The position numbers and the translations under genes were made by a program. A stretch of 64,000 bases of DNA from a virus. Lineage: Duplodnaviria > Caudoviricetes. Position 1 is the first letter of the stretch; each line of letters opens with the position of its first letter. Of this stretch, positions 1 to 64,000 are shown piece after piece. Under the pieces are notes generated by a model that was not told the DNA's origin, made no database searches, and worked only from the letters and a program-made list of their open reading frames with translations. The stretch covers positions 259,679 through 323,678 of the IMG/VR virus record IMGVR_UViG_3300043754_000129. The stretch is one strand, 5' to 3'.

Positions 1-61
1 ATCATGGCGATGCGCGCCTGTGCACGCACCCAATCTTCGTCAGGCGGAATCCAGTACTCGC

Positions 62-490
62 TCACTGGACGTCTTCCCGGTAGAACGGCACGTTCATGAG
101 CAGCACGTACGTGTCCTTGCTGTTCTCGCCACCGGGTGTGGCTTTGTGACACGCTTGCAGTTCATAACGCGCCAGCCTGCCGTCTTCGACGACCGTCTTC
201 AATTCCACGTGCACGCGCTGGTTGATCGCTTCACGAATCGCATGCTCAAACTGCGAGACCACAGCGTGGGCAATCTTCAGCTTGTTGACCGGACCCGTGG
301 CTCGTGCCTCGAGTTCGTCACCAGCCGGCGTCGTATAGAAGAAGACACCCTTATTGCACGCCACACAGGTGGTGCTAGCCGGCCCTTTGTTATCGGCGTT
401 CGAGGCCAAGATGTTGCGAACGTATCCTTCACCGATCTGGATGGAGCCGCCGCAACGTTCGTGGGGACACGGATAGATCCTGCTGTTCAT
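62..490 (-). CDS. Hypothetical protein with N-terminal Zn-finger-like Cys pairs
   Basis: CPHERC...CVAC; fits minus-strand gene packing. Confidence 0.7.
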   Translation of the reverse strand: MNSRIYPCPHERCGGSIQIGEGYVRNILASNADNKGPASTTCVACNKGVFFYTTPAGDELEARATGPVNKLKIAHAVVSQFEHAIREAINQRVHVELKTVVEDGRLARYELQACHKATPGGENSKDTYVLLMNVPFYREDVQ

Positions 491-493
491 TTG

Positions 494-853
494 TTATCCT
501 TGGGGGAGGGGAGGGCGCTTCCAGCCGAAGCTGAGAACGTAACGACTACCGGCTTCGATCTTGGTGACACTGTGCTCTTCCAAGTCCGGCCGGAAGAACG
601 CAATGCGCCACCAACGAAAGAGACACTTACCACACTGGAACACCCCGCCCTTTTCCGGGCGTTTGACTTCGATGTTCAGCCGATAGTGGCGCTGACCAAA
701 GAGCATGGGGTCTTTATGCGGGGGAATCTGGCTGCCTGTGGGGTAGGCAATCAGATGCATGTCCATCGCGAGATGGTTGGAGTTGAGCATGGTGAAGATA
801 CGGTAGCCAGTATTCTGACGACCGTCTTCCCACTTAAACAGCTTCCGCGGCAT
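494..853 (-). CDS. 2OG-Fe(II) oxygenase superfamily protein
   Basis: HKD iron-binding motif (IPPHKDP), GG linker, distal His (EEHSVT) and RYVLSFG; start reassigned to MPRKLF at 853. Confidence 0.8.
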   Translation of the reverse strand: MPRKLFKWEDGRQNTGYRIFTMLNSNHLAMDMHLIAYPTGSQIPPHKDPMLFGQRHYRLNIEVKRPEKGGVFQCGKCLFRWWRIAFFRPDLEEHSVTKIEAGSRYVLSFGWKRPPLPQG

Positions 854-1070
854 GCTTGGCCTCCAGTCGCTCAAGGAGCAGGTGCAAGTCATCCAGCAAG
901 AATTCCGGCTTCGTGATGCAGGCGGTTTCCAAGCAGTGGTAGTGTCGGGCTGCCAACTCCGGCGTATAGTCAGGCGGCGCAGGATACATCAATCGCATCG
1001 TGCGCTTGACCAACTTATCGTAGGCGTCGAGCGGGACAGCAACTGTGCGCTCGTCAGCTGGCGATGGCAT
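834..1070 (-). CDS. Hypothetical protein
   Basis: Start MPSPAD at 1070 with upstream AAGGAA; overlaps neighbours in phage fashion. Confidence 0.65.
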   Translation of the reverse strand: MPSPADERTVAVPLDAYDKLVKRTMRLMYPAPPDYTPELAARHYHCLETACITKPEFLLDDLHLLLERLEAKHAAEAV

Positions 1071-1500
1071 AGTCCGGTTCCTTTTTCTTGATGGTCTTCC
1101 AGCTGAATTGCTTCGGCTCGCCGATCGGTTCCTTGAGCAAGATCTCACCGTTGCGGTAGACCATCGCCTTATACAGCTGGAGATGCACACCACGCCGGAA
1201 ACGGAAGTTAATCGCATCCCCGTTGTCGATCACATCTTCATGCAGCAGCCGGAACTTACGCAGAAGAATACCACCCAACTGCATGGGCGACTGATCCAAC
1301 ACATACGTCGCATCGATCAGGTTGAGCATCGCCGAACGGGCCGCGTGCTCATCTTCGAACTCCCAGCGATGGTTGTCGATGATCTCGCTGTTCGTGAAGA
1401 GGATGGCTTGCCCTTCGTTCTTGCTGATCCACCAGCACGAGCCGTTGGGGAAGAGCATCGCGATCATGAACTTCAGCTTGCCTTCTTTGGCGTCGCTCAT
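1054..1500 (-). CDS. Hypothetical protein
   Basis: 148-aa ORF overlapping the upstream stop, AAGGAAAAGAA upstream. Confidence 0.75.
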   Translation of the reverse strand: MSDAKEGKLKFMIAMLFPNGSCWWISKNEGQAILFTNSEIIDNHRWEFEDEHAARSAMLNLIDATYVLDQSPMQLGGILLRKFRLLHEDVIDNGDAINFRFRRGVHLQLYKAMVYRNGEILLKEPIGEPKQFSWKTIKKKEPDYAIAS

Positions 1501-1829
1501 TTCTTTTCCTTGAAGATGAAGATGATGTCGGGGGGATTGTTGAGCTGGCGCTTGAGCTTATACATCTGCCAAGCAAAGACCGCGATGATCAGGAACATCA
1601 TCGTGCCAAAGAGGAGCGGGACCGCCACCTCGTCGTCGATGGGGAGGTAATCGAAGAAGGGGATGAGCAGCTTACCGCCCATCGAGAGGATCAGCAACGC
1701 ACCCAACCAGCCAATGGGCCAGTAGCGGCTGTTGCGAATGCGACTGGACACCTTGTGGGTGAGCATCCAGCAGTAAATACCGAGACAGAGCACACCAGCG
1801 ACAAAGCGAGCAGCGTTAAGCAAAGTCAT
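1497..1829 (-). CDS. Membrane protein (about 3 TM segments)
   Basis: Hydrophobic segments; AGGAGAAACTC upstream of ATG. Confidence 0.75.
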   Translation of the reverse strand: MTLLNAARFVAGVLCLGIYCWMLTHKVSSRIRNSRYWPIGWLGALLILSMGGKLLIPFFDYLPIDDEVAVPLLFGTMMFLIIAVFAWQMYKLKRQLNNPPDIIFIFKEKK

Positions 1830-1852
1830 GAGTTTCTCCTGAGGCTACGGGC

Positions 1853-1886
1853 AAAAAAAGAAGAGCCGTAAAGGGCTCTTCTTTTC
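1853..1886 (-). terminator. Rho-independent terminator (probably bidirectional)
   Basis: AGAAGAGCC/GGCTCTTCT stem with a T7 tract on the minus strand. Confidence 0.85.
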
Positions 1887-1901
1887 TTCAACGCTGAATG
1901 C

Positions 1902-2342
1902 TTAGGCCTTGGCCTTCGCAGCACGTGCACGGCGGGCTTCTTCGCCGGTATTCAGGCGACCCTTTTCCGCACCGGCCAACTGGTGCAGCATGTCGAGCAG
2001 GCGACCGACGTCGCTGATCGAGCCGATGTCCATCAGGCGATGCTGGTCTTCCATCTTGCGACCGAGCTTCATGGAGAGACGCAGGCCGAAGTAATGCACT
2101 TCACCGTTTGCGCCGTCCTTGACGATCGGACGCAGCACGAACGAGCGGCCGTCGTGCGTGATGAACTCGTGCACGTTGTGGCCTTGCTTCCATTCCTTGA
2201 AGCCCAGGTGCTTCACAGCACCCGACATCGATTCGATGAACGGCAGGATGTCGTTCGCGTGGTGTTCCGCGTTGGCGACCGTGCCGGCGAGACCTTGACT
2301 GTCTTTACGCATCAGCGTGACTTTCGTTTCTTTGTTACCCAT
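1902..2342 (-). CDS. Hypothetical protein
   Basis: 146-aa ORF, phage codon usage, AACCAAGGAAC leader. Confidence 0.8.
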   Translation of the reverse strand: MGNKETKVTLMRKDSQGLAGTVANAEHHANDILPFIESMSGAVKHLGFKEWKQGHNVHEFITHDGRSFVLRPIVKDGANGEVHYFGLRLSMKLGRKMEDQHRLMDIGSISDVGRLLDMLHQLAGAEKGRLNTGEEARRARAAKAKA

Positions 2343-2378
2343 CTTGTTTCAGTTCCTTGGTTTCTAGTTTAAGTGATA

Positions 2379-2400
2379 GGGGACCGAAGTCCCCCGGGGT
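2379..2400 (-). terminator. GC hairpin with TTCG loop
   Basis: GGGGAC-TTCG-GTCCCC directly after the stop at 2408; no good U-tract. Confidence 0.5.
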
Positions 2401-2407
2401 GCTACTC

Positions 2408-4009
2408 TTACAGCGTGACGGCCTTCTGGAAATTCAGGCCCAGGTCACTCATCATGCCGACGAGCTTGTTCAGTTCGTCATGCGTGAATGTGGTGCCCTT
2501 GATCGCGTACGTCTTTTCCAGCAGGCCCTTGGGCGCGTGGCCACCTGCCTGGAAACCTTCTGCGCGCAGACCCTTGTACAGCTGACCGAATTCCGAGAGC
2601 GTAATCGAGATGCCCTTGATTTCGATCGACATCGACAGCAGCGGCACGAGATCGGTCAGGTTCTTCTCGACGATCGAGAGGAGCGGCGCCTGAGCCGATG
2701 CTGCTGCGGATGCTGCCGACGTTGCTGCTGCCTGTGCGGACTTGCTCATGTTTTCCTGTTCCTTCGTTTCGTTGGTTGTGGTTTGTGCTGCTGCTTGTGC
2801 AACCGGTTCCGGCTGCGCAGGCGTCTGATTGAACTGCTCGACGGCGTCCTTCAATTGCGCGTCGGTGGACACACTCGTGACCGGAGCCTGAGCGAACTTC
2901 GTACGGCTGGACGTGGGGAAGTCCGGCATCGGAATGTCCTTCAGACGGTACACGAAGTAGGAGCGACCTGCTTCCGGCTTGACTTCACGACGATCGGCGT
3001 AGCCCTTCTGCGAGAACAGCGACATCGTGGGCGAGACAGAACCCATGGTGAGGCCGTAGTCTGCCAAGAGCAAACCGATTTCGTTGACCGTGTATTCTTC
3101 GCGGTCCGACATCACCTTCCAGATTGCGACGTTCAAGCTGTCGCCCGGCAGAATGTCTTCGTGGGCCTTCACAGGCGGCACGGTTTCGGCTGCTTCCATT
3201 TGCGGCGGAATCGTCCAGGCATTGGGGGTGTCCTTGACGAGATCGTGCAGCGTGGTCGGGTTGGCCACCGTGATCTGCGCGGGCGCTGCTGCCTGCGGAG
3301 CTTCTTCGGTGAACTGTGCCTTGACATCGTCCTTCGGCTGCTCCATCACCGGGCATTCGATGTGAGCCTTCAGGCGGTAGAACGTATTGCCGCCTGTGCC
3401 CTGACGATCGAACCAGCGATTCGAACGCACCATCGTGTCAAGACGGCGATCCACTGCACGGAAGTCGAGCCCGAATTCCTTCAGGATCTGAACCACTTCA
3501 CGCAGCGCACGCCACTTGCGATCACTCATCGCCTTCCAGATGCCGATGTCCACGCCTTCGTCCGCACGCACGACGCCGTTGGGGTCGACGACATGCACTT
3601 CCGGCGCCTTGAAGGCACGCACCTTGGTCTTGCGAGCGACGGCTTCCAGATCGGTGATCTGCTTGCCACGGCGCAGCGTGTAGACCGGCTCGTCCTTGAT
3701 GGTCCGCACGTCGAAGAAGCCGTTCATGTTGAGCATGAAAATCGTCGGCTTCACCGCGTCCAGATCGTTGACCCGGCCCTTCAGCTGCTGGCACACGTCG
3801 TCGCCCGTGTAACCCTTGTACGACATCATCAACTTCACGATCGCCACGTCGATGTCATCTTCCATCGTGATCGTGGTGTCCGGCGTTTCGACCACAGTGG
3901 TCGGCAAAAAGGAATGCTTCATTCCAAACTTACCCCGTTGATTTTGAGACTTGTACAGATTGCGAATGTCACCCATGGCATTGCCGATTGTACCGTTATC
4001 GTTCAACAT
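2408..4009 (-). CDS. Multi-repeat protein with three winged-helix-like domains; putative DNA-binding protein
   Basis: Repeats DIDVAIVKLMM..YTLR, GVDIGIWKAMSDR..YRLK and SLNVAIWKVMSDR..YRLK, plus two C-terminal IKG.(S/T)..(E) repeats; start moved to 4009 (AAGGAG RBS). Confidence 0.75.
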   Translation of the reverse strand: MLNDNGTIGNAMGDIRNLYKSQNQRGKFGMKHSFLPTTVVETPDTTITMEDDIDVAIVKLMMSYKGYTGDDVCQQLKGRVNDLDAVKPTIFMLNMNGFFDVRTIKDEPVYTLRRGKQITDLEAVARKTKVRAFKAPEVHVVDPNGVVRADEGVDIGIWKAMSDRKWRALREVVQILKEFGLDFRAVDRRLDTMVRSNRWFDRQGTGGNTFYRLKAHIECPVMEQPKDDVKAQFTEEAPQAAAPAQITVANPTTLHDLVKDTPNAWTIPPQMEAAETVPPVKAHEDILPGDSLNVAIWKVMSDREEYTVNEIGLLLADYGLTMGSVSPTMSLFSQKGYADRREVKPEAGRSYFVYRLKDIPMPDFPTSSRTKFAQAPVTSVSTDAQLKDAVEQFNQTPAQPEPVAQAAAQTTTNETKEQENMSKSAQAAATSAASAAASAQAPLLSIVEKNLTDLVPLLSMSIEIKGISITLSEFGQLYKGLRAEGFQAGGHAPKGLLEKTYAIKGTTFTHDELNKLVGMMSDLGLNFQKAVTL

Positions 4010-4072
4010 ACTTCTGCTCCTTGGTTTTGGTTTGTTGGTTATAGTGAGCTTCACGTTTGTGCGCTCGGGGGA

Positions 4073-4101
4073 GTTATATAAGTCTGTTTTTCTTTTGAAT
4101 C
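4073..4101 (-). promoter_or_regulatory. 29-bp promoter-like motif, copy 1
   Basis: Minus strand GATTCAAAAGAAAAACAGACTTATATAAC; near-identical to 6218-6246; followed by a leader hairpin, an A/C-rich tract and an RBS. Confidence 0.7.
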
Positions 4102-4151
4102 GTGTTTTTGAGGCACCCCCATTTTAGTTGGTTCTAGAATGTAAGTCAACA

Positions 4152-4191
4152 GCATAAAGCCTAGGTCGCACCCTGTAGGATACGCCTAGGC
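4152..4191 (-). terminator. Long hairpin followed by TTTATGC
   Basis: GCCTAGG-CGTATCC-TACA-GGGTGCG-A-CCTAGGC then TTTATGC (minus strand). Confidence 0.6.
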
Positions 4192-4216
4192 AGTAATAAA
4201 AGAATGCGGATACTAC

Positions 4217-4654
4217 TTAGTGCAACGTCGGCAGAGGATGCATGTCGCACACGAGATCGGTTTCAGGGTCGATCTCGAGGAACCGCGCGTGACGCTCGCG
4301 GCTCAAATGCGTCGGCAAGAAGTCGCTATCGCCAGCCAGGGTCACTGGCCAGATGGCAACGTAAATACCGTGAGCTTCTTTTCCGTTGATGGCGAGATCG
4401 GCCTTTTTGGCGATCACGCAATACTCGACACCTTTGTCTTCAAGTTCATCGTCGTCAAAATCCTCCAAGCTGAGAGTGGCATGCGTGGCGAAATGGTCAA
4501 AGCGATCAACAAGCTCTTCGCTGTCCATATGCTCCATGAGAACCTCGATGATATCGGCACCGGATTCTTCTTCAGGCATGTTCATCATGCTACACCTCGT
4601 GCTGCTTTCTAAGTATGGAAAAGAAAGAAGTGTGATAACGGCATTCCCCGTCAC
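4217..4654 (-). CDS. Acidic hypothetical protein (true start probably MMNMPEE near 4588)
   Basis: Asp/Glu-rich ORF; GAGGTGTAGC RBS-like sequence before the internal Met. Confidence 0.7.
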   Translation of the reverse strand: MTGNAVITLLSFPYLESSTRCSMMNMPEEESGADIIEVLMEHMDSEELVDRFDHFATHATLSLEDFDDDELEDKGVEYCVIAKKADLAINGKEAHGIYVAIWPVTLAGDSDFLPTHLSRERHARFLEIDPETDLVCDMHPLPTLH

Positions 4655-4677
4655 ACGATTACTCGGTTAGTCTTTTC

Positions 4678-5232
4678 CTACTCCGCTGGCCATACGCCTT
4701 TGGCCTTTTGCATGACGACGTCCAAGAGGGCACCGGCTTCCATCTCGACGCTGCGATCGGTCGGATGGTCCATCCGGAAGATCGTCTGAAGCATGTGCGA
4801 GAGGAATTCGCCCCAGAGATTGGTGCGATACGAGCCGGGTTGGTGCGCTGCCACGGCCCACAGTTTCATGTAGTACTGCATTTGCAGCGTCTGCTCACGG
4901 TCGCGCTTTTGGTCAGGAATCACGACGTAGTGGTGCGCTTGAATACGCAGGACTTCTTTGGAGATCTTGTTCTGTGCGATGTCGCTCAACTTCATCGAAG
5001 CAGAACGCTCCGTAATCAGGCCGATGACGGTACCTGTGACTTTCTTCAAGCCCTCTTCTTCGAGCCGTACCATGAGCGTCTCATGCTGCGAGAAGCCTAT
5101 GCATTGCGACAAGTCTAGCTGATTGTCGTCCTTGTAACGAAAGCCAGCCGCCTTCGTCACATTCAGAAGTGTACTGCCCAGATGTCTCACTGAGCGATAC
5201 TCCTCCGGAACATCCCCGCGTTGTAACCACAT
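4678..5232 (-). CDS. Hypothetical protein
   Basis: 184-aa ORF filling the gap between a terminator and the next gene. Confidence 0.7.
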   Translation of the reverse strand: MWLQRGDVPEEYRSVRHLGSTLLNVTKAAGFRYKDDNQLDLSQCIGFSQHETLMVRLEEEGLKKVTGTVIGLITERSASMKLSDIAQNKISKEVLRIQAHHYVVIPDQKRDREQTLQMQYYMKLWAVAAHQPGSYRTNLWGEFLSHMLQTIFRMDHPTDRSVEMEAGALLDVVMQKAKGVWPAE

Positions 5233-5268
5233 ACCCTGCCTCTTGTCGTTGTGGGCGGTCCTTGAAAC

Positions 5269-5300
5269 AAAAAAAAAGAAGGGGGCGACCCCTTCTTTTT
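5269..5300 (-). terminator. Rho-independent terminator (bidirectional)
   Basis: AAGAAGGGG/CCCCTTCTT stem flanked by A and T tracts. Confidence 0.85.
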
Positions 5301-5339
5301 GCCGTGCTACCTCAGGTGGACCGTCTCACAAGATGCTGC

Positions 5340-6167
5340 TTACTGCGAGATCACTTCCATGATTTCACGCGCTTCGAGCACCGTGAACTCCATGCCCTTG
5401 AATGTCACGTGGATCTGGAAGGTGTTATCTTCCAGGCCCGACATCTGCGTGGCTGCATTCAGGAAACGTGCCAGCTTGAATGCCAGAAGACGCGCATCAG
5501 CCGGTTCGATCTTCACTCCGCGGATGTACGTGCTGCGCTCGACGAGACCCTGGCCCGGGAACTGTGCCGGTTCGTCAGCGTACGATTCAACGGAGCTGCC
5601 TTCCGGTTGGACTTGACCGAGCGGCGCGATGAACGGGTAGTAGCCGCTCGGCGTCCAATCACGGCGACCAATGGCTGCCATGCTGGGGCCTTGACCCATG
5701 TCAGCGCGCGGCTGGCGATACACCCCCACGTTCGAGGGGAAGGGTGCTACCTTCAGTGCCTGGGCGCGATGGCGTTCAATGCCGTGTTCGCTATATTTGA
5801 AGCCCACCGTAATCGCGTCCACAAAGTGCGTGAACGGCAGCTTGGGATCCACGCCGTGGGTCTGAGAGATCACCTGGACGAGCTCCGGGCAGGACTGCGT
5901 CAGCTGGAAGCGTGCCGGAGCCGTCTTGTCTTCCTGCTCGATGATCTTGATGAAACCCTGCTCGACGAGCGTCGCGAACTCTTCCTTGATTTCGTCACGC
6001 GCGGGACCGCCCATGTCGTCGGCGATCAGGTTGAGCGGTTCGAGCAGCAGGCCTTCTGCCGACGTGCTGTCCTTGTGTACCAGCGCGTAGCCGATGATCA
6101 GGAGCTTGACGCTGTTCAGATGGTTGACCGTTGCAACTGCGGCTGCTTTCGTGGTGTTCGTGTTCAT
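5340..6167 (-). CDS. Hypothetical protein, N-terminus possibly winged-helix-like
   Basis: 275-aa ORF, EEFATLVEQGFI segment, AAAGGAAC RBS, downstream of promoter-motif copy 2. Confidence 0.8.
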   Translation of the reverse strand: MNTNTTKAAAVATVNHLNSVKLLIIGYALVHKDSTSAEGLLLEPLNLIADDMGGPARDEIKEEFATLVEQGFIKIIEQEDKTAPARFQLTQSCPELVQVISQTHGVDPKLPFTHFVDAITVGFKYSEHGIERHRAQALKVAPFPSNVGVYRQPRADMGQGPSMAAIGRRDWTPSGYYPFIAPLGQVQPEGSSVESYADEPAQFPGQGLVERSTYIRGVKIEPADARLLAFKLARFLNAATQMSGLEDNTFQIHVTFKGMEFTVLEAREIMEVISQ

Positions 6168-6217
6168 GACTGTTCCTTTGGTTTGGTTTGTGAAACTACG
6201 GGATGTAGCTCACGGGT

Positions 6218-6246
6218 GTTATATAGGTCTGTCCTGCTTTTGAATC
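6218..6246 (-). promoter_or_regulatory. 29-bp promoter-like motif, copy 2
   Basis: Minus strand GATTCAAAAGCAGGACAGACCTATATAAC; differs from copy 1 at 4 positions. Confidence 0.7.
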
Positions 6247-6658
6247 ACAACGCAAGCGGTTTCGCGTAAATGCCGCAGATCTTCTCGTCTTTCATCGCCA
6301 GAAAGAAAGGTCGCTTGCCTACCTTCTCCCCGCCGTGTTCCTGGTTCACTTCGATCACACCTTCGAAGCCGTGCGTGTGCAGGCCCGGATTGGGGAACGG
6401 TCCCTTCGTATCGAAGAAGAGCACGAGACACGGGTTCAGACTCAGCTTCATATTGAAGTCGAGCGCACCGTCTCCAAAGCGCTTGAACGATTGAAGGGCT
6501 TCATGCGTGCGCACCATCAGCACATCGAAGAGTGCTTCCTCTTCAGCCGGCGTATGCTCCACGATCCAGTCAAAGACCTTCTCGTAGCCGTCCACGATGT
6601 TTGCTTCCGGATTGCCGGTCAAGAAACGCCAAATCCCCGTTGCGGTTTTCGTTGTCAT
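6245..6658 (-). CDS. Hypothetical protein
   Basis: 137-aa ORF with AGGACTAAAG upstream. Confidence 0.75.
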   Translation of the reverse strand: MTTKTATGIWRFLTGNPEANIVDGYEKVFDWIVEHTPAEEEALFDVLMVRTHEALQSFKRFGDGALDFNMKLSLNPCLVLFFDTKGPFPNPGLHTHGFEGVIEVNQEHGGEKVGKRPFFLAMKDEKICGIYAKPLAL

Positions 6659-6685
6659 TACTTTAGTCCTGGTATTACCTGATCA

Positions 6686-6713
6686 GCATAAACGCCCGGG
6701 ACCACCCCGGGCA
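6686..6713 (-). terminator. Hairpin followed by GTTTATGC
   Basis: GCCCGGGG-TGGT-CCCCGGGC-GTTTATGC after the stop at 6732. Confidence 0.65.
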
Positions 6714-6731
6714 TCTATGCACTTAAGCCAT

Positions 6732-7541
6732 TTAGGCCTGGAGAGCGAAGGTCTCGTCACGAGCCGCTTCTTCGTCGAGCGGCACGCTCGTCTTCTTGCC
6801 CGGACGACGGTTGTCGGTTGCAGCCTTCAGGGCCGAGCCGAGTGCCGTTTCGTGCATTTCGGGCTTGGCTTCTTGCGCGCCGCGCGGGCGGATGTCCGCA
6901 GCCTTCGGCGTACGCAGGTCCTTGGCTTCGGCCGCGCGATGCGGTTTGCCACCCTTCTTCGCTTCTTCCTTCTTCACGAACTGGGGCATGATGTCCAGTG
7001 CGAAGAGTTCACCGACGAGTTGCGCGACGAATTGCTCGAGGCCTTGGTAGTTGAAGGAGAGTTCCTTCGACGCTTCCGCGGTCTTGAACTTCGTGAGCGC
7101 GATCTTCGTGACGTCGCCGTCGGCGAACATGACGCGGCCGTCTTCGATGAACACGGCTTGCACGTAGTCGGCCAGTGCCGGCTCGCCCTTCGCGTTTTGC
7201 AGGCGCAGGTAGTCCTCGGCCTTCACCAGACCGAAGAGGGTGCCCGTGACCTTGACGAAGCCGCCGTCAGCGATGCGGTTGATCGTGAAGCCATCGACGA
7301 TGATCAGGCCGTGCTGGTACGTGTTGAAGCCGGTCTTGTAGTTACCGAGACGCAGCACGTCGATGATCTGGTAGAAACGCTTGACTTCCGGAATTGCGTG
7401 CTCGGTGAGCGTGTCACCGTGATAGCCCTTGGCGCGCAGGTTGATCACGCGTGCCTTGGGACCCCGAGGTGCGAACGACTTCTTGGCCTCGTGCTTGTTG
7501 TGGCCATTGTGCGAACGCTTGTTGGTTTTGGTCTGGTTCAT
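6732..7541 (-). CDS. Hypothetical protein with basic low-complexity termini
   Basis: 269-aa ORF, GGAAGGAAGAAGAGC RBS, strong phage codon bias. Confidence 0.8.
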   Translation of the reverse strand: MNQTKTNKRSHNGHNKHEAKKSFAPRGPKARVINLRAKGYHGDTLTEHAIPEVKRFYQIIDVLRLGNYKTGFNTYQHGLIIVDGFTINRIADGGFVKVTGTLFGLVKAEDYLRLQNAKGEPALADYVQAVFIEDGRVMFADGDVTKIALTKFKTAEASKELSFNYQGLEQFVAQLVGELFALDIMPQFVKKEEAKKGGKPHRAAEAKDLRTPKAADIRPRGAQEAKPEMHETALGSALKAATDNRRPGKKTSVPLDEEAARDETFALQA

Positions 7542-7563
7542 GCTCTTCTTCCTTCCAGCTTAG

Positions 7564-7926
7564 TTAATGAATGGTGGCACCCTTTGGTGCACCAAGCGTG
7601 TCAAGGGGCGCGTCCGGGTCACGCGCCACGCAGCAGAGAATCTGCCCATGTTTGTCGAGACCAAAACGAAACCCTGGATTTTCAAACTCGTTGATGTGGA
7701 AGATGAATTCCGCAGCCCTCACCGTGTCAGGCTCGCCGGTCCGGCGTGCATACGGCGGCAACGTCATCTCCCCTTCAGCGTACTTCAACACCATGTAGCT
7801 GCCCTGGTACGGCATCATCACCTGATTCAATGCCACACCAAAGCGCGCCACATCTGCTTCCCCTGGGGTGTTTTCCCGGACGAACTCGAAGAGGTCGTCA
7901 ATATCCCCTACGTCTTCTGGCTCCAT
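7564..7926 (-). CDS. Hypothetical protein
   Basis: 120-aa ORF with GGGGAG RBS. Confidence 0.7.
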   Translation of the reverse strand: MEPEDVGDIDDLFEFVRENTPGEADVARFGVALNQVMMPYQGSYMVLKYAEGEMTLPPYARRTGEPDTVRAAEFIFHINEFENPGFRFGLDKHGQILCCVARDPDAPLDTLGAPKGATIH

Positions 7927-7979
7927 CTAACTCCCCATTGAACCACCGGGGACACGTGTCCCCGGCTTCACTGCGCAGC

Positions 7980-9857
7980 TTACGCTGCTTGCTTGAACGC
8001 GATCGGATTCGTTTCCGGATCCGGGCAAGTCCACGAGCCCATCAGGTTACCGCGCATTTCCTGGAGCTGCGGGCGCACGGTGATCTGGCTGTTGAGGAAC
8101 ACCGTCTTGTACTCGCCCGCCGCGAACTGCTCGAGCGTCTGTTGGTCGAACAGGACGTAGTCGTCGCCTTCCTTCTCGACGCGCACCAGACCCTTGGCCG
8201 ACTTCTTCGTACCGTCGTCGGTTGCCGGATCCTTATAGATCTCGATGCGGTCCGTACCGTAGATCGCTTCGATTTCCGCGTACAGCGCCTTCATGGCCCA
8301 GCCGAACGTGTCACGCGAAAGCATGTTGTACGTGTACGAGCCGACGCCGAAGACGACGTTGCACGAAGCGAAGCCCTTCTTCGCCAGACGCTGGAAGATC
8401 TGGAGCGCGCGCACCAGGCTGATCGAGTCGCCGTAGATGAGACCGACGCGCTCGTGCAGCACCTTGTAGCCCTTGGACGTACGCGTACCGCCGAACGTTT
8501 CCCACAGGCACTGGACCGAACCCTTGCGTTCTGCTTCCGTGATCTTCTCGCCGGTAGCCTTCACCGTGTAGAGACCATTGTGATCCGCAAACGGTTCGCC
8601 CGTGCTAGCCCAGAGAACCAGCTCGTCGTCCTCGTAACCCGTGAGGATGCGAACAGGATCGCCCGAGTCCGGACGGAAGACGATCTTCGCCATGCCGAGT
8701 TCGTTCGGCTTGCGAGCGATGATCTTGTCCTTCAGTGCCGGCGCGACTTCCGTGATGGTTGCCCAGTAGTCGAACGAGTCGGCCACGATGGAGAGCATGC
8801 CTTCCGGGAAATCTTCTTCGATCAGCTGACGGATGACTTCCTTTTCAGCCAGCTTGCGCAGCTTGCGCGCACGATCCGCGATTGCCGCAGCTTGCTCAGC
8901 CGTCATCGTCGATGCGTCGACTTCACCGCCCATGGCGATCTGGTCGAGTTCGGCTTGCAGCGTCTTGATCATCGCGTCGCGCTCTTCGCCCGTGAGCTTC
9001 GAGACGTACGACGTCGACAGATCACCGTGGATCTGACCCATGGCCAGACGCTTCATCACGAGCAGGATGCGCAGCGTCATCACGCTGTGTTCCGTTGCCG
9101 GGATCGAACCACCGACGAGTTCACGATCGCTGTCTGCGCCGTAGAAGTCTTCGAGGTAGTCGATTGCCGGAATCGTGTCCGTGCCGAAGAACGACAGGAG
9201 AACGCCCGAGCCGCAACGTGCTGCATCGTGCACGCCCGACATGCCGCGCATCGAGAAGTCGTGGATCTGCCAGTAGATGAAATCTTCCGGCGCACCCGTG
9301 AGCTTCGCGAAGTACGTGGCGAGCTTGCGGAATTCGAACGCGATGGTCGCGACCGTAGCCGGCTTCCACATTTCGCAGCTGAACAGCGTTTCGATGTACG
9401 TGACGACCCAGGCGAAGTCCGGATGCGTGCTGATGAAGATCACCGGCGGCACCTTGATGTTCACACGGCAGCCTTCGGGCAGCGCACGGATTTCCAGCGG
9501 CAGGTAGCCGAGGTCATGCAGCGCGGCAACCTTGTCCGTATTCACCGAGCCCTTGCCGAGCGCGTTGTTCATACGGCGACGATACTTGCGGATCGCTTCG
9601 TCCTTGTTCGGCGCGTTGAAGAACTCGCGGTTGAACAGATCGACGAGGAACTCCTGCATGAAGCCCGTCAGACCGTACCACACGATCTTTTCGTCGAACA
9701 GCTCGCGCAGCACCGGTGCGTACTTGGAGGTGCGCGGCGTGAAGTTCGCCACCAGCATCTTCATGCCTTCGGGGTACATGCCCGGGTGACCGGTCTTGTA
9801 GAAGTCCGCGAGGTTGAAGGGGACAACGCCATTCTTTTCGAGTGCAACAGCTTCCAT
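7980..9857 (-). CDS. nadV: Nicotinamide phosphoribosyltransferase family protein (NAMPT/NadV; candidate NARP1 Namat)
   Basis: DFYKTGH, NFTPR, HDFSMRG, GTDTIPA, PATEHSVM, SIVADSFD, FRPDSGDP, GLIYGDSI, GVGSYTY, KDP.TDDGTKKSAKG; start MEAVAL at 9857. Confidence 0.93.
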   Translation of the reverse strand: MEAVALEKNGVVPFNLADFYKTGHPGMYPEGMKMLVANFTPRTSKYAPVLRELFDEKIVWYGLTGFMQEFLVDLFNREFFNAPNKDEAIRKYRRRMNNALGKGSVNTDKVAALHDLGYLPLEIRALPEGCRVNIKVPPVIFISTHPDFAWVVTYIETLFSCEMWKPATVATIAFEFRKLATYFAKLTGAPEDFIYWQIHDFSMRGMSGVHDAARCGSGVLLSFFGTDTIPAIDYLEDFYGADSDRELVGGSIPATEHSVMTLRILLVMKRLAMGQIHGDLSTSYVSKLTGEERDAMIKTLQAELDQIAMGGEVDASTMTAEQAAAIADRARKLRKLAEKEVIRQLIEEDFPEGMLSIVADSFDYWATITEVAPALKDKIIARKPNELGMAKIVFRPDSGDPVRILTGYEDDELVLWASTGEPFADHNGLYTVKATGEKITEAERKGSVQCLWETFGGTRTSKGYKVLHERVGLIYGDSISLVRALQIFQRLAKKGFASCNVVFGVGSYTYNMLSRDTFGWAMKALYAEIEAIYGTDRIEIYKDPATDDGTKKSAKGLVRVEKEGDDYVLFDQQTLEQFAAGEYKTVFLNSQITVRPQLQEMRGNLMGSWTCPDPETNPIAFKQAA

Positions 9858-9882
9858 TTCGTTCTTCTTCCTTTCTTCTTGT

Positions 9883-10773
9883 TTAAACGTCGATGACGCG
9901 CGTGTCGTCGGTCCAGTTGTTGCGGGTGAAGACGCTCGTGTAGTGCTCGAGCAGCAGTTCAGCGCCGTAGCTGAAGATGCCATGCGTCACGTACAGGAAC
10001 ATCGGGCGCATCGGCCACGTGGCTTCGAGTGCCGTTTCACCAGCCGTCGTTTCCACAGCTTCGAGCTTGCGCACAGCCTTCGCCAGTTCGATGAAGGTGC
10101 GACCCCCGTCGCAGATGTCATCGACCACCAGCAGCGGTGCATCAGGCATGTCACCGTGGATCTCGGTCGCCGTGATCTCCAGCGTCTTGGTGTCACGCAC
10201 CTTGTCCGCGAAGACGACTTGCAGGCCGCCCAGGCAGTGCGCGATCTTCAGCGTACGCTTGCGCGCACCTGCGTCCGGCGACACCAGTGCCGGCAACACG
10301 CCGTAGCGCGCTTCGATCTTCCGCACGGTTTCTTCGATCGCGCTGTACGCTTCGTCGACCACCACATTGTCGAGCAGAGCCGTCGCCACGTCGCTGTGCG
10401 GATCTTGCACGACCACGCGCGCGTAGCCTTGATCGTTGATCAGCTTGCAGAAGACCTTCAGGCCATGCGCTTCACCGTGATTCGCCACGCGGTCCTGGCG
10501 TGCGTACGGCACGTAGGGCATGATGAGCGTGATCGGCAGCATCGGGTACAGACGCTTGACGGCGTCGGTCACGAGCAGCAGTTCCATGACGTCGTCGCCA
10601 CCGGTCAGATGCACCTGGATGTGGACCGCCACGGGCTTGCCGTTGGGATACACCGTCGGGTGCATTTCGCCACCCTTGAACTTGATCGTTTTCACGTCGA
10701 GTTCTTGACGACCGGTTACGGGTTCGCCAGTCAGCGTGTGACCGCTGCTGTGGACAGCAAATACTTTCAGCAT
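9883..10773 (-). CDS. prs: Ribose-phosphate pyrophosphokinase-like protein (candidate NARP1 Adps)
   Basis: FKGGE, MPYVPYARQDR, DPHS, VSPDAGA, LVVDDICDGGRTF, YVTHGIFS. Confidence 0.92.
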   Translation of the reverse strand: MLKVFAVHSSGHTLTGEPVTGRQELDVKTIKFKGGEMHPTVYPNGKPVAVHIQVHLTGGDDVMELLLVTDAVKRLYPMLPITLIMPYVPYARQDRVANHGEAHGLKVFCKLINDQGYARVVVQDPHSDVATALLDNVVVDEAYSAIEETVRKIEARYGVLPALVSPDAGARKRTLKIAHCLGGLQVVFADKVRDTKTLEITATEIHGDMPDAPLLVVDDICDGGRTFIELAKAVRKLEAVETTAGETALEATWPMRPMFLYVTHGIFSYGAELLLEHYTSVFTRNNWTDDTRVIDV

Positions 10774-10802
10774 TTCGTTCTAATCCGTTTTCGTTGTTTC
10801 GC

Positions 10803-11000
10803 TTACGGCATGTAATGCCAGAGCTTGATGCAGATCGAGACGATCATCAGGATGATGCCCAGGAAGAAGAGCACCGCACCGATGTAGTCCCACTTGTTGT
10901 GCTGCTTGCGCTTCACCAGTCGCTCCATGGCGTTCGTGCCAAAGAAGCGAATCATGACAACGCCGACCAGGAAACAGATCAACCCAATCACGAAGACCAT
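10803..11000 (-). CDS. Small 2-TM membrane protein
   Basis: Two hydrophobic segments around a basic loop; AAGGAG RBS. Confidence 0.7.
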   Translation of the reverse strand: MVFVIGLICFLVGVVMIRFFGTNAMERLVKRKQHNKWDYIGAVLFFLGIILMIVSICIKLWHYMP

Positions 11001-11010
11001 GCCGCGCTCC

Positions 11011-11541
11011 TTACATGCCGTCCTGGTTCAGTTCCGACCAGGGCTTGGTGAGCGTGACCACGTTCGGCTCCGAGCGCACCGGCTCCGTCGTGCCGTCCTT
11101 GTACAGACACAGCACCCACGTACCGTTGGCCGACGGCGAGGAGAACAGACCGTTCGGATCTGCTTGCGGCAGGATCCCGACGCCGACTTGCGACGAAGCG
11201 TAGCCGACCATCTGCGGATTCGTGTACTGCTCCGATTCCGGAATGCCGAAGCCAATCGAGCGACACAGCGGCGTGTGCTCGTTGTGCATCCCCACGAAGT
11301 ACGTGTAGGTTTGCAGGTTCGGTTGGTCACGCTTCTCGAAGATCAGCTTGAAGATCTTCTTTTCGGTCCAGTTCAGGATCGCGGGCATGCCGACGGCTGC
11401 TTGCGATTCCGACTGCATGCGCTCTTGCGCAGCGGCTTCACGCTTGGTCGCGTCGGTCTGGCCGTCGCACGATTCCGCGGTGAGGACGAAGAAGGCGGCG
11501 AGCGCCAGGGCAGAAACTTTCAGGAGATTGTTCTTCTTCAT
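11011..11541 (-). CDS. Conserved phage lipoprotein-like protein
   Basis: Signal peptide ending TAESC; motifs NWTEKK, RDQPN..TYTY, CRSIGFGIP, QYTNP, QADPNGLF, GTWVLC. Confidence 0.8.
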   Translation of the reverse strand: MKKNNLLKVSALALAAFFVLTAESCDGQTDATKREAAAQERMQSESQAAVGMPAILNWTEKKIFKLIFEKRDQPNLQTYTYFVGMHNEHTPLCRSIGFGIPESEQYTNPQMVGYASSQVGVGILPQADPNGLFSSPSANGTWVLCLYKDGTTEPVRSEPNVVTLTKPWSELNQDGM

Positions 11542-11547
11542 GACTTG

Positions 11548-11892
11548 TTATTGGATTGCGTTGTAGAACGACTGCACATCAGCCGGGAGTTGTCCGCACG
11601 TGAACCCGTCGTACTCGTGCTTGAACGTATCGGCCAGAGCTGCCTTGCCTGCGGCGTCCGCGTGATTCCACTGCTCGCGGATTTGACGCAGTTCGCGCGT
11701 GAGGCTATCCACGTGCGAGTCGGAACACTCGAACGTGTTGTGGCGCACTTGCTCCACACGCGGCGCGAAGAACTTGAGGTTCACATACCCCGCGTAGTTC
11801 GCGACGAATCCGAGGATGGCGATCACCACGATGATGATGGTGCCCCAGATCAGAAACGTGCCGACTTCTTTTGCTTCTTGTTTGACAGACAC
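11548..11892 (-). CDS. Single-TM membrane protein partnered with the downstream lipoprotein
   Basis: N-terminal TM followed by FFAPRVEQVRHNTFE. Confidence 0.8.
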   Translation of the reverse strand: MSVKQEAKEVGTFLIWGTIIIVVIAILGFVANYAGYVNLKFFAPRVEQVRHNTFECSDSHVDSLTRELRQIREQWNHADAAGKAALADTFKHEYDGFTCGQLPADVQSFYNAIQ

Positions 11893-11895
11893 TGC

Positions 11896-12165
11896 TTACC
11901 CCGTTAAAATAGAACTACGCTTACGTGAATTGTCAGAAGCTGCTCGAATCTCAGCATCGAGTCGACATGCCTCTGCCAACATCTTCTTATCAAACCACGG
12001 CTTCTGCGTTTTCGCGTAGGTGTACGCTGCATTGCCATACACGTAACGCGCCCCATAATGACCAAACCCGCACTTCGGACAACCGCCGTACTGTGGATGT
12101 TGATCATCAATGGAGAAGACCCACTCACAACTTGCACAGACTCGAAGCTTTGCGGACTGACTCAT
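11896..12165 (-). CDS. Zn-ribbon protein
   Basis: CASC...CPKC. Confidence 0.75.
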   Translation of the reverse strand: MSQSAKLRVCASCEWVFSIDDQHPQYGGCPKCGFGHYGARYVYGNAAYTYAKTQKPWFDKKMLAEACRLDAEIRAASDNSRKRSSILTG

Positions 12166-12167
12166 GG

Positions 12168-12419
12168 TTACAACCCCACTGGCAGTTGAATAAAACGCAG
12201 GATGGGCAGCTCTGGGATCGGCTTAAACATCGGCTGCACTTTAAGCTCTTCGCGCGGACAACCCCAGTTCGTTACCCGGCGAAACCCCAATGCTTCCCAC
12301 TTCTTGTCCAGCCGCATGTCGTCATACGCACGAACATGCGCCTGATGCAGCGTAGCCTTCGCTGCCCAGTACTGAGCATCGTACTGGATTTCTTTCTCTT
12401 CCTGATCGTACCACCACAT
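12168..12419 (-). CDS. Hypothetical protein
   Basis: 83-aa ORF in the tightly packed series. Confidence 0.65.
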   Translation of the reverse strand: MWWYDQEEKEIQYDAQYWAAKATLHQAHVRAYDDMRLDKKWEALGFRRVTNWGCPREELKVQPMFKPIPELPILRFIQLPVGL

Positions 12420-12421
12420 GG

Positions 12422-12661
12422 CTAGGCCCTCGGCGAAGGCGCGAACATCACCTTCATCTGTTCGCCAGCTTGATGCGTCTTGTAGACGAAGTAGCCCACG
12501 AGCGCAAGCGTACCGACAATCGAGAACGCAATCAGCGCTCGACGAATCCAGCGCTTGCGACGCTTTGTTTCTTCATCTTCCGGATCAGGAGGCAGCCAAC
12601 CACCACGCTGATAACTCTGGCGGCTGACCTGCATCAACAACAGTGTTGCGGGAACGCTCAT
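12422..12661 (-). CDS. Small membrane protein
   Basis: Start MSVPAT at 12661 with AGGAGG RBS; C-terminal TM. Confidence 0.7.
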   Translation of the reverse strand: MSVPATLLLMQVSRQSYQRGGWLPPDPEDEETKRRKRWIRRALIAFSIVGTLALVGYFVYKTHQAGEQMKVMFAPSPRA

Positions 12662-12669
12662 GACACCTC

Positions 12670-12879
12670 CTATCGACCGAGCAGCTGCAATCGGTTCCGA
12701 TATGCACGTCGCCCAACCATCAGGGTTTCCAGACGGTTGAGCAGCTCTTGCTCTTCGGGCGAGAAGCGATGCGTCTGATGAGTGATCACTTGCCGCTTGG
12801 CACCTGCCTCGTGAAAAGCGGTACTCACCTCTTCCAGGAAGTTCAGGTCTTCCTGGGCCTGCTGCATCGCATCGGGCAT
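12670..12879 (-). CDS. Hypothetical protein
   Basis: 69-aa ORF directly after the dcd stop. Confidence 0.65.
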   Translation of the reverse strand: MPDAMQQAQEDLNFLEEVSTAFHEAGAKRQVITHQTHRFSPEEQELLNRLETLMVGRRAYRNRLQLLGR

Positions 12880-12881
12880 GG

Positions 12882-13805
12882 TTACACCTTCGGGCAGACG
12901 ACTTCAGCCGCTTGACCTTGGTACTTGCCGCCACGGTCAGCGTACGAGACTTCGCACGTGTCGTCGGACTTGAAGAAGAGCACCTGCGCGCAACCTTCGT
13001 TCGCGTAGATCTTCGCGGGCAGCGGCGTCGTGTTGCTGAATTCCAGCGTCACGTAGCCTTCCCATTCCGGCTCGAAAGGCGTCACGTTCACGATGATACC
13101 GCACCGTGCGTACGTGCTCTTGCCCAGACAGACAGTGAGGACATTGCGCGGGATCTTCATGCGCTCGACCGTACGGGCCAATGCGAACGAGTTCGGCGGG
13201 ATGATGCAGACGTCACCCTTGAAGTCCACGAAGGTCTTCTCGTCGAAGTTCTTCGGATCCACCACCGTCGAATTGATGTTGGTGAAGATCTTGAACTCGT
13301 CGGCGCAGCGCACATCGTAGCCGTAGCTGCTCGTGCCGTAGGAGACGATCTTGTCGTTGCGCGCGGCTTCGAGCAAACGCTTGTGGTCGCGGAACATCCA
13401 TTCCTCGTCCAGCACAGCGTCCGGCGGCGCGAGAGCCGCATCGAAACCCGACTTGTCCCAGGCGAGCCAGCGCTCCCAGTTGTTCTGGGTGAACTCCGGA
13501 TGCAGCACCCAGAACGGCGGCACTTCATGCGCCTTGTTGCGGATCAGGTCCGGCACGAACGGATCGATCATGCGCGGGTAAGCGACGCAGTAGCCCTGTT
13601 GCTCGGACTCCGTCATCACCTTCACCTTCTCCTGCGCGAGCCAGTCCGGCGTGTGCTCCGGCGTCGAGAACTTCTCGCCCGTTTCCGTGTTGTACAACTG
13701 GTCACCCACGAGCGTGAAGAACATCCGCTTGTAATTCGGCGGCAGGTAGCTGTGCGTGGGGACGAGCGAGCGTGCCCGGATCTGCTTGTCACTCAGGATG
13801 CTCAT
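12882..13805 (-). CDS. dcd: dCTP deaminase with two N-terminal insertions
   Basis: [96 protein letters not shown]; start at 13805 with AAGGAG. Confidence 0.95.
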
Positions 13806-14055
13806 CTTCTTCTCCTTCGTTGCCAAACTTCGGCAGATGTGGAAGAGTGAGTTCGAGATACTCTTTCTCTTCCACGATGTAATAGAACTTGTCGCCGATC
13901 TTTTCCCGGCCCTTATTCTTCGCAATGAGGTACAGAGTCTGCATCCTCATGTAAGCCGCGTAGAACATCAGGAACGTCATGAGGAAGCCCATGACGGCCG
14001 CCCCATAGAAGAAGTTCGGGTCATTCAACGTAGCGTCGATGGCTTGCAGACTCAT
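13789..14055 (-). CDS. Small membrane protein
   Basis: [23 protein letters not shown]; GGGGG RBS. Confidence 0.7.
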
Positions 14056-14066
14056 GCTGCCCCCGA

Positions 14067-14444
14067 TCAATAGATCGTGCGGCTACGGATAGCCTGCGTC
14101 TTCTGGAAGCTCGGCTGCGCGCTGCTCTGGCCCGTACGGCCCTGGCGCACCGGTGCCTGGACAGCGGCGGCCGGCTTTTCGACGCGCGCGGCTTGTGCGG
14201 CGACGTCGACGGCGCCCGCGGCGACGGCTTCAGCTTTCGACTGTTCGACTTGCGCGGCGAGCAGGTCCTTCGCGACGATCGAGCTGATCTTGTCTTCGAG
14301 GGACTTCGCGAAATCGAGGGTGATGTGCAGATCGCCTTCGAGCAGTGCGACGAGCTTCTCGACAGGGATCTCCAGCTTCTGTGCGTCTTCCGACAGCTTG
14401 CGGCCTTCGAATGCTTTCTTCAGGTATTCGACTACGAGGTTCAT
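14067..14444 (-). CDS. XRE-family HTH protein, HigA/VapI-like
   Basis: LSEDAQKLEIPVEKLVALLEGDLHITLDFAKSLE...LLAAQ pattern; low-complexity tail. Confidence 0.6.
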   Translation of the reverse strand: MNLVVEYLKKAFEGRKLSEDAQKLEIPVEKLVALLEGDLHITLDFAKSLEDKISSIVAKDLLAAQVEQSKAEAVAAGAVDVAAQAARVEKPAAAVQAPVRQGRTGQSSAQPSFQKTQAIRSRTIY

Positions 14445-14459
14445 GACTACGGTCCTTTC

Positions 14460-15308
14460 TTAGTTAGTGGTTGACTGCTTGGGTGCTGCCTTCTTACGCG
14501 GCGCCTTCGGGACGATCCCCAGACGCTTCTCGTAACGCTTCAGCTTGGCCTTGAGCGTGTTAAGCTCAGCGGTCAAGGCTTGATTTTCCTTATCCAGGTT
14601 CAGGAGCGGCTGGTACATCAGCTCACGCCGCAAGAACGAGGGTTCAATCTTCCTGCCATTCGGGTAGACCTTCTCCATCACCCCAATGAGCAGGTCCTTC
14701 GGGATTTCGTGGTGCAGTCCGTAGCGACGGAAGATCGGCTTCTTGTCGTCAGGATGCTCGGTCATTTCCCAGATATCGATGAAGCCACCCGAGTTGCCAT
14801 CGTGGTAGAACGTATCGAACATCGCCCGGATGACGTCGACCTTCGCATCTTCCGGTGCGCGCTTGATGTTGTTCAAGCACAGCTGCGCCCCACCACCCAT
14901 GCAGACGATCTCGTTCTTCTCGTACTTCTTGTACGAAAAGCCAGCCTCGTCGAAACGGAACGAATGGTTGAACTGTTCACCGATCAGGAGCACTTCGAAG
15001 AGGTTCCCCATGGCCACGACCAGGTCCTTTTCGGCGGCGATCGTGTAGAAGAGGAGTGCTGTGCTGCTATCCGAATCGGCACGCGCATCGTCTTCCAACG
15101 ACTCCACAAATTTCACCATCGGCATAAACGCGCCGGTCCCCGACCAGCCGTGCACGATATCATCAAAGACGAAGCCTTCCTTTTCGCTTTTGATGCGAAA
15201 GGGAGTCAAGATCTGCTGGATCTTGGTAAGCGAGTGAAGTACCTCGCCGTCCTTGTTAATCGCGCTGTCTGCGTACAACCGGTTCTTGTGCCAAACAATG
15301 CAAGTCAT
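14460..15308 (-). CDS. Ntn-hydrolase (HslV/proteasome beta-like fold) protein
   Basis: N-terminal M-T-C-I-V..ADS, Lys in LTKIQ, CMGGGAQ, HDGNSGGFIDIW; C-terminal coiled coil and basic tail. Confidence 0.6.
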   Translation of the reverse strand: MTCIVWHKNRLYADSAINKDGEVLHSLTKIQQILTPFRIKSEKEGFVFDDIVHGWSGTGAFMPMVKFVESLEDDARADSDSSTALLFYTIAAEKDLVVAMGNLFEVLLIGEQFNHSFRFDEAGFSYKKYEKNEIVCMGGGAQLCLNNIKRAPEDAKVDVIRAMFDTFYHDGNSGGFIDIWEMTEHPDDKKPIFRRYGLHHEIPKDLLIGVMEKVYPNGRKIEPSFLRRELMYQPLLNLDKENQALTAELNTLKAKLKRYEKRLGIVPKAPRKKAAPKQSTTN

Positions 15309-15331
15309 GGGTTTTTTATTTCCTTGGTTTT

Positions 15332-15658
15332 TTACTTCGTGGGGACGAGGGTAACTTTCTGGACACCGACCTTGACGATGTCTTCGAGCGTGGCACGGCG
15401 ATTGAACCAGCCTTCTGCACCAATCAGCTTCTGGTAGTAGCAGCCTTTCTCTTCCAGGAACTCGCGCCAGTAGTTCTTTTCGATCTCGCGCTTGACGATG
15501 TTGTTCTTGTCGGTGAGTTCAACCACGTACACCGGCTCTTTACGGAAGTGAAAGAAGAACTTGCCATCGAAGTAGATCGCCGCCACGATGAGGTGCTCGG
15601 GACGACGACCGACACGACGTTTCACTTGACGCATACGGCGCTCAGACGAGCGGCTCAT
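15332..15658 (-). CDS. Hypothetical basic protein
   Basis: Start MSRSSE at 15658 with GGAGG RBS. Confidence 0.7.
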   Translation of the reverse strand: MSRSSERRMRQVKRRVGRRPEHLIVAAIYFDGKFFFHFRKEPVYVVELTDKNNIVKREIEKNYWREFLEEKGCYYQKLIGAEGWFNRRATLEDIVKVGVQKVTLVPTK

Positions 15659-16050
15659 ACGACCTCCAGGAAGCGTTGGGAAATGTGCGCATTGTCCAGG
15701 AGAATCTTCTTCGGCCGTGGATTGTTGCGCCACTCGATTACATCTTGCATCATCTTGCCAGGCGACACTTGACAGTAGCACTTGTCACCGAGCGGACCTT
15801 CACAGTCCTTGTTGTACAGGGGGATTTTCGCGAAGTCTTCACGGGTCGTGACCTGGACCTTATCGTAGTCCCAGTCCCAGTGATTGTGGGGGAGCATCAC
15901 CCGGTCGCGAACCAAGGTGACGTGTGTATCGGTGGCAGCGAGCACCAGCATCATCGGAGTGAAATGGTCCGACCAGTAATCACCGGCTTCGGGATTTAAG
16001 CGATGCTTGCGTGTGAGGCGCTCTTGCTCTTCCAGATATCTGCTGCTCAT
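15655..16050 (-). CDS. Hypothetical protein
   Basis: 131-aa ORF with AAGGGA RBS. Confidence 0.75.
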   Translation of the reverse strand: MSSRYLEEQERLTRKHRLNPEAGDYWSDHFTPMMLVLAATDTHVTLVRDRVMLPHNHWDWDYDKVQVTTREDFAKIPLYNKDCEGPLGDKCYCQVSPGKMMQDVIEWRNNPRPKKILLDNAHISQRFLEVV

Positions 16051-16069
16051 TTGTTATCCCTTCGTTGTG

Positions 16070-16310
16070 TGTATGGGCCAGTACTACTACCGTTCCCTAG
16101 CATGTCCGTCATGAATTCACGTACCCCACGGCGCGTCCAGTTGTTGGCGCAACTGTCCCTCGTTCGAGCTGAATCCCGTTCAAACGTTTTCAAAGCGGCG
16201 AGACTCAGAAACGTGCTAGAGCATTGCTTACCGCGGTACCGGTAACTTAAAGGAGTCCCAGGCCTATCGTCCCACGACGACCAGCCCAAGCATGCCCGGG
16301 GTACAACCGC
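16070..16310. ncRNA. Candidate structured non-coding RNA (unassigned)
   Basis: About 270-nt gap with no credible ORF; local hairpins CAGTTG/CAACTG, TTACCG/CGGTAA and TCGTC/GACGA, plus possible long-range helices. Confidence 0.3.
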
Positions 16311-16325
16311 TTCTGGAGAAATCTG

Positions 16326-16508
16326 TCACTGAATCCAGTGGTAGAGAACTTCAGCGCGTCCCAGGTACATGCCCCATACCGCGGCGCTCACCACAATCGC
16401 GACGTAGCGCGGAATCGTGATGACCTTTCGATGCCCCCGCAGTGTCGCGAGGGCGAAACAGACGAGTACAATCGTTGCAATTATGAGTTTATGTTCGAGT
16501 GCGTGCAC
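16326..16508 (-). CDS. Small 2-TM membrane protein
   Basis: 60 aa with two hydrophobic segments; promoter-like motif 28 nt upstream. Confidence 0.65.
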   Translation of the reverse strand: MHALEHKLIIATIVLVCFALATLRGHRKVITIPRYVAIVVSAAVWGMYLGRAEVLYHWIQ

Positions 16509-16535
16509 TTTTGTTCTACCTAATGGTCCAGTTAG

Positions 16536-16564
16536 GTGATATATGGTTGTTTCGTGCTTCAGTC
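16536..16564 (-). promoter_or_regulatory. Degenerate copy of the 29-bp promoter-like motif
   Basis: Minus strand GACTGAAGCACGAAACAACCATATATCAC; 17/29 identity to copy 2 by hand. Confidence 0.35.
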
Positions 16565-16965
16565 TAGCGAGGCGGCAAGCCCGAGAGCTTGTAGCGAATC
16601 AATCCCCGATTCGCGCCTTTAAGCGAAAGGAACATCGTGTCGTTGCCCAAACGCCGTTCGTACTGGTACGGAAGGATCCCGTCCTGCCGATAGATCTGCT
16701 TGTCAAGCAACTGGTGGAGCGTTGCCTCATGCAGCTTGCGAATCCAGGGCACGATCAGTTCGCCGTACTCCTGTTCCTCGCGCTGGATCTTCAGCAGATA
16801 CAGTTCCAGCTTTAAGGCCGCATCCTTAAACTCCCGCAGATGCTCGTACACGTCGCGGATCACCTTGTCCGTGTACTGTTCCTTAAAGCCGTACATTCCC
16901 AGATACGAGTCGATGATACTCACTTCATCGACTGCATCCAGGATAATGATTTCCGGTACTGTCAT
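16564..16965 (-). CDS. Hypothetical protein
   Basis: 133-aa ORF overlapping the upstream stop. Confidence 0.75.
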   Translation of the reverse strand: MTVPEIIILDAVDEVSIIDSYLGMYGFKEQYTDKVIRDVYEHLREFKDAALKLELYLLKIQREEQEYGELIVPWIRKLHEATLHQLLDKQIYRQDGILPYQYERRLGNDTMFLSLKGANRGLIRYKLSGLPPR

Positions 16966-17327
16966 TGCGGCACGTACTGGTACGTTTCCACTGCGCCACC
17001 CGTCGCAGCCGAAAGCACCTTGATTTCGTACTTGTCCGCAAACTTCGCGACCATCTGACCGTCTTCGAATTCCAGGTCACCCACACACACGTGGAACATC
17101 AGGAGCGAGCGCGGGTCAGCGTTCTTCAGATTCGTCGGCAGGCGGACCTTCTTGAACTCCTGAGCACGCTTGGAGCAAGCCTTCAGGTCGAACATGTCGA
17201 TCCCTTCTTTCTTGTCCTCACGCAGGACGTCGCCGTCCATGCCCTCGCGGCCCAAGTAGCCCACGATAATCCCGTCACGCGCAAAAGCAATCTGATAAGA
17301 CATCTTACAAGTCCTCTTACTGGTCAT
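16962..17327 (-). CDS. Hypothetical protein
   Basis: 121-aa ORF; start may be MSYQIA. Confidence 0.7.
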   Translation of the reverse strand: MTSKRTCKMSYQIAFARDGIIVGYLGREGMDGDVLREDKKEGIDMFDLKACSKRAQEFKKVRLPTNLKNADPRSLLMFHVCVGDLEFEDGQMVAKFADKYEIKVLSAATGGAVETYQYVPQ

Positions 17328-17871
17328 CGTAGTCGGTTGCGTAGCCGACGTTGTTGGTTTGACTGATGAAAGCGTTCTCTGCTATCCCGAGGACGGTGAA
17401 GCAGAAGGTGCGCAGATAATTCGTGTAACGTGGGTCTGCACACGTCGCCGTGTAGTATTGCTTGATGCGGTTTAAATCCCACGGCACGAGATCCATCTGG
17501 CTCAGCTCGCGCGTGATCCAGCAGACCACCATGAGTGACATCAAATCCACAAAGGTGGACGAGAACGCCATGTGACCCATCGTGCGACGCGGACCGAACA
17601 CCGAACCACCGGTGCCAAAGAGCAGCTCGACTTCCGCGTTCGGACTCACGCGGCTGAACTTCACATGCGCGAAGCGTTCGCTGATCGCCAGGAAGTACGC
17701 CAAGCCCGTGTCCGTGGGCGGAGGAGGATACGGCGTCGTCTGGAAGTCAAGGCTCGCTCGACCAATCTGGATGTTGCGACTCTGAATGTCCGCAAACACC
17801 GCTTGCATGATCGGCACGAGTTGTAACGACTGGGACCCCGGATACGGATCCATTGCAGGAGGAGTACTCAT
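17317..17871 (-). CDS. Hypothetical protein
   Basis: 184-aa ORF after an AT-rich leader. Confidence 0.75.
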   Translation of the reverse strand: MSTPPAMDPYPGSQSLQLVPIMQAVFADIQSRNIQIGRASLDFQTTPYPPPPTDTGLAYFLAISERFAHVKFSRVSPNAEVELLFGTGGSVFGPRRTMGHMAFSSTFVDLMSLMVVCWITRELSQMDLVPWDLNRIKQYYTATCADPRYTNYLRTFCFTVLGIAENAFISQTNNVGYATDYDDQ

Positions 17872-17952
17872 GGTTTTGTTAGGAGGGGGTTCTTCTCAGA
17901 AGATGAGAGCCCAGTGTAAAAAGTAATACCGTCGGGTATCGTGGTTGGAAAC

Positions 17953-17977
17953 AAAAAAAGAGGGACGCCACCCCTCT
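17953..17977 (-). terminator. Rho-independent terminator
   Basis: AGAGGG/CCCTCT stem plus T7 tract on the minus strand. Confidence 0.7.
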
Positions 17978-18037
17978 ACCCCCGGGTGGGGGCGGTCGTC
18001 TCTCAAAGTCCAGCGAAGTGGTCTCCTCGCGCTGGCA

Positions 18038-18793
18038 TTACCAACCGCGGTAGTAGTACACCGGCGGGCGACGGTAGACCGGACGATATGCCGGCCAGTA
18101 GCCCGTGGCCAATGCGGGCGGAACACCCGGCACTACCACATACGTTGATGCAGGCGGGCCAGGAGGCGGCTCGTAGGCTTCCGGCGGCATCTGGGTATAT
18201 GTGGGTACCGGGCGCGGTGCGTAGACCGGCGGACGGGGCACATAGACCGGCTGCGGCTGCATCTGTTGCGCGACCCATTGCGACGGATCGAAGTTCGGAT
18301 CTTGCACGGCCTGTTGCGGCGTCTGCGGGACCTGTTGGACGTAGACGTTTACAGGGGGTGCAGGCTGTTGAACTGGTCGAGCAGGATACGGCGCCTCATC
18401 CGGTCCGCTTCCATACCCCTGAGCATACGCTGGTTGGCGGCGCGGTTGCGCAGGTATTGTCGTGTAACGGGACTGATCGTCTTGGGCGACGACGCGGGGC
18501 GGCGCGGCGGCTTGCCCAGGGTACCCGGGCGGCAGAGGCGGAGGATTGTTGGCTTGTTCATCGTCTTCCTTCTGGGACTTCTTCCCGTTGTAGTATCCGT
18601 TGCGATACGCGCGGGCCGTGCCCGACATTTTCGCATTGGGGGCTTCCACCGCGCCGTCGTCATTGACGATGGCTTCGTTGGGGTCGAGTGCGGCTTGGTC
18701 CACCGCGGCTTGTTCGTATTGCGAGCGCGGTCCATCAGCCATGGCGAGCAAGCTCGCCGAAGCCAAGGCAACGCCGATTATCAGTCGTTTCAT
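18038..18793 (-). CDS. Secreted Pro/Gln/Tyr-rich low-complexity protein
   Basis: Signal peptide MKRLIIGVALASASLLAMA; GAGGAG RBS; P-Y-rich tail. Confidence 0.8.
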   Translation of the reverse strand: MKRLIIGVALASASLLAMADGPRSQYEQAAVDQAALDPNEAIVNDDGAVEAPNAKMSGTARAYRNGYYNGKKSQKEDDEQANNPPPLPPGYPGQAAAPPRVVAQDDQSRYTTIPAQPRRQPAYAQGYGSGPDEAPYPARPVQQPAPPVNVYVQQVPQTPQQAVQDPNFDPSQWVAQQMQPQPVYVPRPPVYAPRPVPTYTQMPPEAYEPPPGPPASTYVVVPGVPPALATGYWPAYRPVYRRPPVYYYRGW

Positions 18794-18818
18794 CTTGCTC
18801 TCCTCGCGTGATGACATT

Positions 18819-18849
18819 TGACGGCATAAAAGCCGGGCGGCTGCCCGGC
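18819..18849 (-). terminator. Hairpin followed by TTTTATGCCGTCA
   Basis: GCCGGGC/GCCCGGC stem; 13-nt tail identical to that at 45150-45162. Confidence 0.65.
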
Positions 18850-18853
18850 ATCT

Positions 18854-19108
18854 TTAAGCGGTGCGAACCCGGAAGGTCCGCAACTTGTAGCGCACCCCAT
18901 TGATGCGCGCGGCGATCTGCGGATCGCTTTCGAACTTCGGCTTGTATTCTTTAATGAACTGATCCTTCCCGTCCTTCGCGATCGCGTCGTAATCCTGCTG
19001 GGCGGATTCGAAGGCGTAATCGTTCTTGCGAAAGAGTTGACGACCGATGCCCGATGAAATCACCGAGACATCCATCACGTAGCGTCGCTTTCCAAACGTC
19101 GTAGTCAT
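18854..19108 (-). CDS. Hypothetical protein
   Basis: 84-aa ORF ending at the hairpin. Confidence 0.65.
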   Translation of the reverse strand: MTTTFGKRRYVMDVSVISSGIGRQLFRKNDYAFESAQQDYDAIAKDGKDQFIKEYKPKFESDPQIAARINGVRYKLRTFRVRTA

Positions 19109-19168
19109 TGTTTTAGCTCGCCCAGTTCTTGGCCAGGCGAGTCCTTTTATAAAGAGGTGATGCGGAAG

Positions 19169-19504
19169 TCAGCCGTTGTCCTCGTCGTCCTGATCGAGGA
19201 TGTGGTTGCCCGCGACGTCATGCGATTCTTCTTCGAAATCGTTCTCAGCGTTGTCTTGCTGGACGTTCTCGATGGGGACCGTTCCGAAACGGTGGTGGCG
19301 CTCACCTTCGAGCAGACCCGAGTGCTCTTCGGCCTGCGTGCGGCTCATGCCTTGCGAGATGAGTTCCGCGTACTTGTCCGTGGCTTCAACGATGCCCGGC
19401 CAGAAGCACTTCTCGCAGAAGCCCGAGTCTTCCTCGCCGCCGTCGGTGACGACTTCCTGGCAGCCGAACTTGCCGCGGTTGCCTTTGCAGAGACCTTCAC
19501 TCAT
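19169..19504 (-). CDS. Small Cys-motif protein with acidic tail
   Basis: CKG..GC...FCEKC; Asp/Glu-rich C-terminus; GGAGGA RBS. Confidence 0.7.
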   Translation of the reverse strand: MSEGLCKGNRGKFGCQEVVTDGGEEDSGFCEKCFWPGIVEATDKYAELISQGMSRTQAEEHSGLLEGERHHRFGTVPIENVQQDNAENDFEEESHDVAGNHILDQDDEDNG

Positions 19505-19793
19505 GGGTCATCCTCCAGTTCTCAAGTCCGTTGCGAATCGCGATGATTACCACGATCACGGCGACGGGAATGTTGATGATGGGTAGGCACGCTGTGAGGA
19601 ACCACCAGCCCAAGCCCCACTTCATGCTCCAACCTTTATTCGGCAACAGGTTGTATCCGAACTTGGACTGATTGTAACGCCAGGGCTCGCGAATCATCCG
19701 GATGTCTTCGCGGATCAGGACGATGAATACACCCAAGTCCAGCAAGAAGCTAAGCCCCACGTAGCCGACAAAAATCCACTTCCAGATATTCAT
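19497..19793 (-). CDS. 2-TM membrane protein
   Basis: Two hydrophobic segments; AAGGAC RBS. Confidence 0.7.
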   Translation of the reverse strand: MNIWKWIFVGYVGLSFLLDLGVFIVLIREDIRMIREPWRYNQSKFGYNLLPNKGWSMKWGLGWWFLTACLPIINIPVAVIVVIIAIRNGLENWRMTHE

Positions 19794-19804
19794 GTTGTCC
19801 TTAA

Positions 19805-19835
19805 GAAAAAAGAAAGAGAGGCCGAAGCCTCTCCC
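19805..19835 (-). terminator. Rho-independent terminator
   Basis: GAGAGGC-TTCG-GCCTCTC followed by TTTCTTTTTT. Confidence 0.85.
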
Positions 19836-19847
19836 GCACGGATGTGC

Positions 19848-21134
19848 TTAGTTGGCCGTAGCCGTCTGTGCGCCGTTGGTGTTACCCATGGCGACAGTTG
19901 CGTTCGCCAGCCACGAGCACGGAGCCGTGGCAGACGGGTTGGCCAGTTCGTATTGCTGGCAGGCGTACTGCGCTTGCAGGATGGCCGTGTTCGTCGCGTT
20001 CAGCCCGTTGACCGGTTGGCTCGGCGTGGTGTTCAGGTTCGGGGCGATGAACTCCGTATTCACGATGTTCTGTGCGCCCGTGGTGAACGTCCACGTCAGG
20101 TTGACCGGCGAAGCGGTGAAGCTCGCGTTCGTCATGGTGCCCGTCACCTTCACCGTGTACAGCGTATTCGGCTTCAGTTGCAGGAGCGGCACGCATTGCG
20201 CGGCCATGGCAGCTTGCGCGTTCGAGTTGTTGCTCGAGTCGTATTCTGCACAGGGGACGACGAAGCCCGACGAATCGGTGATCGTGAAGGACATGCCCGA
20301 GAACGATGCGTTGTTGTAGCCTTGCATCGTCACCGCGTAGCCCAGCACGCTACCGTGTTCGTTCGTGACGGCACCACCAGCCGGTTGTTCGGCTTCCGTA
20401 TCGGCCCAGGAGGTCGGCACACCGGTCTGACCATTGAACGGCCACACGACGACTTGCGTGTCAGTAGGACGCGCCGAGCAGGGATCGGCGAAGTCGACGT
20501 TCAGGTACTCGGTGTACACGTTGCTGTTATAGAACGCGTTGAAGACTTGAGCACCATTGGCTGAGCCTGCACCGACGTTCTGGTAGCAGTAGAACATGTT
20601 CTCGCGGTGGAACGGCGCGTCGCGCAGTCCCGTGATCGAAAGAACGCTGCCACCGTTTGCCTTCTGGGTGTCGACCACGAAAGCCGAACCCGTGATTTCG
20701 CCGTCAAGCGAAGTCGGGTGTGCTGCCTGAATGCGCTGATCGACGGACGCACCCGTGAAGGTCGGCGGCGAGAGCGATTGCGTTTCGTCGTGGGTGACGA
20801 GGCTCACCGCTGCTTCGTAGTTCGCGTGGTTCTGCGCCGTGGTCGTGAGTGCCGGGAGCGTGGTCAGGACATTCAGGCCCGCTGCCGTGCGAAACGCGTT
20901 CAGGTAGTTGATGCTGTCGGTCGCGAAGTCGCCGCCTTCCGAGAGGCTCGAGAGTGCATTCGCGTTCGGCGAAACCATCGTGATTTCGGTGGCCTGGCCT
21001 GCCGGAGGAGTCGTGCTGCCCGTGGAGGTGCCGCCGCCGGAGCTGCTGGAACCACCGCCACCACCACCGCATGCCGAGAGGAGAAACGCGAAAAGCATCG
21101 CGATAATCGGCAACATGAATTTATCCTTCTTCAT
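19848..21134 (-). CDS. Lipoprotein with CAP (SCP) domain and Ig-like C-terminal domain
   Basis: Lipobox LLSAC + GGGGGG linker; YLNAFRTAAGL, AQNHANY, HDE, GEI, FHREN; Big-like C-terminus (LKPNTLYTVKV...WTFTT). Confidence 0.8.
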   Translation of the reverse strand: MKKDKFMLPIIAMLFAFLLSACGGGGGGSSSSGGGTSTGSTTPPAGQATEITMVSPNANALSSLSEGGDFATDSINYLNAFRTAAGLNVLTTLPALTTTAQNHANYEAAVSLVTHDETQSLSPPTFTGASVDQRIQAAHPTSLDGEITGSAFVVDTQKANGGSVLSITGLRDAPFHRENMFYCYQNVGAGSANGAQVFNAFYNSNVYTEYLNVDFADPCSARPTDTQVVVWPFNGQTGVPTSWADTEAEQPAGGAVTNEHGSVLGYAVTMQGYNNASFSGMSFTITDSSGFVVPCAEYDSSNNSNAQAAMAAQCVPLLQLKPNTLYTVKVTGTMTNASFTASPVNLTWTFTTGAQNIVNTEFIAPNLNTTPSQPVNGLNATNTAILQAQYACQQYELANPSATAPCSWLANATVAMGNTNGAQTATAN

Positions 21135-21206
21135 TTTGGAGTACCCTCTGTCTTGGTTTAGAGTTATGGCGGGGAGCGGAATGCTCCCCTTATGCCGGTC
21201 ATGCGA

Positions 21207-21683
21207 TTACGCGTGGGCTGCGACCGGTTGTTCGACAGCCGGGCCGTTGCGCGAGACGAACGTTTCCAGATCGTTCAGGCAGTAGACGATGTAGAACACC
21301 GTGAAGAAGAACGTGTAGAAACCGTTCAGCTTGTACGAGCGGATGCCCCACGTGTCGATGACGAGCGACTCGAGAGTCTTCTTCGCACCGAATGCCCAGA
21401 CGATGTAGATCACACCCATGGCCAGCGAGAGCAGTACGCCCAGGCCCTGGATGTCGTCGCTTTCGCCGAAGAAACGGCATACGAGCGAGATGATCAGCAT
21501 GACCAGCAGAGTGACGGGCACCCAGCCGGCGATGACTTCCTTACCGACGGCCTCGTTGATCTTGGCCGCGCGCTTGAACAGATAGACGACCGGCCAGATG
21601 CCGACGCCCAGAATGCCCACGATCACGAAGAGCGCGAAGTTGACTTGAGCTGCTGCACGAATGTTCTTTGCGGTTTGCAACAT
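21207..21683 (-). CDS. Multi-TM inner-membrane protein
   Basis: About 4 hydrophobic segments; LNGFYTFFFTVFYIVYCLNDL. Confidence 0.75.
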   Translation of the reverse strand: MLQTAKNIRAAAQVNFALFVIVGILGVGIWPVVYLFKRAAKINEAVGKEVIAGWVPVTLLVMLIISLVCRFFGESDDIQGLGVLLSLAMGVIYIVWAFGAKKTLESLVIDTWGIRSYKLNGFYTFFFTVFYIVYCLNDLETFVSRNGPAVEQPVAAHA

Positions 21684-21743
21684 GATGACACCCCATGGAG
21701 TTTGGTTAATTGTAGTAATAGCGTTGTGCTATTTACCATGGGC

Positions 21744-21772
21744 GTGATATGTGGCTATTTTCGCTTTCAATC
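21744..21772 (-). promoter_or_regulatory. 29-bp promoter-like motif, copy 3
   Basis: Minus strand GATTGAAAGCGAAAATAGCCACATATCAC; 20/29 identity to copy 1 with the same spacing; leader hairpin follows. Confidence 0.55.
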
Positions 21773-21779
21773 CGCTTTT

Positions 21780-22166
21780 TTACGCGTAATGAATCAAGAT
21801 GATTTCTTTGTTGGAGCACCGGCCGGAATAGACGTAATCAAACTTGCCATTCAGGTACAGTCTGTGTTCTTCAAACAGGTTCAGGAAATCCATCCCGAGC
21901 TTATAGACTTCCCCGGCATTGCGCACGGTGAATGCAGCATCGTGACCGTGGTACGCCTCAAGGTGCTTGATCTTATCGGCCAAGGACATGAGTTGGGTGT
22001 GCGCCACGTTCTGATGGTCCAAGCAACTCACGACGCCGTCAATGACTTCGTCGGTATAGCGCTCAAGCGTCAGGTCATCCAGACACAAATCGTTACTGCG
22101 CCAGAGGCGCTGCATCTCGGCGACGCGATCGGGCATAGGGAAGATGATCGTGGATGGAGTTCGCAT
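21780..22166 (-). CDS. Hypothetical protein
   Basis: 128-aa ORF. Confidence 0.65.
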   Translation of the reverse strand: MRTPSTIIFPMPDRVAEMQRLWRSNDLCLDDLTLERYTDEVIDGVVSCLDHQNVAHTQLMSLADKIKHLEAYHGHDAAFTVRNAGEVYKLGMDFLNLFEEHRLYLNGKFDYVYSGRCSNKEIILIHYA

Positions 22167-22168
22167 GG

Positions 22169-22375
22169 TTAATTCAAAACACGGTGACGATCCACGTAAC
22201 GCGAGAGGATGAGCGACTCGGAATGAATGCGATTCTCCGAGGCTTCCAACTCACTGTCGCGAATCAGGTGGACTTGACAGAAAGCACGGCCGAGTGCTTC
22301 GCCGGCTTCCACATGGTGGTCTTTGTGCTGCGCGAAATACTTCTCCTTCCATTCGTGGAAGTCTTCATACGTCAT
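22169..22375 (-). CDS. Small hypothetical protein
   Basis: Protein-like part starts at MTYEDFHEWK; the upstream extension runs through a terminator. Confidence 0.55.
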   Translation of the reverse strand: MTYEDFHEWKEKYFAQHKDHHVEAGEALGRAFCQVHLIRDSELEASENRIHSESLILSRYVDRHRVLN

Positions 22376-22512
22376 GAGACTACGGGGACGCGAAGGAAAG
22401 GGGAGCGTGAACATGCTGATGAAACCGGCAATACTCTCTCGCAGAGAATGACCCACTTTGGTTTTAATTGACGAGAACACTTCGGGTTGTCTCCTTTTTG
22501 TTGACCTAACGG

Positions 22513-22540
22513 AAAAAAAGCCCACACCTCCCGAGGGCGG
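22513..22540 (-). terminator. Probable terminator of the fibre block
   Basis: GC stem followed by T7 on the minus strand, downstream of the 22678 stop. Confidence 0.55.
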
Positions 22541-22677
22541 AAGATGCGGACGTGAATGAAAAGGCAAAGCTGAAAACCAACAAAAGGAACCAAGGAGAGT
22601 TTCGAACTCACTCATGCGGGCGCGCGATCTGAGTGGTCTACTTACTCTCCTCATGAGATACCCCCGGGCGATAACTT

Positions 22678-23880
22678 TTAACTAGACCAAGAAGTCTCGA
22701 TCTGAGACGGCTCAGCCAGCGTCGTTGTAATCGGGTCGCCCAGTACTTCCATCGTGACGGCTGTCACGGTAATAACCTGCTGCTTGTGCGTGAGCACTTG
22801 ACCGGCAATAGCTCTGGCAGTCGAACCGGTAATGGGTTTGACAATCAGGAACGATTGAATGCCCTTGGTGGTCAGTCCACCCGAGGCGCGAATCATGATC
22901 GAGGTGTTCACCGCGTACGACTGCATCATGGGCTTCGGTTTCAGGATCACCTGTGCGGTCGTTGCGAAGTTCATCATCCCCGTCACGCCACTACCGTTAC
23001 AGAGCACCTGGCCTCGGATCGCCATCGCTTTGGCACTGGGCTTTTGTTGAGTCAGCACCTGACCCTTAATCGCCATGGCCTTTGCGGTCTTGACCCCTGA
23101 GACCATCACCTGACCTGCCACCCCTTGCAGTGTTGCCGAAGGCGGCATGGTCGCCAGTACCTGAGCCTGCACGTTCTGCACTATCAGCTTGCTCGGGACA
23201 GCAACCAACACCTGCCCGCCCGTACCCAGGGAGCTTGCACTGCGATACCCGTTGGATACCAGCACCTGCCCGCCGATCGCCTGTGTCTGGGTGGAAGGCG
23301 GAGACGCTGCCACCACCTGACCCGTCACGGCTTGCACCGTCAGACTCCGTGCTGTCTTCAGAGTCGTGAGGATCTGACCCGTGATAGCACGCGCTACTGC
23401 CGAGCTCTTCTGGGTCGCCACCACTTGACCAGTGACTGCCTGCACAGTGATCTTGGGAGCAGGGGCCGCGATGAGGACCTGGCCACCAATGGCCGAAGAC
23501 TGCGCCGCCGTGAGCGTACTGCCCACAAGCACCTGACCACCAACACCAGCGAGAGAGGACGACGGGATACCACCCGCGAGTGCTTGCGCCTGCACATTCA
23601 CCACCGTGAGCGCTGCCTTCTTCGAGAGCAGTACCTGTCCGCCAATCCCCTTCGCACCCACGGGCTGAGGTGGTAAGCCCACCATCACCTGTGCCTGCAC
23701 GGACTGTGCTTTCAACCCCGGAATAGCGGTTGTCATCACTTGCGCGCGAACCGATTGCGCTTTGAGTCCGGGCAGGGTGCCTACCATTACCTGACCACGC
23801 ACAGCTTGAGCCGTCATCGCGGGTTTGCTACCAACCAACGCTTGCCCGCGTACAGCTTGTACCTGAATGCTCGTAGTCAC
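22678..23880 (-). CDS. Repeat protein with about 22 tandem 17-18-aa beta repeats; putative fibre shaft
   Basis: Recurrent (A/Q)(V/I)xGQV(L/M) unit along the whole length, ending TAVTMEVLGD. Confidence 0.8.
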   Translation of the reverse strand: MTTSIQVQAVRGQALVGSKPAMTAQAVRGQVMVGTLPGLKAQSVRAQVMTTAIPGLKAQSVQAQVMVGLPPQPVGAKGIGGQVLLSKKAALTVVNVQAQALAGGIPSSSLAGVGGQVLVGSTLTAAQSSAIGGQVLIAAPAPKITVQAVTGQVVATQKSSAVARAITGQILTTLKTARSLTVQAVTGQVVAASPPSTQTQAIGGQVLVSNGYRSASSLGTGGQVLVAVPSKLIVQNVQAQVLATMPPSATLQGVAGQVMVSGVKTAKAMAIKGQVLTQQKPSAKAMAIRGQVLCNGSGVTGMMNFATTAQVILKPKPMMQSYAVNTSIMIRASGGLTTKGIQSFLIVKPITGSTARAIAGQVLTHKQQVITVTAVTMEVLGDPITTTLAEPSQIETSWSS

Positions 23881-23891
23881 GGCTAGACTCC

Positions 23892-26213
23892 TTAGGTCGT
23901 CTTAGTGACCGACACTTTCATCGATTGAAGTCCGGCCGCGGTCCACGCAGCACCCGTATTCGGATCAGTCGTCTGAATCAACTGACTGTATCCGGTTTGG
24001 AAACCTGTGCCCGCACCTTGCGAGCCCTGGACACTCTTCGTGCCACTCACCACCCCTACCGCGCCGTTAGCACCCGCGCCCGAGTACTTTGCAAAGTAGC
24101 CTTCCACGATCACAGCCTGCACCCGGTAGTTGGCCGGGATAGTCGGGTTCGTATTGAAGACGTCCGTCTGCCCTTGCGTGGCACTGTAGATCGAGCCTTC
24201 CGAATTGGAAAGCGTGGTGTTCACAATACTTGCATGCGAGCCCGCATTGGACGTCGAGAACTGCGTACTCGAATCGCCATTGAGCGGATCAGGGATGATG
24301 TTAATCGTTCCCTGCTGCCCGTACGCACCTGTCGGGTCGTTCGTCATGTTGGTCGTGTACATATCGTCCACAACCGTGAACTGACCGTTACGCGGCAGGT
24401 TCAGGTAGAGACCCGTGACACCCGTGTCCCCGGAAGGCGCGAGCTGCACTGGACTGCCCCCATTGAGCGGGCCAATGATCGACGTGTCAATCGCCCACTG
24501 CACCGTGAACTGATTGGGCTGCCCCGCCACCGAGGTGAAGATCAGTTCGTAGTAGTGAGTCAGCCCGGAAGCGATCGGCACGTTCTGTGCGCTACCCTGC
24601 GCAGTGGCCGAACCACTCCCTGGTGCCAGGTATGCCGAAACCGGCCGGTAGGTGTTGTTCCCGCTACCTGCCACCGCCCCCGGCATGATGCCTGCCCCCA
24701 CGCTTTGACCAGTGGCGTTGTTCCACGGCACGAAGCTACCGTTGGATTGCGTGCCACCGTAGACACCCAGAAGCGATGCAGTGCCTGCGACCGTTTGCTC
24801 GGTGTAGTCCGGGTAGTACAGTGGCGTCCACGCAATACCGTCAGGTGAGACCGCAAGCACGGCGTTACTCAGACAGCCCGTCAAGACAAAGCGCAGGCCA
24901 TCCCAGAACACCCCGGTGAAGGTGGAACCGCCCGATCCCGACCACAAGAAGCGATCGGACTTCGACCACGTGGCCCCGTCCTTCGAAGTCCACAGACAAC
25001 CGTTACCCGTGAGAGGGTCACTACCAACGGCCACCGCGATGGAGCCATTACAGTCCACCGAAGTCACCACGCCGGCGCCCACATTGAGCGGCTGTGCCCA
25101 CACACCCGTAGTCGGACACTGGATACTGCTCGGCGTGCCCGGATTGGCGATGGTGTAAATGCCGCCGTAACCCACCGAGATCCACACGTTACCACCCGCG
25201 AAGTAGCAGATGTCCAACTGCGTGGCCGGGATCGTCGAGCTATACAGCTGTTGCAACGACGTAATCGGCGTCATCGCCCATTGCGTGGTCTTCGCCTGCT
25301 GGGCATACGGCATCGCCTCACCGGACGTGGGCGAGAAGCCCGTCAAGCAGGCCCAGCCCGACTTGGTGCGACCGATCGAGTACCATTGCCGATTCGACGT
25401 GTTCGTGACGGCCGTCGTGCCCGAGTAGTACGTTGCGCCCCAGACCGTGTAGCCGGAACCCACAGCCGGAACAAAGCCCGGAATCAGCACCCAGCCGTTT
25501 GCATTGGTCGGCGGATAGGCAAAGAACTCATAGCCGCTCGGCGCGCCAGGCAAAGGCGTAATCGCTCCCACGCCGATGTACGAGTTCCAGTTCGTGGTGT
25601 TCAACATGACGGTCCACGACACGCCACCGTTGGTCGAGCCATAGCCCGCCATCACGAACTGACCCGTACCGATACCCGTGTTGTTCTGAAACACCACGAT
25701 GGCAGCATTCGCCCCCGAGCCATACACTGCAATGCTCGAATACGGCGAGATGGCAGCAGGCTGGGCCTGGGTGAGGGTCCAGTTCTGCAAATCGGTGGAA
25801 TGCACCACCACACCCGTCGTGCCGTTCAAGACTGCCACAGCCCAGTAGGTGCCCGCACCATCGTACTGAATCTGGTTACAGTAGTACGGGGCGACTTCCA
25901 ACTGACTCACTTTGTTAAATGTAGCGGCCACGCCCACTGCGAAACCACCGCTTTGCCACGCGGCGTACACACTCTGATTGAGCGCATTCATTCCGAAGTC
26001 AGGCGCGTTCGCCGTTGCCATCGGCAACGCCGCGCTGTTCGAGTACGGACCCTTCAACATCAGGCCCGTGCCAGGAACACCAGTGCGCGACGGAACGCCG
26101 ACTACCGTATTGCCGTTGATGGTGATGGACTGTGACGTCATCCATCCCTTCGCGGCAGTCAGGTCGCTTTGATCGAATGTTGCCTCAAAGCCTTCCGCCA
26201 TCACTAAAGACAT
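23892..26213 (-). CDS. Virion fibre/adhesin paralog 6 (split beta-sandwich with Asp-box propeller insert)
   Basis: AEGFE N-terminus, Asp-boxes (STDLQNW, SKDGATW, SPDGIAW), NLPRNG..VVDD, DPNTGAAWT C-terminus. Confidence 0.8.
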   Translation of the reverse strand: MSLVMAEGFEATFDQSDLTAAKGWMTSQSITINGNTVVGVPSRTGVPGTGLMLKGPYSNSAALPMATANAPDFGMNALNQSVYAAWQSGGFAVGVAATFNKVSQLEVAPYYCNQIQYDGAGTYWAVAVLNGTTGVVVHSTDLQNWTLTQAQPAAISPYSSIAVYGSGANAAIVVFQNNTGIGTGQFVMAGYGSTNGGVSWTVMLNTTNWNSYIGVGAITPLPGAPSGYEFFAYPPTNANGWVLIPGFVPAVGSGYTVWGATYYSGTTAVTNTSNRQWYSIGRTKSGWACLTGFSPTSGEAMPYAQQAKTTQWAMTPITSLQQLYSSTIPATQLDICYFAGGNVWISVGYGGIYTIANPGTPSSIQCPTTGVWAQPLNVGAGVVTSVDCNGSIAVAVGSDPLTGNGCLWTSKDGATWSKSDRFLWSGSGGSTFTGVFWDGLRFVLTGCLSNAVLAVSPDGIAWTPLYYPDYTEQTVAGTASLLGVYGGTQSNGSFVPWNNATGQSVGAGIMPGAVAGSGNNTYRPVSAYLAPGSGSATAQGSAQNVPIASGLTHYYELIFTSVAGQPNQFTVQWAIDTSIIGPLNGGSPVQLAPSGDTGVTGLYLNLPRNGQFTVVDDMYTTNMTNDPTGAYGQQGTINIIPDPLNGDSSTQFSTSNAGSHASIVNTTLSNSEGSIYSATQGQTDVFNTNPTIPANYRVQAVIVEGYFAKYSGAGANGAVGVVSGTKSVQGSQGAGTGFQTGYSQLIQTTDPNTGAAWTAAGLQSMKVSVTKTT

Positions 26214-26222
26214 ACGTACCTC

Positions 26223-28535
26223 TTAGTTGATCTTGTTCGCCACCACATTCAAGGCGTTCAAGCCCGCTGCGGTCCAGGCCGCGCCAGTGTTCGGGTCGAC
26301 CTGCGAGAGCGCAGCCGAGAAGAGTGGCGTCGCACTGTTGGCAGCCACTGTGTTACCCGCGACCACCTGACCGTTGCTGCTCATCTGAATCTGGCAGTTC
26401 GCACCGATCGGACCGTAAGCGGCGAAGAAGCCTTCGACCTGCACGGCATTGATCTTGTAACTTGCCGGCACGGTGTTGCTCGTGCTGTAGGTGTCCTTCA
26501 CCCCCGGCGTGCTGGAGTACACGTAACCCTCGGAGTTCGAGAGCGGCGTATTCACCGTCTTCGCATTGGTGTTGCCATTGATGCTGTTGGTGAGTTGATC
26601 GCTCACGTCGCCCGCAAGAGCCAGCGGCATCACGACTTGGGGGCCCAGTTGACCCACACCGATCGTCCCGGCGAAGTTCGTGAGATAGATGTCGTCGATC
26701 ATCACGAAGTTACCAGTCTGCGGCAAGTTGAACAGCAGGCGCGAAGCACCCGTCGTGTCCGTGGTGGCCGCGAACTGCGCCGTTTGCGTACCCGGCAGGA
26801 CCACGCCGTTGATGGCGTACTGCACCGTGAACTGGTTCGTCGTACCCGGGACCGCGGTTGCGATGATCTCGTAGTAGTTCGTCAGATTACCCGTACACGG
26901 GATGTTCTGCGCAGCATTGGCTACGTTGGTCAGCGTCATGCCGGTCGTGGCGCCCGCGAGCGCAATCCCCTGCACCGTACGCGTGATCACGTTCAGACCT
27001 TGGGTCGCTGCACCCACCGTGAAGCCCAGGCCCGAAGCGAAGCCTGCGGTTGTGGCCGTGCTCCACGGCACGAACGAACCCGCATTCGACGTCGACGAGG
27101 TCGTGTCCAGATACGTACCAGCGGTCAGCGTACCCGAGTAGACGCCCGCCACGTTACCACTGGTCGTGCCGGCGGCTTCCGTGTAGTCCGGGTAGTAGAG
27201 CGCGTTCCACGCAATGCCGTCGGTCGACACCGCGATCACGTTGTTGTTCAAACCACCCGTGAGCACGAAGCGGTGACCGTCCCAGAAGACGTTCGTGAAC
27301 GTGTTGTTCTGCACGGCGCTCGGCTCTTGGAAGAGGAAGCGATCCACCTTCGTCCAACTCGTACCGTTGTTCGTGTAGTAGATGGCCGAGGCATTCGTCA
27401 CGGCATCGTGACCCACAGCAACCGCCACCGTACCTGCCGTATTCACATCGCAGCTGAACACCGCAGCGCTCGCTACCTGCACCACGTTCGACCAAGCGGC
27501 CGTCGGTCCGAGCACGTTACCGACCGTCCCCGATTGCGTGGCGATATAGATACCACCGTAACCCACCGCCACCCAGTAGCCGTTGATGTAGGTCATGTCG
27601 GCAATCTGGAAGCCCGGCAGTGAGCTGCCCGCCGTCCAGTTCGCGGCGGTCGCGATCCCCGAGTTGTTCGCCTGAATCCACGAGAAGTACGTGTTGACGG
27701 CGCCGTTGATGGTGGTCAGGGCCGTACCTGTCGTCCCCCAAGTCATCACGACGCCATTGACGAGCTTCGCAGCACCTGTTGAGTTCGCACCCGTGGCGAC
27801 CAGCTGCGTCGCACTGATGGCCGTGAATGCCAGCGCGCTCGAGAGCAAGCCTACGCCCAGACCCGTGCCGCTCGAATACGGCAGGATGAAGGGTGCAGCA
27901 CTGTTGCCCGTGGCGATCAAGTACTTCGGGTTGGTGATGGCGGCCGAAGTCGTCCACGTCAGACCCATATTGGTCGTGTAGTAGATGGCATTGGCCAAGC
28001 TGTTCATGCTGTTCGACACGATCACCGTCGCGCTCGAACCCGAACCCGAGATCGTGATGGTCGACTGTTGGGCGATGTTGGTGGGCTGCGTCGGGCACTG
28101 AATCCAGTTCTGGAGATCCGACGAATAGCACACCACGTAGGTCGCAGCATTCAGACAGATCGCCCAGTAATACGTGCTGCCATCGTAACGAATCTGCTGC
28201 GGGTTGCTCGGCGCCACTTGCAGCTGAATCGTCTTGTTGAACGTGGCATTGAAGCCGATGGAGAAACCACCCGCTTGCCAGAGCGAATAGATCGACTGGC
28301 CCAGATCCTTCAAACCGAAGTCCGGGTTACCCGAGTTCGGTGCGTAGGTGAGCGAGGCCGTCGTGTACGGACCACGCAGCATCAGCCCGATGGTGTTGGC
28401 CACGCCGTTACGTGCGGGCAGCGGCAGTACGTTCTGACCGCTCAAGCTCGCAGTCTGGTCGAGATCCCAGCCGCGGTAAACCACATCGGTTTCATCCGCG
28501 CACGTCTCGAACCCTTCGAAATACAAAACAGACAT
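26223..28535 (-). CDS. Virion fibre/adhesin paralog 5
   Basis: FEGFE start, SSDLQNW, TNNGTSW, STDGIAW, DPNTGAAWTAAGL. Confidence 0.8.
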   Translation of the reverse strand: MSVLYFEGFETCADETDVVYRGWDLDQTASLSGQNVLPLPARNGVANTIGLMLRGPYTTASLTYAPNSGNPDFGLKDLGQSIYSLWQAGGFSIGFNATFNKTIQLQVAPSNPQQIRYDGSTYYWAICLNAATYVVCYSSDLQNWIQCPTQPTNIAQQSTITISGSGSSATVIVSNSMNSLANAIYYTTNMGLTWTTSAAITNPKYLIATGNSAAPFILPYSSGTGLGVGLLSSALAFTAISATQLVATGANSTGAAKLVNGVVMTWGTTGTALTTINGAVNTYFSWIQANNSGIATAANWTAGSSLPGFQIADMTYINGYWVAVGYGGIYIATQSGTVGNVLGPTAAWSNVVQVASAAVFSCDVNTAGTVAVAVGHDAVTNASAIYYTNNGTSWTKVDRFLFQEPSAVQNNTFTNVFWDGHRFVLTGGLNNNVIAVSTDGIAWNALYYPDYTEAAGTTSGNVAGVYSGTLTAGTYLDTTSSTSNAGSFVPWSTATTAGFASGLGFTVGAATQGLNVITRTVQGIALAGATTGMTLTNVANAAQNIPCTGNLTNYYEIIATAVPGTTNQFTVQYAINGVVLPGTQTAQFAATTDTTGASRLLFNLPQTGNFVMIDDIYLTNFAGTIGVGQLGPQVVMPLALAGDVSDQLTNSINGNTNAKTVNTPLSNSEGYVYSSTPGVKDTYSTSNTVPASYKINAVQVEGFFAAYGPIGANCQIQMSSNGQVVAGNTVAANSATPLFSAALSQVDPNTGAAWTAAGLNALNVVANKIN

Positions 28536-28547
28536 GTTGATCTCACT

Positions 28548-30821
28548 TTAAGAAGTCTTTGCGACGACGATATCCACAGCATTTAAGCCAGAATTCGTCC
28601 AAGGCGCATTGGTGTTCGGATCAAGCTCGACAAGTGCGATTGCACGCGTGGGCGCCCCCGAGGTTGTGAGGCTCGTGCCCAGCGATTGCTTGCCATTGCT
28701 TTGCACGCCAATCTGCCCCGTGGAAGGCGAAGACCCGTTGTAGGTCGCCAGAAACCCTTCCATCTGCACCGCGTTGATACTCACCCCAGAAGACGGCACT
28801 GCGTTTGTCGTCCCATAGATGTCTTGCGCGGTGGTGGCAGTCGAATACACATACCCTTCCGCGTTGGAGAGCTCGGCGTTGACCGTGTTGGAGTTGGTCG
28901 CGCCATTGTTACTCGTGGTCAGCTGATCGCTCACATCCGAGCTTGCAATGATCGGGTAGATGCGCTGCGTGCCCAGTCGACCATTGTGATACGCCCCCGA
29001 GAAGTTCGTCAGGTAGATGTCGTCCACCTGGGTGAAACAGCCCGAGCGCGGCAGATTCAGGAAGGCCTGAGAAGCACCCGTCGTATCGGTGGTAGCCGCC
29101 ATCTGCAACTGACCCACCAGTGTCCCCACACTCACGCCATCGATCAGCGCGACGACGTTAAAGAGGTTAGGCGTACCCGCTACAGCCGTGAACACCAACT
29201 CGTAGTAATGCGAGAGCGTGGCAGGAGGCTGTGCACCCAACGCAGCCGCGACGGCCGAAACACTCAGACTCGAGCCATTCACCAAGGCATTCGCTGTGAC
29301 AGCGGCAGCGGTGACAGTGCGCGCCCCACCCGACGACGTCGAGCACGTGAAGCCTGCCCCCGAGCTATTGCCAGCCGCTGTGCCCCACGGCGTAAAGATC
29401 CCGGTCGACGGACTCTGCGTACCAGTGAACACACCCAGGAACGCCATGCTGGTTGTACCGGTTGAGGCTTCAGCATAATCCGTCGCACTGATGACGTACC
29501 ACGAAATCCCATCCGTGGAAGTCGCCACCACGTTACTGTTCAGACCACCCGTGGCAATGAAGCGTGTTCCATCCCACGTCACACTGGTGAGGACTGCACT
29601 GGACGTTGCCGCAGCACCGTTGAAGATAAACCGGTTAGCCTTCGTCCAGGTCGTTCCGTTCGTGCTCGTCCAGATGGCGCCACTGCCGGCCACGCTGGGA
29701 TCAGTGCCGACGGCGACCGCAACGGTGCCATTGGTGGCGATCGCAGAGACCACGTTCGTGCTACTGCTCGCAAAACCCGTACCCAGTGTCCATGCGGATG
29801 CAGCCGTGTTGCTGTTGTACCAGAGCCCGCCATACCCCACGCCAATGACGTAGCCATTGAAGTAGATCAGATCGTTAAGCATCTGGGGGCTGGCCGCCAA
29901 CTGAATCCAGTTGCCCACAAGCGACGGATTGTTCGACGCCAGACAGGTCGTGACCTGCGAGACGTTCCCCGTGACTGGGAAGTTACCACCAGCCGACGTC
30001 TTCGAACCCGCGAGCATGATCAGGCCATTGGACTGCTTACCGATGGCGTAGATGAAGTTCGAGGGCGCCACCACGATTACTGGTGACGAGGCCACCAGAG
30101 TCTGCGAACCACTGACCGACGTGTAGAAGTAGAGCTTGTAGCCCACCGTGTTGACCCATGCCAGACCCACGAATGGAGCATTCGCGTTGGTGGTCGGAAT
30201 GACCGTACCCCAGTTGGCATTGACCTGATTCATGGCTGCCCAGGTACCGCCCATATTCGTCGAGTAGTACGTCTGGGAACCGGTCGAGAGCGACGCGGTG
30301 TTGTTCACCAAGATGGTCGCGCTGCTACCACTACCAGTCACACAGATCGAGGACGTGATGTTGATGGTTGCAGGTTGAGCCGTCGTCTGGGTCCAGTTCT
30401 TCAGATCGGTCGAGTACGCCACGACATAGGCGCTCCCAGTGTAACAGATGGCCCAGTAATTGGTCGCCCCGTCATAGACGAGCTGTCCCACATCACCGGG
30501 TGCTACCTGAAACGTGTTCAGGCTATTGAAGCTCGCGTTGATGCCGACTGCGAAGCCCCCTGCTTGCCACAGAGAGTACACGCTCTGATTGAGCGAGATC
30601 AACCCGAAGTCGGAGACCGCTGCTGAGTTACACGGCTGACCCGTGTTACCGCCATAGGGACCGCGCAAGAAGAGGCCGATGCCCGCGACACCCGTGCGAG
30701 AGGGGATCGGGATCACGCCCGCCCCCGACTGCGCTGCCGTGGTGCAGGTGAGCAGGCCCTTCTTGTTGACGTCCGTCTGGTCGGCTGAGGTTTCGAAACC
30801 TTCTACAAACAAAACCGACAT
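28548..30821 (-). CDS. Virion fibre/adhesin paralog 4
   Basis: VEGFE start, STDLKNW, STNGTTW, STDGISW, DPNTNAPWT. Confidence 0.8.
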   Translation of the reverse strand: MSVLFVEGFETSADQTDVNKKGLLTCTTAAQSGAGVIPIPSRTGVAGIGLFLRGPYGGNTGQPCNSAAVSDFGLISLNQSVYSLWQAGGFAVGINASFNSLNTFQVAPGDVGQLVYDGATNYWAICYTGSAYVVAYSTDLKNWTQTTAQPATINITSSICVTGSGSSATILVNNTASLSTGSQTYYSTNMGGTWAAMNQVNANWGTVIPTTNANAPFVGLAWVNTVGYKLYFYTSVSGSQTLVASSPVIVVAPSNFIYAIGKQSNGLIMLAGSKTSAGGNFPVTGNVSQVTTCLASNNPSLVGNWIQLAASPQMLNDLIYFNGYVIGVGYGGLWYNSNTAASAWTLGTGFASSSTNVVSAIATNGTVAVAVGTDPSVAGSGAIWTSTNGTTWTKANRFIFNGAAATSSAVLTSVTWDGTRFIATGGLNSNVVATSTDGISWYVISATDYAEASTGTTSMAFLGVFTGTQSPSTGIFTPWGTAAGNSSGAGFTCSTSSGGARTVTAAAVTANALVNGSSLSVSAVAAALGAQPPATLSHYYELVFTAVAGTPNLFNVVALIDGVSVGTLVGQLQMAATTDTTGASQAFLNLPRSGCFTQVDDIYLTNFSGAYHNGRLGTQRIYPIIASSDVSDQLTTSNNGATNSNTVNAELSNAEGYVYSTATTAQDIYGTTNAVPSSGVSINAVQMEGFLATYNGSSPSTGQIGVQSNGKQSLGTSLTTSGAPTRAIALVELDPNTNAPWTNSGLNAVDIVVAKTS

Positions 30822-30833
30822 GTTGATTCCTCT

Positions 30834-33098
30834 TTAAGAAGTCTTGCCCACCACGAGGTCCAGAGCAGCGGCAGCTGCGAGTGTCCAAGGCAGACCCGTA
30901 TTCGGATCCAATTCCACCAGGGCAATCGCGCGTGTTGGCGAGTTGTTCGTGGTGACGATACTACCCACCGCCTGATGGCCATTGCTTTGCAGCCCCACCT
31001 GGCCCTTGGACGACGTACCCGTACCATACGAGGAAAGGAACCCCTCCACCTGTACCGCGTTCACAGACGCGCCGCTCGATGGGGCACTCGACGTGATCCC
31101 GTAGATGTCTTGCACCACACCCGAAGTAGCGTAGACGTAGCCTTCGGAGTTCGACAGCGCTCCAGCCACTGCCGCATTGTTCGCACCACTCGAGGCCGTC
31201 AACTGATCCTGCACATCGGAACTCGCCACAGCCGGGTAGATATGCTGCGTCCCCAATCGGCTGTTGTGATACGTACCTTGGGCATTGGTCAGATAGATGT
31301 CATCGATGACCGTGAAGTTCCCGTTACGTGGCAGGTTAAAGAACAGCTGACTCAGGCCCGTGTCCGTAGGCGCGGCCAGCTGATAGTTCCCCATGTAACC
31401 CAGCACGGTGTTATCGATCACGGCTTGCACCGCAAACATGTTCGGCTGACCCGGCACGGGCGTGAACACCAACTCGTAGTAGTGCGAGAGGGTTGCCGGT
31501 GGCTGTTGACCACTGGTGGAGCCCACCGCAGAAACCGACGCACTCAGCGCGCTGTTGGCGATCGCCCCGGCGGTGACCGTAGTGGCCGTGACCGTGCGTG
31601 CACTGCTCGCTACAGCGGCTGCGGTAAAGCCCACAGCAGCCACGTTACCCGCGGCTACGCCCCATGGGGTGAACAGACCCGTCGCCGGATTTTGCGTGCC
31701 TGAGAACACACCCAGCAACGACATGCTGGCCGTCCCGGTTTGTTCGACATACTCCGGTGCATACAACACAGACCAACTGATACCGTCCGTGGAAGTCGCG
31801 ATGAAGTTGTTGTTCAAACCACCGGTCAAGATAAAGCGCGTGCCATCATAGATCACGCCCGGCAGCCAGCTACCGTTGGTGATGTTTGGCGAGTCAAGCA
31901 GAAAGCGATTGGCCTTGGTCCACGTCACGCCATCAGTCGACGTATAGATCCCGCCGGTCGATGTGGGATTAATCGAGTCCTGCCCTGCCGCCACCAGGAT
32001 CGTGCCATTCGTGGCGAGCGAGGACATGATGTACGTCCCCAACGAAAGCGACTGCGTCCAGGGACCAGCCGGTCCTTGTACCGCACCTGGCGTACCCAAC
32101 TGGGGCGAACTCCACACGCCACCCTGACCCGCCACGAACCACTTGTTATTGAAGAACGTGACGTCCGCCATCTGACCTGTGACCGACGTGATCGCCGACC
32201 AGTTCGCAGGCGTTGCCGGATTGTTGACGCTCAGACAGGAACTGAAGTACGACGTACCCGTCGTCGGATAGGTCGGGTTGCTCGGGGTGTTCGTCCCCAT
32301 GATGATGATAACGCCATTGACCAACTTGATCATGGAGTTACCATACGACACACCCGTCACCAACATCGGCGAGGTGAGTGCAGCACCCGCTGCCGAAGCC
32401 AGCGACGTGAACGGGAAGACCTTCCAGCCTGCGTTATACGACACCGAGATGTACGGCGTCGTGGCGTTACCCGTGTAGGCGTACGCGAAGTTGGAGTTTG
32501 TCACCGCCTGCGCAAACGCCGTCCAGGTACTCCCGAAATTCGTCGAGTAGTACGACAGCTCCGTCACGGAGCACGCCGAGCTACTGACAATGATCGTCGC
32601 GGACGAACCCGACCCCACCACCTGAATGCTGGAGTTCACCCCCACAAAGCCAGGCGCTGTTACCGGCGTCCAGTTCTTCAGGTCCGGGGAATACGCGACC
32701 CCATACGCCGTGCCGTTGTACGTGATGGCCCAGTAGTACTGAGCCCCATCGTAGACCATCTGACGCGGATAGGTCGAGGCAACCTGCAAGTAGTTCAAGC
32801 TATTGAAGCTTGCACACACGCCAATCGCAAACCCGCCCGCATTCCACAAGGCGTTCACCGACTGACCCAGATTGATCAGACCGAAGTCAGGTGTGCCGGT
32901 TGCACTACAGGGCAGGGCCGTGGCGTTGCTATAGGGACCACGCAACATCAGACCCGTGCCGGCGGCACCACTGCGACTCGGCAGTGGCAAGACACCCACC
33001 CCAGACAGAGCGCTCGAGGCGGCGGTGAGTAGACCTCGAGCATACACGTCCGGTTGATCGGCCGAGGTCTCGAAGCCTTCGCAAAATACAACACTCAT
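30834..33098 (-). CDS. Virion fibre/adhesin paralog 3
   Basis: CEGFE start, SPDLKNW, STDGVTW, STDGISW, DPNTGLPWT. Confidence 0.8.
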   Translation of the reverse strand: MSVVFCEGFETSADQPDVYARGLLTAASSALSGVGVLPLPSRSGAAGTGLMLRGPYSNATALPCSATGTPDFGLINLGQSVNALWNAGGFAIGVCASFNSLNYLQVASTYPRQMVYDGAQYYWAITYNGTAYGVAYSPDLKNWTPVTAPGFVGVNSSIQVVGSGSSATIIVSSSACSVTELSYYSTNFGSTWTAFAQAVTNSNFAYAYTGNATTPYISVSYNAGWKVFPFTSLASAAGAALTSPMLVTGVSYGNSMIKLVNGVIIIMGTNTPSNPTYPTTGTSYFSSCLSVNNPATPANWSAITSVTGQMADVTFFNNKWFVAGQGGVWSSPQLGTPGAVQGPAGPWTQSLSLGTYIMSSLATNGTILVAAGQDSINPTSTGGIYTSTDGVTWTKANRFLLDSPNITNGSWLPGVIYDGTRFILTGGLNNNFIATSTDGISWSVLYAPEYVEQTGTASMSLLGVFSGTQNPATGLFTPWGVAAGNVAAVGFTAAAVASSARTVTATTVTAGAIANSALSASVSAVGSTSGQQPPATLSHYYELVFTPVPGQPNMFAVQAVIDNTVLGYMGNYQLAAPTDTGLSQLFFNLPRNGNFTVIDDIYLTNAQGTYHNSRLGTQHIYPAVASSDVQDQLTASSGANNAAVAGALSNSEGYVYATSGVVQDIYGITSSAPSSGASVNAVQVEGFLSSYGTGTSSKGQVGLQSNGHQAVGSIVTTNNSPTRAIALVELDPNTGLPWTLAAAAALDLVVGKTS

Positions 33099-33106
33099 AC
33101 TGACCT

Positions 33107-35431
33107 CTAATTGGTTTTCGTGATCGTCAGTTCCAGCGCATTCAGGCCCGCGGCCGTGAACGCAGCATTGGTGTTCGGATCGGTTTCCATGAAGAGAGAC
33201 GCGCGACTATAGAGTCCCGCAGTGGGCGTGACCGAGTTACTCTGCTTTGACGCGGAGCCACTCACTACCCCCACCGTACCAGCAGGAGCCGGACCTGGAC
33301 CCTGTGCGCCCATCGCAGCATCAACTTGCAGTGCCCGCACATTGAACGTAGCCGGAACCGTGTTCGTCGTGTGATAGGTGTCTGCCTTGTTCTTCGTCGT
33401 GGCGTAGAGATAGTTCTCCGCATTGCCGAGCTCTGTCGCCACCGTCTGCGCATTCGTGAGCGTGCCACTGGTGTTGGAGAACCCAGGCGTACCGACCACC
33501 GTGGACGGATCAACAGCGAAGACACTCTGTGGTCCCAACCGTCCCACGTTATTCGCCCCGTTCATCGTGGTCAAGTAAATATCATCGATCACGTTGTAGT
33601 TGCCGTTTCGCGGTAAGTTAAAGAACAACTGCGTCACCCCCGTTGTATCGGCGGTTGGTGCGAGCTGCCACGGTCCGCCACTAAACGTCTCTACCGTCCC
33701 ATTGATCGCCCACTGCGCCGTGAACGCGTTGTTGGTCGCCGTCGGCGTGAAGATCAGTTCGTAGTAATTCGTGAGGGCTGTACCCGGTTGTTGACCGAGC
33801 GGGATTGCAGGGCACGGCAGCGTGATGTACTGCTGTGCGGCGTACTGCGCATTGGCATAACTGGCCCCCAGACCAATCTGACGCGTGGCACCAGAACCAG
33901 CAAACGCAACCAGTCCCAGCCCGTTGACATACGAAGCAGTAGACGCTGCGTTCCACGGTGTGAAGATGTTCGTGATTGGATTAACCGAGCCGAAGAACAC
34001 CCCTGCCATCCCTTGGGTGGCGGTACCCGCTTGCTCGGGATAATCCGTCACGTACTTGGTTTCCCAGGCCTTACCGTCAGGCGACACGACCACCATGCCG
34101 TTGTTCTCGCCACCTGTCATGACAAATTGCGCGCCGTCCCAGATCACATTGGTGAAGGTCGTCGTGGGCGCCATACCCGAGCTGCTGCCCGAATAGAAGA
34201 ACTGGTTCTGCTTCGTCCAGTTAATGCCATCCGTTGAGAGGTAGATCGCGCCAATCGACGGCGTTGCGTAGTCCTGTCCTGCCGCGATCAGAATCGAACC
34301 GTTGCTTGCCAGTGAGTAAATGCCCCACGTGTTGAAGGCACCTGCACCCTTGGCGTTCGTACTGTAGAAGCTCGGCGAGGGATTCCATTGTGTCGGATTC
34401 GCGAGTGGCGTGTAGTACACCCCACCGACACCGGCGACAACGATGTTGTTGTTAAAGATGATCACGTCACTGATCTGTCCCGGCAATGCATAACCGGTCG
34501 ACTTCCAGTTGGCGGCCACCGTCACGTCCGAGCCCACAGGACAGAAGGACACACCGTTGTTGGGATAGCCACCATTCAGGTTCGGCGTCACACCCCCGGC
34601 ACCCGAATAGCCCACGGCGAAGAAGTACTTCCCGTCACACTTACAGAAGCCCGCGTCATACGTCGCGTTGGGGATCGTGTTCACCGTGGTGAGGGGCACT
34701 ACCGCAGCCGTCATCGTGGGTGCAGTCACCGGGCAGATCGTGAGTGCCGTACCACTGATCTGGATGCTCAGGTAGGCGGCGTTCCCGTTGCCCGGCGGCA
34801 CCACGCAGGGTGCGCGGTAGTTACCCGAGCTATTCGTGGCGTTCCACGTCATGCCCATGTTGGTGGAGTAGACCGCAGCGGCGCCCGAATACGTCCCCGT
34901 GTTACCGACGATGATGGTCGCATTGATGCCCGAACCCACCACCGAGATCTGGCTGCCCTGATTGATACCCGGTGTGCTGAGCGGGATGTTCCAGTTTTGC
35001 AAGTCGCTGGAGTACGCAATGCCCCAGGCACCCGAGCTACTGTTCCGAGTGATCGCCCAGTAGTTGACTGCGCCGTCGTAGGCGAGCTGACACGCCCCAC
35101 CCGGTGCGATTTCCAGAAACTGCTGCGCGTTAAACGCCGCGCTAAAACCCACGACGAACCCACCTGCTTGCCAGAGTGCATTGATGCTCTGGCCCATGGG
35201 GATCAACCCGAAGTCCGTCCAGTTGGCGCCTGCCATCGGCTGCTGTGCCGTGAGTGTACTGTACGGACCGCGCAGATACAGCGCCTTACCAGGGTAGCCC
35301 GTGCGAGACGGGATCGCCTGGCTACACACGGAACCCAACGTGGGCGCCGCGTTTTGAATCAAGAGGCCTCGATTGATCAGGTCCATCTGGTCCAGAATCG
35401 CTTCGAAGCCTTCAGTGAAAAGTGCAGTCAT
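33107..35431 (-). CDS. Virion fibre/adhesin paralog 2
   Basis: TEGFE start, SSDLQNW, STDGINW, SPDGKAW, DPNTNAAFT. Confidence 0.8.
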   Translation of the reverse strand: MTALFTEGFEAILDQMDLINRGLLIQNAAPTLGSVCSQAIPSRTGYPGKALYLRGPYSTLTAQQPMAGANWTDFGLIPMGQSINALWQAGGFVVGFSAAFNAQQFLEIAPGGACQLAYDGAVNYWAITRNSSSGAWGIAYSSDLQNWNIPLSTPGINQGSQISVVGSGINATIIVGNTGTYSGAAAVYSTNMGMTWNATNSSGNYRAPCVVPPGNGNAAYLSIQISGTALTICPVTAPTMTAAVVPLTTVNTIPNATYDAGFCKCDGKYFFAVGYSGAGGVTPNLNGGYPNNGVSFCPVGSDVTVAANWKSTGYALPGQISDVIIFNNNIVVAGVGGVYYTPLANPTQWNPSPSFYSTNAKGAGAFNTWGIYSLASNGSILIAAGQDYATPSIGAIYLSTDGINWTKQNQFFYSGSSSGMAPTTTFTNVIWDGAQFVMTGGENNGMVVVSPDGKAWETKYVTDYPEQAGTATQGMAGVFFGSVNPITNIFTPWNAASTASYVNGLGLVAFAGSGATRQIGLGASYANAQYAAQQYITLPCPAIPLGQQPGTALTNYYELIFTPTATNNAFTAQWAINGTVETFSGGPWQLAPTADTTGVTQLFFNLPRNGNYNVIDDIYLTTMNGANNVGRLGPQSVFAVDPSTVVGTPGFSNTSGTLTNAQTVATELGNAENYLYATTKNKADTYHTTNTVPATFNVRALQVDAAMGAQGPGPAPAGTVGVVSGSASKQSNSVTPTAGLYSRASLFMETDPNTNAAFTAAGLNALELTITKTN

Positions 35432-35444
35432 CGTGGACCTACCC

Positions 35445-37817
35445 TTAAGTTGTTTTCGTCACCGTCACGTCCAGCGCGTTCAAATTCGCCAGCGTGAAGG
35501 CAGCACCCGTCTTGGGATCCGTTTCCGTGAGGACCGTGCTGCGTGCCGGCCAGCTCGCTTGTGGCGTCGTCGTGTTGTTGCTCAACACGCCCGTGCCTGC
35601 GGAGACTACGCTACCTTGCTTGGTTGCGGACCCACTCTTCAGCCCCACCGCACCCGCGACCCCCACGCCCTGACCCAGCTGACCGAAGTACGCCTCTGCC
35701 AACACAGCCACCACGTTGTAGTTCGACGGCACGACGTTGCTCGTACCGTACACATCCTGCGTGTTCTTCGTGGCGGTATAGACGTAGCCTTCCGAATTGG
35801 AGAGTTCGCTATTGACCGTCTGGGCGTTACTGTTGGCCGAGATGCTGTTGGTCATCCCACTCGTGAGAGCCGACACCATGGAGAGGTCAAAGATGTTCTG
35901 CGGACCCAAGCGGCCGCTCGCACCATGTCCGTCCATGTTCGTCAAGTAGATGTCATCAATCTGCACGAACGTCCCTTGACGCGGCAGATTGAAGAAGATC
36001 TGATTGACGCCCGTGGTATCGGTGGTCGGAGCAAACTGATACGCTGCACTGATCGCAGGCTGCACCACACCGTCAATGGCCCACTGGATCGTGAACGAGT
36101 TGACTGCGGCACCCGCCGTCAAGATCAGTTCGTAGTAGTGCGTGAGCGCTGAGCCCGGATTGTTCCCGGTAGGAATGGTCGGACAGGCAACCGTTGTGCC
36201 CCAGCCAGCGGTGTTCCCGACATCGGACAGTGCTGCGCCATTGCTGTAGTTCTGACACACCCCCACCTGACGCTGACCATTGGTCGGTGCGCCCGCCGAG
36301 ACACCCAGTCCATTGAAGAACGAGGTGTTCGCCGCCGTGTTCCAAGGCGAGAAGAGGTTCGCGGCGTAGTTCATCGTCCCCGAATAGAAGCCCGGGAAAC
36401 TCAGACTGGCCGCATCCACCTGCTCACCGTTGTCGTACACATACTGCACTTCCCAGGCGAGGCCGTCAGGGGAGGTGATGATCATGCTGTTGTTCACGCC
36501 ACCGGCCACCACCCACTGCTTGCCGTCCCACAGCACCATCGTGAAGGCGTTGAACGCCGTGTTCGCATTGGTGGCATTGAAGTAGATGTAGCGGTTTTGC
36601 TTCGTCCAGTTGATGCCGTCCTTAGACAGGTAGATCGCACCCAGTTGCACATTGATGGGATCTTGCCCCACTGCCATCAGCGTCGTGCCGTTGCTTGCGA
36701 TCGCGAAGATCGCGAAGTTGCCAGCCGTTACCGGTGCGTTGGTGTTGTAGAACCCGTTCGTCGGATACCACTGCGTTGGGTTGGCAATCGGACAGGTGTA
36801 AATACCACCGTAGCCCACTGCCACGAAGTTGCCATTGAAGACCAACAGGTCCATGATCTGGAAAGGCAGCGTTGCCGTCCTCGTCCAATTGGCGGCGACC
36901 GTTGGATCCGCACTCGTCGAACAGAACGCAATCCCGCTCGTGCACCCCGAACTCGGTCCCCACTGACTCGACCCACCCGTGAAGGCGATTGCACAGATAT
37001 AGTTGCCCACCTGTTTGCAGTATGCGCCTTCTGTGGATGAGGCAGGGGCGATCGCGCCTACCGCAGTCAGACTCACTGGCGTGCCCGTCCAGGTCGTGGA
37101 GTAAGCCGGCACGGGGGAACCGCTACCAGTGGCTGTGACCGTGACGTAGAGTGCGGTGGTCCCGTTCGCACCATTCACGTAGACGGGCGTCCGAAAGAGA
37201 GCGTTGCCAGTCATCGCATTCCAGGTCAACCCCATGTTGTTGGAATACTGAGAAGCGGGCGCACTGAAGTTGCTGCTGCTACCGACAATGATGATTGCCG
37301 TCGGTCCACTACCGGAGACCGTGATCGTGGAGTTCTGGTTGACGCTCGGCTGCGTAATCGGCAGGTTCCAGTTCTTCAAGTCCGTCGAGTACGCCACACC
37401 CCAGATCCAGGTGCTGCCATTGTAGTAATAGCAGATCGACCAGTAGTACTGCGCGCCGTCATAGACGAGCTGCTGCGATTCCCCGGCAGCCGGCTGAAGG
37501 TAGCAGCTGGAGTTAAAGCTTGCGCTGAAACCCACACAGAAGCCACCCGCCTGCCACAGGGAATAGATCGACTGACCCATCGGGATCATGCCGTAGTCGG
37601 TGTAGCCCGCACCACCCAAGGGCGCCACGCCCGAGATGCTGTAGCCTGCCGGACCCGAGCGCAGGAACCAGCCCTTGCCGGGATAGCCCGTGCGTGAGGG
37701 CGAAGGAAGCCCATTCGCGCCACCGATATTCGTCGTGACGTTCTGAATGAGACCCCGTGCGTACATGTCCGGCGTGTCCGCGACTGTTTCAAAGCCTTCT
37801 GCAAATAAAAGCGACAT
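35445..37817 (-). CDS. Virion fibre/adhesin paralog 1
   Basis: AEGFE start, STDLKNW, SKDGINW, SPDGLAW, DPKTGAAFT. Confidence 0.8.
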   Translation of the reverse strand: MSLLFAEGFETVADTPDMYARGLIQNVTTNIGGANGLPSPSRTGYPGKGWFLRSGPAGYSISGVAPLGGAGYTDYGMIPMGQSIYSLWQAGGFCVGFSASFNSSCYLQPAAGESQQLVYDGAQYYWSICYYYNGSTWIWGVAYSTDLKNWNLPITQPSVNQNSTITVSGSGPTAIIIVGSSSNFSAPASQYSNNMGLTWNAMTGNALFRTPVYVNGANGTTALYVTVTATGSGSPVPAYSTTWTGTPVSLTAVGAIAPASSTEGAYCKQVGNYICAIAFTGGSSQWGPSSGCTSGIAFCSTSADPTVAANWTRTATLPFQIMDLLVFNGNFVAVGYGGIYTCPIANPTQWYPTNGFYNTNAPVTAGNFAIFAIASNGTTLMAVGQDPINVQLGAIYLSKDGINWTKQNRYIYFNATNANTAFNAFTMVLWDGKQWVVAGGVNNSMIITSPDGLAWEVQYVYDNGEQVDAASLSFPGFYSGTMNYAANLFSPWNTAANTSFFNGLGVSAGAPTNGQRQVGVCQNYSNGAALSDVGNTAGWGTTVACPTIPTGNNPGSALTHYYELILTAGAAVNSFTIQWAIDGVVQPAISAAYQFAPTTDTTGVNQIFFNLPRQGTFVQIDDIYLTNMDGHGASGRLGPQNIFDLSMVSALTSGMTNSISANSNAQTVNSELSNSEGYVYTATKNTQDVYGTSNVVPSNYNVVAVLAEAYFGQLGQGVGVAGAVGLKSGSATKQGSVVSAGTGVLSNNTTTPQASWPARSTVLTETDPKTGAAFTLANLNALDVTVTKTT

Positions 37818-37826
37818 AGCCGTTTC

Positions 37827-38990
37827 TCAATTGTGCGTGAACTGCCCGAACGTCGCGGCTTCAATGCTCGCCTGCGTCCAGTGGTTGGTTCCGTCGTTCT
37901 CGCTGATGCCCACAAACATGCCCACCGAGTTGCCCACGTTCTGCGGACCGTTGTTATTCACGGCCATCGTGGTCTCTTGCCCACCCACGACTTGGGCTGG
38001 GGAGACTTGCAGGAGGTTACTCGATTGGCCCCGGTAGATGAGCGCCTTGATGCCCGTTTGGGCTTGTGGGGTCCAGTTGTAGTACTCGTAGGAGTCACCG
38101 CCTGTGGAACCCACACCGCCCGTGGTTTGATACGCCCCAATCGAATTCTGACCCGAGAGGTCCGTCACCGCTTGCCAGTCCGGCTCCGTGGTCATCGAGA
38201 AGAAGCCACTGTTGAACGCCGTCGCAGTTGCCTGCGCCATGGTGATCTGTTTCGGATGGTATTGCGGGAGAACTTCAGGAGTCAATGCCGTGGGGTTTGG
38301 CCAATTCGCATCAGCCGTGGATGCTGCATGGAGCACCATGTCATCCATGTACCATTCGCCCAAGGTGCCGTTGTAGACCTTGAGCATGTTCACTGTCTGG
38401 CCCGCAGCAAAGAGATCTGTGAGCCAGTTGATGGTCACGTCTTTCCAGATCGCCTTACCGTTGATACAGTAGGTCGCCAACAGTTTCCCTGTCGGGGTGA
38501 AGGAGAAGTAGATACCTACCCAGACCCAGGTGTTGGGTTTGACAGAGTAGAGATAGGGCTTGGTGCCCAGCCCCGAGACTTGACTCGGGAAGGCCAAGCT
38601 TTGCCCATAGAGCGTGGAGTACGACTGACCCAGAATCGGGAACGAGGGTGACGAGTTATTCGTACAGCCCATCGCCAGCATCGTATCGGTGCCCTGCGTC
38701 GTGAGACTACCCAGTCGGATGTAACCACAGAAGCCAAACGCTCCCGTGCCGCCCGCCTTGGTGTTGTTCCGCTGAAACGCTGCGGTGGATGGGACCACAT
38801 AGACCCACCCACAGCTATTCGTTGCCAGGGGCGGGACCCCCAGCGCATTACTGTTAAACAAACTGAACGTGGGCACAATCGCAGCGGTGTTATTCGTATT
38901 GAGTTGCACCCACGGATACACAGGAGACAACGCCCCTGCTGGATAGCGGTCGAAGCCCTCTGCTCCAACAATAAACTGAGGCGTTGCCAT
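37827..38990 (-). CDS. Short (about 387 aa) relative of the paralog family without the propeller; LamG/ConA-like
   Basis: AEGFD N-terminus, WYMDDMVL, HWTQASI C-terminus; no Asp-boxes; start MATPQ at 38990. Confidence 0.7.
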   Translation of the reverse strand: MATPQFIVGAEGFDRYPAGALSPVYPWVQLNTNNTAAIVPTFSLFNSNALGVPPLATNSCGWVYVVPSTAAFQRNNTKAGGTGAFGFCGYIRLGSLTTQGTDTMLAMGCTNNSSPSFPILGQSYSTLYGQSLAFPSQVSGLGTKPYLYSVKPNTWVWVGIYFSFTPTGKLLATYCINGKAIWKDVTINWLTDLFAAGQTVNMLKVYNGTLGEWYMDDMVLHAASTADANWPNPTALTPEVLPQYHPKQITMAQATATAFNSGFFSMTTEPDWQAVTDLSGQNSIGAYQTTGGVGSTGGDSYEYYNWTPQAQTGIKALIYRGQSSNLLQVSPAQVVGGQETTMAVNNNGPQNVGNSVGMFVGISENDGTNHWTQASIEAATFGQFTHN

Positions 38991-39006
38991 TTCCATTTCC
39001 TTCTGG

Positions 39007-42000
39007 TTAAGCGTTCGGGTAAGCGCCGCGGAATGCGACGGCCACCGCCGAGACGTTGGTGGTTTGCGGCACCACAATCATCATGTCACCCGGATTGAAG
39101 GTGAAGGACGTGTTCATGGTCGAGAACGAAGCCGTGCCCGATGCCATGCTGTTGATCGTGTTACCGTTCGCCGTGAACGTGATCTGCGCGATCAACGTGC
39201 CGTTCGGGTTTGCCAGGTTGTATGCGTAGATGTTGAACAGCGCACTCGTACCTTGCGAGAACTGGCAGTTACCGACGGAGCCCGAACCACTGGACACACC
39301 CCAGTCTGCCTGGAAGACCGTCGTCTCAGCAAAGAGTTGTTCCCACTGCTGCGAGACCGTGCCACCATTCTGACCGCTCACGAACATGTTGATACGCGCG
39401 TTTTGCAACGCGCTTGCTGCACTCGCGGCTGCTGCTGCGGCACTCGCCGCGGCTGCTGTCGCTGCGCTCTGGGCGCTGGGCACCGAGGCGGCCGCTGCCG
39501 TTGCACTGGCTGCCGCATCCGATGCACTACCTGCTGCTGTCGAAGCCGACGTCCCCGCAGCCGAGGCTGCCGAGTTAGCCGTATTCGCCGACGTCTGTGC
39601 TGCGCTTGCCGAGTTGGCAGCATTCGTTGCAGACGTCGCAGCCGCAGTTGCACTGGACCCCGCACTGTTCACCCCCGTGAGCACTTGGGTAGCCGAGGCT
39701 GCTGCGTTAGACGCAGAAGTCGCTGCTGCCGTGGCGCTCGTCGCGGCTTGGCCTGCCGATGTGTTGGCATTGCCTGCTGCCGTGGAGGCTTGCTGCGCAT
39801 AGTAGTTAGCCGAGCCCGAAGGACCTGCCACCAGGGCTGCTGCTGCGGCAGCAGATGCTGCGGCGGCCGTGGCCGACGATGCAGCGTTCGTTGCCTGCGT
39901 ACCGGCATTGGTTGCCTGCGTCGACGCCTGGGTCGCGTAGTACGATGCACTGTAATACGTGGTGTTGTTCACCACCCCAGCCGGCTGACTCGCCCACGCT
40001 TGAGCCAAGGTTGCGGAGTTACTCGCAGCCGTCGCTTGAGACGTAGCCGTTGCAGCCGAAGCCAACGCATTCTCAGCCTGCGTCTGTGCGTCGCTGTCCG
40101 ATGCTGCTGCGGCCGATGCACTGGTCGAAGCTTGCGATGCGGACGTGCCTGCGGCCGTAGCGCTATTTCCTGCATTGGTTTCAGACGTAGCAGCTGCGGT
40201 TGCCGAGTTCGCGGCAGCCGTTGCACTGTTACCAGCGTTCGTTGCAGCGGTCGATGCCGTTGCGGCACTGGCCGCTGCTTGAGTGGCAGCAATCGTCACG
40301 TTAGCCGAAGCTGTCTGATCGGATTGCGAAGGAGCATTCCACACGCCGTTGTAATACGTCATGATGACAGGCGGGTTCTGCGAAATGTCTTCGTACTGCG
40401 CACCCACGGTCAACGCACCACCCGTAGGCGTCTGCGTCGGAGGCGTCGAGTAAGCACCCAGCCACGCGCTACTGAACGAAGCGATCACTGCCTGCGTTTG
40501 AGCGTAGGAGGTCGCTGCATTGTTCGCACTCGTCTGAGCACTCGTTGCACTCGCAGCTGCCGCAGTTGCTGAAGCCGAGGCATTCCCAGCTTGCGTCGTG
40601 GCCGTGCTCGAAGAGAGCGCAGCTTGGTTCGCGTACCAGTAAGCACTGTACAAGCTGCTCGTGCCCACCACTCCCGTTGCCTGCGTAGCCCACGCTTGCG
40701 CGAGCGTTGCCGAGGCTGCCGAATTGGTTGCGCTCGTGGCTCCGTTGGTGGCCGAGGTGGCTGCTTGTCCTGCGTAATAGGCCGCCGAATAAGACGTCGT
40801 CCCGTTCACAAAACCACTGCCTTGTGCTGCCCACGACTGTGCCAATGCTGCGGAAGTCGCGGCGTTGGTGGCAGCTGTGGTAGCGGCCGTGGTCGAAGTC
40901 GTTACCGTGGCTGCTGCATTGACCGTGTTGTTATACGTGGTCAATGCCGCCTGAGCGTAGTAATAGGCCGAGTAATAGCTCGTGCCGTTCACCACGCCCG
41001 TGGTTTGACTCGCCCAGTTCTGTGCCAGCGTTGCGTACTGCGACACGTTGGCCACATTCGCATTCGCCGTATTCAGATAGCTCTGCGCTTGTGCAGCGTA
41101 GTTCTCTGAAGACGTCGCGGCTGCTTGTGCTGCCGTATTCGAAGCACTTGCCGAGGAGGCGTTGTTCGAAGCGGTGGTCGCACTGTTCGCCGCGGCACTG
41201 GCTGATGTTGCTGCCGATGCTGCACTGTTGTTCGCCGTGGTCGCGCTACCTGCTGCGGCCGTGGCCGAACTCTGGGCGTTGTTTGCCTGACCTTGTGCCG
41301 ACGTTGCTGCCGACTGAGCCAGGGTCACTTGGTTGTTAAGCTGCGTGAGTGACGCTGCTGCCGCCGTAGCCGAAGCCGCCGCACTGGACGCGCTCGTGGC
41401 AGCCGTGGTGTTCAAACTCGTGATCGACGAGTAATAGCCTTGAGCCAAGCCAGCGTAGTACAGTGCCGAGCCTTGCCCACTGCCATTCACGTTCGAATCG
41501 TTTTCCGTCGCCCATGCCTGAGCGAGCGTTGCGGAAGCTGCGGCTGCGGTTGCTGCATCGCCTGCGGAACTTGCCGAAGCAGCAGCATTGGTTGCTTGAG
41601 TCGTTGCATCCGTGTCTGCTGCCTGCGCACCCGTCAATGCCGTGTTGGCACCATCCATGTACGTCAGGGCATTCGCAGCGGCACTCGAAGCCAGTGCCGA
41701 TGATTGACCCGCAGCGGTAGCCGAAGCTGCCGCTTGAGAAGCCGCGAGTGTCGCACTGGTCGATGCTGCCAACGCATCTTCATTGGTTGGCGTCCAGACT
41801 CCACCCACGTACACGAACAACTCGTACGGTGTCACGCCCGTGTACAAGAACGAAGCACCTTCCACAAGCGGGTTCCCATTCAGGTCCACCGTCGGGAACG
41901 TGTCCTGGTCACCAAGCCATGCTGCACCAAACGACGTGAGCATCGCGTTCAGCTGAGCTTCAATCGCTTGCACCTGAGCCAAGCTGACGCCCGAACCCGT

Positions 42001-45000
42001 ACCCGAGTTCGCTGCACTCTCTGCTGCCGCAGCTGCCGAAGCGGCTGCTTGCGTGGCATCCGTTGCTGCGTTGGTCGCGCTTGTAGCGGCCGCCGTGGCG
42101 CTCGCGGCCGCAGCACTAGCGCTGGTAGCCGCAGCCGTTGCGGAGGCCGCAGCGGCCGTCTGAGCGTTCGCCAGACCCGTTGCTGCACTGGTGGCGTTGG
42201 TAGCTGCCGTCTGAGCCGCGGCCGCACTGTTCTGAGCGGTGGTTGCCGACGCTTCAGCGTTCGTGGCTTGCAGTTGCGCGTCCGTGTCATAGCCCGCGGC
42301 ACTCGATGCAGAGGCTGCGGCATTGGTCGCCGATGTGCTGGCACTGTTCGCTTTCTGGGTTGCCGTGACGGCCGACGCGGCGGCGTTGGATTCACTCGTG
42401 GCCGCATTGGTTGCCGACGTGCCTGCTGCGGTTGCCGAAGCATTAGCCGCAGTCATCGCCGACTGTGCGTTACTCGCTGCATTCGTACACGTGGTCGCAC
42501 TGAGCGACGCTTGATTCGCGTAGTAGTACGACGAGTAGTACTGGCTGCCATTCACGACACCCGTTGTCTGCGATGCCCAAGCCTGAGCCAGAGTCGCCGA
42601 CGTAGCCGAAGCATTCTGAGCCGCCGAAGCCGTCGACGCCGCAGCTTGTGCTGCCGTTGCATAGACAAACGCCGAGTTGTAGGTCGTGCCATTGACATAA
42701 CCCACCGGCTGGCTCGCCCAGTTCTGGGCTAGTGTGGCTGCACTCGACGCCGTGCCTGCCGAAGCAGAAGCTGCGCTCGCCGAACTTGCAGCGTTTGTCG
42801 CAGACGCCGCCGCATTCGTTGCCTGTGTCTGAGAATCCGCATCGGCAGCAGCAGCACTCGTAGCACTACCCGCAGCAGCAGTAGCAGCAGCACCGGCAGT
42901 AGTAGCAGAAGTGCCAGCGTTCGTTGCACTGCTGGCCGCGTTCGTTGCAGACGTTGCTGCATTCGTCTGACTCGTTTGCGCAGCCGTAGCCGCAGCAGAT
43001 GCTTGGCTTGCGGAAGCTGCCGCTTGAGATGCTGCCAGGGTCGCATTGTTCGAACTCCCACCGGTAGATGCCACTGCCCATTGCGTGCCGTCCCATGCCA
43101 TCAGCACAGCAGGCGTTTGCGAGCTATCCAGGTATTCTGCACCGTTGACCAGTGCGCCACCTTGATTGTCATGCGTGGGTGGCGTGCTGAACGTACCCAG
43201 GAACAACTGGTTGAATGCAGCCATCACAGCCTGCACCGTCGTCACTGCCCCCGAGGCGGTCGTGGCAGATGCCGCAGCATCGGTTGCCGACGTCGCTGCA
43301 TTTGCTGCTTGCGTCTGGGCGTCCGTATCTGCGCTCTGCGCTTGCATGGCGTAGTACTGCGCCGAGTAACTCGTGGTCCCACCGATCGTACCCGAACCCG
43401 AAGCCCAGGCTTGAGCGAGCGTAGCACTCTGAGCCGCTGCGGTAGCCTGACCCGTAATCGAGGCTGCCGACGTATTCGCAGCTGCCGCCGAGTTCGATGC
43501 CTGACCCGCCCAGTACTTGGCCGAGTAATCCGTGCCATCTACCAATGCCGCAGAGCTTGCCCAGTTCTGAGCATCGGTTGCTGCATTGGTTGCCGTGGTA
43601 GCTGCTGTCGTTGCAGCCGTGGCTTGAGCCATCGCTGTCGACGCTTGGTTCTGTGCATCGGTGTCCGCCGACTGAGCCGCGAGTGCCCAGTACTTTGCAG
43701 AGTAGTCCACCCCGTCGACTTCACCCGTCAACTTGATGGCCCAGTCTTCAGCCAGTGCTGCTGCATTGGTCGAGACTGTGGCATTTGCGACAGCTGTCGA
43801 GGCTGCGTTGTTGGCGCTCGTTGCGTAGCTCTGCGCCATGCCGTTGGATTCATTGGCCTGAGCCGCCGAGATCCCCGCCGACGTGGCATTAGCCTGCGCG
43901 CTATTCATGGCGTTCAGGGCCGAGGTCGCGCTGTTCTGAGCATTACCTGCGGAAGCTGCCGCCGCGGTCGCACTTTGCGAAGCCGAGGTCGCATTGGTCG
44001 AAGCCGATGCAGCAGAGTTCGAAGCAGCGTTAGCCGAAGCCGCTGCGCTATTCGATCCCGTCTGAGCAATCACCGCCTGCGATGCAATGGTGTCCATCGC
44101 ATTCACAGCTTCTTGAGCGTAGTAAGCAGCCGAATAGAACGTCGTGCCACCTACCGTACCATCCGACTGCGAAGCCCAGGCTTCCGCCAAGGTCGCGCTG
44201 GCTGCGGCAGCGGTTGCTTGAGATGCTGCATCCGTATCCGACACAGCAGCAGCACTGGCACTGGTAGCTGCCGCCGTAGCGGACGTATCAGCGTCCGTAG
44301 CCGAAGCTGCGGCAGCAGTAGCCTGAGTCGTCGAAGTGGCTGCCGAATCTGCTGCATTGCCAGCGGACGTTGCTGCGTTCGTAGCCGAGTTCGCTGCTTG
44401 TTGAGCTGCGGTCTGAGCTGCTTGCGTTGCCAGCTGACCACCTTCATCCAGATCTTCCCAGGCCCCAGCGATATAGATCCGCATGAGGTTCGGGTTGTCC
44501 GTGATGTTCAGGTACATCGCGCCGTTGATCAGCGGGTTGCCCTGATTGTCCAGCGTCGGGTCTTCAGGCAATTCGCCCAGGAAGACTTGACCCCACGAGT
44601 TGTAGAGTGCGATGGCTGAAGCGGCAGCCGTTTGTGCTGCATTCATCGACGAAGCCGCAGCGGTTGCCGAAGCATCCGCGGAATTCTTATCCGTCAGTGC
44701 AGCCGCTGCACTCTGAGCTGCCGCAGTCGCGCTAGCAGCCGCTTGGGTGGCTTGCTGAGTCGCATCCTGGTCCGAGGCTGCCGCATTCGTTGCGGAGGCC
44801 GCAGCGGCCGTTTCTGCACCAATGGCAGCCGTTGCTGCGTTCTGTGCCGTAGTAGCCGAGGCTGCTGCTGCCGTGACATCAGCTGCGGTTTGCGTACCAG
44901 CCGCGATAGCTGAGGTCGCAGCCGTTTGTGCAGACGTTGCCGACTGCGAGGCGGAAGTCGCTGCGGCGGTCGCAGCAGCTGCTGCTGCGTTACCACCTGC

Positions 45001-45093
45001 CAAGCCGCCATCTTCTTCAATCACCGGTGCCAGCGCCTCAATCGACGCGACCATGGCTTGAAGATTTCTATTCAGATCGTCAAGGACGCCCAT
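39007..45093 (-). CDS. Giant Ala/Ser/Thr-rich fibre protein (about 2028 aa)
   Basis: Ala-rich coiled-coil segments, 11 A..WA...V.G..YSA.YYA knuckles, 4 FLG..PT.D..G..L..GA.Y modules, small C-terminal beta domain; start MGVLDD at 45093. Confidence 0.85.
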   Translation of the reverse strand: MGVLDDLNRNLQAMVASIEALAPVIEEDGGLAGGNAAAAAATAAATSASQSATSAQTAATSAIAAGTQTAADVTAAAASATTAQNAATAAIGAETAAAASATNAAASDQDATQQATQAAASATAAAQSAAAALTDKNSADASATAAASSMNAAQTAAASAIALYNSWGQVFLGELPEDPTLDNQGNPLINGAMYLNITDNPNLMRIYIAGAWEDLDEGGQLATQAAQTAAQQAANSATNAATSAGNAADSAATSTTQATAAAASATDADTSATAAATSASAAAVSDTDAASQATAAAASATLAEAWASQSDGTVGGTTFYSAAYYAQEAVNAMDTIASQAVIAQTGSNSAAASANAASNSAASASTNATSASQSATAAAASAGNAQNSATSALNAMNSAQANATSAGISAAQANESNGMAQSYATSANNAASTAVANATVSTNAAALAEDWAIKLTGEVDGVDYSAKYWALAAQSADTDAQNQASTAMAQATAATTAATTATNAATDAQNWASSAALVDGTDYSAKYWAGQASNSAAAANTSAASITGQATAAAQSATLAQAWASGSGTIGGTTSYSAQYYAMQAQSADTDAQTQAANAATSATDAAASATTASGAVTTVQAVMAAFNQLFLGTFSTPPTHDNQGGALVNGAEYLDSSQTPAVLMAWDGTQWAVASTGGSSNNATLAASQAAASASQASAAATAAQTSQTNAATSATNAASSATNAGTSATTAGAAATAAAGSATSAAAADADSQTQATNAAASATNAASSASAASASAGTASSAATLAQNWASQPVGYVNGTTYNSAFVYATAAQAAASTASAAQNASATSATLAQAWASQTTGVVNGSQYYSSYYYANQASLSATTCTNAASNAQSAMTAANASATAAGTSATNAATSESNAAASAVTATQKANSASTSATNAAASASSAAGYDTDAQLQATNAEASATTAQNSAAAAQTAATNATSAATGLANAQTAAAASATAAATSASAAAASATAAATSATNAATDATQAAASAAAAAESAANSGTGSGVSLAQVQAIEAQLNAMLTSFGAAWLGDQDTFPTVDLNGNPLVEGASFLYTGVTPYELFVYVGGVWTPTNEDALAASTSATLAASQAAASATAAGQSSALASSAAANALTYMDGANTALTGAQAADTDATTQATNAAASASSAGDAATAAAASATLAQAWATENDSNVNGSGQGSALYYAGLAQGYYSSITSLNTTAATSASSAAASATAAAASLTQLNNQVTLAQSAATSAQGQANNAQSSATAAAGSATTANNSAASAATSASAAANSATTASNNASSASASNTAAQAAATSSENYAAQAQSYLNTANANVANVSQYATLAQNWASQTTGVVNGTSYYSAYYYAQAALTTYNNTVNAAATVTTSTTAATTAATNAATSAALAQSWAAQGSGFVNGTTSYSAAYYAGQAATSATNGATSATNSAASATLAQAWATQATGVVGTSSLYSAYWYANQAALSSSTATTQAGNASASATAAAASATSAQTSANNAATSYAQTQAVIASFSSAWLGAYSTPPTQTPTGGALTVGAQYEDISQNPPVIMTYYNGVWNAPSQSDQTASANVTIAATQAAASAATASTAATNAGNSATAAANSATAAATSETNAGNSATAAGTSASQASTSASAAAASDSDAQTQAENALASAATATSQATAASNSATLAQAWASQPAGVVNNTTYYSASYYATQASTQATNAGTQATNAASSATAAAASAAAAAALVAGPSGSANYYAQQASTAAGNANTSAGQAATSATAAATSASNAAASATQVLTGVNSAGSSATAAATSATNAANSASAAQTSANTANSAASAAGTSASTAAGSASDAAASATAAAASVPSAQSAATAAAASAAAAAASAASALQNARINMFVSGQNGGTVSQQWEQLFAETTVFQADWGVSSGSGSVGNCQFSQGTSALFNIYAYNLANPNGTLIAQITFTANGNTINSMASGTASFSTMNTSFTFNPGDMMIVVPQTTNVSAVAVAFRGAYPNA

Positions 45094-45149
45094 AACCGTT
45101 TTCCCTTGTTCTCGGAGAAATTCACATACGATTCGAGCCAAAAATTACC

Positions 45150-45181
45150 TGACGGCATAAAAGCTGAGCACTCGGCTCAGC
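45150..45181 (-). terminator. Hairpin followed by TTTTATGCCGTCA
   Basis: GCTGAGC-CGAGT-GCTCAGC-TTTTATGCCGTCA. Confidence 0.65.
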
Positions 45182-45258
45182 ACATGGCATAGGGGTTGGG
45201 GAGCAGGAGGTGCGCTGAAAAGCACGCCTCCCGTATAACATATACTACCTGGGAAAAC

Positions 45259-45882
45259 TTACAACAGAAAGCCTGAAAACATGTTCCCGTAACCCGCGGC
45301 GGTGTTGCCGTTGTTCGATCCCATCACCACCTGCATGTAGTCCCCGACGTTCATCTGACAGACGAAAGTCGCTGCACCGGTTGACCAAGCACCCGATGCC
45401 GTGTAGACCAGCCACTGGTTCCCAACAGCGCCACCGTTCTTATAGAACTGAAAGAACGTGGTGCCTGCACTGGTGGTGAGTGAGGCAGTGAAAACATAGA
45501 TGCCTGCCACGGGTGCAGTGAACGCACCGTTAGCAACGTTGAAAGCGTTACCGTTATTGGCCTGAACCGTCGTCCCACTCCAAGCGGCATTGTCACACAT
45601 CGTCACCACTTGATTGGCAGCGAAGTTATTCACTTGGTAGTAGTACTGAGTCGCGGCAAACGACACCTGCGATGTCCGCGCCAAGTAACCGGAAACGGCC
45701 ATGTTACCGTTGACTTGCAGCTTCTGAATCCCGTTATCCGTGCCCGTCCCCACCAGCACATTTCCAGCGGGGGAGACTTCCAGATTGCCCATGAGCTTAG
45801 CGGGGTTAGCTGCGCCTGCTGGACCGAAGAGATCCACCAAGCGCGCCTTCAACTCGGTGAGCGTAGCCATTACATCAGCCAT
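45259..45882 (-). CDS. C1q-like domain fibre/adhesin protein
   Basis: FNVANGAFTAPVAGIYVFTASL and CQMNVGDYMQV...FSGFLL; paralog of the next gene. Confidence 0.8.
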   Translation of the reverse strand: MADVMATLTELKARLVDLFGPAGAANPAKLMGNLEVSPAGNVLVGTGTDNGIQKLQVNGNMAVSGYLARTSQVSFAATQYYYQVNNFAANQVVTMCDNAAWSGTTVQANNGNAFNVANGAFTAPVAGIYVFTASLTTSAGTTFFQFYKNGGAVGNQWLVYTASGAWSTGAATFVCQMNVGDYMQVVMGSNNGNTAAGYGNMFSGFLL

Positions 45883-46475
45883 CCCGAGAACGAGTTACCG
45901 AAGCTGCTCACCGTCGTGCTATTGACGGCGGCCATCGTGCAGTAGACCGTGTCGCCCGCTGCCAGATTGAGCACCCACGTGCCACTTGCCGTGATCCAGT
46001 TCGTCCCGTAATTCAAGAGACCATAAGGCGTGACAGCTGTGCCATTGTGGATCAAGTCAATCCGCGCATTCCCGCCATCACACGAAAGCGATGCTGCAAA
46101 CACATAGGTGCCTGCAATCGGTGCGGTGAACACACCACTCGTCGTGCTAAAGTAGCCACCGACGTTACACTGCATCGTCACACCCGACCAGGTGTTCGAA
46201 CCCATGACCACTGACTGATTGGTCGCGAAGTTGACCACCGTGTAGGTGTACTGCGTCATGCAGAAGGCCGGCTGCTGAGTACGTGCCGCGTAGCCCGACA
46301 CCAGCGCATTGCCAGTCACCTGCAACTTCTGCACGCCGTTATCCGTCGTCCCGCCGACGAGGATGTTACCGTTGGGCGACACCATCAGATTCCCATAGAG
46401 CTTCGTGGGATTGGCCGATGCAGCCGGCCCGAAGATGTCGACCAGTCTGGCCATCAGTTGATTGATCGTAGCCAC
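45870..46475 (-). CDS. C1q-like domain fibre/adhesin protein
   Basis: FSTTSGVFTAPIAGTYVFAASL and LNLAAGDTVY...FSGWLM. Confidence 0.8.
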   Translation of the reverse strand: MATINQLMARLVDIFGPAASANPTKLYGNLMVSPNGNILVGGTTDNGVQKLQVTGNALVSGYAARTQQPAFCMTQYTYTVVNFATNQSVVMGSNTWSGVTMQCNVGGYFSTTSGVFTAPIAGTYVFAASLSCDGGNARIDLIHNGTAVTPYGLLNYGTNWITASGTWVLNLAAGDTVYCTMAAVNSTTVSSFGNSFSGWLM

Positions 46476-47033
46476 TTAAGCCTCCAGGATAATCGCCGAC
46501 ACGTTGTACTGCGCAATCGTGCAGCTGGCGTTGGTGTAGGCTTGCAAGGTAAAGGTCACCGTCGCACCCGGTGTGTACGTATAGGGACTGACCATCACCT
46601 CACTGTAGCCAAACCCACTGCCCGAAGTGGGCGTGATGATCTGACTTGTACCGCCGGATGTGGCGATGCCGTTATTGGAGTTGGCCCCATCCAGGACTTG
46701 ATGTCCGTACCAGTACGGCTGCACCCCGCCCGTATTGGCCCAACTGCCGTTGGTGTTGATAATGAACATGATGCGAAACGCACCCGTTGCCGACTTAGCC
46801 GGAAACGTGATGGGAATCGCAGCAACAGTTGCCCAGGCGGCACTAACTGCGACAGACACCGAGGCACTCTTGAACTGAACCGCGCTGTTAGCCGTGCGAT
46901 TCGAATCGACGTACTGGGTGGTCGCCAAGTTCGTACTGTTGTCACCCTTGGCTGGCGTCAACGTCGTGACGTAAGTGATACCCGCCTTGAGCTGCTCCAC
47001 CAGCAACGCAAGGTTTTGCGTAAACGTGGTCAT
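46476..47033 (-). CDS. Short fibre protein
   Basis: TFTQNLALLVE N-terminus shared with the next gene; TPAKGDNSTNLATTQYV fibre repeat; beta-rich head. Confidence 0.75.
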   Translation of the reverse strand: MTTFTQNLALLVEQLKAGITYVTTLTPAKGDNSTNLATTQYVDSNRTANSAVQFKSASVSVAVSAAWATVAAIPITFPAKSATGAFRIMFIINTNGSWANTGGVQPYWYGHQVLDGANSNNGIATSGGTSQIITPTSGSGFGYSEVMVSPYTYTPGATVTFTLQAYTNASCTIAQYNVSAIILEA

Positions 47034-47042
47034 AGTGCGTCC

Positions 47043-48197
47043 TTAAATCTCCGCGGAAATCGCCACCCACGAGGCCGAGTTGTTTTCCAGGATTGCCGCT
47101 TGGCCTGCCACACCACCTGCGATAGTCGCGGTCACCAGAGCAGAGGTCGAATTCTGCGCGGTGAATGACAGTGCACTCGGCTGAATGTTCGCAGTGGTTG
47201 CCGTCCAGATCGTGAACTGGTTAGCCGCTGCGCTCGTGATACTGGACGGCGTGATGCGCTTGGGTTGGAAGTGCAACTGGAGATAAGCAATGGTCGCACC
47301 ATTCACCCCACCGGCTGCGAACTGACCACTCGGCTGATACTCGTAGTACCGCATGCAGTCGGCGAGCGACGCGGAAAAGATCTTGCGCTCCATCGGCGTG
47401 CACACGGGACCAGCTTCCAATTGCAAGTCCGAGACCGCAATCTGATTGCCGATTGTCGCTGCCCAATTCGTCGACCCGGCTGCCGTCCGTGCAATCCCGG
47501 ACTGCCACACATTCAGTGTGCTCGTCTGATACGTCCCCAGGTTCAGGAAGCCGATCGAGACGCCCAGCCCAGATGAGGTACTCGACGCCAGCGCCAAACT
47601 CAACGACACCGGGATGTTCGGAATCTGAATCAGCTGAGCACCGGCCGTTGCCACAAAGCTCGTGACGTACGAGTAGCCAGCGGCGAAGTCATACAGACAG
47701 ATCGAGTAAGTGCCCGCCACTGTTGCAAAGAACAGAAAGCGCAGCGAGCAAACCCCACCCAGCAAGTCGTAGACGTTGTAGCCTTCGATGAGCGTCTGGA
47801 TGCCACCGAAGTAGTTTATTCCCGTCAGCGCAGTCGGGACCGTGTTGACGGTTTGCACGACAGCGGGATAGCTGATCCCACCAATGCTGATGGTGCCCGC
47901 ACTCTGCGTGAACGCCCCACCTGTTGCCCCACTGTTGGTTGCCTTGTAGCGATCCACTCCGCCATAGCCCGAACCCGCGGCTGAAGCCAATGCAATCCCA
48001 CTGGGATACTGCTGCACTCGACAGTCGCCATTGACCACCTTGTTCTTGCCGGAGGCAGCTGCATACTGAAGGCTGCCATCGGGGAAGACCAGACCGTTAC
48101 CACCCAGCGTGGACGTGCCGGTGAATTGGATATTCCCATTCGCCGATGCCTTGAGAAACTCAACGAGCAGGGCGAGGTTCTGTGTAAACGTACCCAT
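47043..48197 (-). CDS. Tail-fibre-type protein
   Basis: KNKVVNGDCRVQQ..GYGGVDRY and LQLEAG..TPMER...LADCMRYY motifs typical of phage fibres. Confidence 0.8.
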   Translation of the reverse strand: MGTFTQNLALLVEFLKASANGNIQFTGTSTLGGNGLVFPDGSLQYAAASGKNKVVNGDCRVQQYPSGIALASAAGSGYGGVDRYKATNSGATGGAFTQSAGTISIGGISYPAVVQTVNTVPTALTGINYFGGIQTLIEGYNVYDLLGGVCSLRFLFFATVAGTYSICLYDFAAGYSYVTSFVATAGAQLIQIPNIPVSLSLALASSTSSGLGVSIGFLNLGTYQTSTLNVWQSGIARTAAGSTNWAATIGNQIAVSDLQLEAGPVCTPMERKIFSASLADCMRYYEYQPSGQFAAGGVNGATIAYLQLHFQPKRITPSSITSAAANQFTIWTATTANIQPSALSFTAQNSTSALVTATIAGGVAGQAAILENNSASWVAISAEI

Positions 48198-48200
48198 GAA

Positions 48201-48386
48201 TCATTCCATCCTTTTTAATGCACGCAACACACTGAGTCGCGCTTCGAGTTCTTCGATGCGGCGCGTGTGATTGCGCAACTGCCGCCCTTGACTTTCACAG
48301 GTTTCTCTCAGCGACACAACGTCCCCACGAAGTTCCTGCACCAGCGCTACGAGAGACGCCAGGTCCTGCTGAGTTGAATCGGTCAT
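48201..48386 (-). CDS. Small coiled-coil protein
   Basis: Heptad pattern; GGGGAA RBS. Confidence 0.6.
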   Translation of the reverse strand: MTDSTQQDLASLVALVQELRGDVVSLRETCESQGRQLRNHTRRIEELEARLSVLRALKRME

Positions 48387-48414
48387 GATTCATTCCCCGA
48401 GATAACAGAAAATA

Positions 48415-48436
48415 AGTCCTCCCCGAAGGGAGGACT
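48415..48436 (-). terminator. Rho-independent terminator
   Basis: AGTCCTCCC-TTCG-GGGAGGACT then TATTTT. Confidence 0.75.
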
Positions 48437-48448
48437 CAAACGGGCATG

Positions 48449-51400
48449 TTATCGTTTCTGTTTCTTGAGTTCCGCAACCTCATTCTTCAGGTGACGGATC
48501 TCGTGTACTGCTTCTTGTAGTGCTGCCCACAGCAGAGGCACAGCCTTCGAGTGATCCACCAGTTGCGGGTCGATGATCTCCGAGATCGCCAACACGTCTT
48601 CCGGCTTCACATCCTTCGGATCGTGACCCTTACGCATCACCGGCCAGCGATGCATCTGATCCTTCTCACCGACGACAGCACGCGGCGTGGTCTTCGCCAG
48701 CTCGTGTGCGAGGAAGCCGTCATGCTCTTCCTTCTGTTCATCGTTGATGAAGTTATACGTGTACACCGGAGTCTGCATGACGCGGTCAATTGCGCCCGTC
48801 ATCCGCTTCACGTTTTCCTTCAGGCGATAATCCGACGTGGTGTTGAATGCCGTAGCACTCGCCGTCACCGTGATGTTCCCGACAGTCGTACCGCTACTGT
48901 TCAAGAACATGACCGCATTGGTGTAGGTGCTCTGCTCTGCGCCGTTGATGTAGACCGTACCATAACCTTGGTTATTGGCATGACCTTGGATCAAGTGACG
49001 GATCGTATTGACCGTGGTGCTCAGGTTAAAGACACCCGAACCCCAGGAACCCGCACCCACTGCCGTCACACCACCCAGGTAGATCTGGCCTGCGGTGTTG
49101 ATGCGCATGCGCTCAGCACTGTTGGTCCAGAAGACCAGCGGCAGCTGTGTGCCCGTACCCAATGCCCCCGTGGAGATGGAGGCCGCCGACGAACTGATGT
49201 TCATCAATGCGTAGGACGAATTGGTCGGATCGGACTTCAACCACGCGATCACTTGCGTAGACGGACCCGTGCCATTGGGCAGCACGTTCAGGTTGGTGGA
49301 GCCATTGAGCGTGCTCGTCTGGAACGCCAGCTGGTTCGAGTACGACGCATTGGACATATCGCCCGTGATACGCAGGCCCGTTCCCACGAAGTTCAGGTTA
49401 CCACCTTGCTGTTGGGCACCGCCCGTACTGTCGCAGACGATCCAGCAACCGAACGCGGCACTGAACACAACTTCCACAAAACCCGTGTTCACGAGCTCAC
49501 CGCCCGTCAGGGCGTTGTGACCATTACCGTAGATCGGGTAAGCCGTCCCACCGTTACACGAAAGCGTGGAGGCGCCTGTGTTGGTCGTCTTCACCTGGAA
49601 CGTCATGCGCTGACCGTTCACCGGTGCAGCTGTCAGAGCCGGGATGTACGCCACTGCATACGCGTTCGCTACACCCGTATCGGCTGCAAACGTCAACTGA
49701 CCTTGCTGCACATTGGTCTGGGTCGCACAGTTCGCAAACGACACCGGTTGCAGACTGATTGCCGTGAAGCTATCGGTGGCCTGCGTCGGTGCAGCAGTCA
49801 GCGTCACCGCTGTGCCGCCACTGAAGGTGAAGTCTACACCCGGCACCAACCACGAGCCGCCCTGGAAGATCCAGAGGTAGCCCGCCAAGGCCGAGAAGGG
49901 CAGCGTCAGTGCCGTGTTGCCGACCGTCCCTGTGACCTGAGCGACTTGCGGTTGCAGCACGTTGGATGCATTGAAGAGCGCACCCGTCATGAACGTGTAC
50001 TGCGTGACACCATTGGCAGCTGCCGTCAGCGTCACGCTGTTACCCGTGGTCGCCGTGTAGTCCTGCCCCGGCACCATGAAGCCGCCGTTCGAGAAGCCCA
50101 CGACTTGCCCCAGACCGTAGTTCTGAATCTGGAAGGTCGTCACCCCGTTCGCCGGGATGTAGTTCTGCACGCTTGGAGCGGTGACTGCATACGCGGTTGT
50201 CTGCGTCGTGCCATCCGGGAAGGTCAGACCGTACCCGCTCCCCTTGATGGCGATCCCGCCGCCAAAGACCTGAATGCGGTTGCTGCCATCGTCAGACGTG
50301 CCACCAATCAGCAGGTTGCCTGATGCGAGGAACTCCGCGATCTGTTTGCTGGCGATACAGAATGCAATCCCCAGCGTACCCGAAGTGAGCGGCGTATCCA
50401 GGGTGTCGGTCGTCGCGTTCAGCATCAGGTACTTTGCATTGCCTGTAGCCGAGTACGACGTGATGACGTTGTTCGTCTGAGTGGAGCCCGAGATGACGCT
50501 CACTGGTGCGGGGATAATCGCGATCGCCTGACCGCCACCACTGATCCGTTGCACCGAGAGCGCTGCGCTCACCTGAACCGGCGTGTAGGTGTCATCCACC
50601 ACGTTCGGTCCCAGCAGCACGCGACCACCATTAGGCATGAACGAAACGTACGTGACTTGGTAGCCCGTCCGGTACGCATCCATAAGTGTGGTTGTGGCGG
50701 AACCCGCATCATTCACCGCCCGCATCCACATCGTCGTGCCATTGACACCGATGTCCCACACCGACTGGTCTGCTACCGTGGCTGCACTCTTCAGCGCAAG
50801 CCCAGCACCCGTCGAGTAGCTACCCAGGATAGCCGTGTTGCTAGCCGCTGCTGCAATCGCAGCCGAGAGACCACCACCCGATTCTGTCGAGGAGATCCAA
50901 CCACTGAAGGCGTTGCTTGCTGCGAGCGCTGCGTAGTTCGTTGGACTGAACGTGGCTGCGGTCCAGACAGTCGAACTGTTCACCTTCAGGGATGCACCCG
51001 GCAGGTTATAGCTTGTGCCATCCCAGAGCAGATACTTCGAGCCCGAGCTCCCCAGATAGATAATCCCGGTCGCAGCATTCCCGCCATAACCCTGCGTCGT
51101 CATCGACGTCGTAGCGGTCACCGTCGGGGCTGAGATACCACCCGTGAACGTTTGACCACTGATCGCCGCTTTCGTCGCAATCAGGTTGGTGAGCGTCGCC
51201 GAGAAACTGGTGTCATCGTTGATCGCTGCTGCCAACTCATTCAGGGTATCCAGATTCCCCGGAGCACCACCGATGAGGGCATTGATCGCCGCATACACAA
51301 ACGCCGTGTTCGCCGCGTTAAAGCTGTTGTCTCCCAGCGTCATCGTCGGCACAGTCAGGCTGGTTGTGAACCGACCCGTCGTGGCTTGCAATGCCGTCGT

Positions 51401-52444
51401 ACCATCATCACTCACACCACCGAAGACACCACGGGTGATGTATGCGACAGGGACCGTCAACGAGACGCTGAACACCGGCGAGCTCTGGTTCGTGTACATC
51501 GTGGTGCGCCAGCTCGATCCGTTCCACGTGAACATCGCCTTATCAGCGGGATTCATCGCGAAGGCCGTACCGAAGTCTGCCGTGTCCGAACCGTTGGGCT
51601 TCACGCTCCACTTACCCGAGAGCGCATCCAAGAACACTGCACCACCCACACCCATGGTCGCACCTTGCGGGAGCGTTGCCACGTAAGTGCCACCCGTGCC
51701 GTTGGTCATCGGCGTGTAGGCACCTTGGTACTGGTTGGTCAGCGCATTGGTCGCTGCACTGATAGGCTTGACGCCCGTGAACTGAAGACCCGAGACCGAC
51801 GACACCGAGTAGATACCCGTGGAGCCATCGCAGAACAACTGGTTCGCGTTGCCTTGACCCACGCCTACCGAAGCCGTGCCACCTGTCATGTTCACCGTGA
51901 CGGTGTAGATACCCGTTGTCGAGTTATCCAGAATGAACGTGTGGACGGTTGCGGGCAGTGTGATCGTGAGGTTACTGGTGAGGTTACCCTGCACCCAGAT
52001 AATCCCCGCCGACGCCTGCGTGGCGTTGAGTGTGACGGAGCCACCGGTCGAACTGAACTCATACAGCGTATTCAGTTGGGCCTGCACAGCAGCCGCGGCA
52101 TTGGCCGCGTTTTGTGCCGTCGTGGCAGCAGAGCTCGCCATCGTTGCGGAACCCGCGGCTTGAGTAGCAGCAGTCGCCGCAGTCGTGGCACTGGTTCCTG
52201 CATTGGTTGCATTCGTCAATGCCGCAGTCGCATCATTCGCGACCGTGGCTACCAACGAAGAGGCAGATGCAGCACTCGTCGCGGCCGCAGCCGCAAAGGT
52301 GCTTGCGTTTTGGGCCTGAACGGTTGCACTGTTCGCTGCTGTGATTTCGAGGGCAAACAGATCCTCGAAGATCGTGGTAAAGCCAGCAATCGAAGTAAGC
52401 AGTGCACTCAAGTCAGATGAAGAAGTACCATCACTGCTCATCAC
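48449..52444 (-). CDS. Long tail fibre with C-terminal peptidase S74 intramolecular chaperone
   Basis: APGNLDTLNELAAAIND repeat, ADTGVANAYAV module, FNTTSDYRLKENV, GFLAHEL, VDHSKAVPLLWAALQE and terminal coiled coil. Confidence 0.9.
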   Translation of the reverse strand: MMSSDGTSSSDLSALLTSIAGFTTIFEDLFALEITAANSATVQAQNASTFAAAAATSAASASSLVATVANDATAALTNATNAGTSATTAATAATQAAGSATMASSAATTAQNAANAAAAVQAQLNTLYEFSSTGGSVTLNATQASAGIIWVQGNLTSNLTITLPATVHTFILDNSTTGIYTVTVNMTGGTASVGVGQGNANQLFCDGSTGIYSVSSVSGLQFTGVKPISAATNALTNQYQGAYTPMTNGTGGTYVATLPQGATMGVGGAVFLDALSGKWSVKPNGSDTADFGTAFAMNPADKAMFTWNGSSWRTTMYTNQSSPVFSVSLTVPVAYITRGVFGGVSDDGTTALQATTGRFTTSLTVPTMTLGDNSFNAANTAFVYAAINALIGGAPGNLDTLNELAAAINDDTSFSATLTNLIATKAAISGQTFTGGISAPTVTATTSMTTQGYGGNAATGIIYLGSSGSKYLLWDGTSYNLPGASLKVNSSTVWTAATFSPTNYAALAASNAFSGWISSTESGGGLSAAIAAAASNTAILGSYSTGAGLALKSAATVADQSVWDIGVNGTTMWMRAVNDAGSATTTLMDAYRTGYQVTYVSFMPNGGRVLLGPNVVDDTYTPVQVSAALSVQRISGGGQAIAIIPAPVSVISGSTQTNNVITSYSATGNAKYLMLNATTDTLDTPLTSGTLGIAFCIASKQIAEFLASGNLLIGGTSDDGSNRIQVFGGGIAIKGSGYGLTFPDGTTQTTAYAVTAPSVQNYIPANGVTTFQIQNYGLGQVVGFSNGGFMVPGQDYTATTGNSVTLTAAANGVTQYTFMTGALFNASNVLQPQVAQVTGTVGNTALTLPFSALAGYLWIFQGGSWLVPGVDFTFSGGTAVTLTAAPTQATDSFTAISLQPVSFANCATQTNVQQGQLTFAADTGVANAYAVAYIPALTAAPVNGQRMTFQVKTTNTGASTLSCNGGTAYPIYGNGHNALTGGELVNTGFVEVVFSAAFGCWIVCDSTGGAQQQGGNLNFVGTGLRITGDMSNASYSNQLAFQTSTLNGSTNLNVLPNGTGPSTQVIAWLKSDPTNSSYALMNISSSAASISTGALGTGTQLPLVFWTNSAERMRINTAGQIYLGGVTAVGAGSWGSGVFNLSTTVNTIRHLIQGHANNQGYGTVYINGAEQSTYTNAVMFLNSSGTTVGNITVTASATAFNTTSDYRLKENVKRMTGAIDRVMQTPVYTYNFINDEQKEEHDGFLAHELAKTTPRAVVGEKDQMHRWPVMRKGHDPKDVKPEDVLAISEIIDPQLVDHSKAVPLLWAALQEAVHEIRHLKNEVAELKKQKR

Positions 52445-53116
52445 TTACCTCTGGATGAAGTTCATCGTGGGTGCTTCGTCGAACGTCACCGTAATGGTGT
52501 CGCCCTTGAATACCGGAAACGTTGCTGCCGTCAAGGGCAGCGTGGTCGAGTTACGGGTGTAGGACAGCGTGATACCCGTGCCATCTACAATCACCATCCC
52601 ATCTGCGGGCGCTTGCCAGACAAAGGGAGATTGCGTGAGGCTCAGTGCTGTCGGATCTGCACCCGAGTTCTTGAATTGAGCAGCAGCCACCGCAGCGGAC
52701 GAAGCGGCCTGAGCAGCACTGGCGGCATTGGTCAGTGACGTCTGGGCGCTACTCGCGGCCGCAGTAGCTGAGGCAGCGGCATTGGATGCGCTGGTCGTCG
52801 CCGCATTGTTCGCTGCAATCGCTTGCGCTGCCAAGTACGTGGTTTTCGAGGCACTGGTCTCGGCATCCAAGGCACTGGCTGACGCATTGGTGGCAAAGCC
52901 CGATGCCTGCTGGGCACTGCCCGACGACAGGGTAGCGCTTTGGGCGGCGGCAGTGGCAGCAGCCGATGCATTCTGCGCATCGATCTTCGCAGCGGCAGCC
53001 TGTGCTTGGGCGTCAATGTCCGCAGCCTGATTGCTACCCAACCCCGGCACCAACCCCGCAAGGCTAGCCGTCAATCCACTGAGGTTGTCCGCGAGTTGTT
53101 TTGATGGAGTATCCAT
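52445..53116 (-). CDS. Short Ala-stalk fibre/decoration protein
   Basis: PSKQL..L.GL.PGLG N-terminus, Ala-rich stalk, small beta head (WQAPADG). Confidence 0.75.
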   Translation of the reverse strand: MDTPSKQLADNLSGLTASLAGLVPGLGSNQAADIDAQAQAAAAKIDAQNASAAATAAAQSATLSSGSAQQASGFATNASASALDAETSASKTTYLAAQAIAANNAATTSASNAAASATAAASSAQTSLTNAASAAQAASSAAVAAAQFKNSGADPTALSLTQSPFVWQAPADGMVIVDGTGITLSYTRNSTTLPLTAATFPVFKGDTITVTFDEAPTMNFIQR

Positions 53117-53125
53117 AACGAATCC

Positions 53126-53887
53126 TTAATTTGCTGACGGAACAAAGAAGCCAAACACATAGATGCTCGCAGCTTGCTCCGTGGGATCGCCACACGCGAC
53201 GGACAGCGTCAGCGTGATTGCCTGATTGGTACTCACGGCAATCGAGCCTTCAAGCTTGGCATTTAGGGCACAAACTTCCGAGGCGCAGATCTGCGAACCA
53301 TTGGCCGTGAAGGAGACCGTGGGCGCGGTGGCTGCAACGCCTGCCGCATTCATGATCCCGATAGCGAAGATGTGACCGTTGCCCGGAGCGGTGATGGCGA
53401 CCGACACAGTAAAGGTCCCCGTGTTCGCGCCACTGAACCAACTCGCTCCCTTGGCCGGCGCCACCTGTTTGAAGTTCGCGGCGCGCGCCGCATAACCCGC
53501 AGCGTTGGTCGCCGACGTCGAAGCCTGGCCGGCAGACGTCGAAGCCGCACTCGCAGAGTTCCCTGCGTTTGTTACGGCGGTAGCGGCGGTTGTAGCGGAG
53601 GCTGCTGCACTGGTAGCAGATGTGGATGCCCCACTGGCGCTACTGGCTGCGTTCGTCTTGGACGTGTTAGCGGCTGTGGCAGAGGCAGTGGCTGCACCCT
53701 GGGAACTGGACGCAGCCGTCGCACTGGATGCGGCGGCATGGGCCGAGGTCAGGATCTGCATGAGACTGCCTTGCAGGTTTCCATTCTTCGCCACACTGGC
53801 ATTGATTGCACTGGCCAGAGACTGCATCGTCTCAGTGAGCGCATTGACGTCCTTCGCCACTAATGCTGGAGTGTTCTCGTTACTCAT
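53126..53887 (-). CDS. Short Ala-stalk fibre protein with beta-sandwich head
   Basis: Start MSNENT at 53887 (GAGG RBS); Ala/Ser/Thr stalk; ITAPGNGHIFAIG head. Confidence 0.75.
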   Translation of the reverse strand: MSNENTPALVAKDVNALTETMQSLASAINASVAKNGNLQGSLMQILTSAHAAASSATAASSSQGAATASATAANTSKTNAASSASGASTSATSAAASATTAATAVTNAGNSASAASTSAGQASTSATNAAGYAARAANFKQVAPAKGASWFSGANTGTFTVSVAITAPGNGHIFAIGIMNAAGVAATAPTVSFTANGSQICASEVCALNAKLEGSIAVSTNQAITLTLSVACGDPTEQAASIYVFGFFVPSAN

Positions 53888-53894
53888 AGAGACC

Positions 53895-54653
53895 TCACAG
53901 CACAGCAGGAATGAAGAAGCAATCGCAGTACATCGAGAGCGCGTTACTGTTCGAGCCCGTGCTATTCGTGCCCGAGTAGACACAGGTCACCGCGGTGCCC
54001 GCACCCACGTAGATGGAGCCAATGTGGCACTGCGAGAGCAGGGTGTTGTCGCCCGAGACGTTGTTGCCATTGATGCTCAGGTTATACGCAATACCCGCCG
54101 GGTTAGGCGAGGACACGTTCGTGTGTCCCATGGCGACCACCCAACCTGCTACAGGCGCGGTGAAGGACGCCACGCACTGCTGACTGGTCCCAGCGGCGAT
54201 GATCGTACCGTGCAAGGACGAACCAATGGTCGGAGCCACGGCGCCACTGTTCATCGCATTCAATGCAGCCTGTGCACTGGAGGCGGAGGCGGAGGCACTG
54301 GAAGCGGAACTGCTCGCGCTACTCGCGGACGAGGAGGCGGAACTGGCACTGCTTGATGCCGTGGTCGCACTGTTGGCAGCTTGGGTGGCGGAATTCCCCG
54401 CATTAGTGGCGGAGGTGGCGGCGTTGGTCGCACTGGTGGATGCAGCAGACGCGCTGCTACTGGCGTTGGTCGCCGAGGTGGACGCTGAGGAGGCAGAGGC
54501 GGCCGCAGCCGAAGCACTATTGGCTGCCGCAGTTACCTGAGCTGCTGAGCCTTGCTCGTCGGCTTGCACCGCAGCAAAGCCACTCCCCAGACTCTCAATC
54601 TCGGAAGCAAGCGTACCAACGTTCGTGTTGAGTTGTTGTTGGGGAGAGGTCAT
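53895..54653 (-). CDS. Short Ala/Ser-stalk fibre protein with beta-sandwich head
   Basis: PQQQL N-terminus; SASS repeats; FTAPVAGWVVAMG head. Confidence 0.75.
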   Translation of the reverse strand: MTSPQQQLNTNVGTLASEIESLGSGFAAVQADEQGSAAQVTAAANSASAAAASASSASTSATNASSSASAASTSATNAATSATNAGNSATQAANSATTASSSASSASSSASSASSSASSASASASSAQAALNAMNSGAVAPTIGSSLHGTIIAAGTSQQCVASFTAPVAGWVVAMGHTNVSSPNPAGIAYNLSINGNNVSGDNTLLSQCHIGSIYVGAGTAVTCVYSGTNSTGSNSNALSMYCDCFFIPAVL

Positions 54654-54664
54654 GTTTATTCCTG

Positions 54665-55414
54665 TTAGATGCCAGCGACACTGATCGTTCCGGCCTCAGT
54701 GCCGATGTCTTCTGTACCACCTTGGTAGAGCCAAGACAGATTCGCGAACTTGCCTTGCGGACCCAGCTGCGAGTAGATCTGAAAGGTCAGGTTAAAGACG
54801 CCATCAGCCGTACCCGTTTGACCCGTGCCGTTCACGTTGGTCGACTCAGTGCCGCACCAGCGTTCGACGCAGGGCTCTTGACCCTTATAGCCAAAGCAGA
54901 TGTACGCGCCCCGATACGCAATGCTTGCGGTCAGAATCGAATCCACCTGATTGCCGAACATCGTGGCACTCATGACGTTCGTCAGATTCGCCGCACCCAT
55001 TTGCGGTTCGTCGTAGGTGAAGATCAGGTAGAGCTGTCCGTTGTTCAGTCCATTCAGGTAACTGATCATGTTCGCTGTGGCAGAACCCGCCGCAGTCGAG
55101 CCATTGTCACCAAAGACATCGAAGGTTTTCGTGTCGCTGATGTTACCGAAGTTGTCGAAGAGTACGATGTTGTACGAACGAGCGCCTGCAAACACCTGCG
55201 CGCCATCCATCCACAGACCGCGATTGGCAGCGGGGTAGACGATTTGCTGAAGGCCCAGGGAGTAGACCTCGTAAGAGTGGTTCGCGTGGAACTGTTCCCA
55301 CACACCACCCACATTGCGCCAGCCGGCTTTCGTAGGCTTCCAGGTCCCCGCCACATTGGCGTAGACCTTCTTGACTTCATCCCACGTACCGGCTACGTTG
55401 GTGAGTGCTGGCAT
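54665..55414 (-). CDS. ILEI/PANDER (GG)-domain protein, T4 gp35-like fibre component
   Basis: N-terminal NV(A/G)G.W repeats; TKTFDVFGD, MISYLNGL, LIFTYDEP, YRGAYICFGYKG. Confidence 0.65.
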   Translation of the reverse strand: MPALTNVAGTWDEVKKVYANVAGTWKPTKAGWRNVGGVWEQFHANHSYEVYSLGLQQIVYPAANRGLWMDGAQVFAGARSYNIVLFDNFGNISDTKTFDVFGDNGSTAAGSATANMISYLNGLNNGQLYLIFTYDEPQMGAANLTNVMSATMFGNQVDSILTASIAYRGAYICFGYKGQEPCVERWCGTESTNVNGTGQTGTADGVFNLTFQIYSQLGPQGKFANLSWLYQGGTEDIGTEAGTISVAGI

Positions 55415-55416
55415 GA

Positions 55417-55956
55417 TCAGTATTGGAACCAGAGGTCGCCGCTGTTACCACCAGACGGACCAGCCGTCGAGATGGTGATCTTCGGCATGGCAGCCAGGTT
55501 CGACGCAGCGGAAGCAGCCGAGGCAGCGGCAGCTGAAGCCGAACCCGATGCAGCCGTGGCGCTGCTACCTGCATTGGTCGCAGCCGTCTGTGCCGACGTC
55601 GCCGAGGCACCTGCATTCGTAGCGGACGTCGAGGCGTTACCGGCGGAGGTCGAGGCAGCCGAAGCCGAACCACTAGCATTGGTGGCGCTCAGCGAGGCAG
55701 CAGAAGCGGACGTGCTGGCAGCAGTGGCGGAACCCGACGCAGCACTGGCTGACGTTGCAGCGGCACTGGCGCTATTCGCAGCATTCGTGGCACTCGTACC
55801 AGCGGCGGTAGCGGAAGCAGCGGCGTTGGTCGCTTGGACTTTGGCATCTGCGTCATCGGAGGCGATGTTACCCAACCCGGGGGCGAGACCCGTGATGTTT
55901 TCAGCCAAAGAGGCAACTGCATTGGCCAATTGTTGGCCCGGAGTTTGTGCACCCAT
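55417..55956 (-). CDS. Short Ala-stalk fibre protein
   Basis: PGQQL..GLAPGLG N-terminus; ends ITISTAGPSGGNSGDLWFQY, a common fibre motif. Confidence 0.75.
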   Translation of the reverse strand: MGAQTPGQQLANAVASLAENITGLAPGLGNIASDDADAKVQATNAAASATAAGTSATNAANSASAAATSASAASGSATAASTSASAASLSATNASGSASAASTSAGNASTSATNAGASATSAQTAATNAGSSATAASGSASAAAASAASAASNLAAMPKITISTAGPSGGNSGDLWFQY

Positions 55957-55990
55957 TCTTGGTCTCCAGTTAGAGAATCATAGCATTTCG

Positions 55991-56032
55991 CGGCATAAGG
56001 GGCCGGGTTTCCCCGACCCATGGCTTTATGCC
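55991..56032 (-). terminator. Hairpin flanked by GGCATAA and TTATGCC
   Basis: GGCATAAAG...GGGTCGGG-GAAA-CCCGGCCC-CTTATGCCG. Confidence 0.6.
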
Positions 56033-56469
56033 GGCACCATCGAAAGATCCTTGATGAGTGCGTACATCGAGTTCGGATCGAAGCGCCAAGCCGACTCGGT
56101 CAGACCCGCTGCGGTGAGGTCAGCATTGCTGCACCACCACTTGTTGCGCGCCACGTCCTTGATGGGACTGAAGACGAAACCGAGCAGACCGAACCAGTCG
56201 TAACCCTCGCCGTCGTGGGCTTGGAACCATGCCTTAGCTGCATCGAGATCACCGGGACCTTCGAGGATGTCGTACTGATCGGCGGGCAGCTGTTGGTTGT
56301 ACGCGGTGCGCACGCCCGTGCCCGGGACAGCTGACGCGATCGTGTACGTACCGTCTGCATTCTCAGCCAGGATCACTTCCGTATGGAAATACGGACCATG
56401 GCGCCACCAGCAGATGAACTTGTCCTTCAGGTTCGGTGGATTCTTTGCGAAAGCGTATTTCACGGCCAT
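56026..56469 (-). CDS. Permuted papain-like (NlpC/P60, YiiX-like) enzyme
   Basis: His before Cys: YFHTEV...GEGYDWFGLLG...KWWCSN. Confidence 0.75.
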   Translation of the reverse strand: MAVKYAFAKNPPNLKDKFICWWRHGPYFHTEVILAENADGTYTIASAVPGTGVRTAYNQQLPADQYDILEGPGDLDAAKAWFQAHDGEGYDWFGLLGFVFSPIKDVARNKWWCSNADLTAAGLTESAWRFDPNSMYALIKDLSMVPA

Positions 56470-57185
56470 TGGATAGCCTCCACTTGTTGGATTGTCGTTG
56501 CGGCGTACACTTGATAGCCAAGAATCGTGTTCTCAGCCATCTCTTGCAGCACCGCGGTTTTGGCATCCGAACCGACCTGCCAAATCTGACGCAGCGTGTG
56601 GTTACGGAACTCCCAGTCCGGTGGATCTTGCGACATGTCAGCGCACCAGAAGGGTGTCGTCCACATATCCCAAATCACCGAGCCGTCCACCACCGTCGCA
56701 CCGGGCGTACTCGGCCAGTTGGGTGGTTCACTGGAGGTGGTCCCGCCTTGCACCACGATGTACAGCTGCCTGTTCAACCACGTGCACTCACCTTCGACCA
56801 GTTGCGTATTGGGCTTCCAGTCTTCGGAGTTAAAGAGCACGAAGCCCATCGCCGACACAAGCGACGAGAGCATGTTCACCTGGTCAGTCGCCTTCGACGG
56901 ATACAGGTATTCACTACCGAGCGCGTTCGACAGGTAACCCGAATAGATCGCACCCTGACAAGCCTGGCTGATTTTCATGATCTGCGCGGCTTGCGCTAAC
57001 TGCAACGCGGATGCAGCGGCAATCGGTTGGATCGTCGGCGGTTCCGTGCTGCTGTCGATGTAGTACTGCTGCGGGTTCTCGTACTGGGCTTCCGTACAAA
57101 TCACCGCGCCAGCCGGGATCGTTCCATCCGGCGTCATCCCCACTCCACCCGTGGACATGAAGAAGTAGGTTGCTGTTCCCGTCAT
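56460..57185 (-). CDS. Tail fibre assembly-type protein (DUF4376-like) with CBM-like insertion
   Basis: SNALGSEYLYPSKATDQVN, TPFWCAD, HTLRQIWQVGSD, AATTIQQVEAIQW; insert WKPNT...WP...VVDGSVIW. Confidence 0.7.
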   Translation of the reverse strand: MTGTATYFFMSTGGVGMTPDGTIPAGAVICTEAQYENPQQYYIDSSTEPPTIQPIAAASALQLAQAAQIMKISQACQGAIYSGYLSNALGSEYLYPSKATDQVNMLSSLVSAMGFVLFNSEDWKPNTQLVEGECTWLNRQLYIVVQGGTTSSEPPNWPSTPGATVVDGSVIWDMWTTPFWCADMSQDPPDWEFRNHTLRQIWQVGSDAKTAVLQEMAENTILGYQVYAATTIQQVEAIQWP

Positions 57186-57190
57186 TTGTT

Positions 57191-57925
57191 TTAACTCGGC
57201 AGATAGATGAAGAAGGACGAGAGCGAGCTGCTCGTCGTATTGGTCGGTGCGGTCTGCGTCACCGTGATCGTCACCGGCACACCCTTGGTCACCGAGTACT
57301 GCGCGCTCATGATGCCCAAGTTAAAGCTGCCGCTGTTGTTGCTCAGGCTGTTGATGAGCGTACAGCCCACGGCTTGCGAGACCGCAATTTGCGGGCCGAC
57401 CGAGATAGCGTTCGTGCCGCCCGAGCCACCTTGACTCAGGATGGTAAGCAGGCCATTGGCACCTGGCGTGAACGAGAAGGACGTCGAGACCGTTTCGCTA
57501 CTGGACGTATTCGACACCAGGCTCGACTTCACGCTGTTCGCTGCCACCCCGCCCAGATTACTCAGGGCTTCGGCAGGGTTCTGTACGTCTTCCAGATTGT
57601 TGCCCGCTTGCAAGAAGAGAGCTTCGAAGACGGAGAGGATCACGGCGTACGGCACGCTGTAGAGCTTACCGGCACGCACGATCGTTAGGACGTCCGTATC
57701 TTGGAACGCCTTCACAGGAGGCGCATCGCCTGTGATCAATGCCTGGATGCCGGCCGACTGGGCAGCAAAGAGCTGCGCGATGTTGGAGGCAGTGGCTGCT
57801 GCTTGCGAGGCAGTCGCGGCAGAGGTCGAAGCCTGAGTCGCATACTGCTGCGCGTTGTTCATGTAGGTTTGAGCATTACCCGCAGCGAGGTCGGCTGCGC
57901 TCGCGCCATCGGTTCCATCTGACAT
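57191..57925 (-). CDS. Short fibre protein
   Basis: MSDG N-terminus; FLQAGNNLEDVQNPAEALSNLG fibre repeat; beta head. Confidence 0.75.
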   Translation of the reverse strand: MSDGTDGASAADLAAGNAQTYMNNAQQYATQASTSAATASQAAATASNIAQLFAAQSAGIQALITGDAPPVKAFQDTDVLTIVRAGKLYSVPYAVILSVFEALFLQAGNNLEDVQNPAEALSNLGGVAANSVKSSLVSNTSSSETVSTSFSFTPGANGLLTILSQGGSGGTNAISVGPQIAVSQAVGCTLINSLSNNSGSFNLGIMSAQYSVTKGVPVTITVTQTAPTNTTSSSLSSFFIYLPS

Positions 57926-57935
57926 AACTCTTTCC

Positions 57936-58052
57936 TTACTGTTGGCGAGGGCTCAGCAATACCGCGCGCTGGGGTTCCCGTCTTTGGAGTCTCTTGCGAT
58001 AAGAGTCCTGGATGAGTTTCATCAGGCACGCGAAAGACGACATAGAGGGCAT
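57936..58052 (-). CDS. Possible 38-aa small ORF
   Basis: AGGAATCGCC-ATG, MPSMSSFACLMKLIQ...; its stop lies next to the RBS of the following gene; too short for the ORF track. Confidence 0.3.
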   Translation of the reverse strand: MPSMSSFACLMKLIQDSYRKRLQRREPQRAVLLSPRQQ

Positions 58053-58086
58053 GGCGATTCCTAGTTGGGGAAGGACATAAAATGCC

Positions 58087-58125
58087 GGCATAAACGGGAG
58101 GCCGAAGCCTCCCTTGCTTTATGCG
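58087..58125 (-). terminator. Hairpin flanked by GCATAAA and TTTATGCC
   Basis: GGGAGGC-TTCG-GCCTCCC-GTTTATGCC. Confidence 0.7.
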
Positions 58126-59384
58126 TTCGCAATAAGCAGACCGACCAGCAAGATGTTGATCTTCGACACCAGTGCCGCTTGATTGGTTACCTGGATGTAC
58201 AGGTTGCCACTCGTGAGCGGTTGGATGAAGAAGGGCACCACCGTTTGCCAGTTGATCGCGGTGATCACGGGCGACTGGTACAGGATCGTACCCGCAGCGC
58301 CACCATCACGAATGGTGATCTGGTAGTTCTGCGTTTGTGCCGAGTCCACGTTCTGCGCCGTCATCATCAGGCCCAGAATCCCTTGCGACGTGGTGAGGCC
58401 AGAAGCCACCTGTGCGCCAACCGAAATCCCGTTGGTAGCGGTCAGCATCAGGTTCGAGGCGTTGTACTGCTTGGCATTCACGCCACCCTGTGCAATGGCT
58501 GCCGCAGCAGAAGCACTGGCCGCGGAAGCCGCAGCACCCGTAGCGGAGTTCGCTGCACTCGTAGCCGACGTAGCTGCCTGAGCAGCAGAAGCCGATGCCG
58601 CTTGGGCTTGCGTCTGGGCATTGGCTGCTTGCGTGTTCGACTGGGTTGCAGCCGTATTCGCACTGGCCGCACTGTTAGCCGCCGCACTGGCTTGAGCCTG
58701 CGCATCTTGATCCGAGAGCGAGGCACCCTGCGACGCATTGGCAGCAAGTGCTGCGGACTGCGAAGCATTGGTAGCTGCCGTTTGCGCCATCGCTTCTTGG
58801 TTGCTCAGCTGAGACAGAGTTGAAGCAGCTTGAGTGGCAGAAGCAGCGGCATCTGTAGCAGAACCAGCAGCTGCCGTAGCAGAGGCTGCGGCGTTGTCGG
58901 CGTAACCGCTGGCATTGGTAACCTGGACGGCGGCCGAGGTAGCGGACGAGGCGGCATTGGTAGCTGACGCAGCAGCAGCCGTAGCGCTCGCACTTGCGTT
59001 TGTTGCGCTCGTGGCAGCCGCAGTAGCCTTGTTCGATGCGTTAGTACTCGATGCAGCAGCCGCCGTCGCACTGGCGGTAGCGCTCGTAGCAGACGCAGCT
59101 GCTGACGTTTGCGAAGCATTGACTGCTGTCTCTTGAGTCGCAATTTGTGCCTCGACTGCTTGTGCATCCGTCAACGACGTTTGTGCCGCAGCCGCGCTCG
59201 TTTGCGCAGCCGTCGCACTGGTTTGTGCTGCATTGGCCGAGACCACCGCCGCTTCAGCGCTGGCAGTGGCTGATTCAGCATTCGTTTGTGCCCAGTCAGC
59301 ATCGTGAGCCGCAGCTAACAGATCCGCAGCCAGATCCGCGCCGTTGGTTGCGGCAATGCCTGAGGCGAGACCATCAGAAGACAT
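58119..59384 (-). CDS. Ala-stalk fibre protein with beta-rich C-terminal domain
   Basis: MSSDG N-terminus, about 300-aa Ala/Ser/Thr/Gln stalk. Confidence 0.8.
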   Translation of the reverse strand: MSSDGLASGIAATNGADLAADLLAAAHDADWAQTNAESATASAEAAVVSANAAQTSATAAQTSAAAAQTSLTDAQAVEAQIATQETAVNASQTSAAASATSATASATAAAASSTNASNKATAAATSATNASASATAAAASATNAASSATSAAVQVTNASGYADNAAASATAAAGSATDAAASATQAASTLSQLSNQEAMAQTAATNASQSAALAANASQGASLSDQDAQAQASAAANSAASANTAATQSNTQAANAQTQAQAASASAAQAATSATSAANSATGAAASAASASAAAAIAQGGVNAKQYNASNLMLTATNGISVGAQVASGLTTSQGILGLMMTAQNVDSAQTQNYQITIRDGGAAGTILYQSPVITAINWQTVVPFFIQPLTSGNLYIQVTNQAALVSKINILLVGLLIANA

Positions 59385-59400
59385 CTTGATTCCTCACGAA

Positions 59401-59427
59401 ATAAAACGGGAGACCGAAGTCCCCCGT
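59401..59427 (-). terminator. Rho-independent terminator
   Basis: ACGGGGGAC-TTCG-GTCTCCCGT then TTTAT. Confidence 0.75.
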
Positions 59428-59444
59428 CGCGAAAAGAGAGTCGC

Positions 59445-61061
59445 TTAACCCACGCGCCATGCAAAGCCGATCGGGTTGTTGGCCGTGAACGGACCGAGCA
59501 CACCCGAACCACCTGCACCAACACCAGCGGCTTGTTGACCACCGCCTGCGTTGGCCACGAAGTACGCCCACTTCTGGCTCGCCGTACCCGGCAGCACGAA
59601 GGTGTCGTTACCCGTACCTTGCGGAACGAGTGCCACGAACTGACCGAGGCCAGCCGCGTTGGTCGGCACCAGTGCGCTACCCAGTGCACCCGAACCCGCG
59701 ATACCGTTGAAGTTCGCACCGTCCATCTGGAGGATGAGGGTGGTGTCCGAGGGCAGCGTGATCGACGAGACGTTGATACCGAAGGCCGTGTTGAACACAC
59801 CCGCCGACGTATTCAGAGTCAGAGCACCCGACGAGAGGTTCACGAACGCCAAGCACTTCGACGTATCGCCCGCAGCAGGCGCCGGTACGTTGACCGTGTA
59901 GCCACCTGCGTCACCGATTGGCACTTCGTAGATCTTGCCGTAACCCGGGCTCGTGAGGTTGGTGTTGGCCTTGACCTGGATCGTACCCGAGAACATCCCG
60001 AAGGCGTTCAGGTTGGCAGCGGTGGTAGCCGCAGCAGTTGCCGAGTTAGCAGCGTTGGTGGCGCTGGTTGCAGCAGCCGTAGCAGAACCCGAAGCCGCAC
60101 TTGCTTGCGTGCTGGCCGACGTAGCCGACGATGCGGCACCCGTTGCACTCGTTTGAGCCGCGGTTGCGGAATTCGATGCAGCCACAGCCGAGTTGCTGGC
60201 GTTGCCTGCTTGATTGCTTGCGGTCGTCGCCGAGCTAGCGGCTTGCGTCGCGGAGTTCGCCGCTTCCGTGGCAGCCGTGTTGGCGTTACCCGCGCTGGTC
60301 GACGCTGCCGTGCCAGACGCCGCAGCGGCTTGCGCATACTGGAGTGCCGACATGTAGCTCGTACCGTTCACGTTCCCCGAAGTCTGGGCAGCCCAGGCTT
60401 GCGAGAGACCGGCGGAGGTAGCCGCAGCGGATGCCGAAGCACCGGCGGCCGTAGCGGAGGCAGCAGCGGCAGTCGCCGAGGCTTGAGCCGCCGAGAGTTG
60501 TGCCGCGATCGAATAGTCGATGTTGTTCCACTGCGTACCCGAATACACCCGCAGCTTGTTGCTGGTGGTGTTCTCGTACATCGCCCCGGCTTGCACCGGT
60601 TGACCGTTGCCATCCACCGTCGGATCATTGGCACCGGCACCCAGGAAGTAGGTGTTGTAGGTGTGCATGAACGCGGTGAGCGACGTAGCGGTCTGAGCGA
60701 AAGCCGCGAGTGCATCTTGCGTGGACGTGAAGGCTTGAGCAGCGCTGGCTTGCGATGCTTGCGCTTGAGCAGCCGAAGCTGCGGCAGCGGTAGCCGATTG
60801 ACTGGCCCACGTGGCGCTTTGGCCCGAGGAACCGGAATTGGTCGAAGACGTCGTGGCGGCTTGCGAGGCAGTCGCGGCCGAAGCCGCAGCAGCTGTCGCC
60901 GATTGAGCCGCAGCAGCAGCTGATGCATTCGCACTGGCGATCGTGTCCGAGTTCACACTCGCGATCACGCTGTCAATGAAGTTCTCGAGAGCCGTATTGA
61001 CGGCACTCGCCAGTGCGGTGGATGCGCTGCTTACGCCGTCCGAGTTGGTACCGTCCGACAT
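59445..61061 (-). CDS. Ala-stalk fibre protein sharing modules with the 2028-aa fibre
   Basis: Start MSDGTN at 61061; FLGAGANDPTVDGNG module and AWAAQ..V.G..YMSA knuckle. Confidence 0.8.
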   Translation of the reverse strand: MSDGTNSDGVSSASTALASAVNTALENFIDSVIASVNSDTIASANASAAAAAQSATAAAASAATASQAATTSSTNSGSSGQSATWASQSATAAAASAAQAQASQASAAQAFTSTQDALAAFAQTATSLTAFMHTYNTYFLGAGANDPTVDGNGQPVQAGAMYENTTSNKLRVYSGTQWNNIDYSIAAQLSAAQASATAAAASATAAGASASAAATSAGLSQAWAAQTSGNVNGTSYMSALQYAQAAAASGTAASTSAGNANTAATEAANSATQAASSATTASNQAGNASNSAVAASNSATAAQTSATGAASSATSASTQASAASGSATAAATSATNAANSATAAATTAANLNAFGMFSGTIQVKANTNLTSPGYGKIYEVPIGDAGGYTVNVPAPAAGDTSKCLAFVNLSSGALTLNTSAGVFNTAFGINVSSITLPSDTTLILQMDGANFNGIAGSGALGSALVPTNAAGLGQFVALVPQGTGNDTFVLPGTASQKWAYFVANAGGGQQAAGVGAGGSGVLGPFTANNPIGFAWRVG

Positions 61062-61119
61062 AATGAATGATCCTTTTATGGCTGTGGAGAAGACAAGCAT
61101 AAAATGACCAAATAAAAAA

Positions 61120-61151
61120 GACGGCATACAGCCCCGGCACGAGGCCGGGGC
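61120..61151 (-). terminator. Hairpin followed by TGTATGCCGTC
   Basis: GCCCCGGC-CTCGT-GCCGGGGC-TGTATGCCGTCTTTTTT. Confidence 0.6.
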
Positions 61152-61284
61152 GGGGACTACTTCGTCATCAGATCGAAGTGCACGTAGCAATAGTCACTGT
61201 TCTTCATGACCGAGCCCGTACAACCTTGAAAGCGACAGACTCGGAAACTACGGTAACGCTTGTACATCCACTGCTCCTTGTTGG

Positions 61285-62658
61285 TTAGGCAGCAATCCGT
61301 TCGTTCTCGTCTTCCTCGACCTCGACCTCGTATTCAGTCGCGATGTGTTTGAGGAAGGCGACGCGCTCGGAGTGCGAACCCGGAATGGCGTTCACGAAAT
61401 CGTTGGCTTCCTTGTGGTGATCGAAGTACAGCGCTTGCAGATCACACCCGAGGATGTCGTCGAAACGAATCGTGCTGTCGAGGTAAATGTTCGGGAACAT
61501 CAGTTCGATGTACTCGACCACTTCCTTGTGATGCAACTTGCCGATTTCGAAGATGTGGTCCGTGCGACCCTTACGCAGGATTGCCGGATCGATCTCCTCG
61601 ATCACGTTGGTTGTCAAGATGGTGATGAGACCATCCATCCCCACCACGCCATCGAAGGCATTCAGGATGCCCGAAAGCGTGATTTCCTTCGTGCCGTACG
61701 GGTTAGTGTTGGCCCGCGCCTCGTCGACTGCGGCGCGCGTTGACTGATAACGCATGCCGTCACGAATGAGTGTGGCCGGACACGAGTCGAAGTCTTCGAT
61801 CAGCAGCAGTGTGTTGCTCGGCAAGTAGGACAGTGCAATGGACAGGCCGACGTCGGAGACCGCATTCAGATCCAGCACTGCAATCGACATATTGAAGTAC
61901 GTAGCCAGTGCGCGCACCAGACTCGTCTTACCGGTACCCGGAGGTCCCGAGAAGATGAACGTCTTCTTCCAGGGTAGACCACGCTCCTTGTACCATTCCT
62001 TCTCGGCGTAGAACGCCTTGATGTCCCCGATGAGCTTGTCCTTGATCGCCTTGTCGATGATCACACTCGCCATGTCGCGGCGCAATGCGTGCGTCTGCGA
62101 CGACCAAGTCTGATCGTGGATGCGCCAGCGATAGATCTGGATCTTGCTCTGATCGAGCTTGAAGCTGAACTCGTCAACGAGCGCTTGCAGGATGCGCCTA
62201 TCTCGTCCGAACATGGTCACGCTGATCACGAACATCGTGTTCTCGTTACCCTGTCGCTCCAGCATTCGACGGGACGCCTTGAAGTAGCGCCGTTTGAAGA
62301 AGAACCAGTGTTGCCCCGAACCGGCTCCCAGCTTTGCGGTCTTGCCTTCCTTCAACAGGTCGTCAATCGCCGAACCATAGGTGATGAGACTGTAGTGGCG
62401 AGTGAAGCGTGCGTACTTCTGCTCCACCAACCAGTTCATGAACATCGTGTAATTCTCTTGCGAAAACCCCATGCCGCTGTTGTCCAACTCCAGCGTCGTA
62501 GTGATCTGTCCGTAGATCCAAGCGTAGATGCGCGCTGGGATTTTCCGGAAGACCAACGTCACCATTGAGACCCCCCACAATGAGACGATGCCGGCGACGA
62601 CTGGATTTGACTTCGTGTAGGCGGTGAATGCTACCCACCATAGAACGAGATGGCCCAT
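61285..62658 (-). CDS. BCS1-like membrane-anchored AAA+ ATPase
   Basis: N-terminal TM, WYKERGLPWKK, GPPGTGKTS, LLIEDFD, TLSGILNAFDGV, TTN..IDPAILRKGRTD. Confidence 0.9.
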   Translation of the reverse strand: MGHLVLWWVAFTAYTKSNPVVAGIVSLWGVSMVTLVFRKIPARIYAWIYGQITTTLELDNSGMGFSQENYTMFMNWLVEQKYARFTRHYSLITYGSAIDDLLKEGKTAKLGAGSGQHWFFFKRRYFKASRRMLERQGNENTMFVISVTMFGRDRRILQALVDEFSFKLDQSKIQIYRWRIHDQTWSSQTHALRRDMASVIIDKAIKDKLIGDIKAFYAEKEWYKERGLPWKKTFIFSGPPGTGKTSLVRALATYFNMSIAVLDLNAVSDVGLSIALSYLPSNTLLLIEDFDSCPATLIRDGMRYQSTRAAVDEARANTNPYGTKEITLSGILNAFDGVVGMDGLITILTTNVIEEIDPAILRKGRTDHIFEIGKLHHKEVVEYIELMFPNIYLDSTIRFDDILGCDLQALYFDHHKEANDFVNAIPGSHSERVAFLKHIATEYEVEVEEDENERIAA

Positions 62659-62694
62659 GTTGTCCTTTATTGCTGTTGTTTAACTGGTCTGGTT

Positions 62695-63102
62695 TTACTT
62701 CTTGTTCAAACGGTCCTGTGCTGCGGCTACGGCTTCCATCTTTTCTTCCCGGGTGAGGAACACCCAGTTATCCACATCCTTGGCTGCACGACCACAGCCC
62801 TTGCAAAAATCATCGAACAACGTCGAGCACACCCCGATGCATCCCGACGGAACATCCTGCGTGGGCAGGAGGTTGGCTGCCGCGGCTTTAGCAAGCTCTT
62901 GCGGCGGTACCCCGATTGGTTCAGCTTTCACTTTCGACTCGCGAATGTGTTTGGCAAAGAAGTTGGCGATAGACTTCGCTTGATCGGGAGAGACCCCAGG
63001 AATCAGGGTCTGGTAATTCTCCACGAGCACAGCGCACTCTTCGATCACATCGATGCGGATCTCTTCAGGCGACTGGCGTTTCATTACATCGATCCGTCCC
63101 AC
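62695..63102 (-). CDS. Protein with C-terminal DUF1289-like Cys cluster
   Basis: CIGVCS....CKGCGR....NW...EEK. Confidence 0.75.
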   Translation of the reverse strand: MGRIDVMKRQSPEEIRIDVIEECAVLVENYQTLIPGVSPDQAKSIANFFAKHIRESKVKAEPIGVPPQELAKAAAANLLPTQDVPSGCIGVCSTLFDDFCKGCGRAAKDVDNWVFLTREEKMEAVAAAQDRLNKK

Positions 63103-63302
63103 TTGAACTTGGCGACTTTGGCCTCTTCGATGAAGTGCGGCGCCTCGCGGCTCAGGATGGAGATGGCGTTTTCTCGCGCCAGCTGCTCATCCTTCGGTCC
63201 ACCCGGCGTCGCACGCTCGGTCAGGGGATAGCATTTACTATCGATGATCAGATAGTAACTCCGACCCATGAAACCATCCCCGTATTCGAGTTGGAACTCC
63301 AT
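63084..63302 (-). CDS. Hypothetical protein
   Basis: 72-aa ORF with GGAGGG RBS. Confidence 0.65.
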   Translation of the reverse strand: MEFQLEYGDGFMGRSYYLIIDSKCYPLTERATPGGPKDEQLARENAISILSREAPHFIEEAKVAKFKWDGSM

Positions 63303-63649
63303 CAGCCCTCCGCCGCTTCGGTGTTCTGTGCGACAGCGTCCACCACCTTGTCGACGAACGATTGCACTTGCGGCGCAATAATGCCCATCAACTTGCTGAC
63401 GTACGCTTCGAGTTCTTCCTTCGTGAAGACGACGAAGGCGCCATCCTTGCGATTGAAGCAGTTGCTGGCGAACTCGATTTCTTCGGTCCCCGTCTTCGCT
63501 GCATCCCCAAGCGGTGAGTAGAGCAACTGGCAGCCATCTTCGTTTTCCTTGATGACAAACAGTTCGCCCATCTCATTCATCTTGTTGAGCGTGGCGAAAA
63601 TCGTATTCACCGGCTCTTTACAGAGCTGTTTGTAAGTGACGATCTTCAT
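63302..63649 (-). CDS. Hypothetical protein
   Basis: 115-aa ORF with GGAGG RBS. Confidence 0.7.
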   Translation of the reverse strand: MKIVTYKQLCKEPVNTIFATLNKMNEMGELFVIKENEDGCQLLYSPLGDAAKTGTEEIEFASNCFNRKDGAFVVFTKEELEAYVSKLMGIIAPQVQSFVDKVVDAVAQNTEAAEG

Positions 63650-63682
63650 TGGACCTCCAGGTCCTTTGTTGGTTGGTAGTTC

Positions 63683-64000
63683 TTAACGACGACCGCTGCG
63701 CACAGTCGTTGCGACGCTCTTCGCCGTGTAGGAGGCCTTTGCCGTATAGCCGCCGTAGCCGGTGTTCTTCACACCGTAGTCCCCGCCAGTATTTTTCGCC
63801 TTGGGGTAGTCGGCTGCTTGCTTCACAGTCTGGGCAGGAGTGGCCCACCAGCTGGTCTTCGGCTGAGCCGGCGGAGGCGGAGCCGTGACTTGAGCGTTGA
63901 CCGCAGTCGGGAAGGCGCCGACCTTAGGCGTGCCAGCCTGGGCGTAGTTCGGAGCCACCTTAGCGCCAGGCGCAGCAGGTGCAGCAGCAGCAGCAGGCTG
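63683..64000 (-). CDS. Partial Pro/Ala-rich protein (start lies beyond the window)
   Basis: The frame stays open to the window edge; low complexity. Confidence 0.55.
   Translation of the reverse strand, partial: QPAAAAAPAAPGAKVAPNYAQAGTPKVGAFPTAVNAQVTAPPPPAQPKTSWWATPAQTVKQAADYPKAKNTGGDYGVKNTGYGGYTAKASYTAKSVATTVRSGRR

What the first reader, a model, noticed from the sequence alone, without database searches (positions are those of the whole stretch)
22678..61061. A 38-kb block of about 25 fibre/adhesin genes: candidate modular hairy-virion system
Seen in sequence: one uninterrupted minus-strand block consists almost entirely of fibre-type proteins, with Ala/Ser/Thr stalks, fibre repeats and small beta heads. 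Only one S74-type fibre and one assembly-type protein are present. No sheath, tube, baseplate or capsid gene was recognised here. Established: typical tailed phages carry only a few fibre genes, while some jumbo phages show hair-like fibres on the head and tail. Inference: this block encodes a multi-component set of surface fibres with many different heads, which could be the undescribed system in this window.
Basis: partly seen in the sequence, partly recalled or inferred. Interest (0 to 1): 0.7.

Follow-up and report, generated by a model that had tools for sequence, protein, structure and literature searches.

The report
Accessory tail-fibre arsenal of jumbo phage
A giant soil phage of the phiKZ type devotes 38 kb, about 12% of its genome, to 24 genes for fibres and sugar-binding-type proteins on top of its normal tail fibres; this is most likely a multi-receptor host-recognition kit, a large new variant of something already known in other giant phages.

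Summary
The block is real: 24 minus-strand genes at 22678-61061, 97.8% coding, no core tail or capsid gene recognised among them. It is not uniformly "fibre with Ala/Ser/Thr stalk". Eight genes have Ala-heptad coiled-coil stalks, and these are the only such genes in the 324-kb genome. Two have C1q heads and one has an S74 chaperone. 14 kb is six globular 754-790-aa paralogues (jelly-roll scaffold with an inserted seven-bladed Asp-box propeller).

The genome is a phiKZ-like jumbo phage, collinear with Burkholderia phage FLC9 over the core. It has its own gp131-type baseplate-fibre genes about 125 kb upstream of the block in the record, so this block is extra.

The cassette [quoted passage not shown] recurs with 1-6 copies in related metagenomic phages, in a phage co-assembled with Caballeronia arationis, and in unrelated jumbo phages (phiRSL1, RsoM2USA, BcepSaruman). 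The two Ralstonia phages share copies at 72-79% identity, the exchange pattern expected of receptor-binding modules.

Best reading: virion-attached accessory receptor-binding fibres. "Hairy virion" is neither supported nor excluded. It is a new variant of a known kind (compare phiKp24, RaK2, CBB).

The parts
39007..45093 (-). Long fibre, 2028 aa (ATG at 45093; an upstream TTG at 45141 would give 2044 aa). Ala/Ser/Thr heptad coiled-coil segments are interrupted by repeated small beta 'knob' modules and YSAxYYA motifs. It ends in a roughly 130-aa beta head.
   Evidence: 60% A+S+T with Ala periodicity 3.5. The DNA repeats are spaced in multiples of 21 nt. phrog_38058 'tail fiber' matches five stretches, E 4e-58. 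Motifs counted. The 2028-aa gene call is the same in a near-identical strain.
37827..38990 (-). 387-aa protein. The N-terminal half is a concanavalin-A-like lectin jelly roll; the C-terminal half is unresolved. It always lies between the long fibre gene and the 770-aa genes.
   Evidence: AF2 pLDDT is only 52, with residues about 50-225 at 60-85. VIA Z 12-13 to sialidase lectin domains, BoNT Hc-N and peanut lectin over residues 7-245. Homologues occur in BcepSaruman (gp279), BCSR5 and Motura, and in every related cassette.
23892..37817 (-). Six tandem paralogues of 773, 770, 757, 754, 774 and 790 aa (23892-26213, 26223-28535, 28548-30821, 30834-33098, 33107-35431, 35445-37817). Each is a beta-sandwich scaffold with an inserted seven-bladed Asp-box propeller (residues about 103-448) and a C-terminal beta-sandwich.
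   Evidence: Pairwise identity 35-53%; most variable at residues about 195-363. AF2 pLDDT 86.6, pTM 0.87. Propeller Z about 21. The best Foldseek matches are propeller-plus-sandwich glycosidases, sialidases and Vps10. phrog_30887, E 9e-52. At least three, mostly four, shared Asp-box-like motif positions per copy. Synonymous changes greatly exceed non-synonymous ones against a 94%-identical strain.
22678..23880 (-). Last gene of the cassette. A protein of 400 aa (or about 370-380 aa from a later start) made of 17-18-aa GQV repeats. Function unknown: a shaft or an assembly factor.
   Evidence: Repeat spacing of 17-19 residues. 40% identical homologue at the same position in the 320-kb ENA contig, weaker ones in L033 and L034. 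A 14-bp-stem terminator-like hairpin lies downstream at 22551-22520.
45259..46475 (-). Two short proteins with C1q heads (207 and 201 aa; 45259-45882 and 45870-46475). They share N-terminal family C.
   Evidence: Pfam C1q 41.5 and 53.1 bits against a cut-off of 23.7. 48% identical to each other. N-terminal z = 23. Three further genes with this N-terminus occur in L034.
46476..48197 (-). Two proteins (185 and 384 aa) that share a 17-residue N-terminus (family D) but have different bodies. The larger one matches a tail-fibre PHROG.
   Evidence: 15 of the first 17 residues identical (88%), z = 13. phrog_4492 'tail fiber', E 5e-12. Weak match to BcepSaruman gp272, annotated 'tail fiber protein'.
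48449..52444 (-). 1331-aa fibre: N-terminal 'MSSDG' motif, a short A/S/T coiled coil, a long beta-rich shaft and a C-terminal S74 intramolecular chaperone.
   Evidence: Pfam Peptidase_S74 35.9 bits against a cut-off of 22, at residues 1204-1257. SDYRLKEN motif at residue 1204. 15 PHROG families hit, 12 of them named tail fibre. Terminator-like hairpin at 48438-48413.
52445..55956 (-). Four short fibres with N-terminal family A and Ala-heptad stalks (52445-53116, 53126-53887, 53895-54653, 55417-55956). An ILEI/PANDER-domain protein (54665-55414) lies among them.
   Evidence: Stalk periodicity 3.5. PHROG tail-fibre hits. N-terminal z = 5.6-9.6 for three of them; 53126-53887 is assigned to family A by eye only. 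Homotrimer prediction for 53895-54653: ipSAE 0.59 against 0.00 for the best control. ILEI Pfam 34.4 bits against a cut-off of 27, with homologues in FLC9, RSL2, RSF1, FLC6, FLC8 and SURPRISE13.
56026..57185 (-). Conserved pair: a 147-aa non-fibre protein (phrog_1128) and a 241-aa protein (phrog_1348 'tail fiber'). They may be assembly or accessory factors.
   Evidence: PHROG hits E 2e-20 and 9e-20. Both are 54% identical, and adjacent, in the Caballeronia-associated phage contig. No Pfam or NCBIfam hit.
57191..61061 (-). Three fibres with an 'MSDG/MSSDG' N-terminus (weak family B): 244, 421 and 538 aa. Two have long heptad stalks and each has a different beta head. The 538-aa protein also carries one 'knob' module like those of the long fibre.
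   Evidence: 41% identity over 53 aa to the long fibre's knob; z = 4.1 only. Terminator-like hairpin at 59428-59405.
61285..62658 (-). Flanking gene, not a fibre: a BCS1-like AAA+ ATPase, homologue of phiKZ gp286.
   Evidence: Pfam BCS1_N plus AAA. phrog_7485, E 6e-120. 35-39% identity to phiKZ-like phages.

Best explanation
The block is the accessory host-recognition module of an uncultivated soil jumbo phage of about 324 kb, of the phiKZ/chimallivirus type. The host is probably a member of the Burkholderiaceae. The block has two parts.

(A) 22.7-45.1 kb is a long-tail-fibre cassette. It holds a 2028-aa fibre with heptad coiled-coil stalks and beta knobs, a 387-aa lectin-fold protein, six diverged proteins of about 770 aa (lectin-like scaffold, seven-bladed Asp-box propeller, C-terminal sandwich), and a repeat protein. 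I read the propeller proteins as alternative or co-assembled glycan-binding (possibly glycan-cleaving) tips, whose variable propeller blades 3-5 set specificity.

(B) 45.2-61.1 kb holds about 15 genes, mostly shorter trimeric fibres. Three clear N-terminal segment families (plus one weak one) are joined to heptad stalks of different lengths and to different small beta heads (two C1q, one S74-chaperoned, several unassigned).

Inferred mechanism: the shared N-terminal segments dock different fibres onto a few common attachment sites on the virion, most likely the large peripheral baseplate, as in relatives. The stalks give reach and the heads bind different surface glycans. The particle can then adsorb to several receptor types or hosts, in addition to using its gp131-type baseplate fibres.

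Shown: gene content, folds, paralogy, conservation, purifying selection, horizontal exchange of the cassette, and model support for one trimer. Inferred: incorporation into the virion, the attachment site, glycan binding, and the role in host range.
For: Phage identity and 'extra' status. The genome has split RNAP beta subunits, a terminase and a DNA polymerase. Its terminase is closest to FLC9, then RP12 and RP31. It is collinear with FLC9 over G000 1-205 kb, and the block lies in the non-conserved arm. G000 has its own gp131/133/134/135-like genes at 170-176 kb. phiKZ fibres are built from those paralogues (PMC13250141).

Fibre nature. There are many PHROG tail-fibre hits, S74 and C1q Pfam hits and Ala periodicity of 3.5. 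All eight A/S/T-stalk ORFs of the genome lie in the block, and FLC9 has none. The homotrimer test for 53895-54653 gave a score of 0.59 against 0.00 for the best of 3 controls. That mark was reached by 20 of 30 proteins solved as pairs of one chain and by 1 of 23 solved as single chains. The runs agree in at least 85% of contacts and partner pLDDT is at least 68. The job used my own 3-row alignment and three copies, unlike the calibration. Contacts are spaced i+3/i+4 along residues 8-135 and continue in the head.

Propeller paralogues. Confident AF2 model, seven-bladed propeller, architecture like sialidase, GH74, GH43 and Vps10, Asp-box motifs, and variability concentrated in blades 3-5.

Conserved cassette with variable copy number. 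6 copies here and in a 94%-identical strain, 5 in a 320-kb contig, 3, 2 and 2 in IMG/VR contigs, 1 in the Caballeronia-associated phage, 2 in phiRSL1 and in RsoM2USA, 1 in BcepSaruman. In phiRSL1 and BcepSaruman it lies beside genes annotated as tail-fibre and baseplate genes.

Exchange. phiRSL1 ORF183 and ORF184 are 78.6% and 72.3% identical to RsoM2USA gp419 and gp421. These phages show no dot-plot similarity (PMC8504454) but share a host genus.

Real genes. Synonymous changes greatly exceed non-synonymous ones between strains. Scaffold-like viral proteins of about 350 aa include one annotated as a virion structural protein.
Against: There is no virion proteomics, micrograph or expression data for this phage or for any homologue that I could read. 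The phiRSL1 proteome paper is not held, and the RsoM2USA gel bands listed do not include gp418-421 (PMC8504454). No docking domain of a known kind (T4 gp10-like, or the gp131 N-terminal segment) was detected, so the attachment site is a guess. The glycan-binding or enzymatic role of the propeller proteins rests on fold resemblance alone. No Pfam or PDB sequence match was found. The block lies far from the tail genes I could place in the core, in a genome arm that is otherwise full of small early or accessory genes. The closest cultured relative, FLC9, does well without most of it.
Confidence: 0.55

Rival explanations
1. Hairy virion: most of the short fibres decorate the capsid and/or the tail sheath as hair-like appendages, as in CBB, 121Q, Atu_ph07, Y3 or PTm1, rather than the baseplate. 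They would increase the capture radius in soil.
For: There are many short fibres of different lengths with a few shared N-terminal families, which would suit many equivalent sites on a lattice. The block is encoded apart from the gp131-type fibre genes and the other core tail genes I could place. Hairy jumbo phages exist (PMC7824862, PMC13282480, PMC6102473). Chimalliviruses can carry very abundant extra filaments (Goslar DUF7941 cloud and collar filaments, bioRxiv 10.64898/2026.04.21.720040).
Against: Nothing in the sequences points to capsid or sheath binding. I detected no homology to known head-fibre, decoration or whisker proteins. The only 'head decoration' PHROG hit is marginal (phrog_20658, E 2e-4, on 56460-57185). 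The genes of hairy phages' hairs are mostly unidentified, so no comparison is possible. For RsoM2USA, which carries cassette A, only ordinary tail fibres are described (PMC8504454).
Confidence: 0.2
2. The six propeller paralogues do not act as alternatives. Together with the 387-aa protein they form one hetero-oligomeric distal complex on the long fibre, analogous to the hetero-hexameric gp131/133/134/135 fibres of phiKZ.
For: The phiKZ precedent of paralogous proteins co-assembling in one fibre (PMC13250141). The order of orthologues is largely kept between this phage and the 320-kb relative, and the copies are old (35-53% identity), as expected for fixed subunits. The genes are separated by only 8-13 nt, which suggests co-expression.
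Against: Copy number ranges from 1 to 6 among relatives with the same flanking genes, which is hard to square with a fixed stoichiometric complex. Between near-identical strains individual copies diverge in patches (86.5-99.4% identity), as for independently evolving specificity determinants.
Confidence: 0.1
3. Part of the block, especially the propeller/lectin proteins, is not in the virion. These would be soluble glycan-degrading or glycan-binding proteins made late and released at lysis (free depolymerase-like factors), or proteins acting on the infected cell's envelope.
For: The fold architecture resembles secreted glycosidases (GH43, GH74, sialidases). The proteins are globular and lack a recognisable fibre or anchor segment. 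Free depolymerase forms are known for other phages (my own knowledge, not checked here).
Against: The genes are always embedded between a long fibre gene and its downstream partner, within one tightly packed unit. No signal peptide or catalytic motif was identified; I ran no dedicated test. Related scaffold proteins are annotated as virion structural in at least one phage (annotation only).
Confidence: 0.1

Closest known systems
phiRSL1 ORF182-184, RsoM2USA gp418-421 and BcepSaruman gp278-281 cassette (PHROG 30887 family; all annotated hypothetical or 'tail fiber')
   Same: Homologous. There is a full-length HMM match at 27-30% identity. The gene order is the same: a long A/S/T fibre gene, then (in BcepSaruman) a homologue of the 387-aa protein, then the genes of about 750 aa.
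   Different: Those phages have one or two copies; this one has six. They belong to other jumbo-phage lineages (no phiKZ-type RNAP or nucleus). None of their products has a described function. The copies from this phage's clade form a separate branch of the tree.
phiKZ tail fibres gp131-gp135 (PMC13250141)
   Same: Paralogous virion proteins (gp131 is about 770 aa, gp133-135 about 460 aa) that include a seven-bladed propeller proposed to bind the host. Several paralogues are encoded in tandem.
   Different: No sequence similarity. In gp131 the propeller is C-terminal, behind a helical N-terminal docking segment; here it is inserted into a beta-sandwich scaffold and there is no such N-terminal segment. 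This phage has separate true gp131-like genes in its core tail module.
Hyperbranched multi-fibre systems of jumbo myophages phiKp24, RaK2 and phiK64-1, and of CBA120 and G7C (PMC9700779)
   Same: A jumbo phage devotes a gene cluster to a dozen or more receptor-binding proteins. Groups of shared N-terminal structural modules carry different C-terminal specificity domains, and the arrangement is linked to broad receptor range.
   Different: Those are beta-helix depolymerase tailspikes docked through T4 gp10-like domains, in T4-related Klebsiella and Escherichia phages. Here there are coiled-coil fibres with small C1q-like or other beta heads, plus propeller proteins, in a chimallivirus. No gp10-like domain was detected.
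Chimallivirus DUF7941 'fibre cloud' and collar filaments (Goslar; bioRxiv 10.64898/2026.04.21.720040)
   Same: Chimalliviruses can carry host-recognition filaments beyond the canonical tail fibres, some with carbohydrate-binding or hydrolase domains.
   Different: A different protein family and a different assembly principle (head-to-tail globular protomers). No similarity of the block's proteins to phiKZ gp126 or gp127 was found, and no such Pfam hit.
'Hairy' jumbo phages CBB, 121Q, Atu_ph07, Y3 and PTm1 (PMC7824862, PMC6102473, PMC13282480)
   Same: Accessory fibres beyond the tail fibres on very large virions; proposed to help attachment.
   Different: Their hairs are known from micrographs, and the genes are mostly unassigned. 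Here there are genes without micrographs, and the lineage is different.

Membership tests
PHROG 30887 / phiRSL1 ORF183-184 family | Full-length profile match | tested here: met
   E 9.3e-52 (residues 1-772 on profile positions 18-770 of 771) and E 1.2e-40 for the two paralogues tested. tblastn covers 100% of the query in phiRSL1 and RsoM2USA.
PHROG 30887 / phiRSL1 ORF183-184 family | Position directly downstream of a long fibre gene | tested here: met
   The same order is found in phiRSL1, RsoM2USA and BcepSaruman, in four metagenomic phage contigs and in the Caballeronia contig.
Tail fibres or spikes with an intramolecular chaperone (Peptidase_S74) | C-terminal S74 domain above Pfam's cut-off | tested here: met
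   48449-52444: 35.9 bits against a cut-off of 22, residues 1204-1257. No other gene in the block has this domain.
Tail fibres or spikes with an intramolecular chaperone (Peptidase_S74) | Ser/Lys autoproteolysis motif, and actual cleavage | tested here: inconclusive
   The motif SDYRLKEN is present at residue 1204. Cleavage itself cannot be tested with these tools.
C1q/TNF-like trimeric head | Pfam C1q above the cut-off | tested here: met
   45259-45882 scores 41.5 bits and 45870-46475 scores 53.1 bits, against a cut-off of 23.7. The other heads gave no Pfam hit, and a language-model lead stayed below 0.9.
Trimeric alpha-helical coiled-coil fibre | Heptad periodicity and trimer formation | tested here: met
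   Ala periodicity of 3.5 in eight proteins. Homotrimer model for one of them: 0.59 against a best control of 0.00, with heptad-spaced contacts. This is model support, not proof.
phiKZ gp131-135 baseplate fibre family | gp131-like N-terminal docking segment or sequence similarity | tested here: not met
   No protein of the block hits phiKZ 110-195 kb at E below 1e-3, whereas G000 170496-171992 and 173426-175912 do. The family profile has no match among PDB sequences.
phiKZ gp131-135 baseplate fibre family | C-terminal seven-bladed propeller | tested here: not met
   A seven-bladed propeller is present, but it is internal (residues about 103-448) and is followed by about 300 residues of beta-sandwich.
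Sialidase / GH74 / GH43-type propeller glycosidases | Beta-propeller with Asp-boxes plus an accessory beta-sandwich | tested here: met
   Foldseek E 1e-8 to 1e-10 to GH43, GH74, trypanosomal sialidases and Vps10, with low TM-scores of 0.2-0.3. Three to six Asp-box-like motifs per copy, at four shared positions.
Sialidase / GH74 / GH43-type propeller glycosidases | Family-specific catalytic residues or a family HMM match | tested here: inconclusive
   No Pfam, NCBIfam or PDB sequence match. Catalytic residues were not mapped. The hits in the 1.84-billion-protein library outside the family match only the Asp-box blades.
Chimallivirus DUF7941 fibre-cloud proteins | DUF7941 module | tested here: inconclusive
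   No Pfam hit in the 24 block proteins and the flanking ATPase, and no BLAST similarity to phiKZ gp126 or gp127. I could not confirm that the Pfam copy used holds this model.
Branched receptor-binding complexes (CBA120, G7C, phiKp24 type) | T4 gp10-like docking domains and beta-helix depolymerase bodies | tested here: inconclusive
   No such family was hit. The one family modelled is propeller plus sandwich, not beta-helix. The short fibres were not modelled individually, apart from one trimer.

The most novel reading that the evidence does not exclude
The block is a plug-in fibre system not yet described for nucleus-forming (phiKZ-like) phages. In this reading, three or four classes of short N-terminal adaptor segments mount more than a dozen different trimeric fibres on the virion at once, possibly at sites beyond the baseplate. 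A long fibre also carries an expandable array (one to six copies) of lectin-scaffold/propeller proteins. These would form a new, horizontally mobile family of receptor-binding or glycan-cleaving tips shared by unrelated jumbo phages of the Burkholderiaceae.
Probability: 0.25. Interest if true: 0.7.

Novelty: new variant of a known kind. Interest (0 to 1): 0.45.

Why it matters
Jumbo phages of Burkholderia and Ralstonia are being developed for crop protection, and their broad host range is unexplained. This block nominates concrete candidates. The first is a family of about 55 full-length cluster representatives in 1.84 billion proteins with a confident, unusual architecture: a propeller inserted into a lectin-like scaffold. 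Its copy number is expandable, and it is exchanged between unrelated phages that share a host genus. The second is a set of modular coiled-coil fibres. If these products are on the virion, chimalliviruses would have a third kind of host-recognition apparatus besides the gp131-type fibres and the DUF7941 filaments. A related phage co-assembled with a culturable strain, Caballeronia arationis LMG 29324, may make this testable.

Tried and rejected
- Megablast of 14 kb of the block against 50,697 phage records found no match.
- The family profile matched nothing among PDB sequences.
- hhalign of the 770-aa family against the 387-aa protein was not significant: single sequence, probability 0.1%; profile against profile, probability 2.6%, E 0.018, over the C-terminal roughly 90 residues. 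The idea that the 387-aa protein is an insert-less relative therefore stays open. Both have lectin-like sandwiches by fold.
- The AF2 model of the 387-aa protein has low confidence (pLDDT 52). I used only its N-terminal half.
- NCBIfam hit nothing in ten block proteins. Pfam hit nothing in most of the short fibres.
- Language-model neighbours of one head and of the repeat protein scored below 0.9, so they are leads only.
- The head of 53895-54653 has only two homologues in 5.8 billion proteins.
- Sequencing runs: three soil metagenome holders and no RNA holder listed. I laid no reads.
- The phiRSL1 proteome paper (PubMed 20034649) is not held. The RsoM2USA and SURPRISE13 papers say nothing on the homologues.
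- Total counts of terminator-like and promoter-like sites are not above the shuffled expectation. I cite only the long-stem hairpins that fall in the intergenic gaps.
- I considered that the block is host DNA at the edge of a 'provirus' call, and rejected it. It is flanked by phage genes on both sides, and related phage contigs carry it.
- I did not search specifically for inversion or diversity-generating systems near the block. None of the family scans hit a recombinase or a reverse transcriptase.

Full report
**What the window is.** The window is the last 64 kb of a 323,678-bp IMG/VR virus record. The genome encodes split multisubunit RNA-polymerase beta subunits, a large terminase and a DNA polymerase of the phiKZ-like kind. 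Its terminase is closest to Burkholderia phage FLC9 (59.5% identity), then to Ralstonia phages RP31, FLC1-1B and RP12. tblastn of all ORFs against the full FLC9 genome shows collinearity over G000 1-205 kb. The remaining arm, which includes the window, shares few genes with FLC9.

**Checking the observation.** Between 22678 and 61061 there are 24 minus-strand genes. They cover 97.8% of the stretch, have high GC3 in the called frames, and are separated mostly by 0-16 nt. The long plus-strand ORFs inside are antisense artefacts: the minus-strand genes they overlap have strong family hits. Four larger gaps carry long-stem terminator-like hairpins on the minus strand (22551-22520, 45181-45163, 48438-48413, 59428-59405). 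The block is therefore probably four or five transcription units. One Peptidase_S74 fibre is present. No sheath, tube, baseplate or capsid family was hit in the window ORFs I scanned.

**Composition is more varied than described.**
- Eight proteins have long Ala/Ser/Thr stalks with an Ala periodicity of 3.5 residues, i.e. heptad coiled coils. In the 2028-aa gene this shows at DNA level as repeats spaced in multiples of 21 nt.
- A six-frame scan shows that these eight are the only such ORFs in the whole 324-kb genome. FLC9 has none.
- Two proteins have C1q heads above Pfam's cut-off.
- One protein has an ILEI/PANDER-type domain.
- About 14 kb of the block is not fibrous at all. It is six tandem paralogues of 754-790 aa.

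**The six paralogues.**
- They are 35-53% identical to each other. At DNA level they are only 60-80% alike, so the duplications are old.
- With a 32-sequence alignment, AlphaFold2 gives a confident model (pLDDT 86.6, pTM 0.87).
- Residues about 103-448 form a seven-bladed beta-propeller (Z about 21 to many propellers).
- The whole chain resembles propeller-plus-sandwich enzymes and receptors: GH43, GH74, trypanosomal sialidases and Vps10. Foldseek E-values are 1e-8 to 1e-10 with low TM-scores, as expected for a multidomain query.
- The copies share Asp-box-like motifs at four positions, and each copy has at least three of them. The least conserved part is residues about 195-363, roughly blades 3-5.
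- In the viral structure library, many phage proteins of 320-370 aa match the non-propeller part (target TM 0.5-0.6). One of them is annotated as a virion structural protein. The propeller therefore looks like an insertion into a pre-existing phage beta-sandwich scaffold.
- The family is PHROG 30887, function unknown. It has no match among PDB sequences, in Pfam or in NCBIfam.
- A profile search of 1.84 billion representatives finds about 55 full-length members. The thousands of other hits match only the Asp-box blades of unrelated large proteins.

**The conserved cassette.** The same order recurs in many places: long A/S/T fibre gene, a gene of about 380 aa, N copies of the gene of about 770 aa, and in this clade a repeat-protein gene.
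- Six copies in a 94%-identical strain.
- Five copies in a 320-kb ENA contig.
- Three, two and two copies in IMG/VR contigs of 285, 279 and 218 kb.
- One copy on a contig of the Caballeronia arationis LMG 29324 assembly. That assembly also holds a jumbo-phage terminase 63% identical to this phage's.
- Outside this lineage: phiRSL1 ORF182-184, RsoM2USA gp418-421 and BcepSaruman gp278-281. In phiRSL1 and BcepSaruman the neighbouring genes are annotated as tail-fibre and baseplate genes.

A quick maximum-likelihood tree pairs most window copies with orthologues in the 320-kb contig, so the array predates their split.

Between the two near-identical strains the copies are 86.5-99.4% identical. Differences fall in patches, and synonymous changes far outnumber non-synonymous ones. 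These are functional genes with locally fast evolution.

phiRSL1 ORF183 and ORF184 are 78.6% and 72.3% identical to RsoM2USA gp419 and gp421. The two phages show no dot-plot similarity and sit in different clades (PMC8504454), but they infect the same genus. That exchange pattern is what one expects of receptor-binding modules.

**The other cassette members.** The N-terminal half of the 387-aa protein is a concanavalin-A-like lectin jelly roll (Z 12-13 to sialidase lectin domains, BoNT Hc-N and peanut lectin). The model is poor overall (pLDDT 52). Its kinship to the 770-aa scaffold is not shown by profile comparison. The last gene encodes 17-18-residue GQV repeats, and its role is open.

**The short fibres (45.2-61.1 kb).** The N-terminal 35 residues fall into families:
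- C: two C1q proteins, z = 23.
- D: two proteins sharing 15 of their first 17 residues, z = 13.
- A: three to five short fibres and perhaps the long fibre, z = 5.6-9.6 for the core three.
- B: a weak 'MSDG' group, z = 4.

An earlier first-reader note suggested such families, and I tested the idea here. Further genes with the family-C N-terminus, and homologues of several other block genes, lie next to the cassette in related contigs.

For 53895-54653 the homotrimer prediction scored 0.59 against 0.00 for the best of three controls. That mark was reached by 20 of 30 proteins solved as pairs of one chain and by 1 of 23 solved as single chains. The runs agree in at least 85% of contacts, and partner pLDDT is at least 68. 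The job used my own alignment and three copies, unlike the calibration. Stalk contacts recur every 3-4 residues, and the heads also touch. The model supports trimerisation but does not show it.

**Relation to the phage's canonical fibres.** phiKZ carries twelve peripheral fibres built from the paralogues gp131, gp133, gp134 and gp135, and gp131 ends in a seven-bladed propeller (PMC13250141). G000 has its own homologues at 170496-171992 and 173426-175912. Homologues of other phiKZ and FLC9 core virion and tail proteins (gp129, the gp181-like tail lysin) lie in the same collinear core. I did not identify the sheath, tube or major capsid genes. No protein of the window's block resembles gp131-135 in sequence. 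The block therefore comes in addition to the canonical fibres. FLC9 lacks the 770-aa family and has only a few small homologues of block B.

**Interpretation.** The best-supported reading is an accessory, modular receptor-binding arsenal attached to the virion, most likely at the baseplate periphery. The long-fibre cassette would supply up to six glycan-recognising tips. The short fibres would supply further specificities through a few shared docking segments.

Virion incorporation, attachment site and ligand are all inferred. The 'hairy virion' version (head or sheath decoration) cannot be excluded, but nothing specific speaks for it. Other rivals are a single hetero-oligomeric tip complex, which variable copy number argues against, and soluble non-virion glycan-active proteins, which the tight embedding among fibre genes argues against.

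**Novelty.** Multi-fibre gene clusters and hair-like appendages are established for jumbo phages (PMC9700779, PMC7824862, PMC13282480, PMC6102473). Chimalliviruses were recently proposed to carry a different extra filament system, DUF7941 (bioRxiv 10.64898/2026.04.21.720040). Three things are new here. The first is the scale (38 kb, about 12% of the genome) in a phiKZ-like phage. The second is the sixfold expansion of an uncharacterised scaffold-plus-propeller family. The third is that this cassette is shared and exchanged among unrelated jumbo phages of the Burkholderiaceae. I rate it a new variant of a known kind, of moderate interest.

Noticed in passing
L038/L040 (Caballeronia arationis LMG 29324 contig FCOG02000034, 1-14786) and L041 (G001:C275:93957-99890): The genome assembly of a cultured Caballeronia arationis strain contains contigs of a related jumbo phage. 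Its terminase is 63% identical to this phage's, closer than FLC9's. It carries a single-copy version of the fibre cassette, followed by a 116-aa N-terminal fragment of a second copy. This may be a culturable host-phage pair or a carrier state.
   Followed up: partly
L001 19950-24455 (phiRSL1) against L008 20001-24664 (RsoM2USA): Two Ralstonia jumbo phages of unrelated lineages share the two propeller-protein genes at 78.6% and 72.3% amino-acid identity (about 65-67% DNA identity). The adjacent long fibre genes are about 51% identical in part. This looks like horizontal exchange of a host-recognition module.
   Followed up: partly
window 61285-62658 (-): A BCS1-like AAA+ ATPase (BCS1_N plus AAA domains) lies directly upstream of the block. 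Its homologues (35-39% identity) include phiKZ gp286 and genes in many phiKZ-like and other large phages, but tblastn does not find it in FLC9. Its role is unknown. Some records annotate it as 'chaperone'.
   Followed up: partly
window 56026-57185 (-): A gene pair, 147 aa (phrog_1128, annotated enoyl-CoA hydratase-like, which seems unlikely here) and 241 aa (phrog_1348 'tail fiber'), is conserved and adjacent at 54% identity in the Caballeronia-associated phage. It may be a fibre assembly or modification pair. No Pfam or NCBIfam hit.
   Followed up: partly
window 54665-55414 (-): A 249-aa protein with N-terminal 'GxWK' repeats and an ILEI/PANDER-type domain (Pfam PF15711, 34.4 bits). Its homologues are confined largely to the phiKZ-like Burkholderia and Ralstonia jumbo phages (FLC9, RSL2, RSF1, FLC6, FLC8, SURPRISE13, RsoM3USA).
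   Followed up: partly
window 30834-33098 and 33107-35431 (-) against L042: Between two strains that are 94% identical in DNA, two of the six paralogues are much more diverged (86.5% and 92.8% protein identity) than the others (96.7-99.4%). The differences cluster in patches (residues about 350-550 and 500-600), which suggests local recombination or diversifying change.
   Followed up: partly
window 7980-10773 (-): Adjacent NAMPT-like and ribose-phosphate pyrophosphokinase-like genes (phrog_448 and phrog_619), as in other jumbo phages. Another first-reader note reads them as an NAD-reconstitution pair.
   Followed up: no

Follow-up and report, generated by a model that had tools for sequence, protein, structure and literature searches.

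Six tandem paralogs with a predicted propeller-in-jelly-roll architecture as probable host-surface binding heads of a jumbo phage

Introduction

Among jumbo phages, phiKZ has a characterised tandem set of fibre-protein paralogs with a seven-bladed propeller, gp131-135, of which gp131, gp133, gp134 and gp135 form a hetero-hexameric fibre base with each protein at its own position (PMC13250141). The array of six long genes described here resembles gp131-135 in that both are tandem paralogs in the tail module of a jumbo myophage, carry a seven-bladed propeller for which host contact has been proposed and combine a part conserved among the paralogs with a divergent one. The domain order differs. 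The conserved part of the phiKZ proteins consists of an N-terminal anchor and a helical bundle, with the propeller at the C-terminus, whereas in the array it is the two termini that are conserved and the propeller is nested within a jelly roll. No phiKZ gp131 chain matched the profile of the long family at E ≤ 1, and gp131 (C-terminal seven-bladed propeller, PDB 4GBF) was absent among the fold matches listed, which were dominated by other propellers. An earlier note on this DNA knew of no characterised system with this layout; gp131-135 are a partial analogue, with another domain order, and limit that statement.

Full-length homologs with the same architecture and tail-module position are present in cultured phages as members of phrog_30887, namely phiRSL1 ORF183 and ORF184, RsoM2USA gp419 and gp421, gp279 of BcepSauron and BcepSaruman, and BCSR5 QRE00315. 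All are annotated as hypothetical and show 26-29% identity to the array. They were found with tblastn E values of 2e-19 to 2e-28 (five full-length matches) and family-profile E values of 5e-70 to 4e-78, and occur in one or two copies versus six in the array. The literature searched describes neither function nor location for them: the publications on phiRSL1 ORF183/184, RsoM2USA virion proteins and BcepSauron, the Matilda preprint and a jumbo-phage comparative review held no statement on the long-copy family. The phiRSL1/Sarumanvirus group comprises jumbo phages of Ralstonia and Burkholderia whose use in biocontrol is under consideration; to our knowledge, their host recognition is essentially unknown.

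Sialidases and those GH43 and GH74 enzymes that have a ConA-like domain contain both fold types and the Asp-box motifs of the long proteins. Their domains are arranged in series and not nested, blade numbers differ and their catalytic residues are not conserved in the long proteins. The K1F/phi92-type endosialidase is a phage tail protein in which, as in the long copies, a propeller and a lectin-like β-barrel are nested by domain insertion. This trimeric tailspike, which has an S74 chaperone domain, shows the reverse nesting, with the barrel inserted into a six-bladed catalytic propeller. Viral two-domain proteins of ~325-356 aa (ESM Atlas clusters; phrog_2448/phrog_6368, e.g. VpV262 ORFO and AchV4) have the fold of the array's short neighbour and of the long proteins once the propeller is removed, with TM 0.78-0.85; unlike the long copies, they carry no propeller.

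With a probability of about 0.6, the six long proteins are nested propeller-in-scaffold parts of the tail-fibre apparatus, stepwise duplicated and co-transcribed, that serve as non-enzymatic binding heads for the host surface. A family annotated as hypothetical only is given a concrete predicted architecture, a propeller nested in a jelly roll.

Organisation of the gene array

The window, i.e. the whole stretch of DNA that was analysed (64,000 nucleotides), is the end of IMG/VR record IMGVR_UViG_3300043754_000129, a 323.7-kb jumbo phage related to phiRSL1 and BcepSauron. All features are on the minus strand. One gene run comprises, in order, a fibre protein, a short protein, the six long copies, a repeat protein and a hairpin. 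The 2044-aa Ala/Ser/Thr-rich fibre protein (39007..45141) is encoded directly upstream of the short gene, matched phrog_38058 'tail fiber protein' with E 4e-58 and showed 52% identity over ~940 residues to the protein at the same position in a 285-kb relative. The short insert-less relative of the long proteins (37827..38990; 387 aa) lies directly upstream of the six long copies; in the public call it starts two codons earlier, from 38996, giving 389 aa. Copy 1 (P0006, 790 aa, 35445..37817) adjoins the short gene and matched phrog_30887 over the full length with E 1.2e-40. It is followed by copy 2 (P0005, 774 aa, 33107..35431, E 8.8e-34), copy 3 (P0004, 754 aa, 30834..33098, E 1.2e-51), copy 4 (P0003, 757 aa, 28548..30821, E 4.4e-57), the modelled copy 5 (P0002, 770 aa, 26223..28535) and, as the last of the array, copy 6 (P0001, 773 aa, 23892..26213, E 9.3e-52). 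The phrog_30887 HMM detected all six with E values between 9e-34 and 6e-59 over profile positions 18-770 of 771. Intergenic gaps between the long copies are 8-13 nt. Directly downstream of the array, the translation revealed a 400-aa xGQV-type repeat protein (22678..23880), of which a 204-aa homolog follows the array of the 285-kb relative. A terminator-like hairpin of 14 pairs followed by T7 (22520..22551) is the probable end of the transcription unit. None of the seven proteins, six long and one short, matched a Pfam or NCBIfam family above threshold.

The neighbours of the array matched tail-fibre PHROGs, the Peptidase_S74 chaperone domain and C1q heads. This setting bears on the idea that the six proteins act outside the tail, as capsid-decorating, intracellular or secreted accessory lectins that are merely located in a late operon. 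Capsid decoration by ConA-like and Ig-like domains occurs in phages as well, and the publications searched place no member of the long-copy family in a virion; the two long copies of RsoM2USA were not reported from a virion gel of which only ten bands were analysed. However, the long genes are embedded between the fibre gene and other fibre-module genes, promoter-like and terminator-like sites in the array interior are no more numerous than in shuffled sequence, the six translations show no signal peptide and no membrane segment, and relatives of the scaffold are located in tail modules of small phages. A role outside the tail is accordingly considered very unlikely.

The earlier note had described six adjacent genes of 754-790 aa with a common architecture. 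These ORFs were confirmed, with pairwise identities of 35-45%. Copy 5, searched against the phage's own genome, retrieved the other five copies with E values of 7e-112 to 4e-156, which no chance match would reach, and nothing beyond them, and a DNA search with the whole array against the phage collection gave no match. In the alignment of the six copies, all motif blocks quoted in that note were found to be invariant or nearly so: E7-G8-F9-E10; P..R.G...L..GPY...D.G..QS...W..GGF; YYE...T...N.F; NLP..G....DD.Y.T; and DP.T....T. The Asp-box repeats it had named are present as Asp-box-like motifs at four conserved places (P0002 numbering), 138-144 S.DL.NW, 188-194 T.N.G.TW, 388-394 S/T.[DN]G..W and 437-443 S.DG..W. 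Strong central divergence was likewise evident along the alignment, with a mean pairwise identity of 0.10-0.33 in alignment columns ~200-420 versus 0.40-0.53 in the flanks. Recent gene conversion between the copies was considered and ruled out, since DNA identity in the conserved blocks reaches only 60-83%.

Structure of the inserted propeller

The AlphaFold2 model of the whole copy 5 protein (pLDDT 88.6, pTM 0.90) predicts an N-terminal jelly-roll segment (residues 1-102; 28230-28535), a seven-bladed propeller (residues 103-451; 27183-28229), the remainder of the jelly roll (residues 452-625; 26661-27182) and a C-terminal β-sandwich (residues 626-770; 26226-26660). The insert had been taken for an Asp-box propeller, and model and profile agree with that. 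Residues 103-451 matched Utp4, virginiamycin B lyase and GH74 with Z 21-23 over 270-295 aligned residues. The long-family profile matched solved BNR/Asp-box proteins, GH74 6p2l with E 1.4e-10 and GH33 4fj6 with E 1.6e-4, and also sortilin and Ycf48, the latter matching the copy 5 model with a TM-by-target of 0.61. Single Pfam BNR repeats in the long copies stayed below threshold. By its motifs as well as by fold and profile similarity, the predicted propeller belongs to the BNR/Asp-box superfamily. An Atlas PSII_BNR/DUF6242_C cluster matched it with TM 0.70-0.81; propellers of this type are fused to the siphovirus tail proteins Sipho_tail and Sipho_Gp37 and also to an Mtd_N fibre protein.

Several of these matches are enzymes, and the six proteins might be glycan-degrading depolymerases with a catalytic propeller, like GH33, GH43 or GH74 with an appended lectin domain. 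The top Foldseek matches among solved structures were GH43, GH74 and sialidases pairing a propeller with a ConA-like domain, one GH74 and one GH33 chain matched the family profile, and distant propeller relatives had weak NCBIfam 'glycosylhydrolase' matches. However, the enzyme matches cover the structural Asp-box blades only, and the non-enzymatic Ycf48 and sortilin match about equally well. The propeller residues conserved in a set of 66 family members are the Asp-box positions 138, 188, 388 and 437 (P0002; kept in 82-98%) plus D118. No propeller Arg, Tyr or Glu except Y123 is conserved at ≥75% in this set, which shows neither the Arg triad and Tyr/Glu nucleophile pair of GH33 sialidases, enzymes that also have an Asp acid/base, nor a conserved acid pair. 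The single seven-bladed propeller also differs from the six blades of GH33, the five of GH43 and the two tandem seven-bladed propellers of the GH74 xyloglucanases, whose cleft has two catalytic Asp residues; outside residues 103-451, the long protein is β-sandwich. The depolymerase role raised in the earlier note is without support, because catalytic-type residues are not conserved in the propeller, and we consider it quite unlikely.

The scaffold and the short neighbour

The propeller is predicted to be an insertion into a two-domain β-sandwich scaffold that is common among phages as a protein of ~350 aa, since the non-propeller remainder of the long model and the short neighbour match common viral clusters without a propeller. 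The N- and C-terminal parts of the long model together superposed on insert-less viral proteins of 341-356 aa (TM-by-hit 0.82-0.85, 321-342 residues aligned, rmsd 3.0-3.2 Å, query residues 1-769). The short protein matched viral clusters of 325-356 aa with TM 0.78-0.83, two of them in common with the long scaffold (TM 0.78-0.80), and the previously proposed insertion is upheld by these models. The N-terminal segment of copy 5 is predicted to pack into residues 453-638, and the N-terminus forms a β-strand of the jelly roll and not a helical anchor. Docked as two pieces of one chain, residues 1-102 and 452-770 reached an ipSAE of 0.84, the best of three controls 0.00; this value is attained by 58 of 80 solved complexes and by 2 of 110 mismatched pairs, counts that are only rough (own alignment used). 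Residues 462-770 of the long protein matched a LamG-domain model with TM 0.68, while Pfam Laminin_G gave no match reaching threshold. The ConA-like/LamG-like jelly-roll fold was found in the short protein and also in the long one, where it consists of the C-terminal part and the docked N-terminal segment.

The model of the short protein (pLDDT 77.6) comprises a ConA-like jelly roll (residues ~3-249) and a C-terminal β-sandwich. Residues 3-249 matched GH131, calreticulin, sialidase lectin domains and phage baseplate/receptor-binding domains with Z 12-14. Its translation agrees with the earlier description of an EGFD start, a DD block and a WT end, present as GAEGFD, WYMDDMVLH and ENDGTNHWT, and of a lack of Asp-boxes. 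As modelled, the 387-aa neighbour is an insert-less protein with the fold of the long-copy scaffold. The suggested kinship of short and long proteins held at the structural level through the common viral clusters, and by sequence moderately for the C-terminal ~200 residues (hhalign of short residues 168-382, E about 5e-5, probability 60-68%). It did not extend by sequence to the N-terminus, where hhalign of the first 100 residues against the long family gave no signal, local or global, so that the common 'EGF[DE]' start by itself carries no statistical weight. A BLASTP comparison of the short protein with one long protein gave nothing. The C-terminal part of the long proteins matched phrog_2448 with E values of 1e-10 to 1e-13, and the ~325-356-aa viral proteins (phrog_2448/phrog_6368) had no relationship to the short protein detectable by HMM. 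The remote structural relative of the scaffold in AchV4 is annotated as 'virion structural protein', and every tail-module protein of AchV4 with this name was detected by LC-MS/MS (PMC7996906). In VpV262, the scaffold relative adjoins a tail-appendage gene.

Copy number in related phages and proposed role

The long-copy family was found to comprise ~70 clusters. Long-copy counts in relatives were 1, 1, 2, 2, 2, 3 and at least 5, and one further relative held one copy and a 759-aa candidate. These counts, together with positional orthologs, speak against the single six-fold amplification assumed in the earlier note. In the tree, copies 1 and 2 are sisters and group with copy 1 of a 320-kb relative, copy 2 being an extra duplication compared with that phage. 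Copies 3 and 4 group with its copies 2 and 3, copy 5 is the ortholog of its copy 4, and the N-terminus of copy 6 resembles its partial fifth copy. BcepSauron, BCSR5 and four metagenomic relatives show the same succession of fibre, short protein and a number n of long copies; the first two of these phages encode an ortholog of the short protein upstream of their long gene. The short protein is missing from phiRSL1 and RsoM2USA, both of which have long copies, and short and long proteins are therefore not obligate partners. phiRSL1 ORF182 was related neither to the short protein nor to the 2044-aa fibre. Between orthologs, to which the calculation was confined due to the too deep divergence of the paralogs, pN was well below pS in every region, with dN/dS about 0.1-0.3, ratios that are rough with dS at or near saturation. 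The retention of positional orthologs and the low pN indicate that the array is old and maintained. Stepwise duplication in the phage lineage may have raised the number of long genes from one to six; divergence would have affected mainly the propeller's middle blades, and each copy would then probably have been kept under purifying selection.

The six long copies most likely represent a set of host-surface binding heads, a reading based on gene context and remote relatives. Each head would consist of a ConA-like/LamG-like jelly roll and a smaller C-terminal sandwich, with the propeller in a jelly-roll loop after residue ~102. All heads would be attached to one and the same virion partner through the conserved scaffold, and each copy's own propeller face would bind a different surface structure, probably a glycan, so that one virion could present several binding specificities. 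The long proteins have no obvious N-terminal anchor or trimerising shaft.

The same six proteins might instead build one heteromeric assembly of the tail or baseplate, in which they are non-equivalent subunits with a fixed position each and not alternative receptor binders. An old array with preserved gene order and positional orthologs, a copy-specific region conserved between phages and purifying selection in every region are consistent with this, and phiKZ provides a precedent (PMC13250141). However, copy numbers from 1 to 6 among relatives with common flanking genes are hard to square with fixed stoichiometric positions, and divergence is located in the propeller and not in the scaffold that is expected to make the subunit contacts. 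We regard fixed subunits as rather unlikely.

Going beyond separate binding heads, the co-encoded products, namely the giant coiled fibre, the short protein, the six long copies and the rod of xGQV repeats, could form a single multi-headed adhesion organelle that carries up to seven different lectin/propeller heads with a common docking scaffold, their number being tuned by gene copy number. Ligand binding could couple mechanically to the docking domain, since the propeller is nested inside the jelly roll, and the organelle would be a sensor for triggering and not just a sticky tip. This picture appears doubtful. Should the copies serve as alternative binding heads, a genome would reveal the breadth of host range simply through its number of copies, and the scaffold would be a natural chassis tolerating an insertion of ~350 residues. 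The array and its relatives form an evolutionary series with one copy at one end and six at the other, and the relatives include the cultured phages named above for functional tests.

The middle of the propeller is divergent between paralogs and conserved between orthologs. The latter pattern fits fixed structural roles as well as fixed receptor specificities.

Tandem array and gene neighbourhood

The window, 64 kb long, is the end of a virus record of 323,678 bp that CheckV rated complete (100%). The nearest cultured relatives of the studied genes were the Burkholderia/Ralstonia jumbo myophages BcepSauron/BcepSaruman, BCSR5, phiRSL1 and RsoM2USA. IMG/VR classes the 324-kb record as 'provirus' despite its lytic jumbo myophage relatives and this completeness; the label may be an artefact. 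Six open reading frames of 754-790 aa were arranged head to tail on the minus strand between 37817 and 23892, spaced 8-13 nt apart. These long copies 1-6 were located at 35445-37817, 33107-35431, 30834-33098, 28548-30821, 26223-28535 and 23892-26213. Their translations shared 35-45% identity in a full-length alignment. Searched against the genome of this phage, one long copy retrieved the other five (E 7e-112 to 4e-156) and no match beyond them. Reading frames, alignment and own-genome search agree with the earlier note, which had described six adjacent paralogs of this size, and each motif block quoted there was found in the alignment. The strong divergence of the centre that it reported was visible as a drop in mean pairwise identity to 0.10-0.33 in alignment columns ~200-420, against 0.40-0.53 in the flanks. 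DNA identity in the conserved blocks was only 60-83%, indicating that the duplications are old and that there was no recent gene conversion. The short gene (387 aa; 389 aa in the public gene call) was located at 37827-38990 (-), upstream of copy 1 with 9 nt in between.

The short gene and the six long genes belonged to one extended series of tail-fibre-type genes on the minus strand. Immediately upstream of the short gene, a 2044-aa Ala/Ser/Thr-rich protein with 'tail fiber' PHROG matches was encoded at 39007-45141 (-). It contained the recurring unit 'LAQ.WASQ..G.VNG..YYSA.YYA' and showed 52% identity over ~940 residues to the same-position protein of a related 285-kb viral contig. phiRSL1 ORF182 was unrelated to this fibre. 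A 384-aa fibre-like protein was also encoded upstream, beyond the 2044-aa fibre. Two adjacent ~200-aa proteins at 45259-45882 and 45870-46475 (both -) matched Pfam C1q with E 2e-10 and 5e-14; within the fibre module of a phage, they are trimeric heads of the C1q/TNF type. The 1331-aa tail fibre at 48449-52444 (-) carried a C-terminal Peptidase_S74 (endosialidase-chaperone) intramolecular chaperone domain; in one relative's locus, four consecutive genes had an S74 domain.

Downstream of copy 6, a 400-aa protein composed almost entirely of ~17-aa xGQV-type repeats was encoded at 22678-23880 (-). In the 285-kb relative, a 204-aa homolog (BLASTP E 1e-11) came after the array, indicating that the repeat protein is part of the conserved module. 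Past its gene lay a strong terminator-like hairpin with a 14-bp stem and a T7 tail at 22551-22520 (-). The hairpin fell inside a 161-aa ORF (22169-22654) that had no PHROG or Pfam matches and may not be a gene. Promoter-like and terminator-like sites within the array were not more frequent than in shuffled sequence, which fits a single transcription unit. A 428-aa ORF at 19848-21134 (-) showed weak CAP (cysteine-rich secretory protein family) and Big_5 matches, both under the Pfam thresholds.

Predicted structure of the long and short proteins

At E <= 1e-30, an exhaustive profile search yielded 74 proteins; below these ranked a long series of propeller proteins with multiple repeats. The family alignment was formed from 66 full-length members drawn from this search. 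Distant repeat matches carried Pfam DUF6242 or HVO_0234-type propeller domains. Copy 5 (P0002, 770 aa; its numbering is used for the long protein) was modelled with AlphaFold2 at pLDDT 88.6 and pTM 0.90. Residues ~103-451 of the model formed a seven-bladed beta-propeller, which in an all-against-all structural alignment with 48,161 PDB representatives matched Utp4, virginiamycin B lyase, GH74 and WD40 propellers (Z 21-23, 270-295 residues, 3.1-3.7 Å). The long-family profile matched the solved BNR/Asp-box proteins GH74 6p2l (E 1.4e-10) and GH33 4fj6 (1.6e-4), then sortilin and Ycf48. Fold and profile matches together identify the insert as an Asp-box-type propeller, as had been proposed from the repeats.

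The short-protein model, built from 16 homologs, reached pLDDT 77.6. Residues 3-249 were predicted to form a ConA-like lectin/glucanase jelly roll, matching GH131, calreticulin, sialidase lectin domains, the N-terminal half of clostridial neurotoxin binding domains, a mycobacteriophage baseplate protein and the phage TM4 receptor-binding domain at Z 12-14. A second beta-sandwich followed. In shape searches against ESM Atlas cluster representatives, the short model retrieved viral clusters labelled 'hypothetical protein', one of 356 aa with 107 members, one of 325 aa and one of 341 aa with 72 members, at TM-by-hit 0.78-0.83 over residues 5-386. The long model retrieved the same 356-aa and 341-aa clusters and another 341-aa cluster, with TM-by-hit 0.82-0.85 and 321-342 residues aligned at 3.0-3.2 Å across query positions 1-769. 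Since the propeller occupies 349 of the 770 residues of copy 5, nearly all of the remainder, N- and C-terminal parts alike, superposes on proteins that lack the insert and have the short protein's fold.

When residues 1-102 and 452-770 of P0002 were folded as individual chains, the N-terminal piece docked into residues 453-638, making ~390 contacts at ipSAE 0.84 (best of three controls, 0.00). Of 80 solved complexes, 58 reached the docking mark, as did 2 of 110 mismatched pairs; these counts are rough because a custom alignment and pieces of one protein were used. Profile-profile alignment matched short-family residues 168-382 with long-family residues 567-765 (E ~5e-5, probability 60-68%), a stretch that includes the DD strand and, near the end, the D/N-G-x-x-W-T motif. 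Over the N-terminal ~100 residues, sequence similarity between the families was undetectable, and the 'EGF[DE]' start alone is not evidence of kinship. Shape search, piece docking and profile alignment are three independent lines pointing to the propeller as an insertion, and its predicted placement within the scaffold fold of the short protein is well supported. The structural interpretation in the earlier note, a propeller inserted in a beta-sandwich scaffold common with the 387-aa neighbour, is likewise well supported by the predicted models, which had two viral clusters in common among their matches.

The most conserved family-wide residues outside the propeller (E10, D17, W86, G89-G90, Y554, E556, N567, F569 and D614-D615) fit one discontinuous domain. 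They may form a structural metal site like those of jelly-roll carbohydrate-binding modules. The C-terminal sandwich (residues 626-770) resembled viral clusters 140-160 aa in length as well as the ends of longer viral proteins (233-409 aa). A second tail-module protein of BCSR5 (190015-190419 of its record) matched the short-protein profile in the C-terminal sandwich alone (E 3e-9), indicating that this small domain is a mobile module in these phages.

Growth of the array

One long copy was present in BcepSauron/BcepSaruman and in BCSR5, two in phiRSL1, RsoM2USA and one metagenomic contig, three in the 285-kb contig, at least five in a 320-kb contig and six in the window. Another contig held one long copy and a candidate 759-aa gene of matching size. 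The short gene was directly upstream in all of these (shown for BcepSauron in the first pair) except phiRSL1 and RsoM2USA, where it was absent altogether. In a maximum-likelihood tree, window copies 1 and 2 grouped with copy 1 of the 320-kb relative, copies 3 and 4 with its copies 2 and 3, and copy 5 with its copy 4. phiRSL1 ORF183 paired with RsoM2USA gp419 and ORF184 with gp421; SH-aLRT of these groupings was 99-100. The copy-number series and the positional groupings indicate stepwise, ancient growth of an array inherited in order, instead of the single six-fold amplification suggested earlier. Between orthologs, the propeller middle, the most variable part between paralogs, was conserved as much as the rest or more. 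pN was far below pS in every region, with a dN/dS of ~0.1-0.3 that is rough, as dS was near or beyond saturation. All six genes are maintained, each with a stable identity of its own.

Putative function

No Pfam or NCBIfam family matched at threshold. All six copies are included in phrog_30887 (function not assigned). The protein scan also matched phrog_2448 to C-terminal parts of five of the six (E <= 0.1), and a six-frame genome search with phrog_2448 found all six. Fusions of the same propeller type were seen with siphovirus tail proteins (Sipho_tail and Sipho_Gp37) and with a protein carrying an Mtd N-terminal domain. Foldseek retrieved a 352-aa AchV4 'virion structural protein' (E 4.9e-12, TM-by-hit 0.55), the name under which tail-module proteins found by LC-MS/MS are annotated in that genome (PMC7996906). 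VpV262 ORFO, a remote relative, adjoins a 'tail appendage' gene. Gene context, propeller fusions, the AchV4 match and the position of ORFO indirectly favour a role in the tail or in adsorption. An adhesin role of the long copies is a reasonable reading, with a probability of roughly 0.6. Conserved propeller residues across the 66 members were the Asp-box positions and D118, with no sialidase-type Arg triad, Tyr/Glu pair or other conserved acid pair. This leaves a catalytic role unsupported by the family alignment and a depolymerase role improbable.

A literature search found no paper mentioning the phiRSL1, RsoM2USA or BcepSauron homologs, and the nested architecture and the long-copy family appear undescribed, as far as could be found. 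Diversified receptor-binding protein arrays are a known theme in jumbo phages. The nearest characterised analogue of the array was phiKZ gp131 with its tandem paralogs gp132-135, although the long-family profile had no detectable sequence relationship to gp131. The propeller is nested inside the jelly roll in the present family, whereas it is C-terminal in gp131, where it forms a seven-bladed domain at the fibre tip (PMC13250141). Both termini are common to the long copies; in phiKZ, the common part is the N-termini, which form a hetero-hexameric fibre base (PMC13250141). The main rival to the adhesin role, fixed structural positions of the long copies in a heteromeric assembly, is considered rather unlikely.
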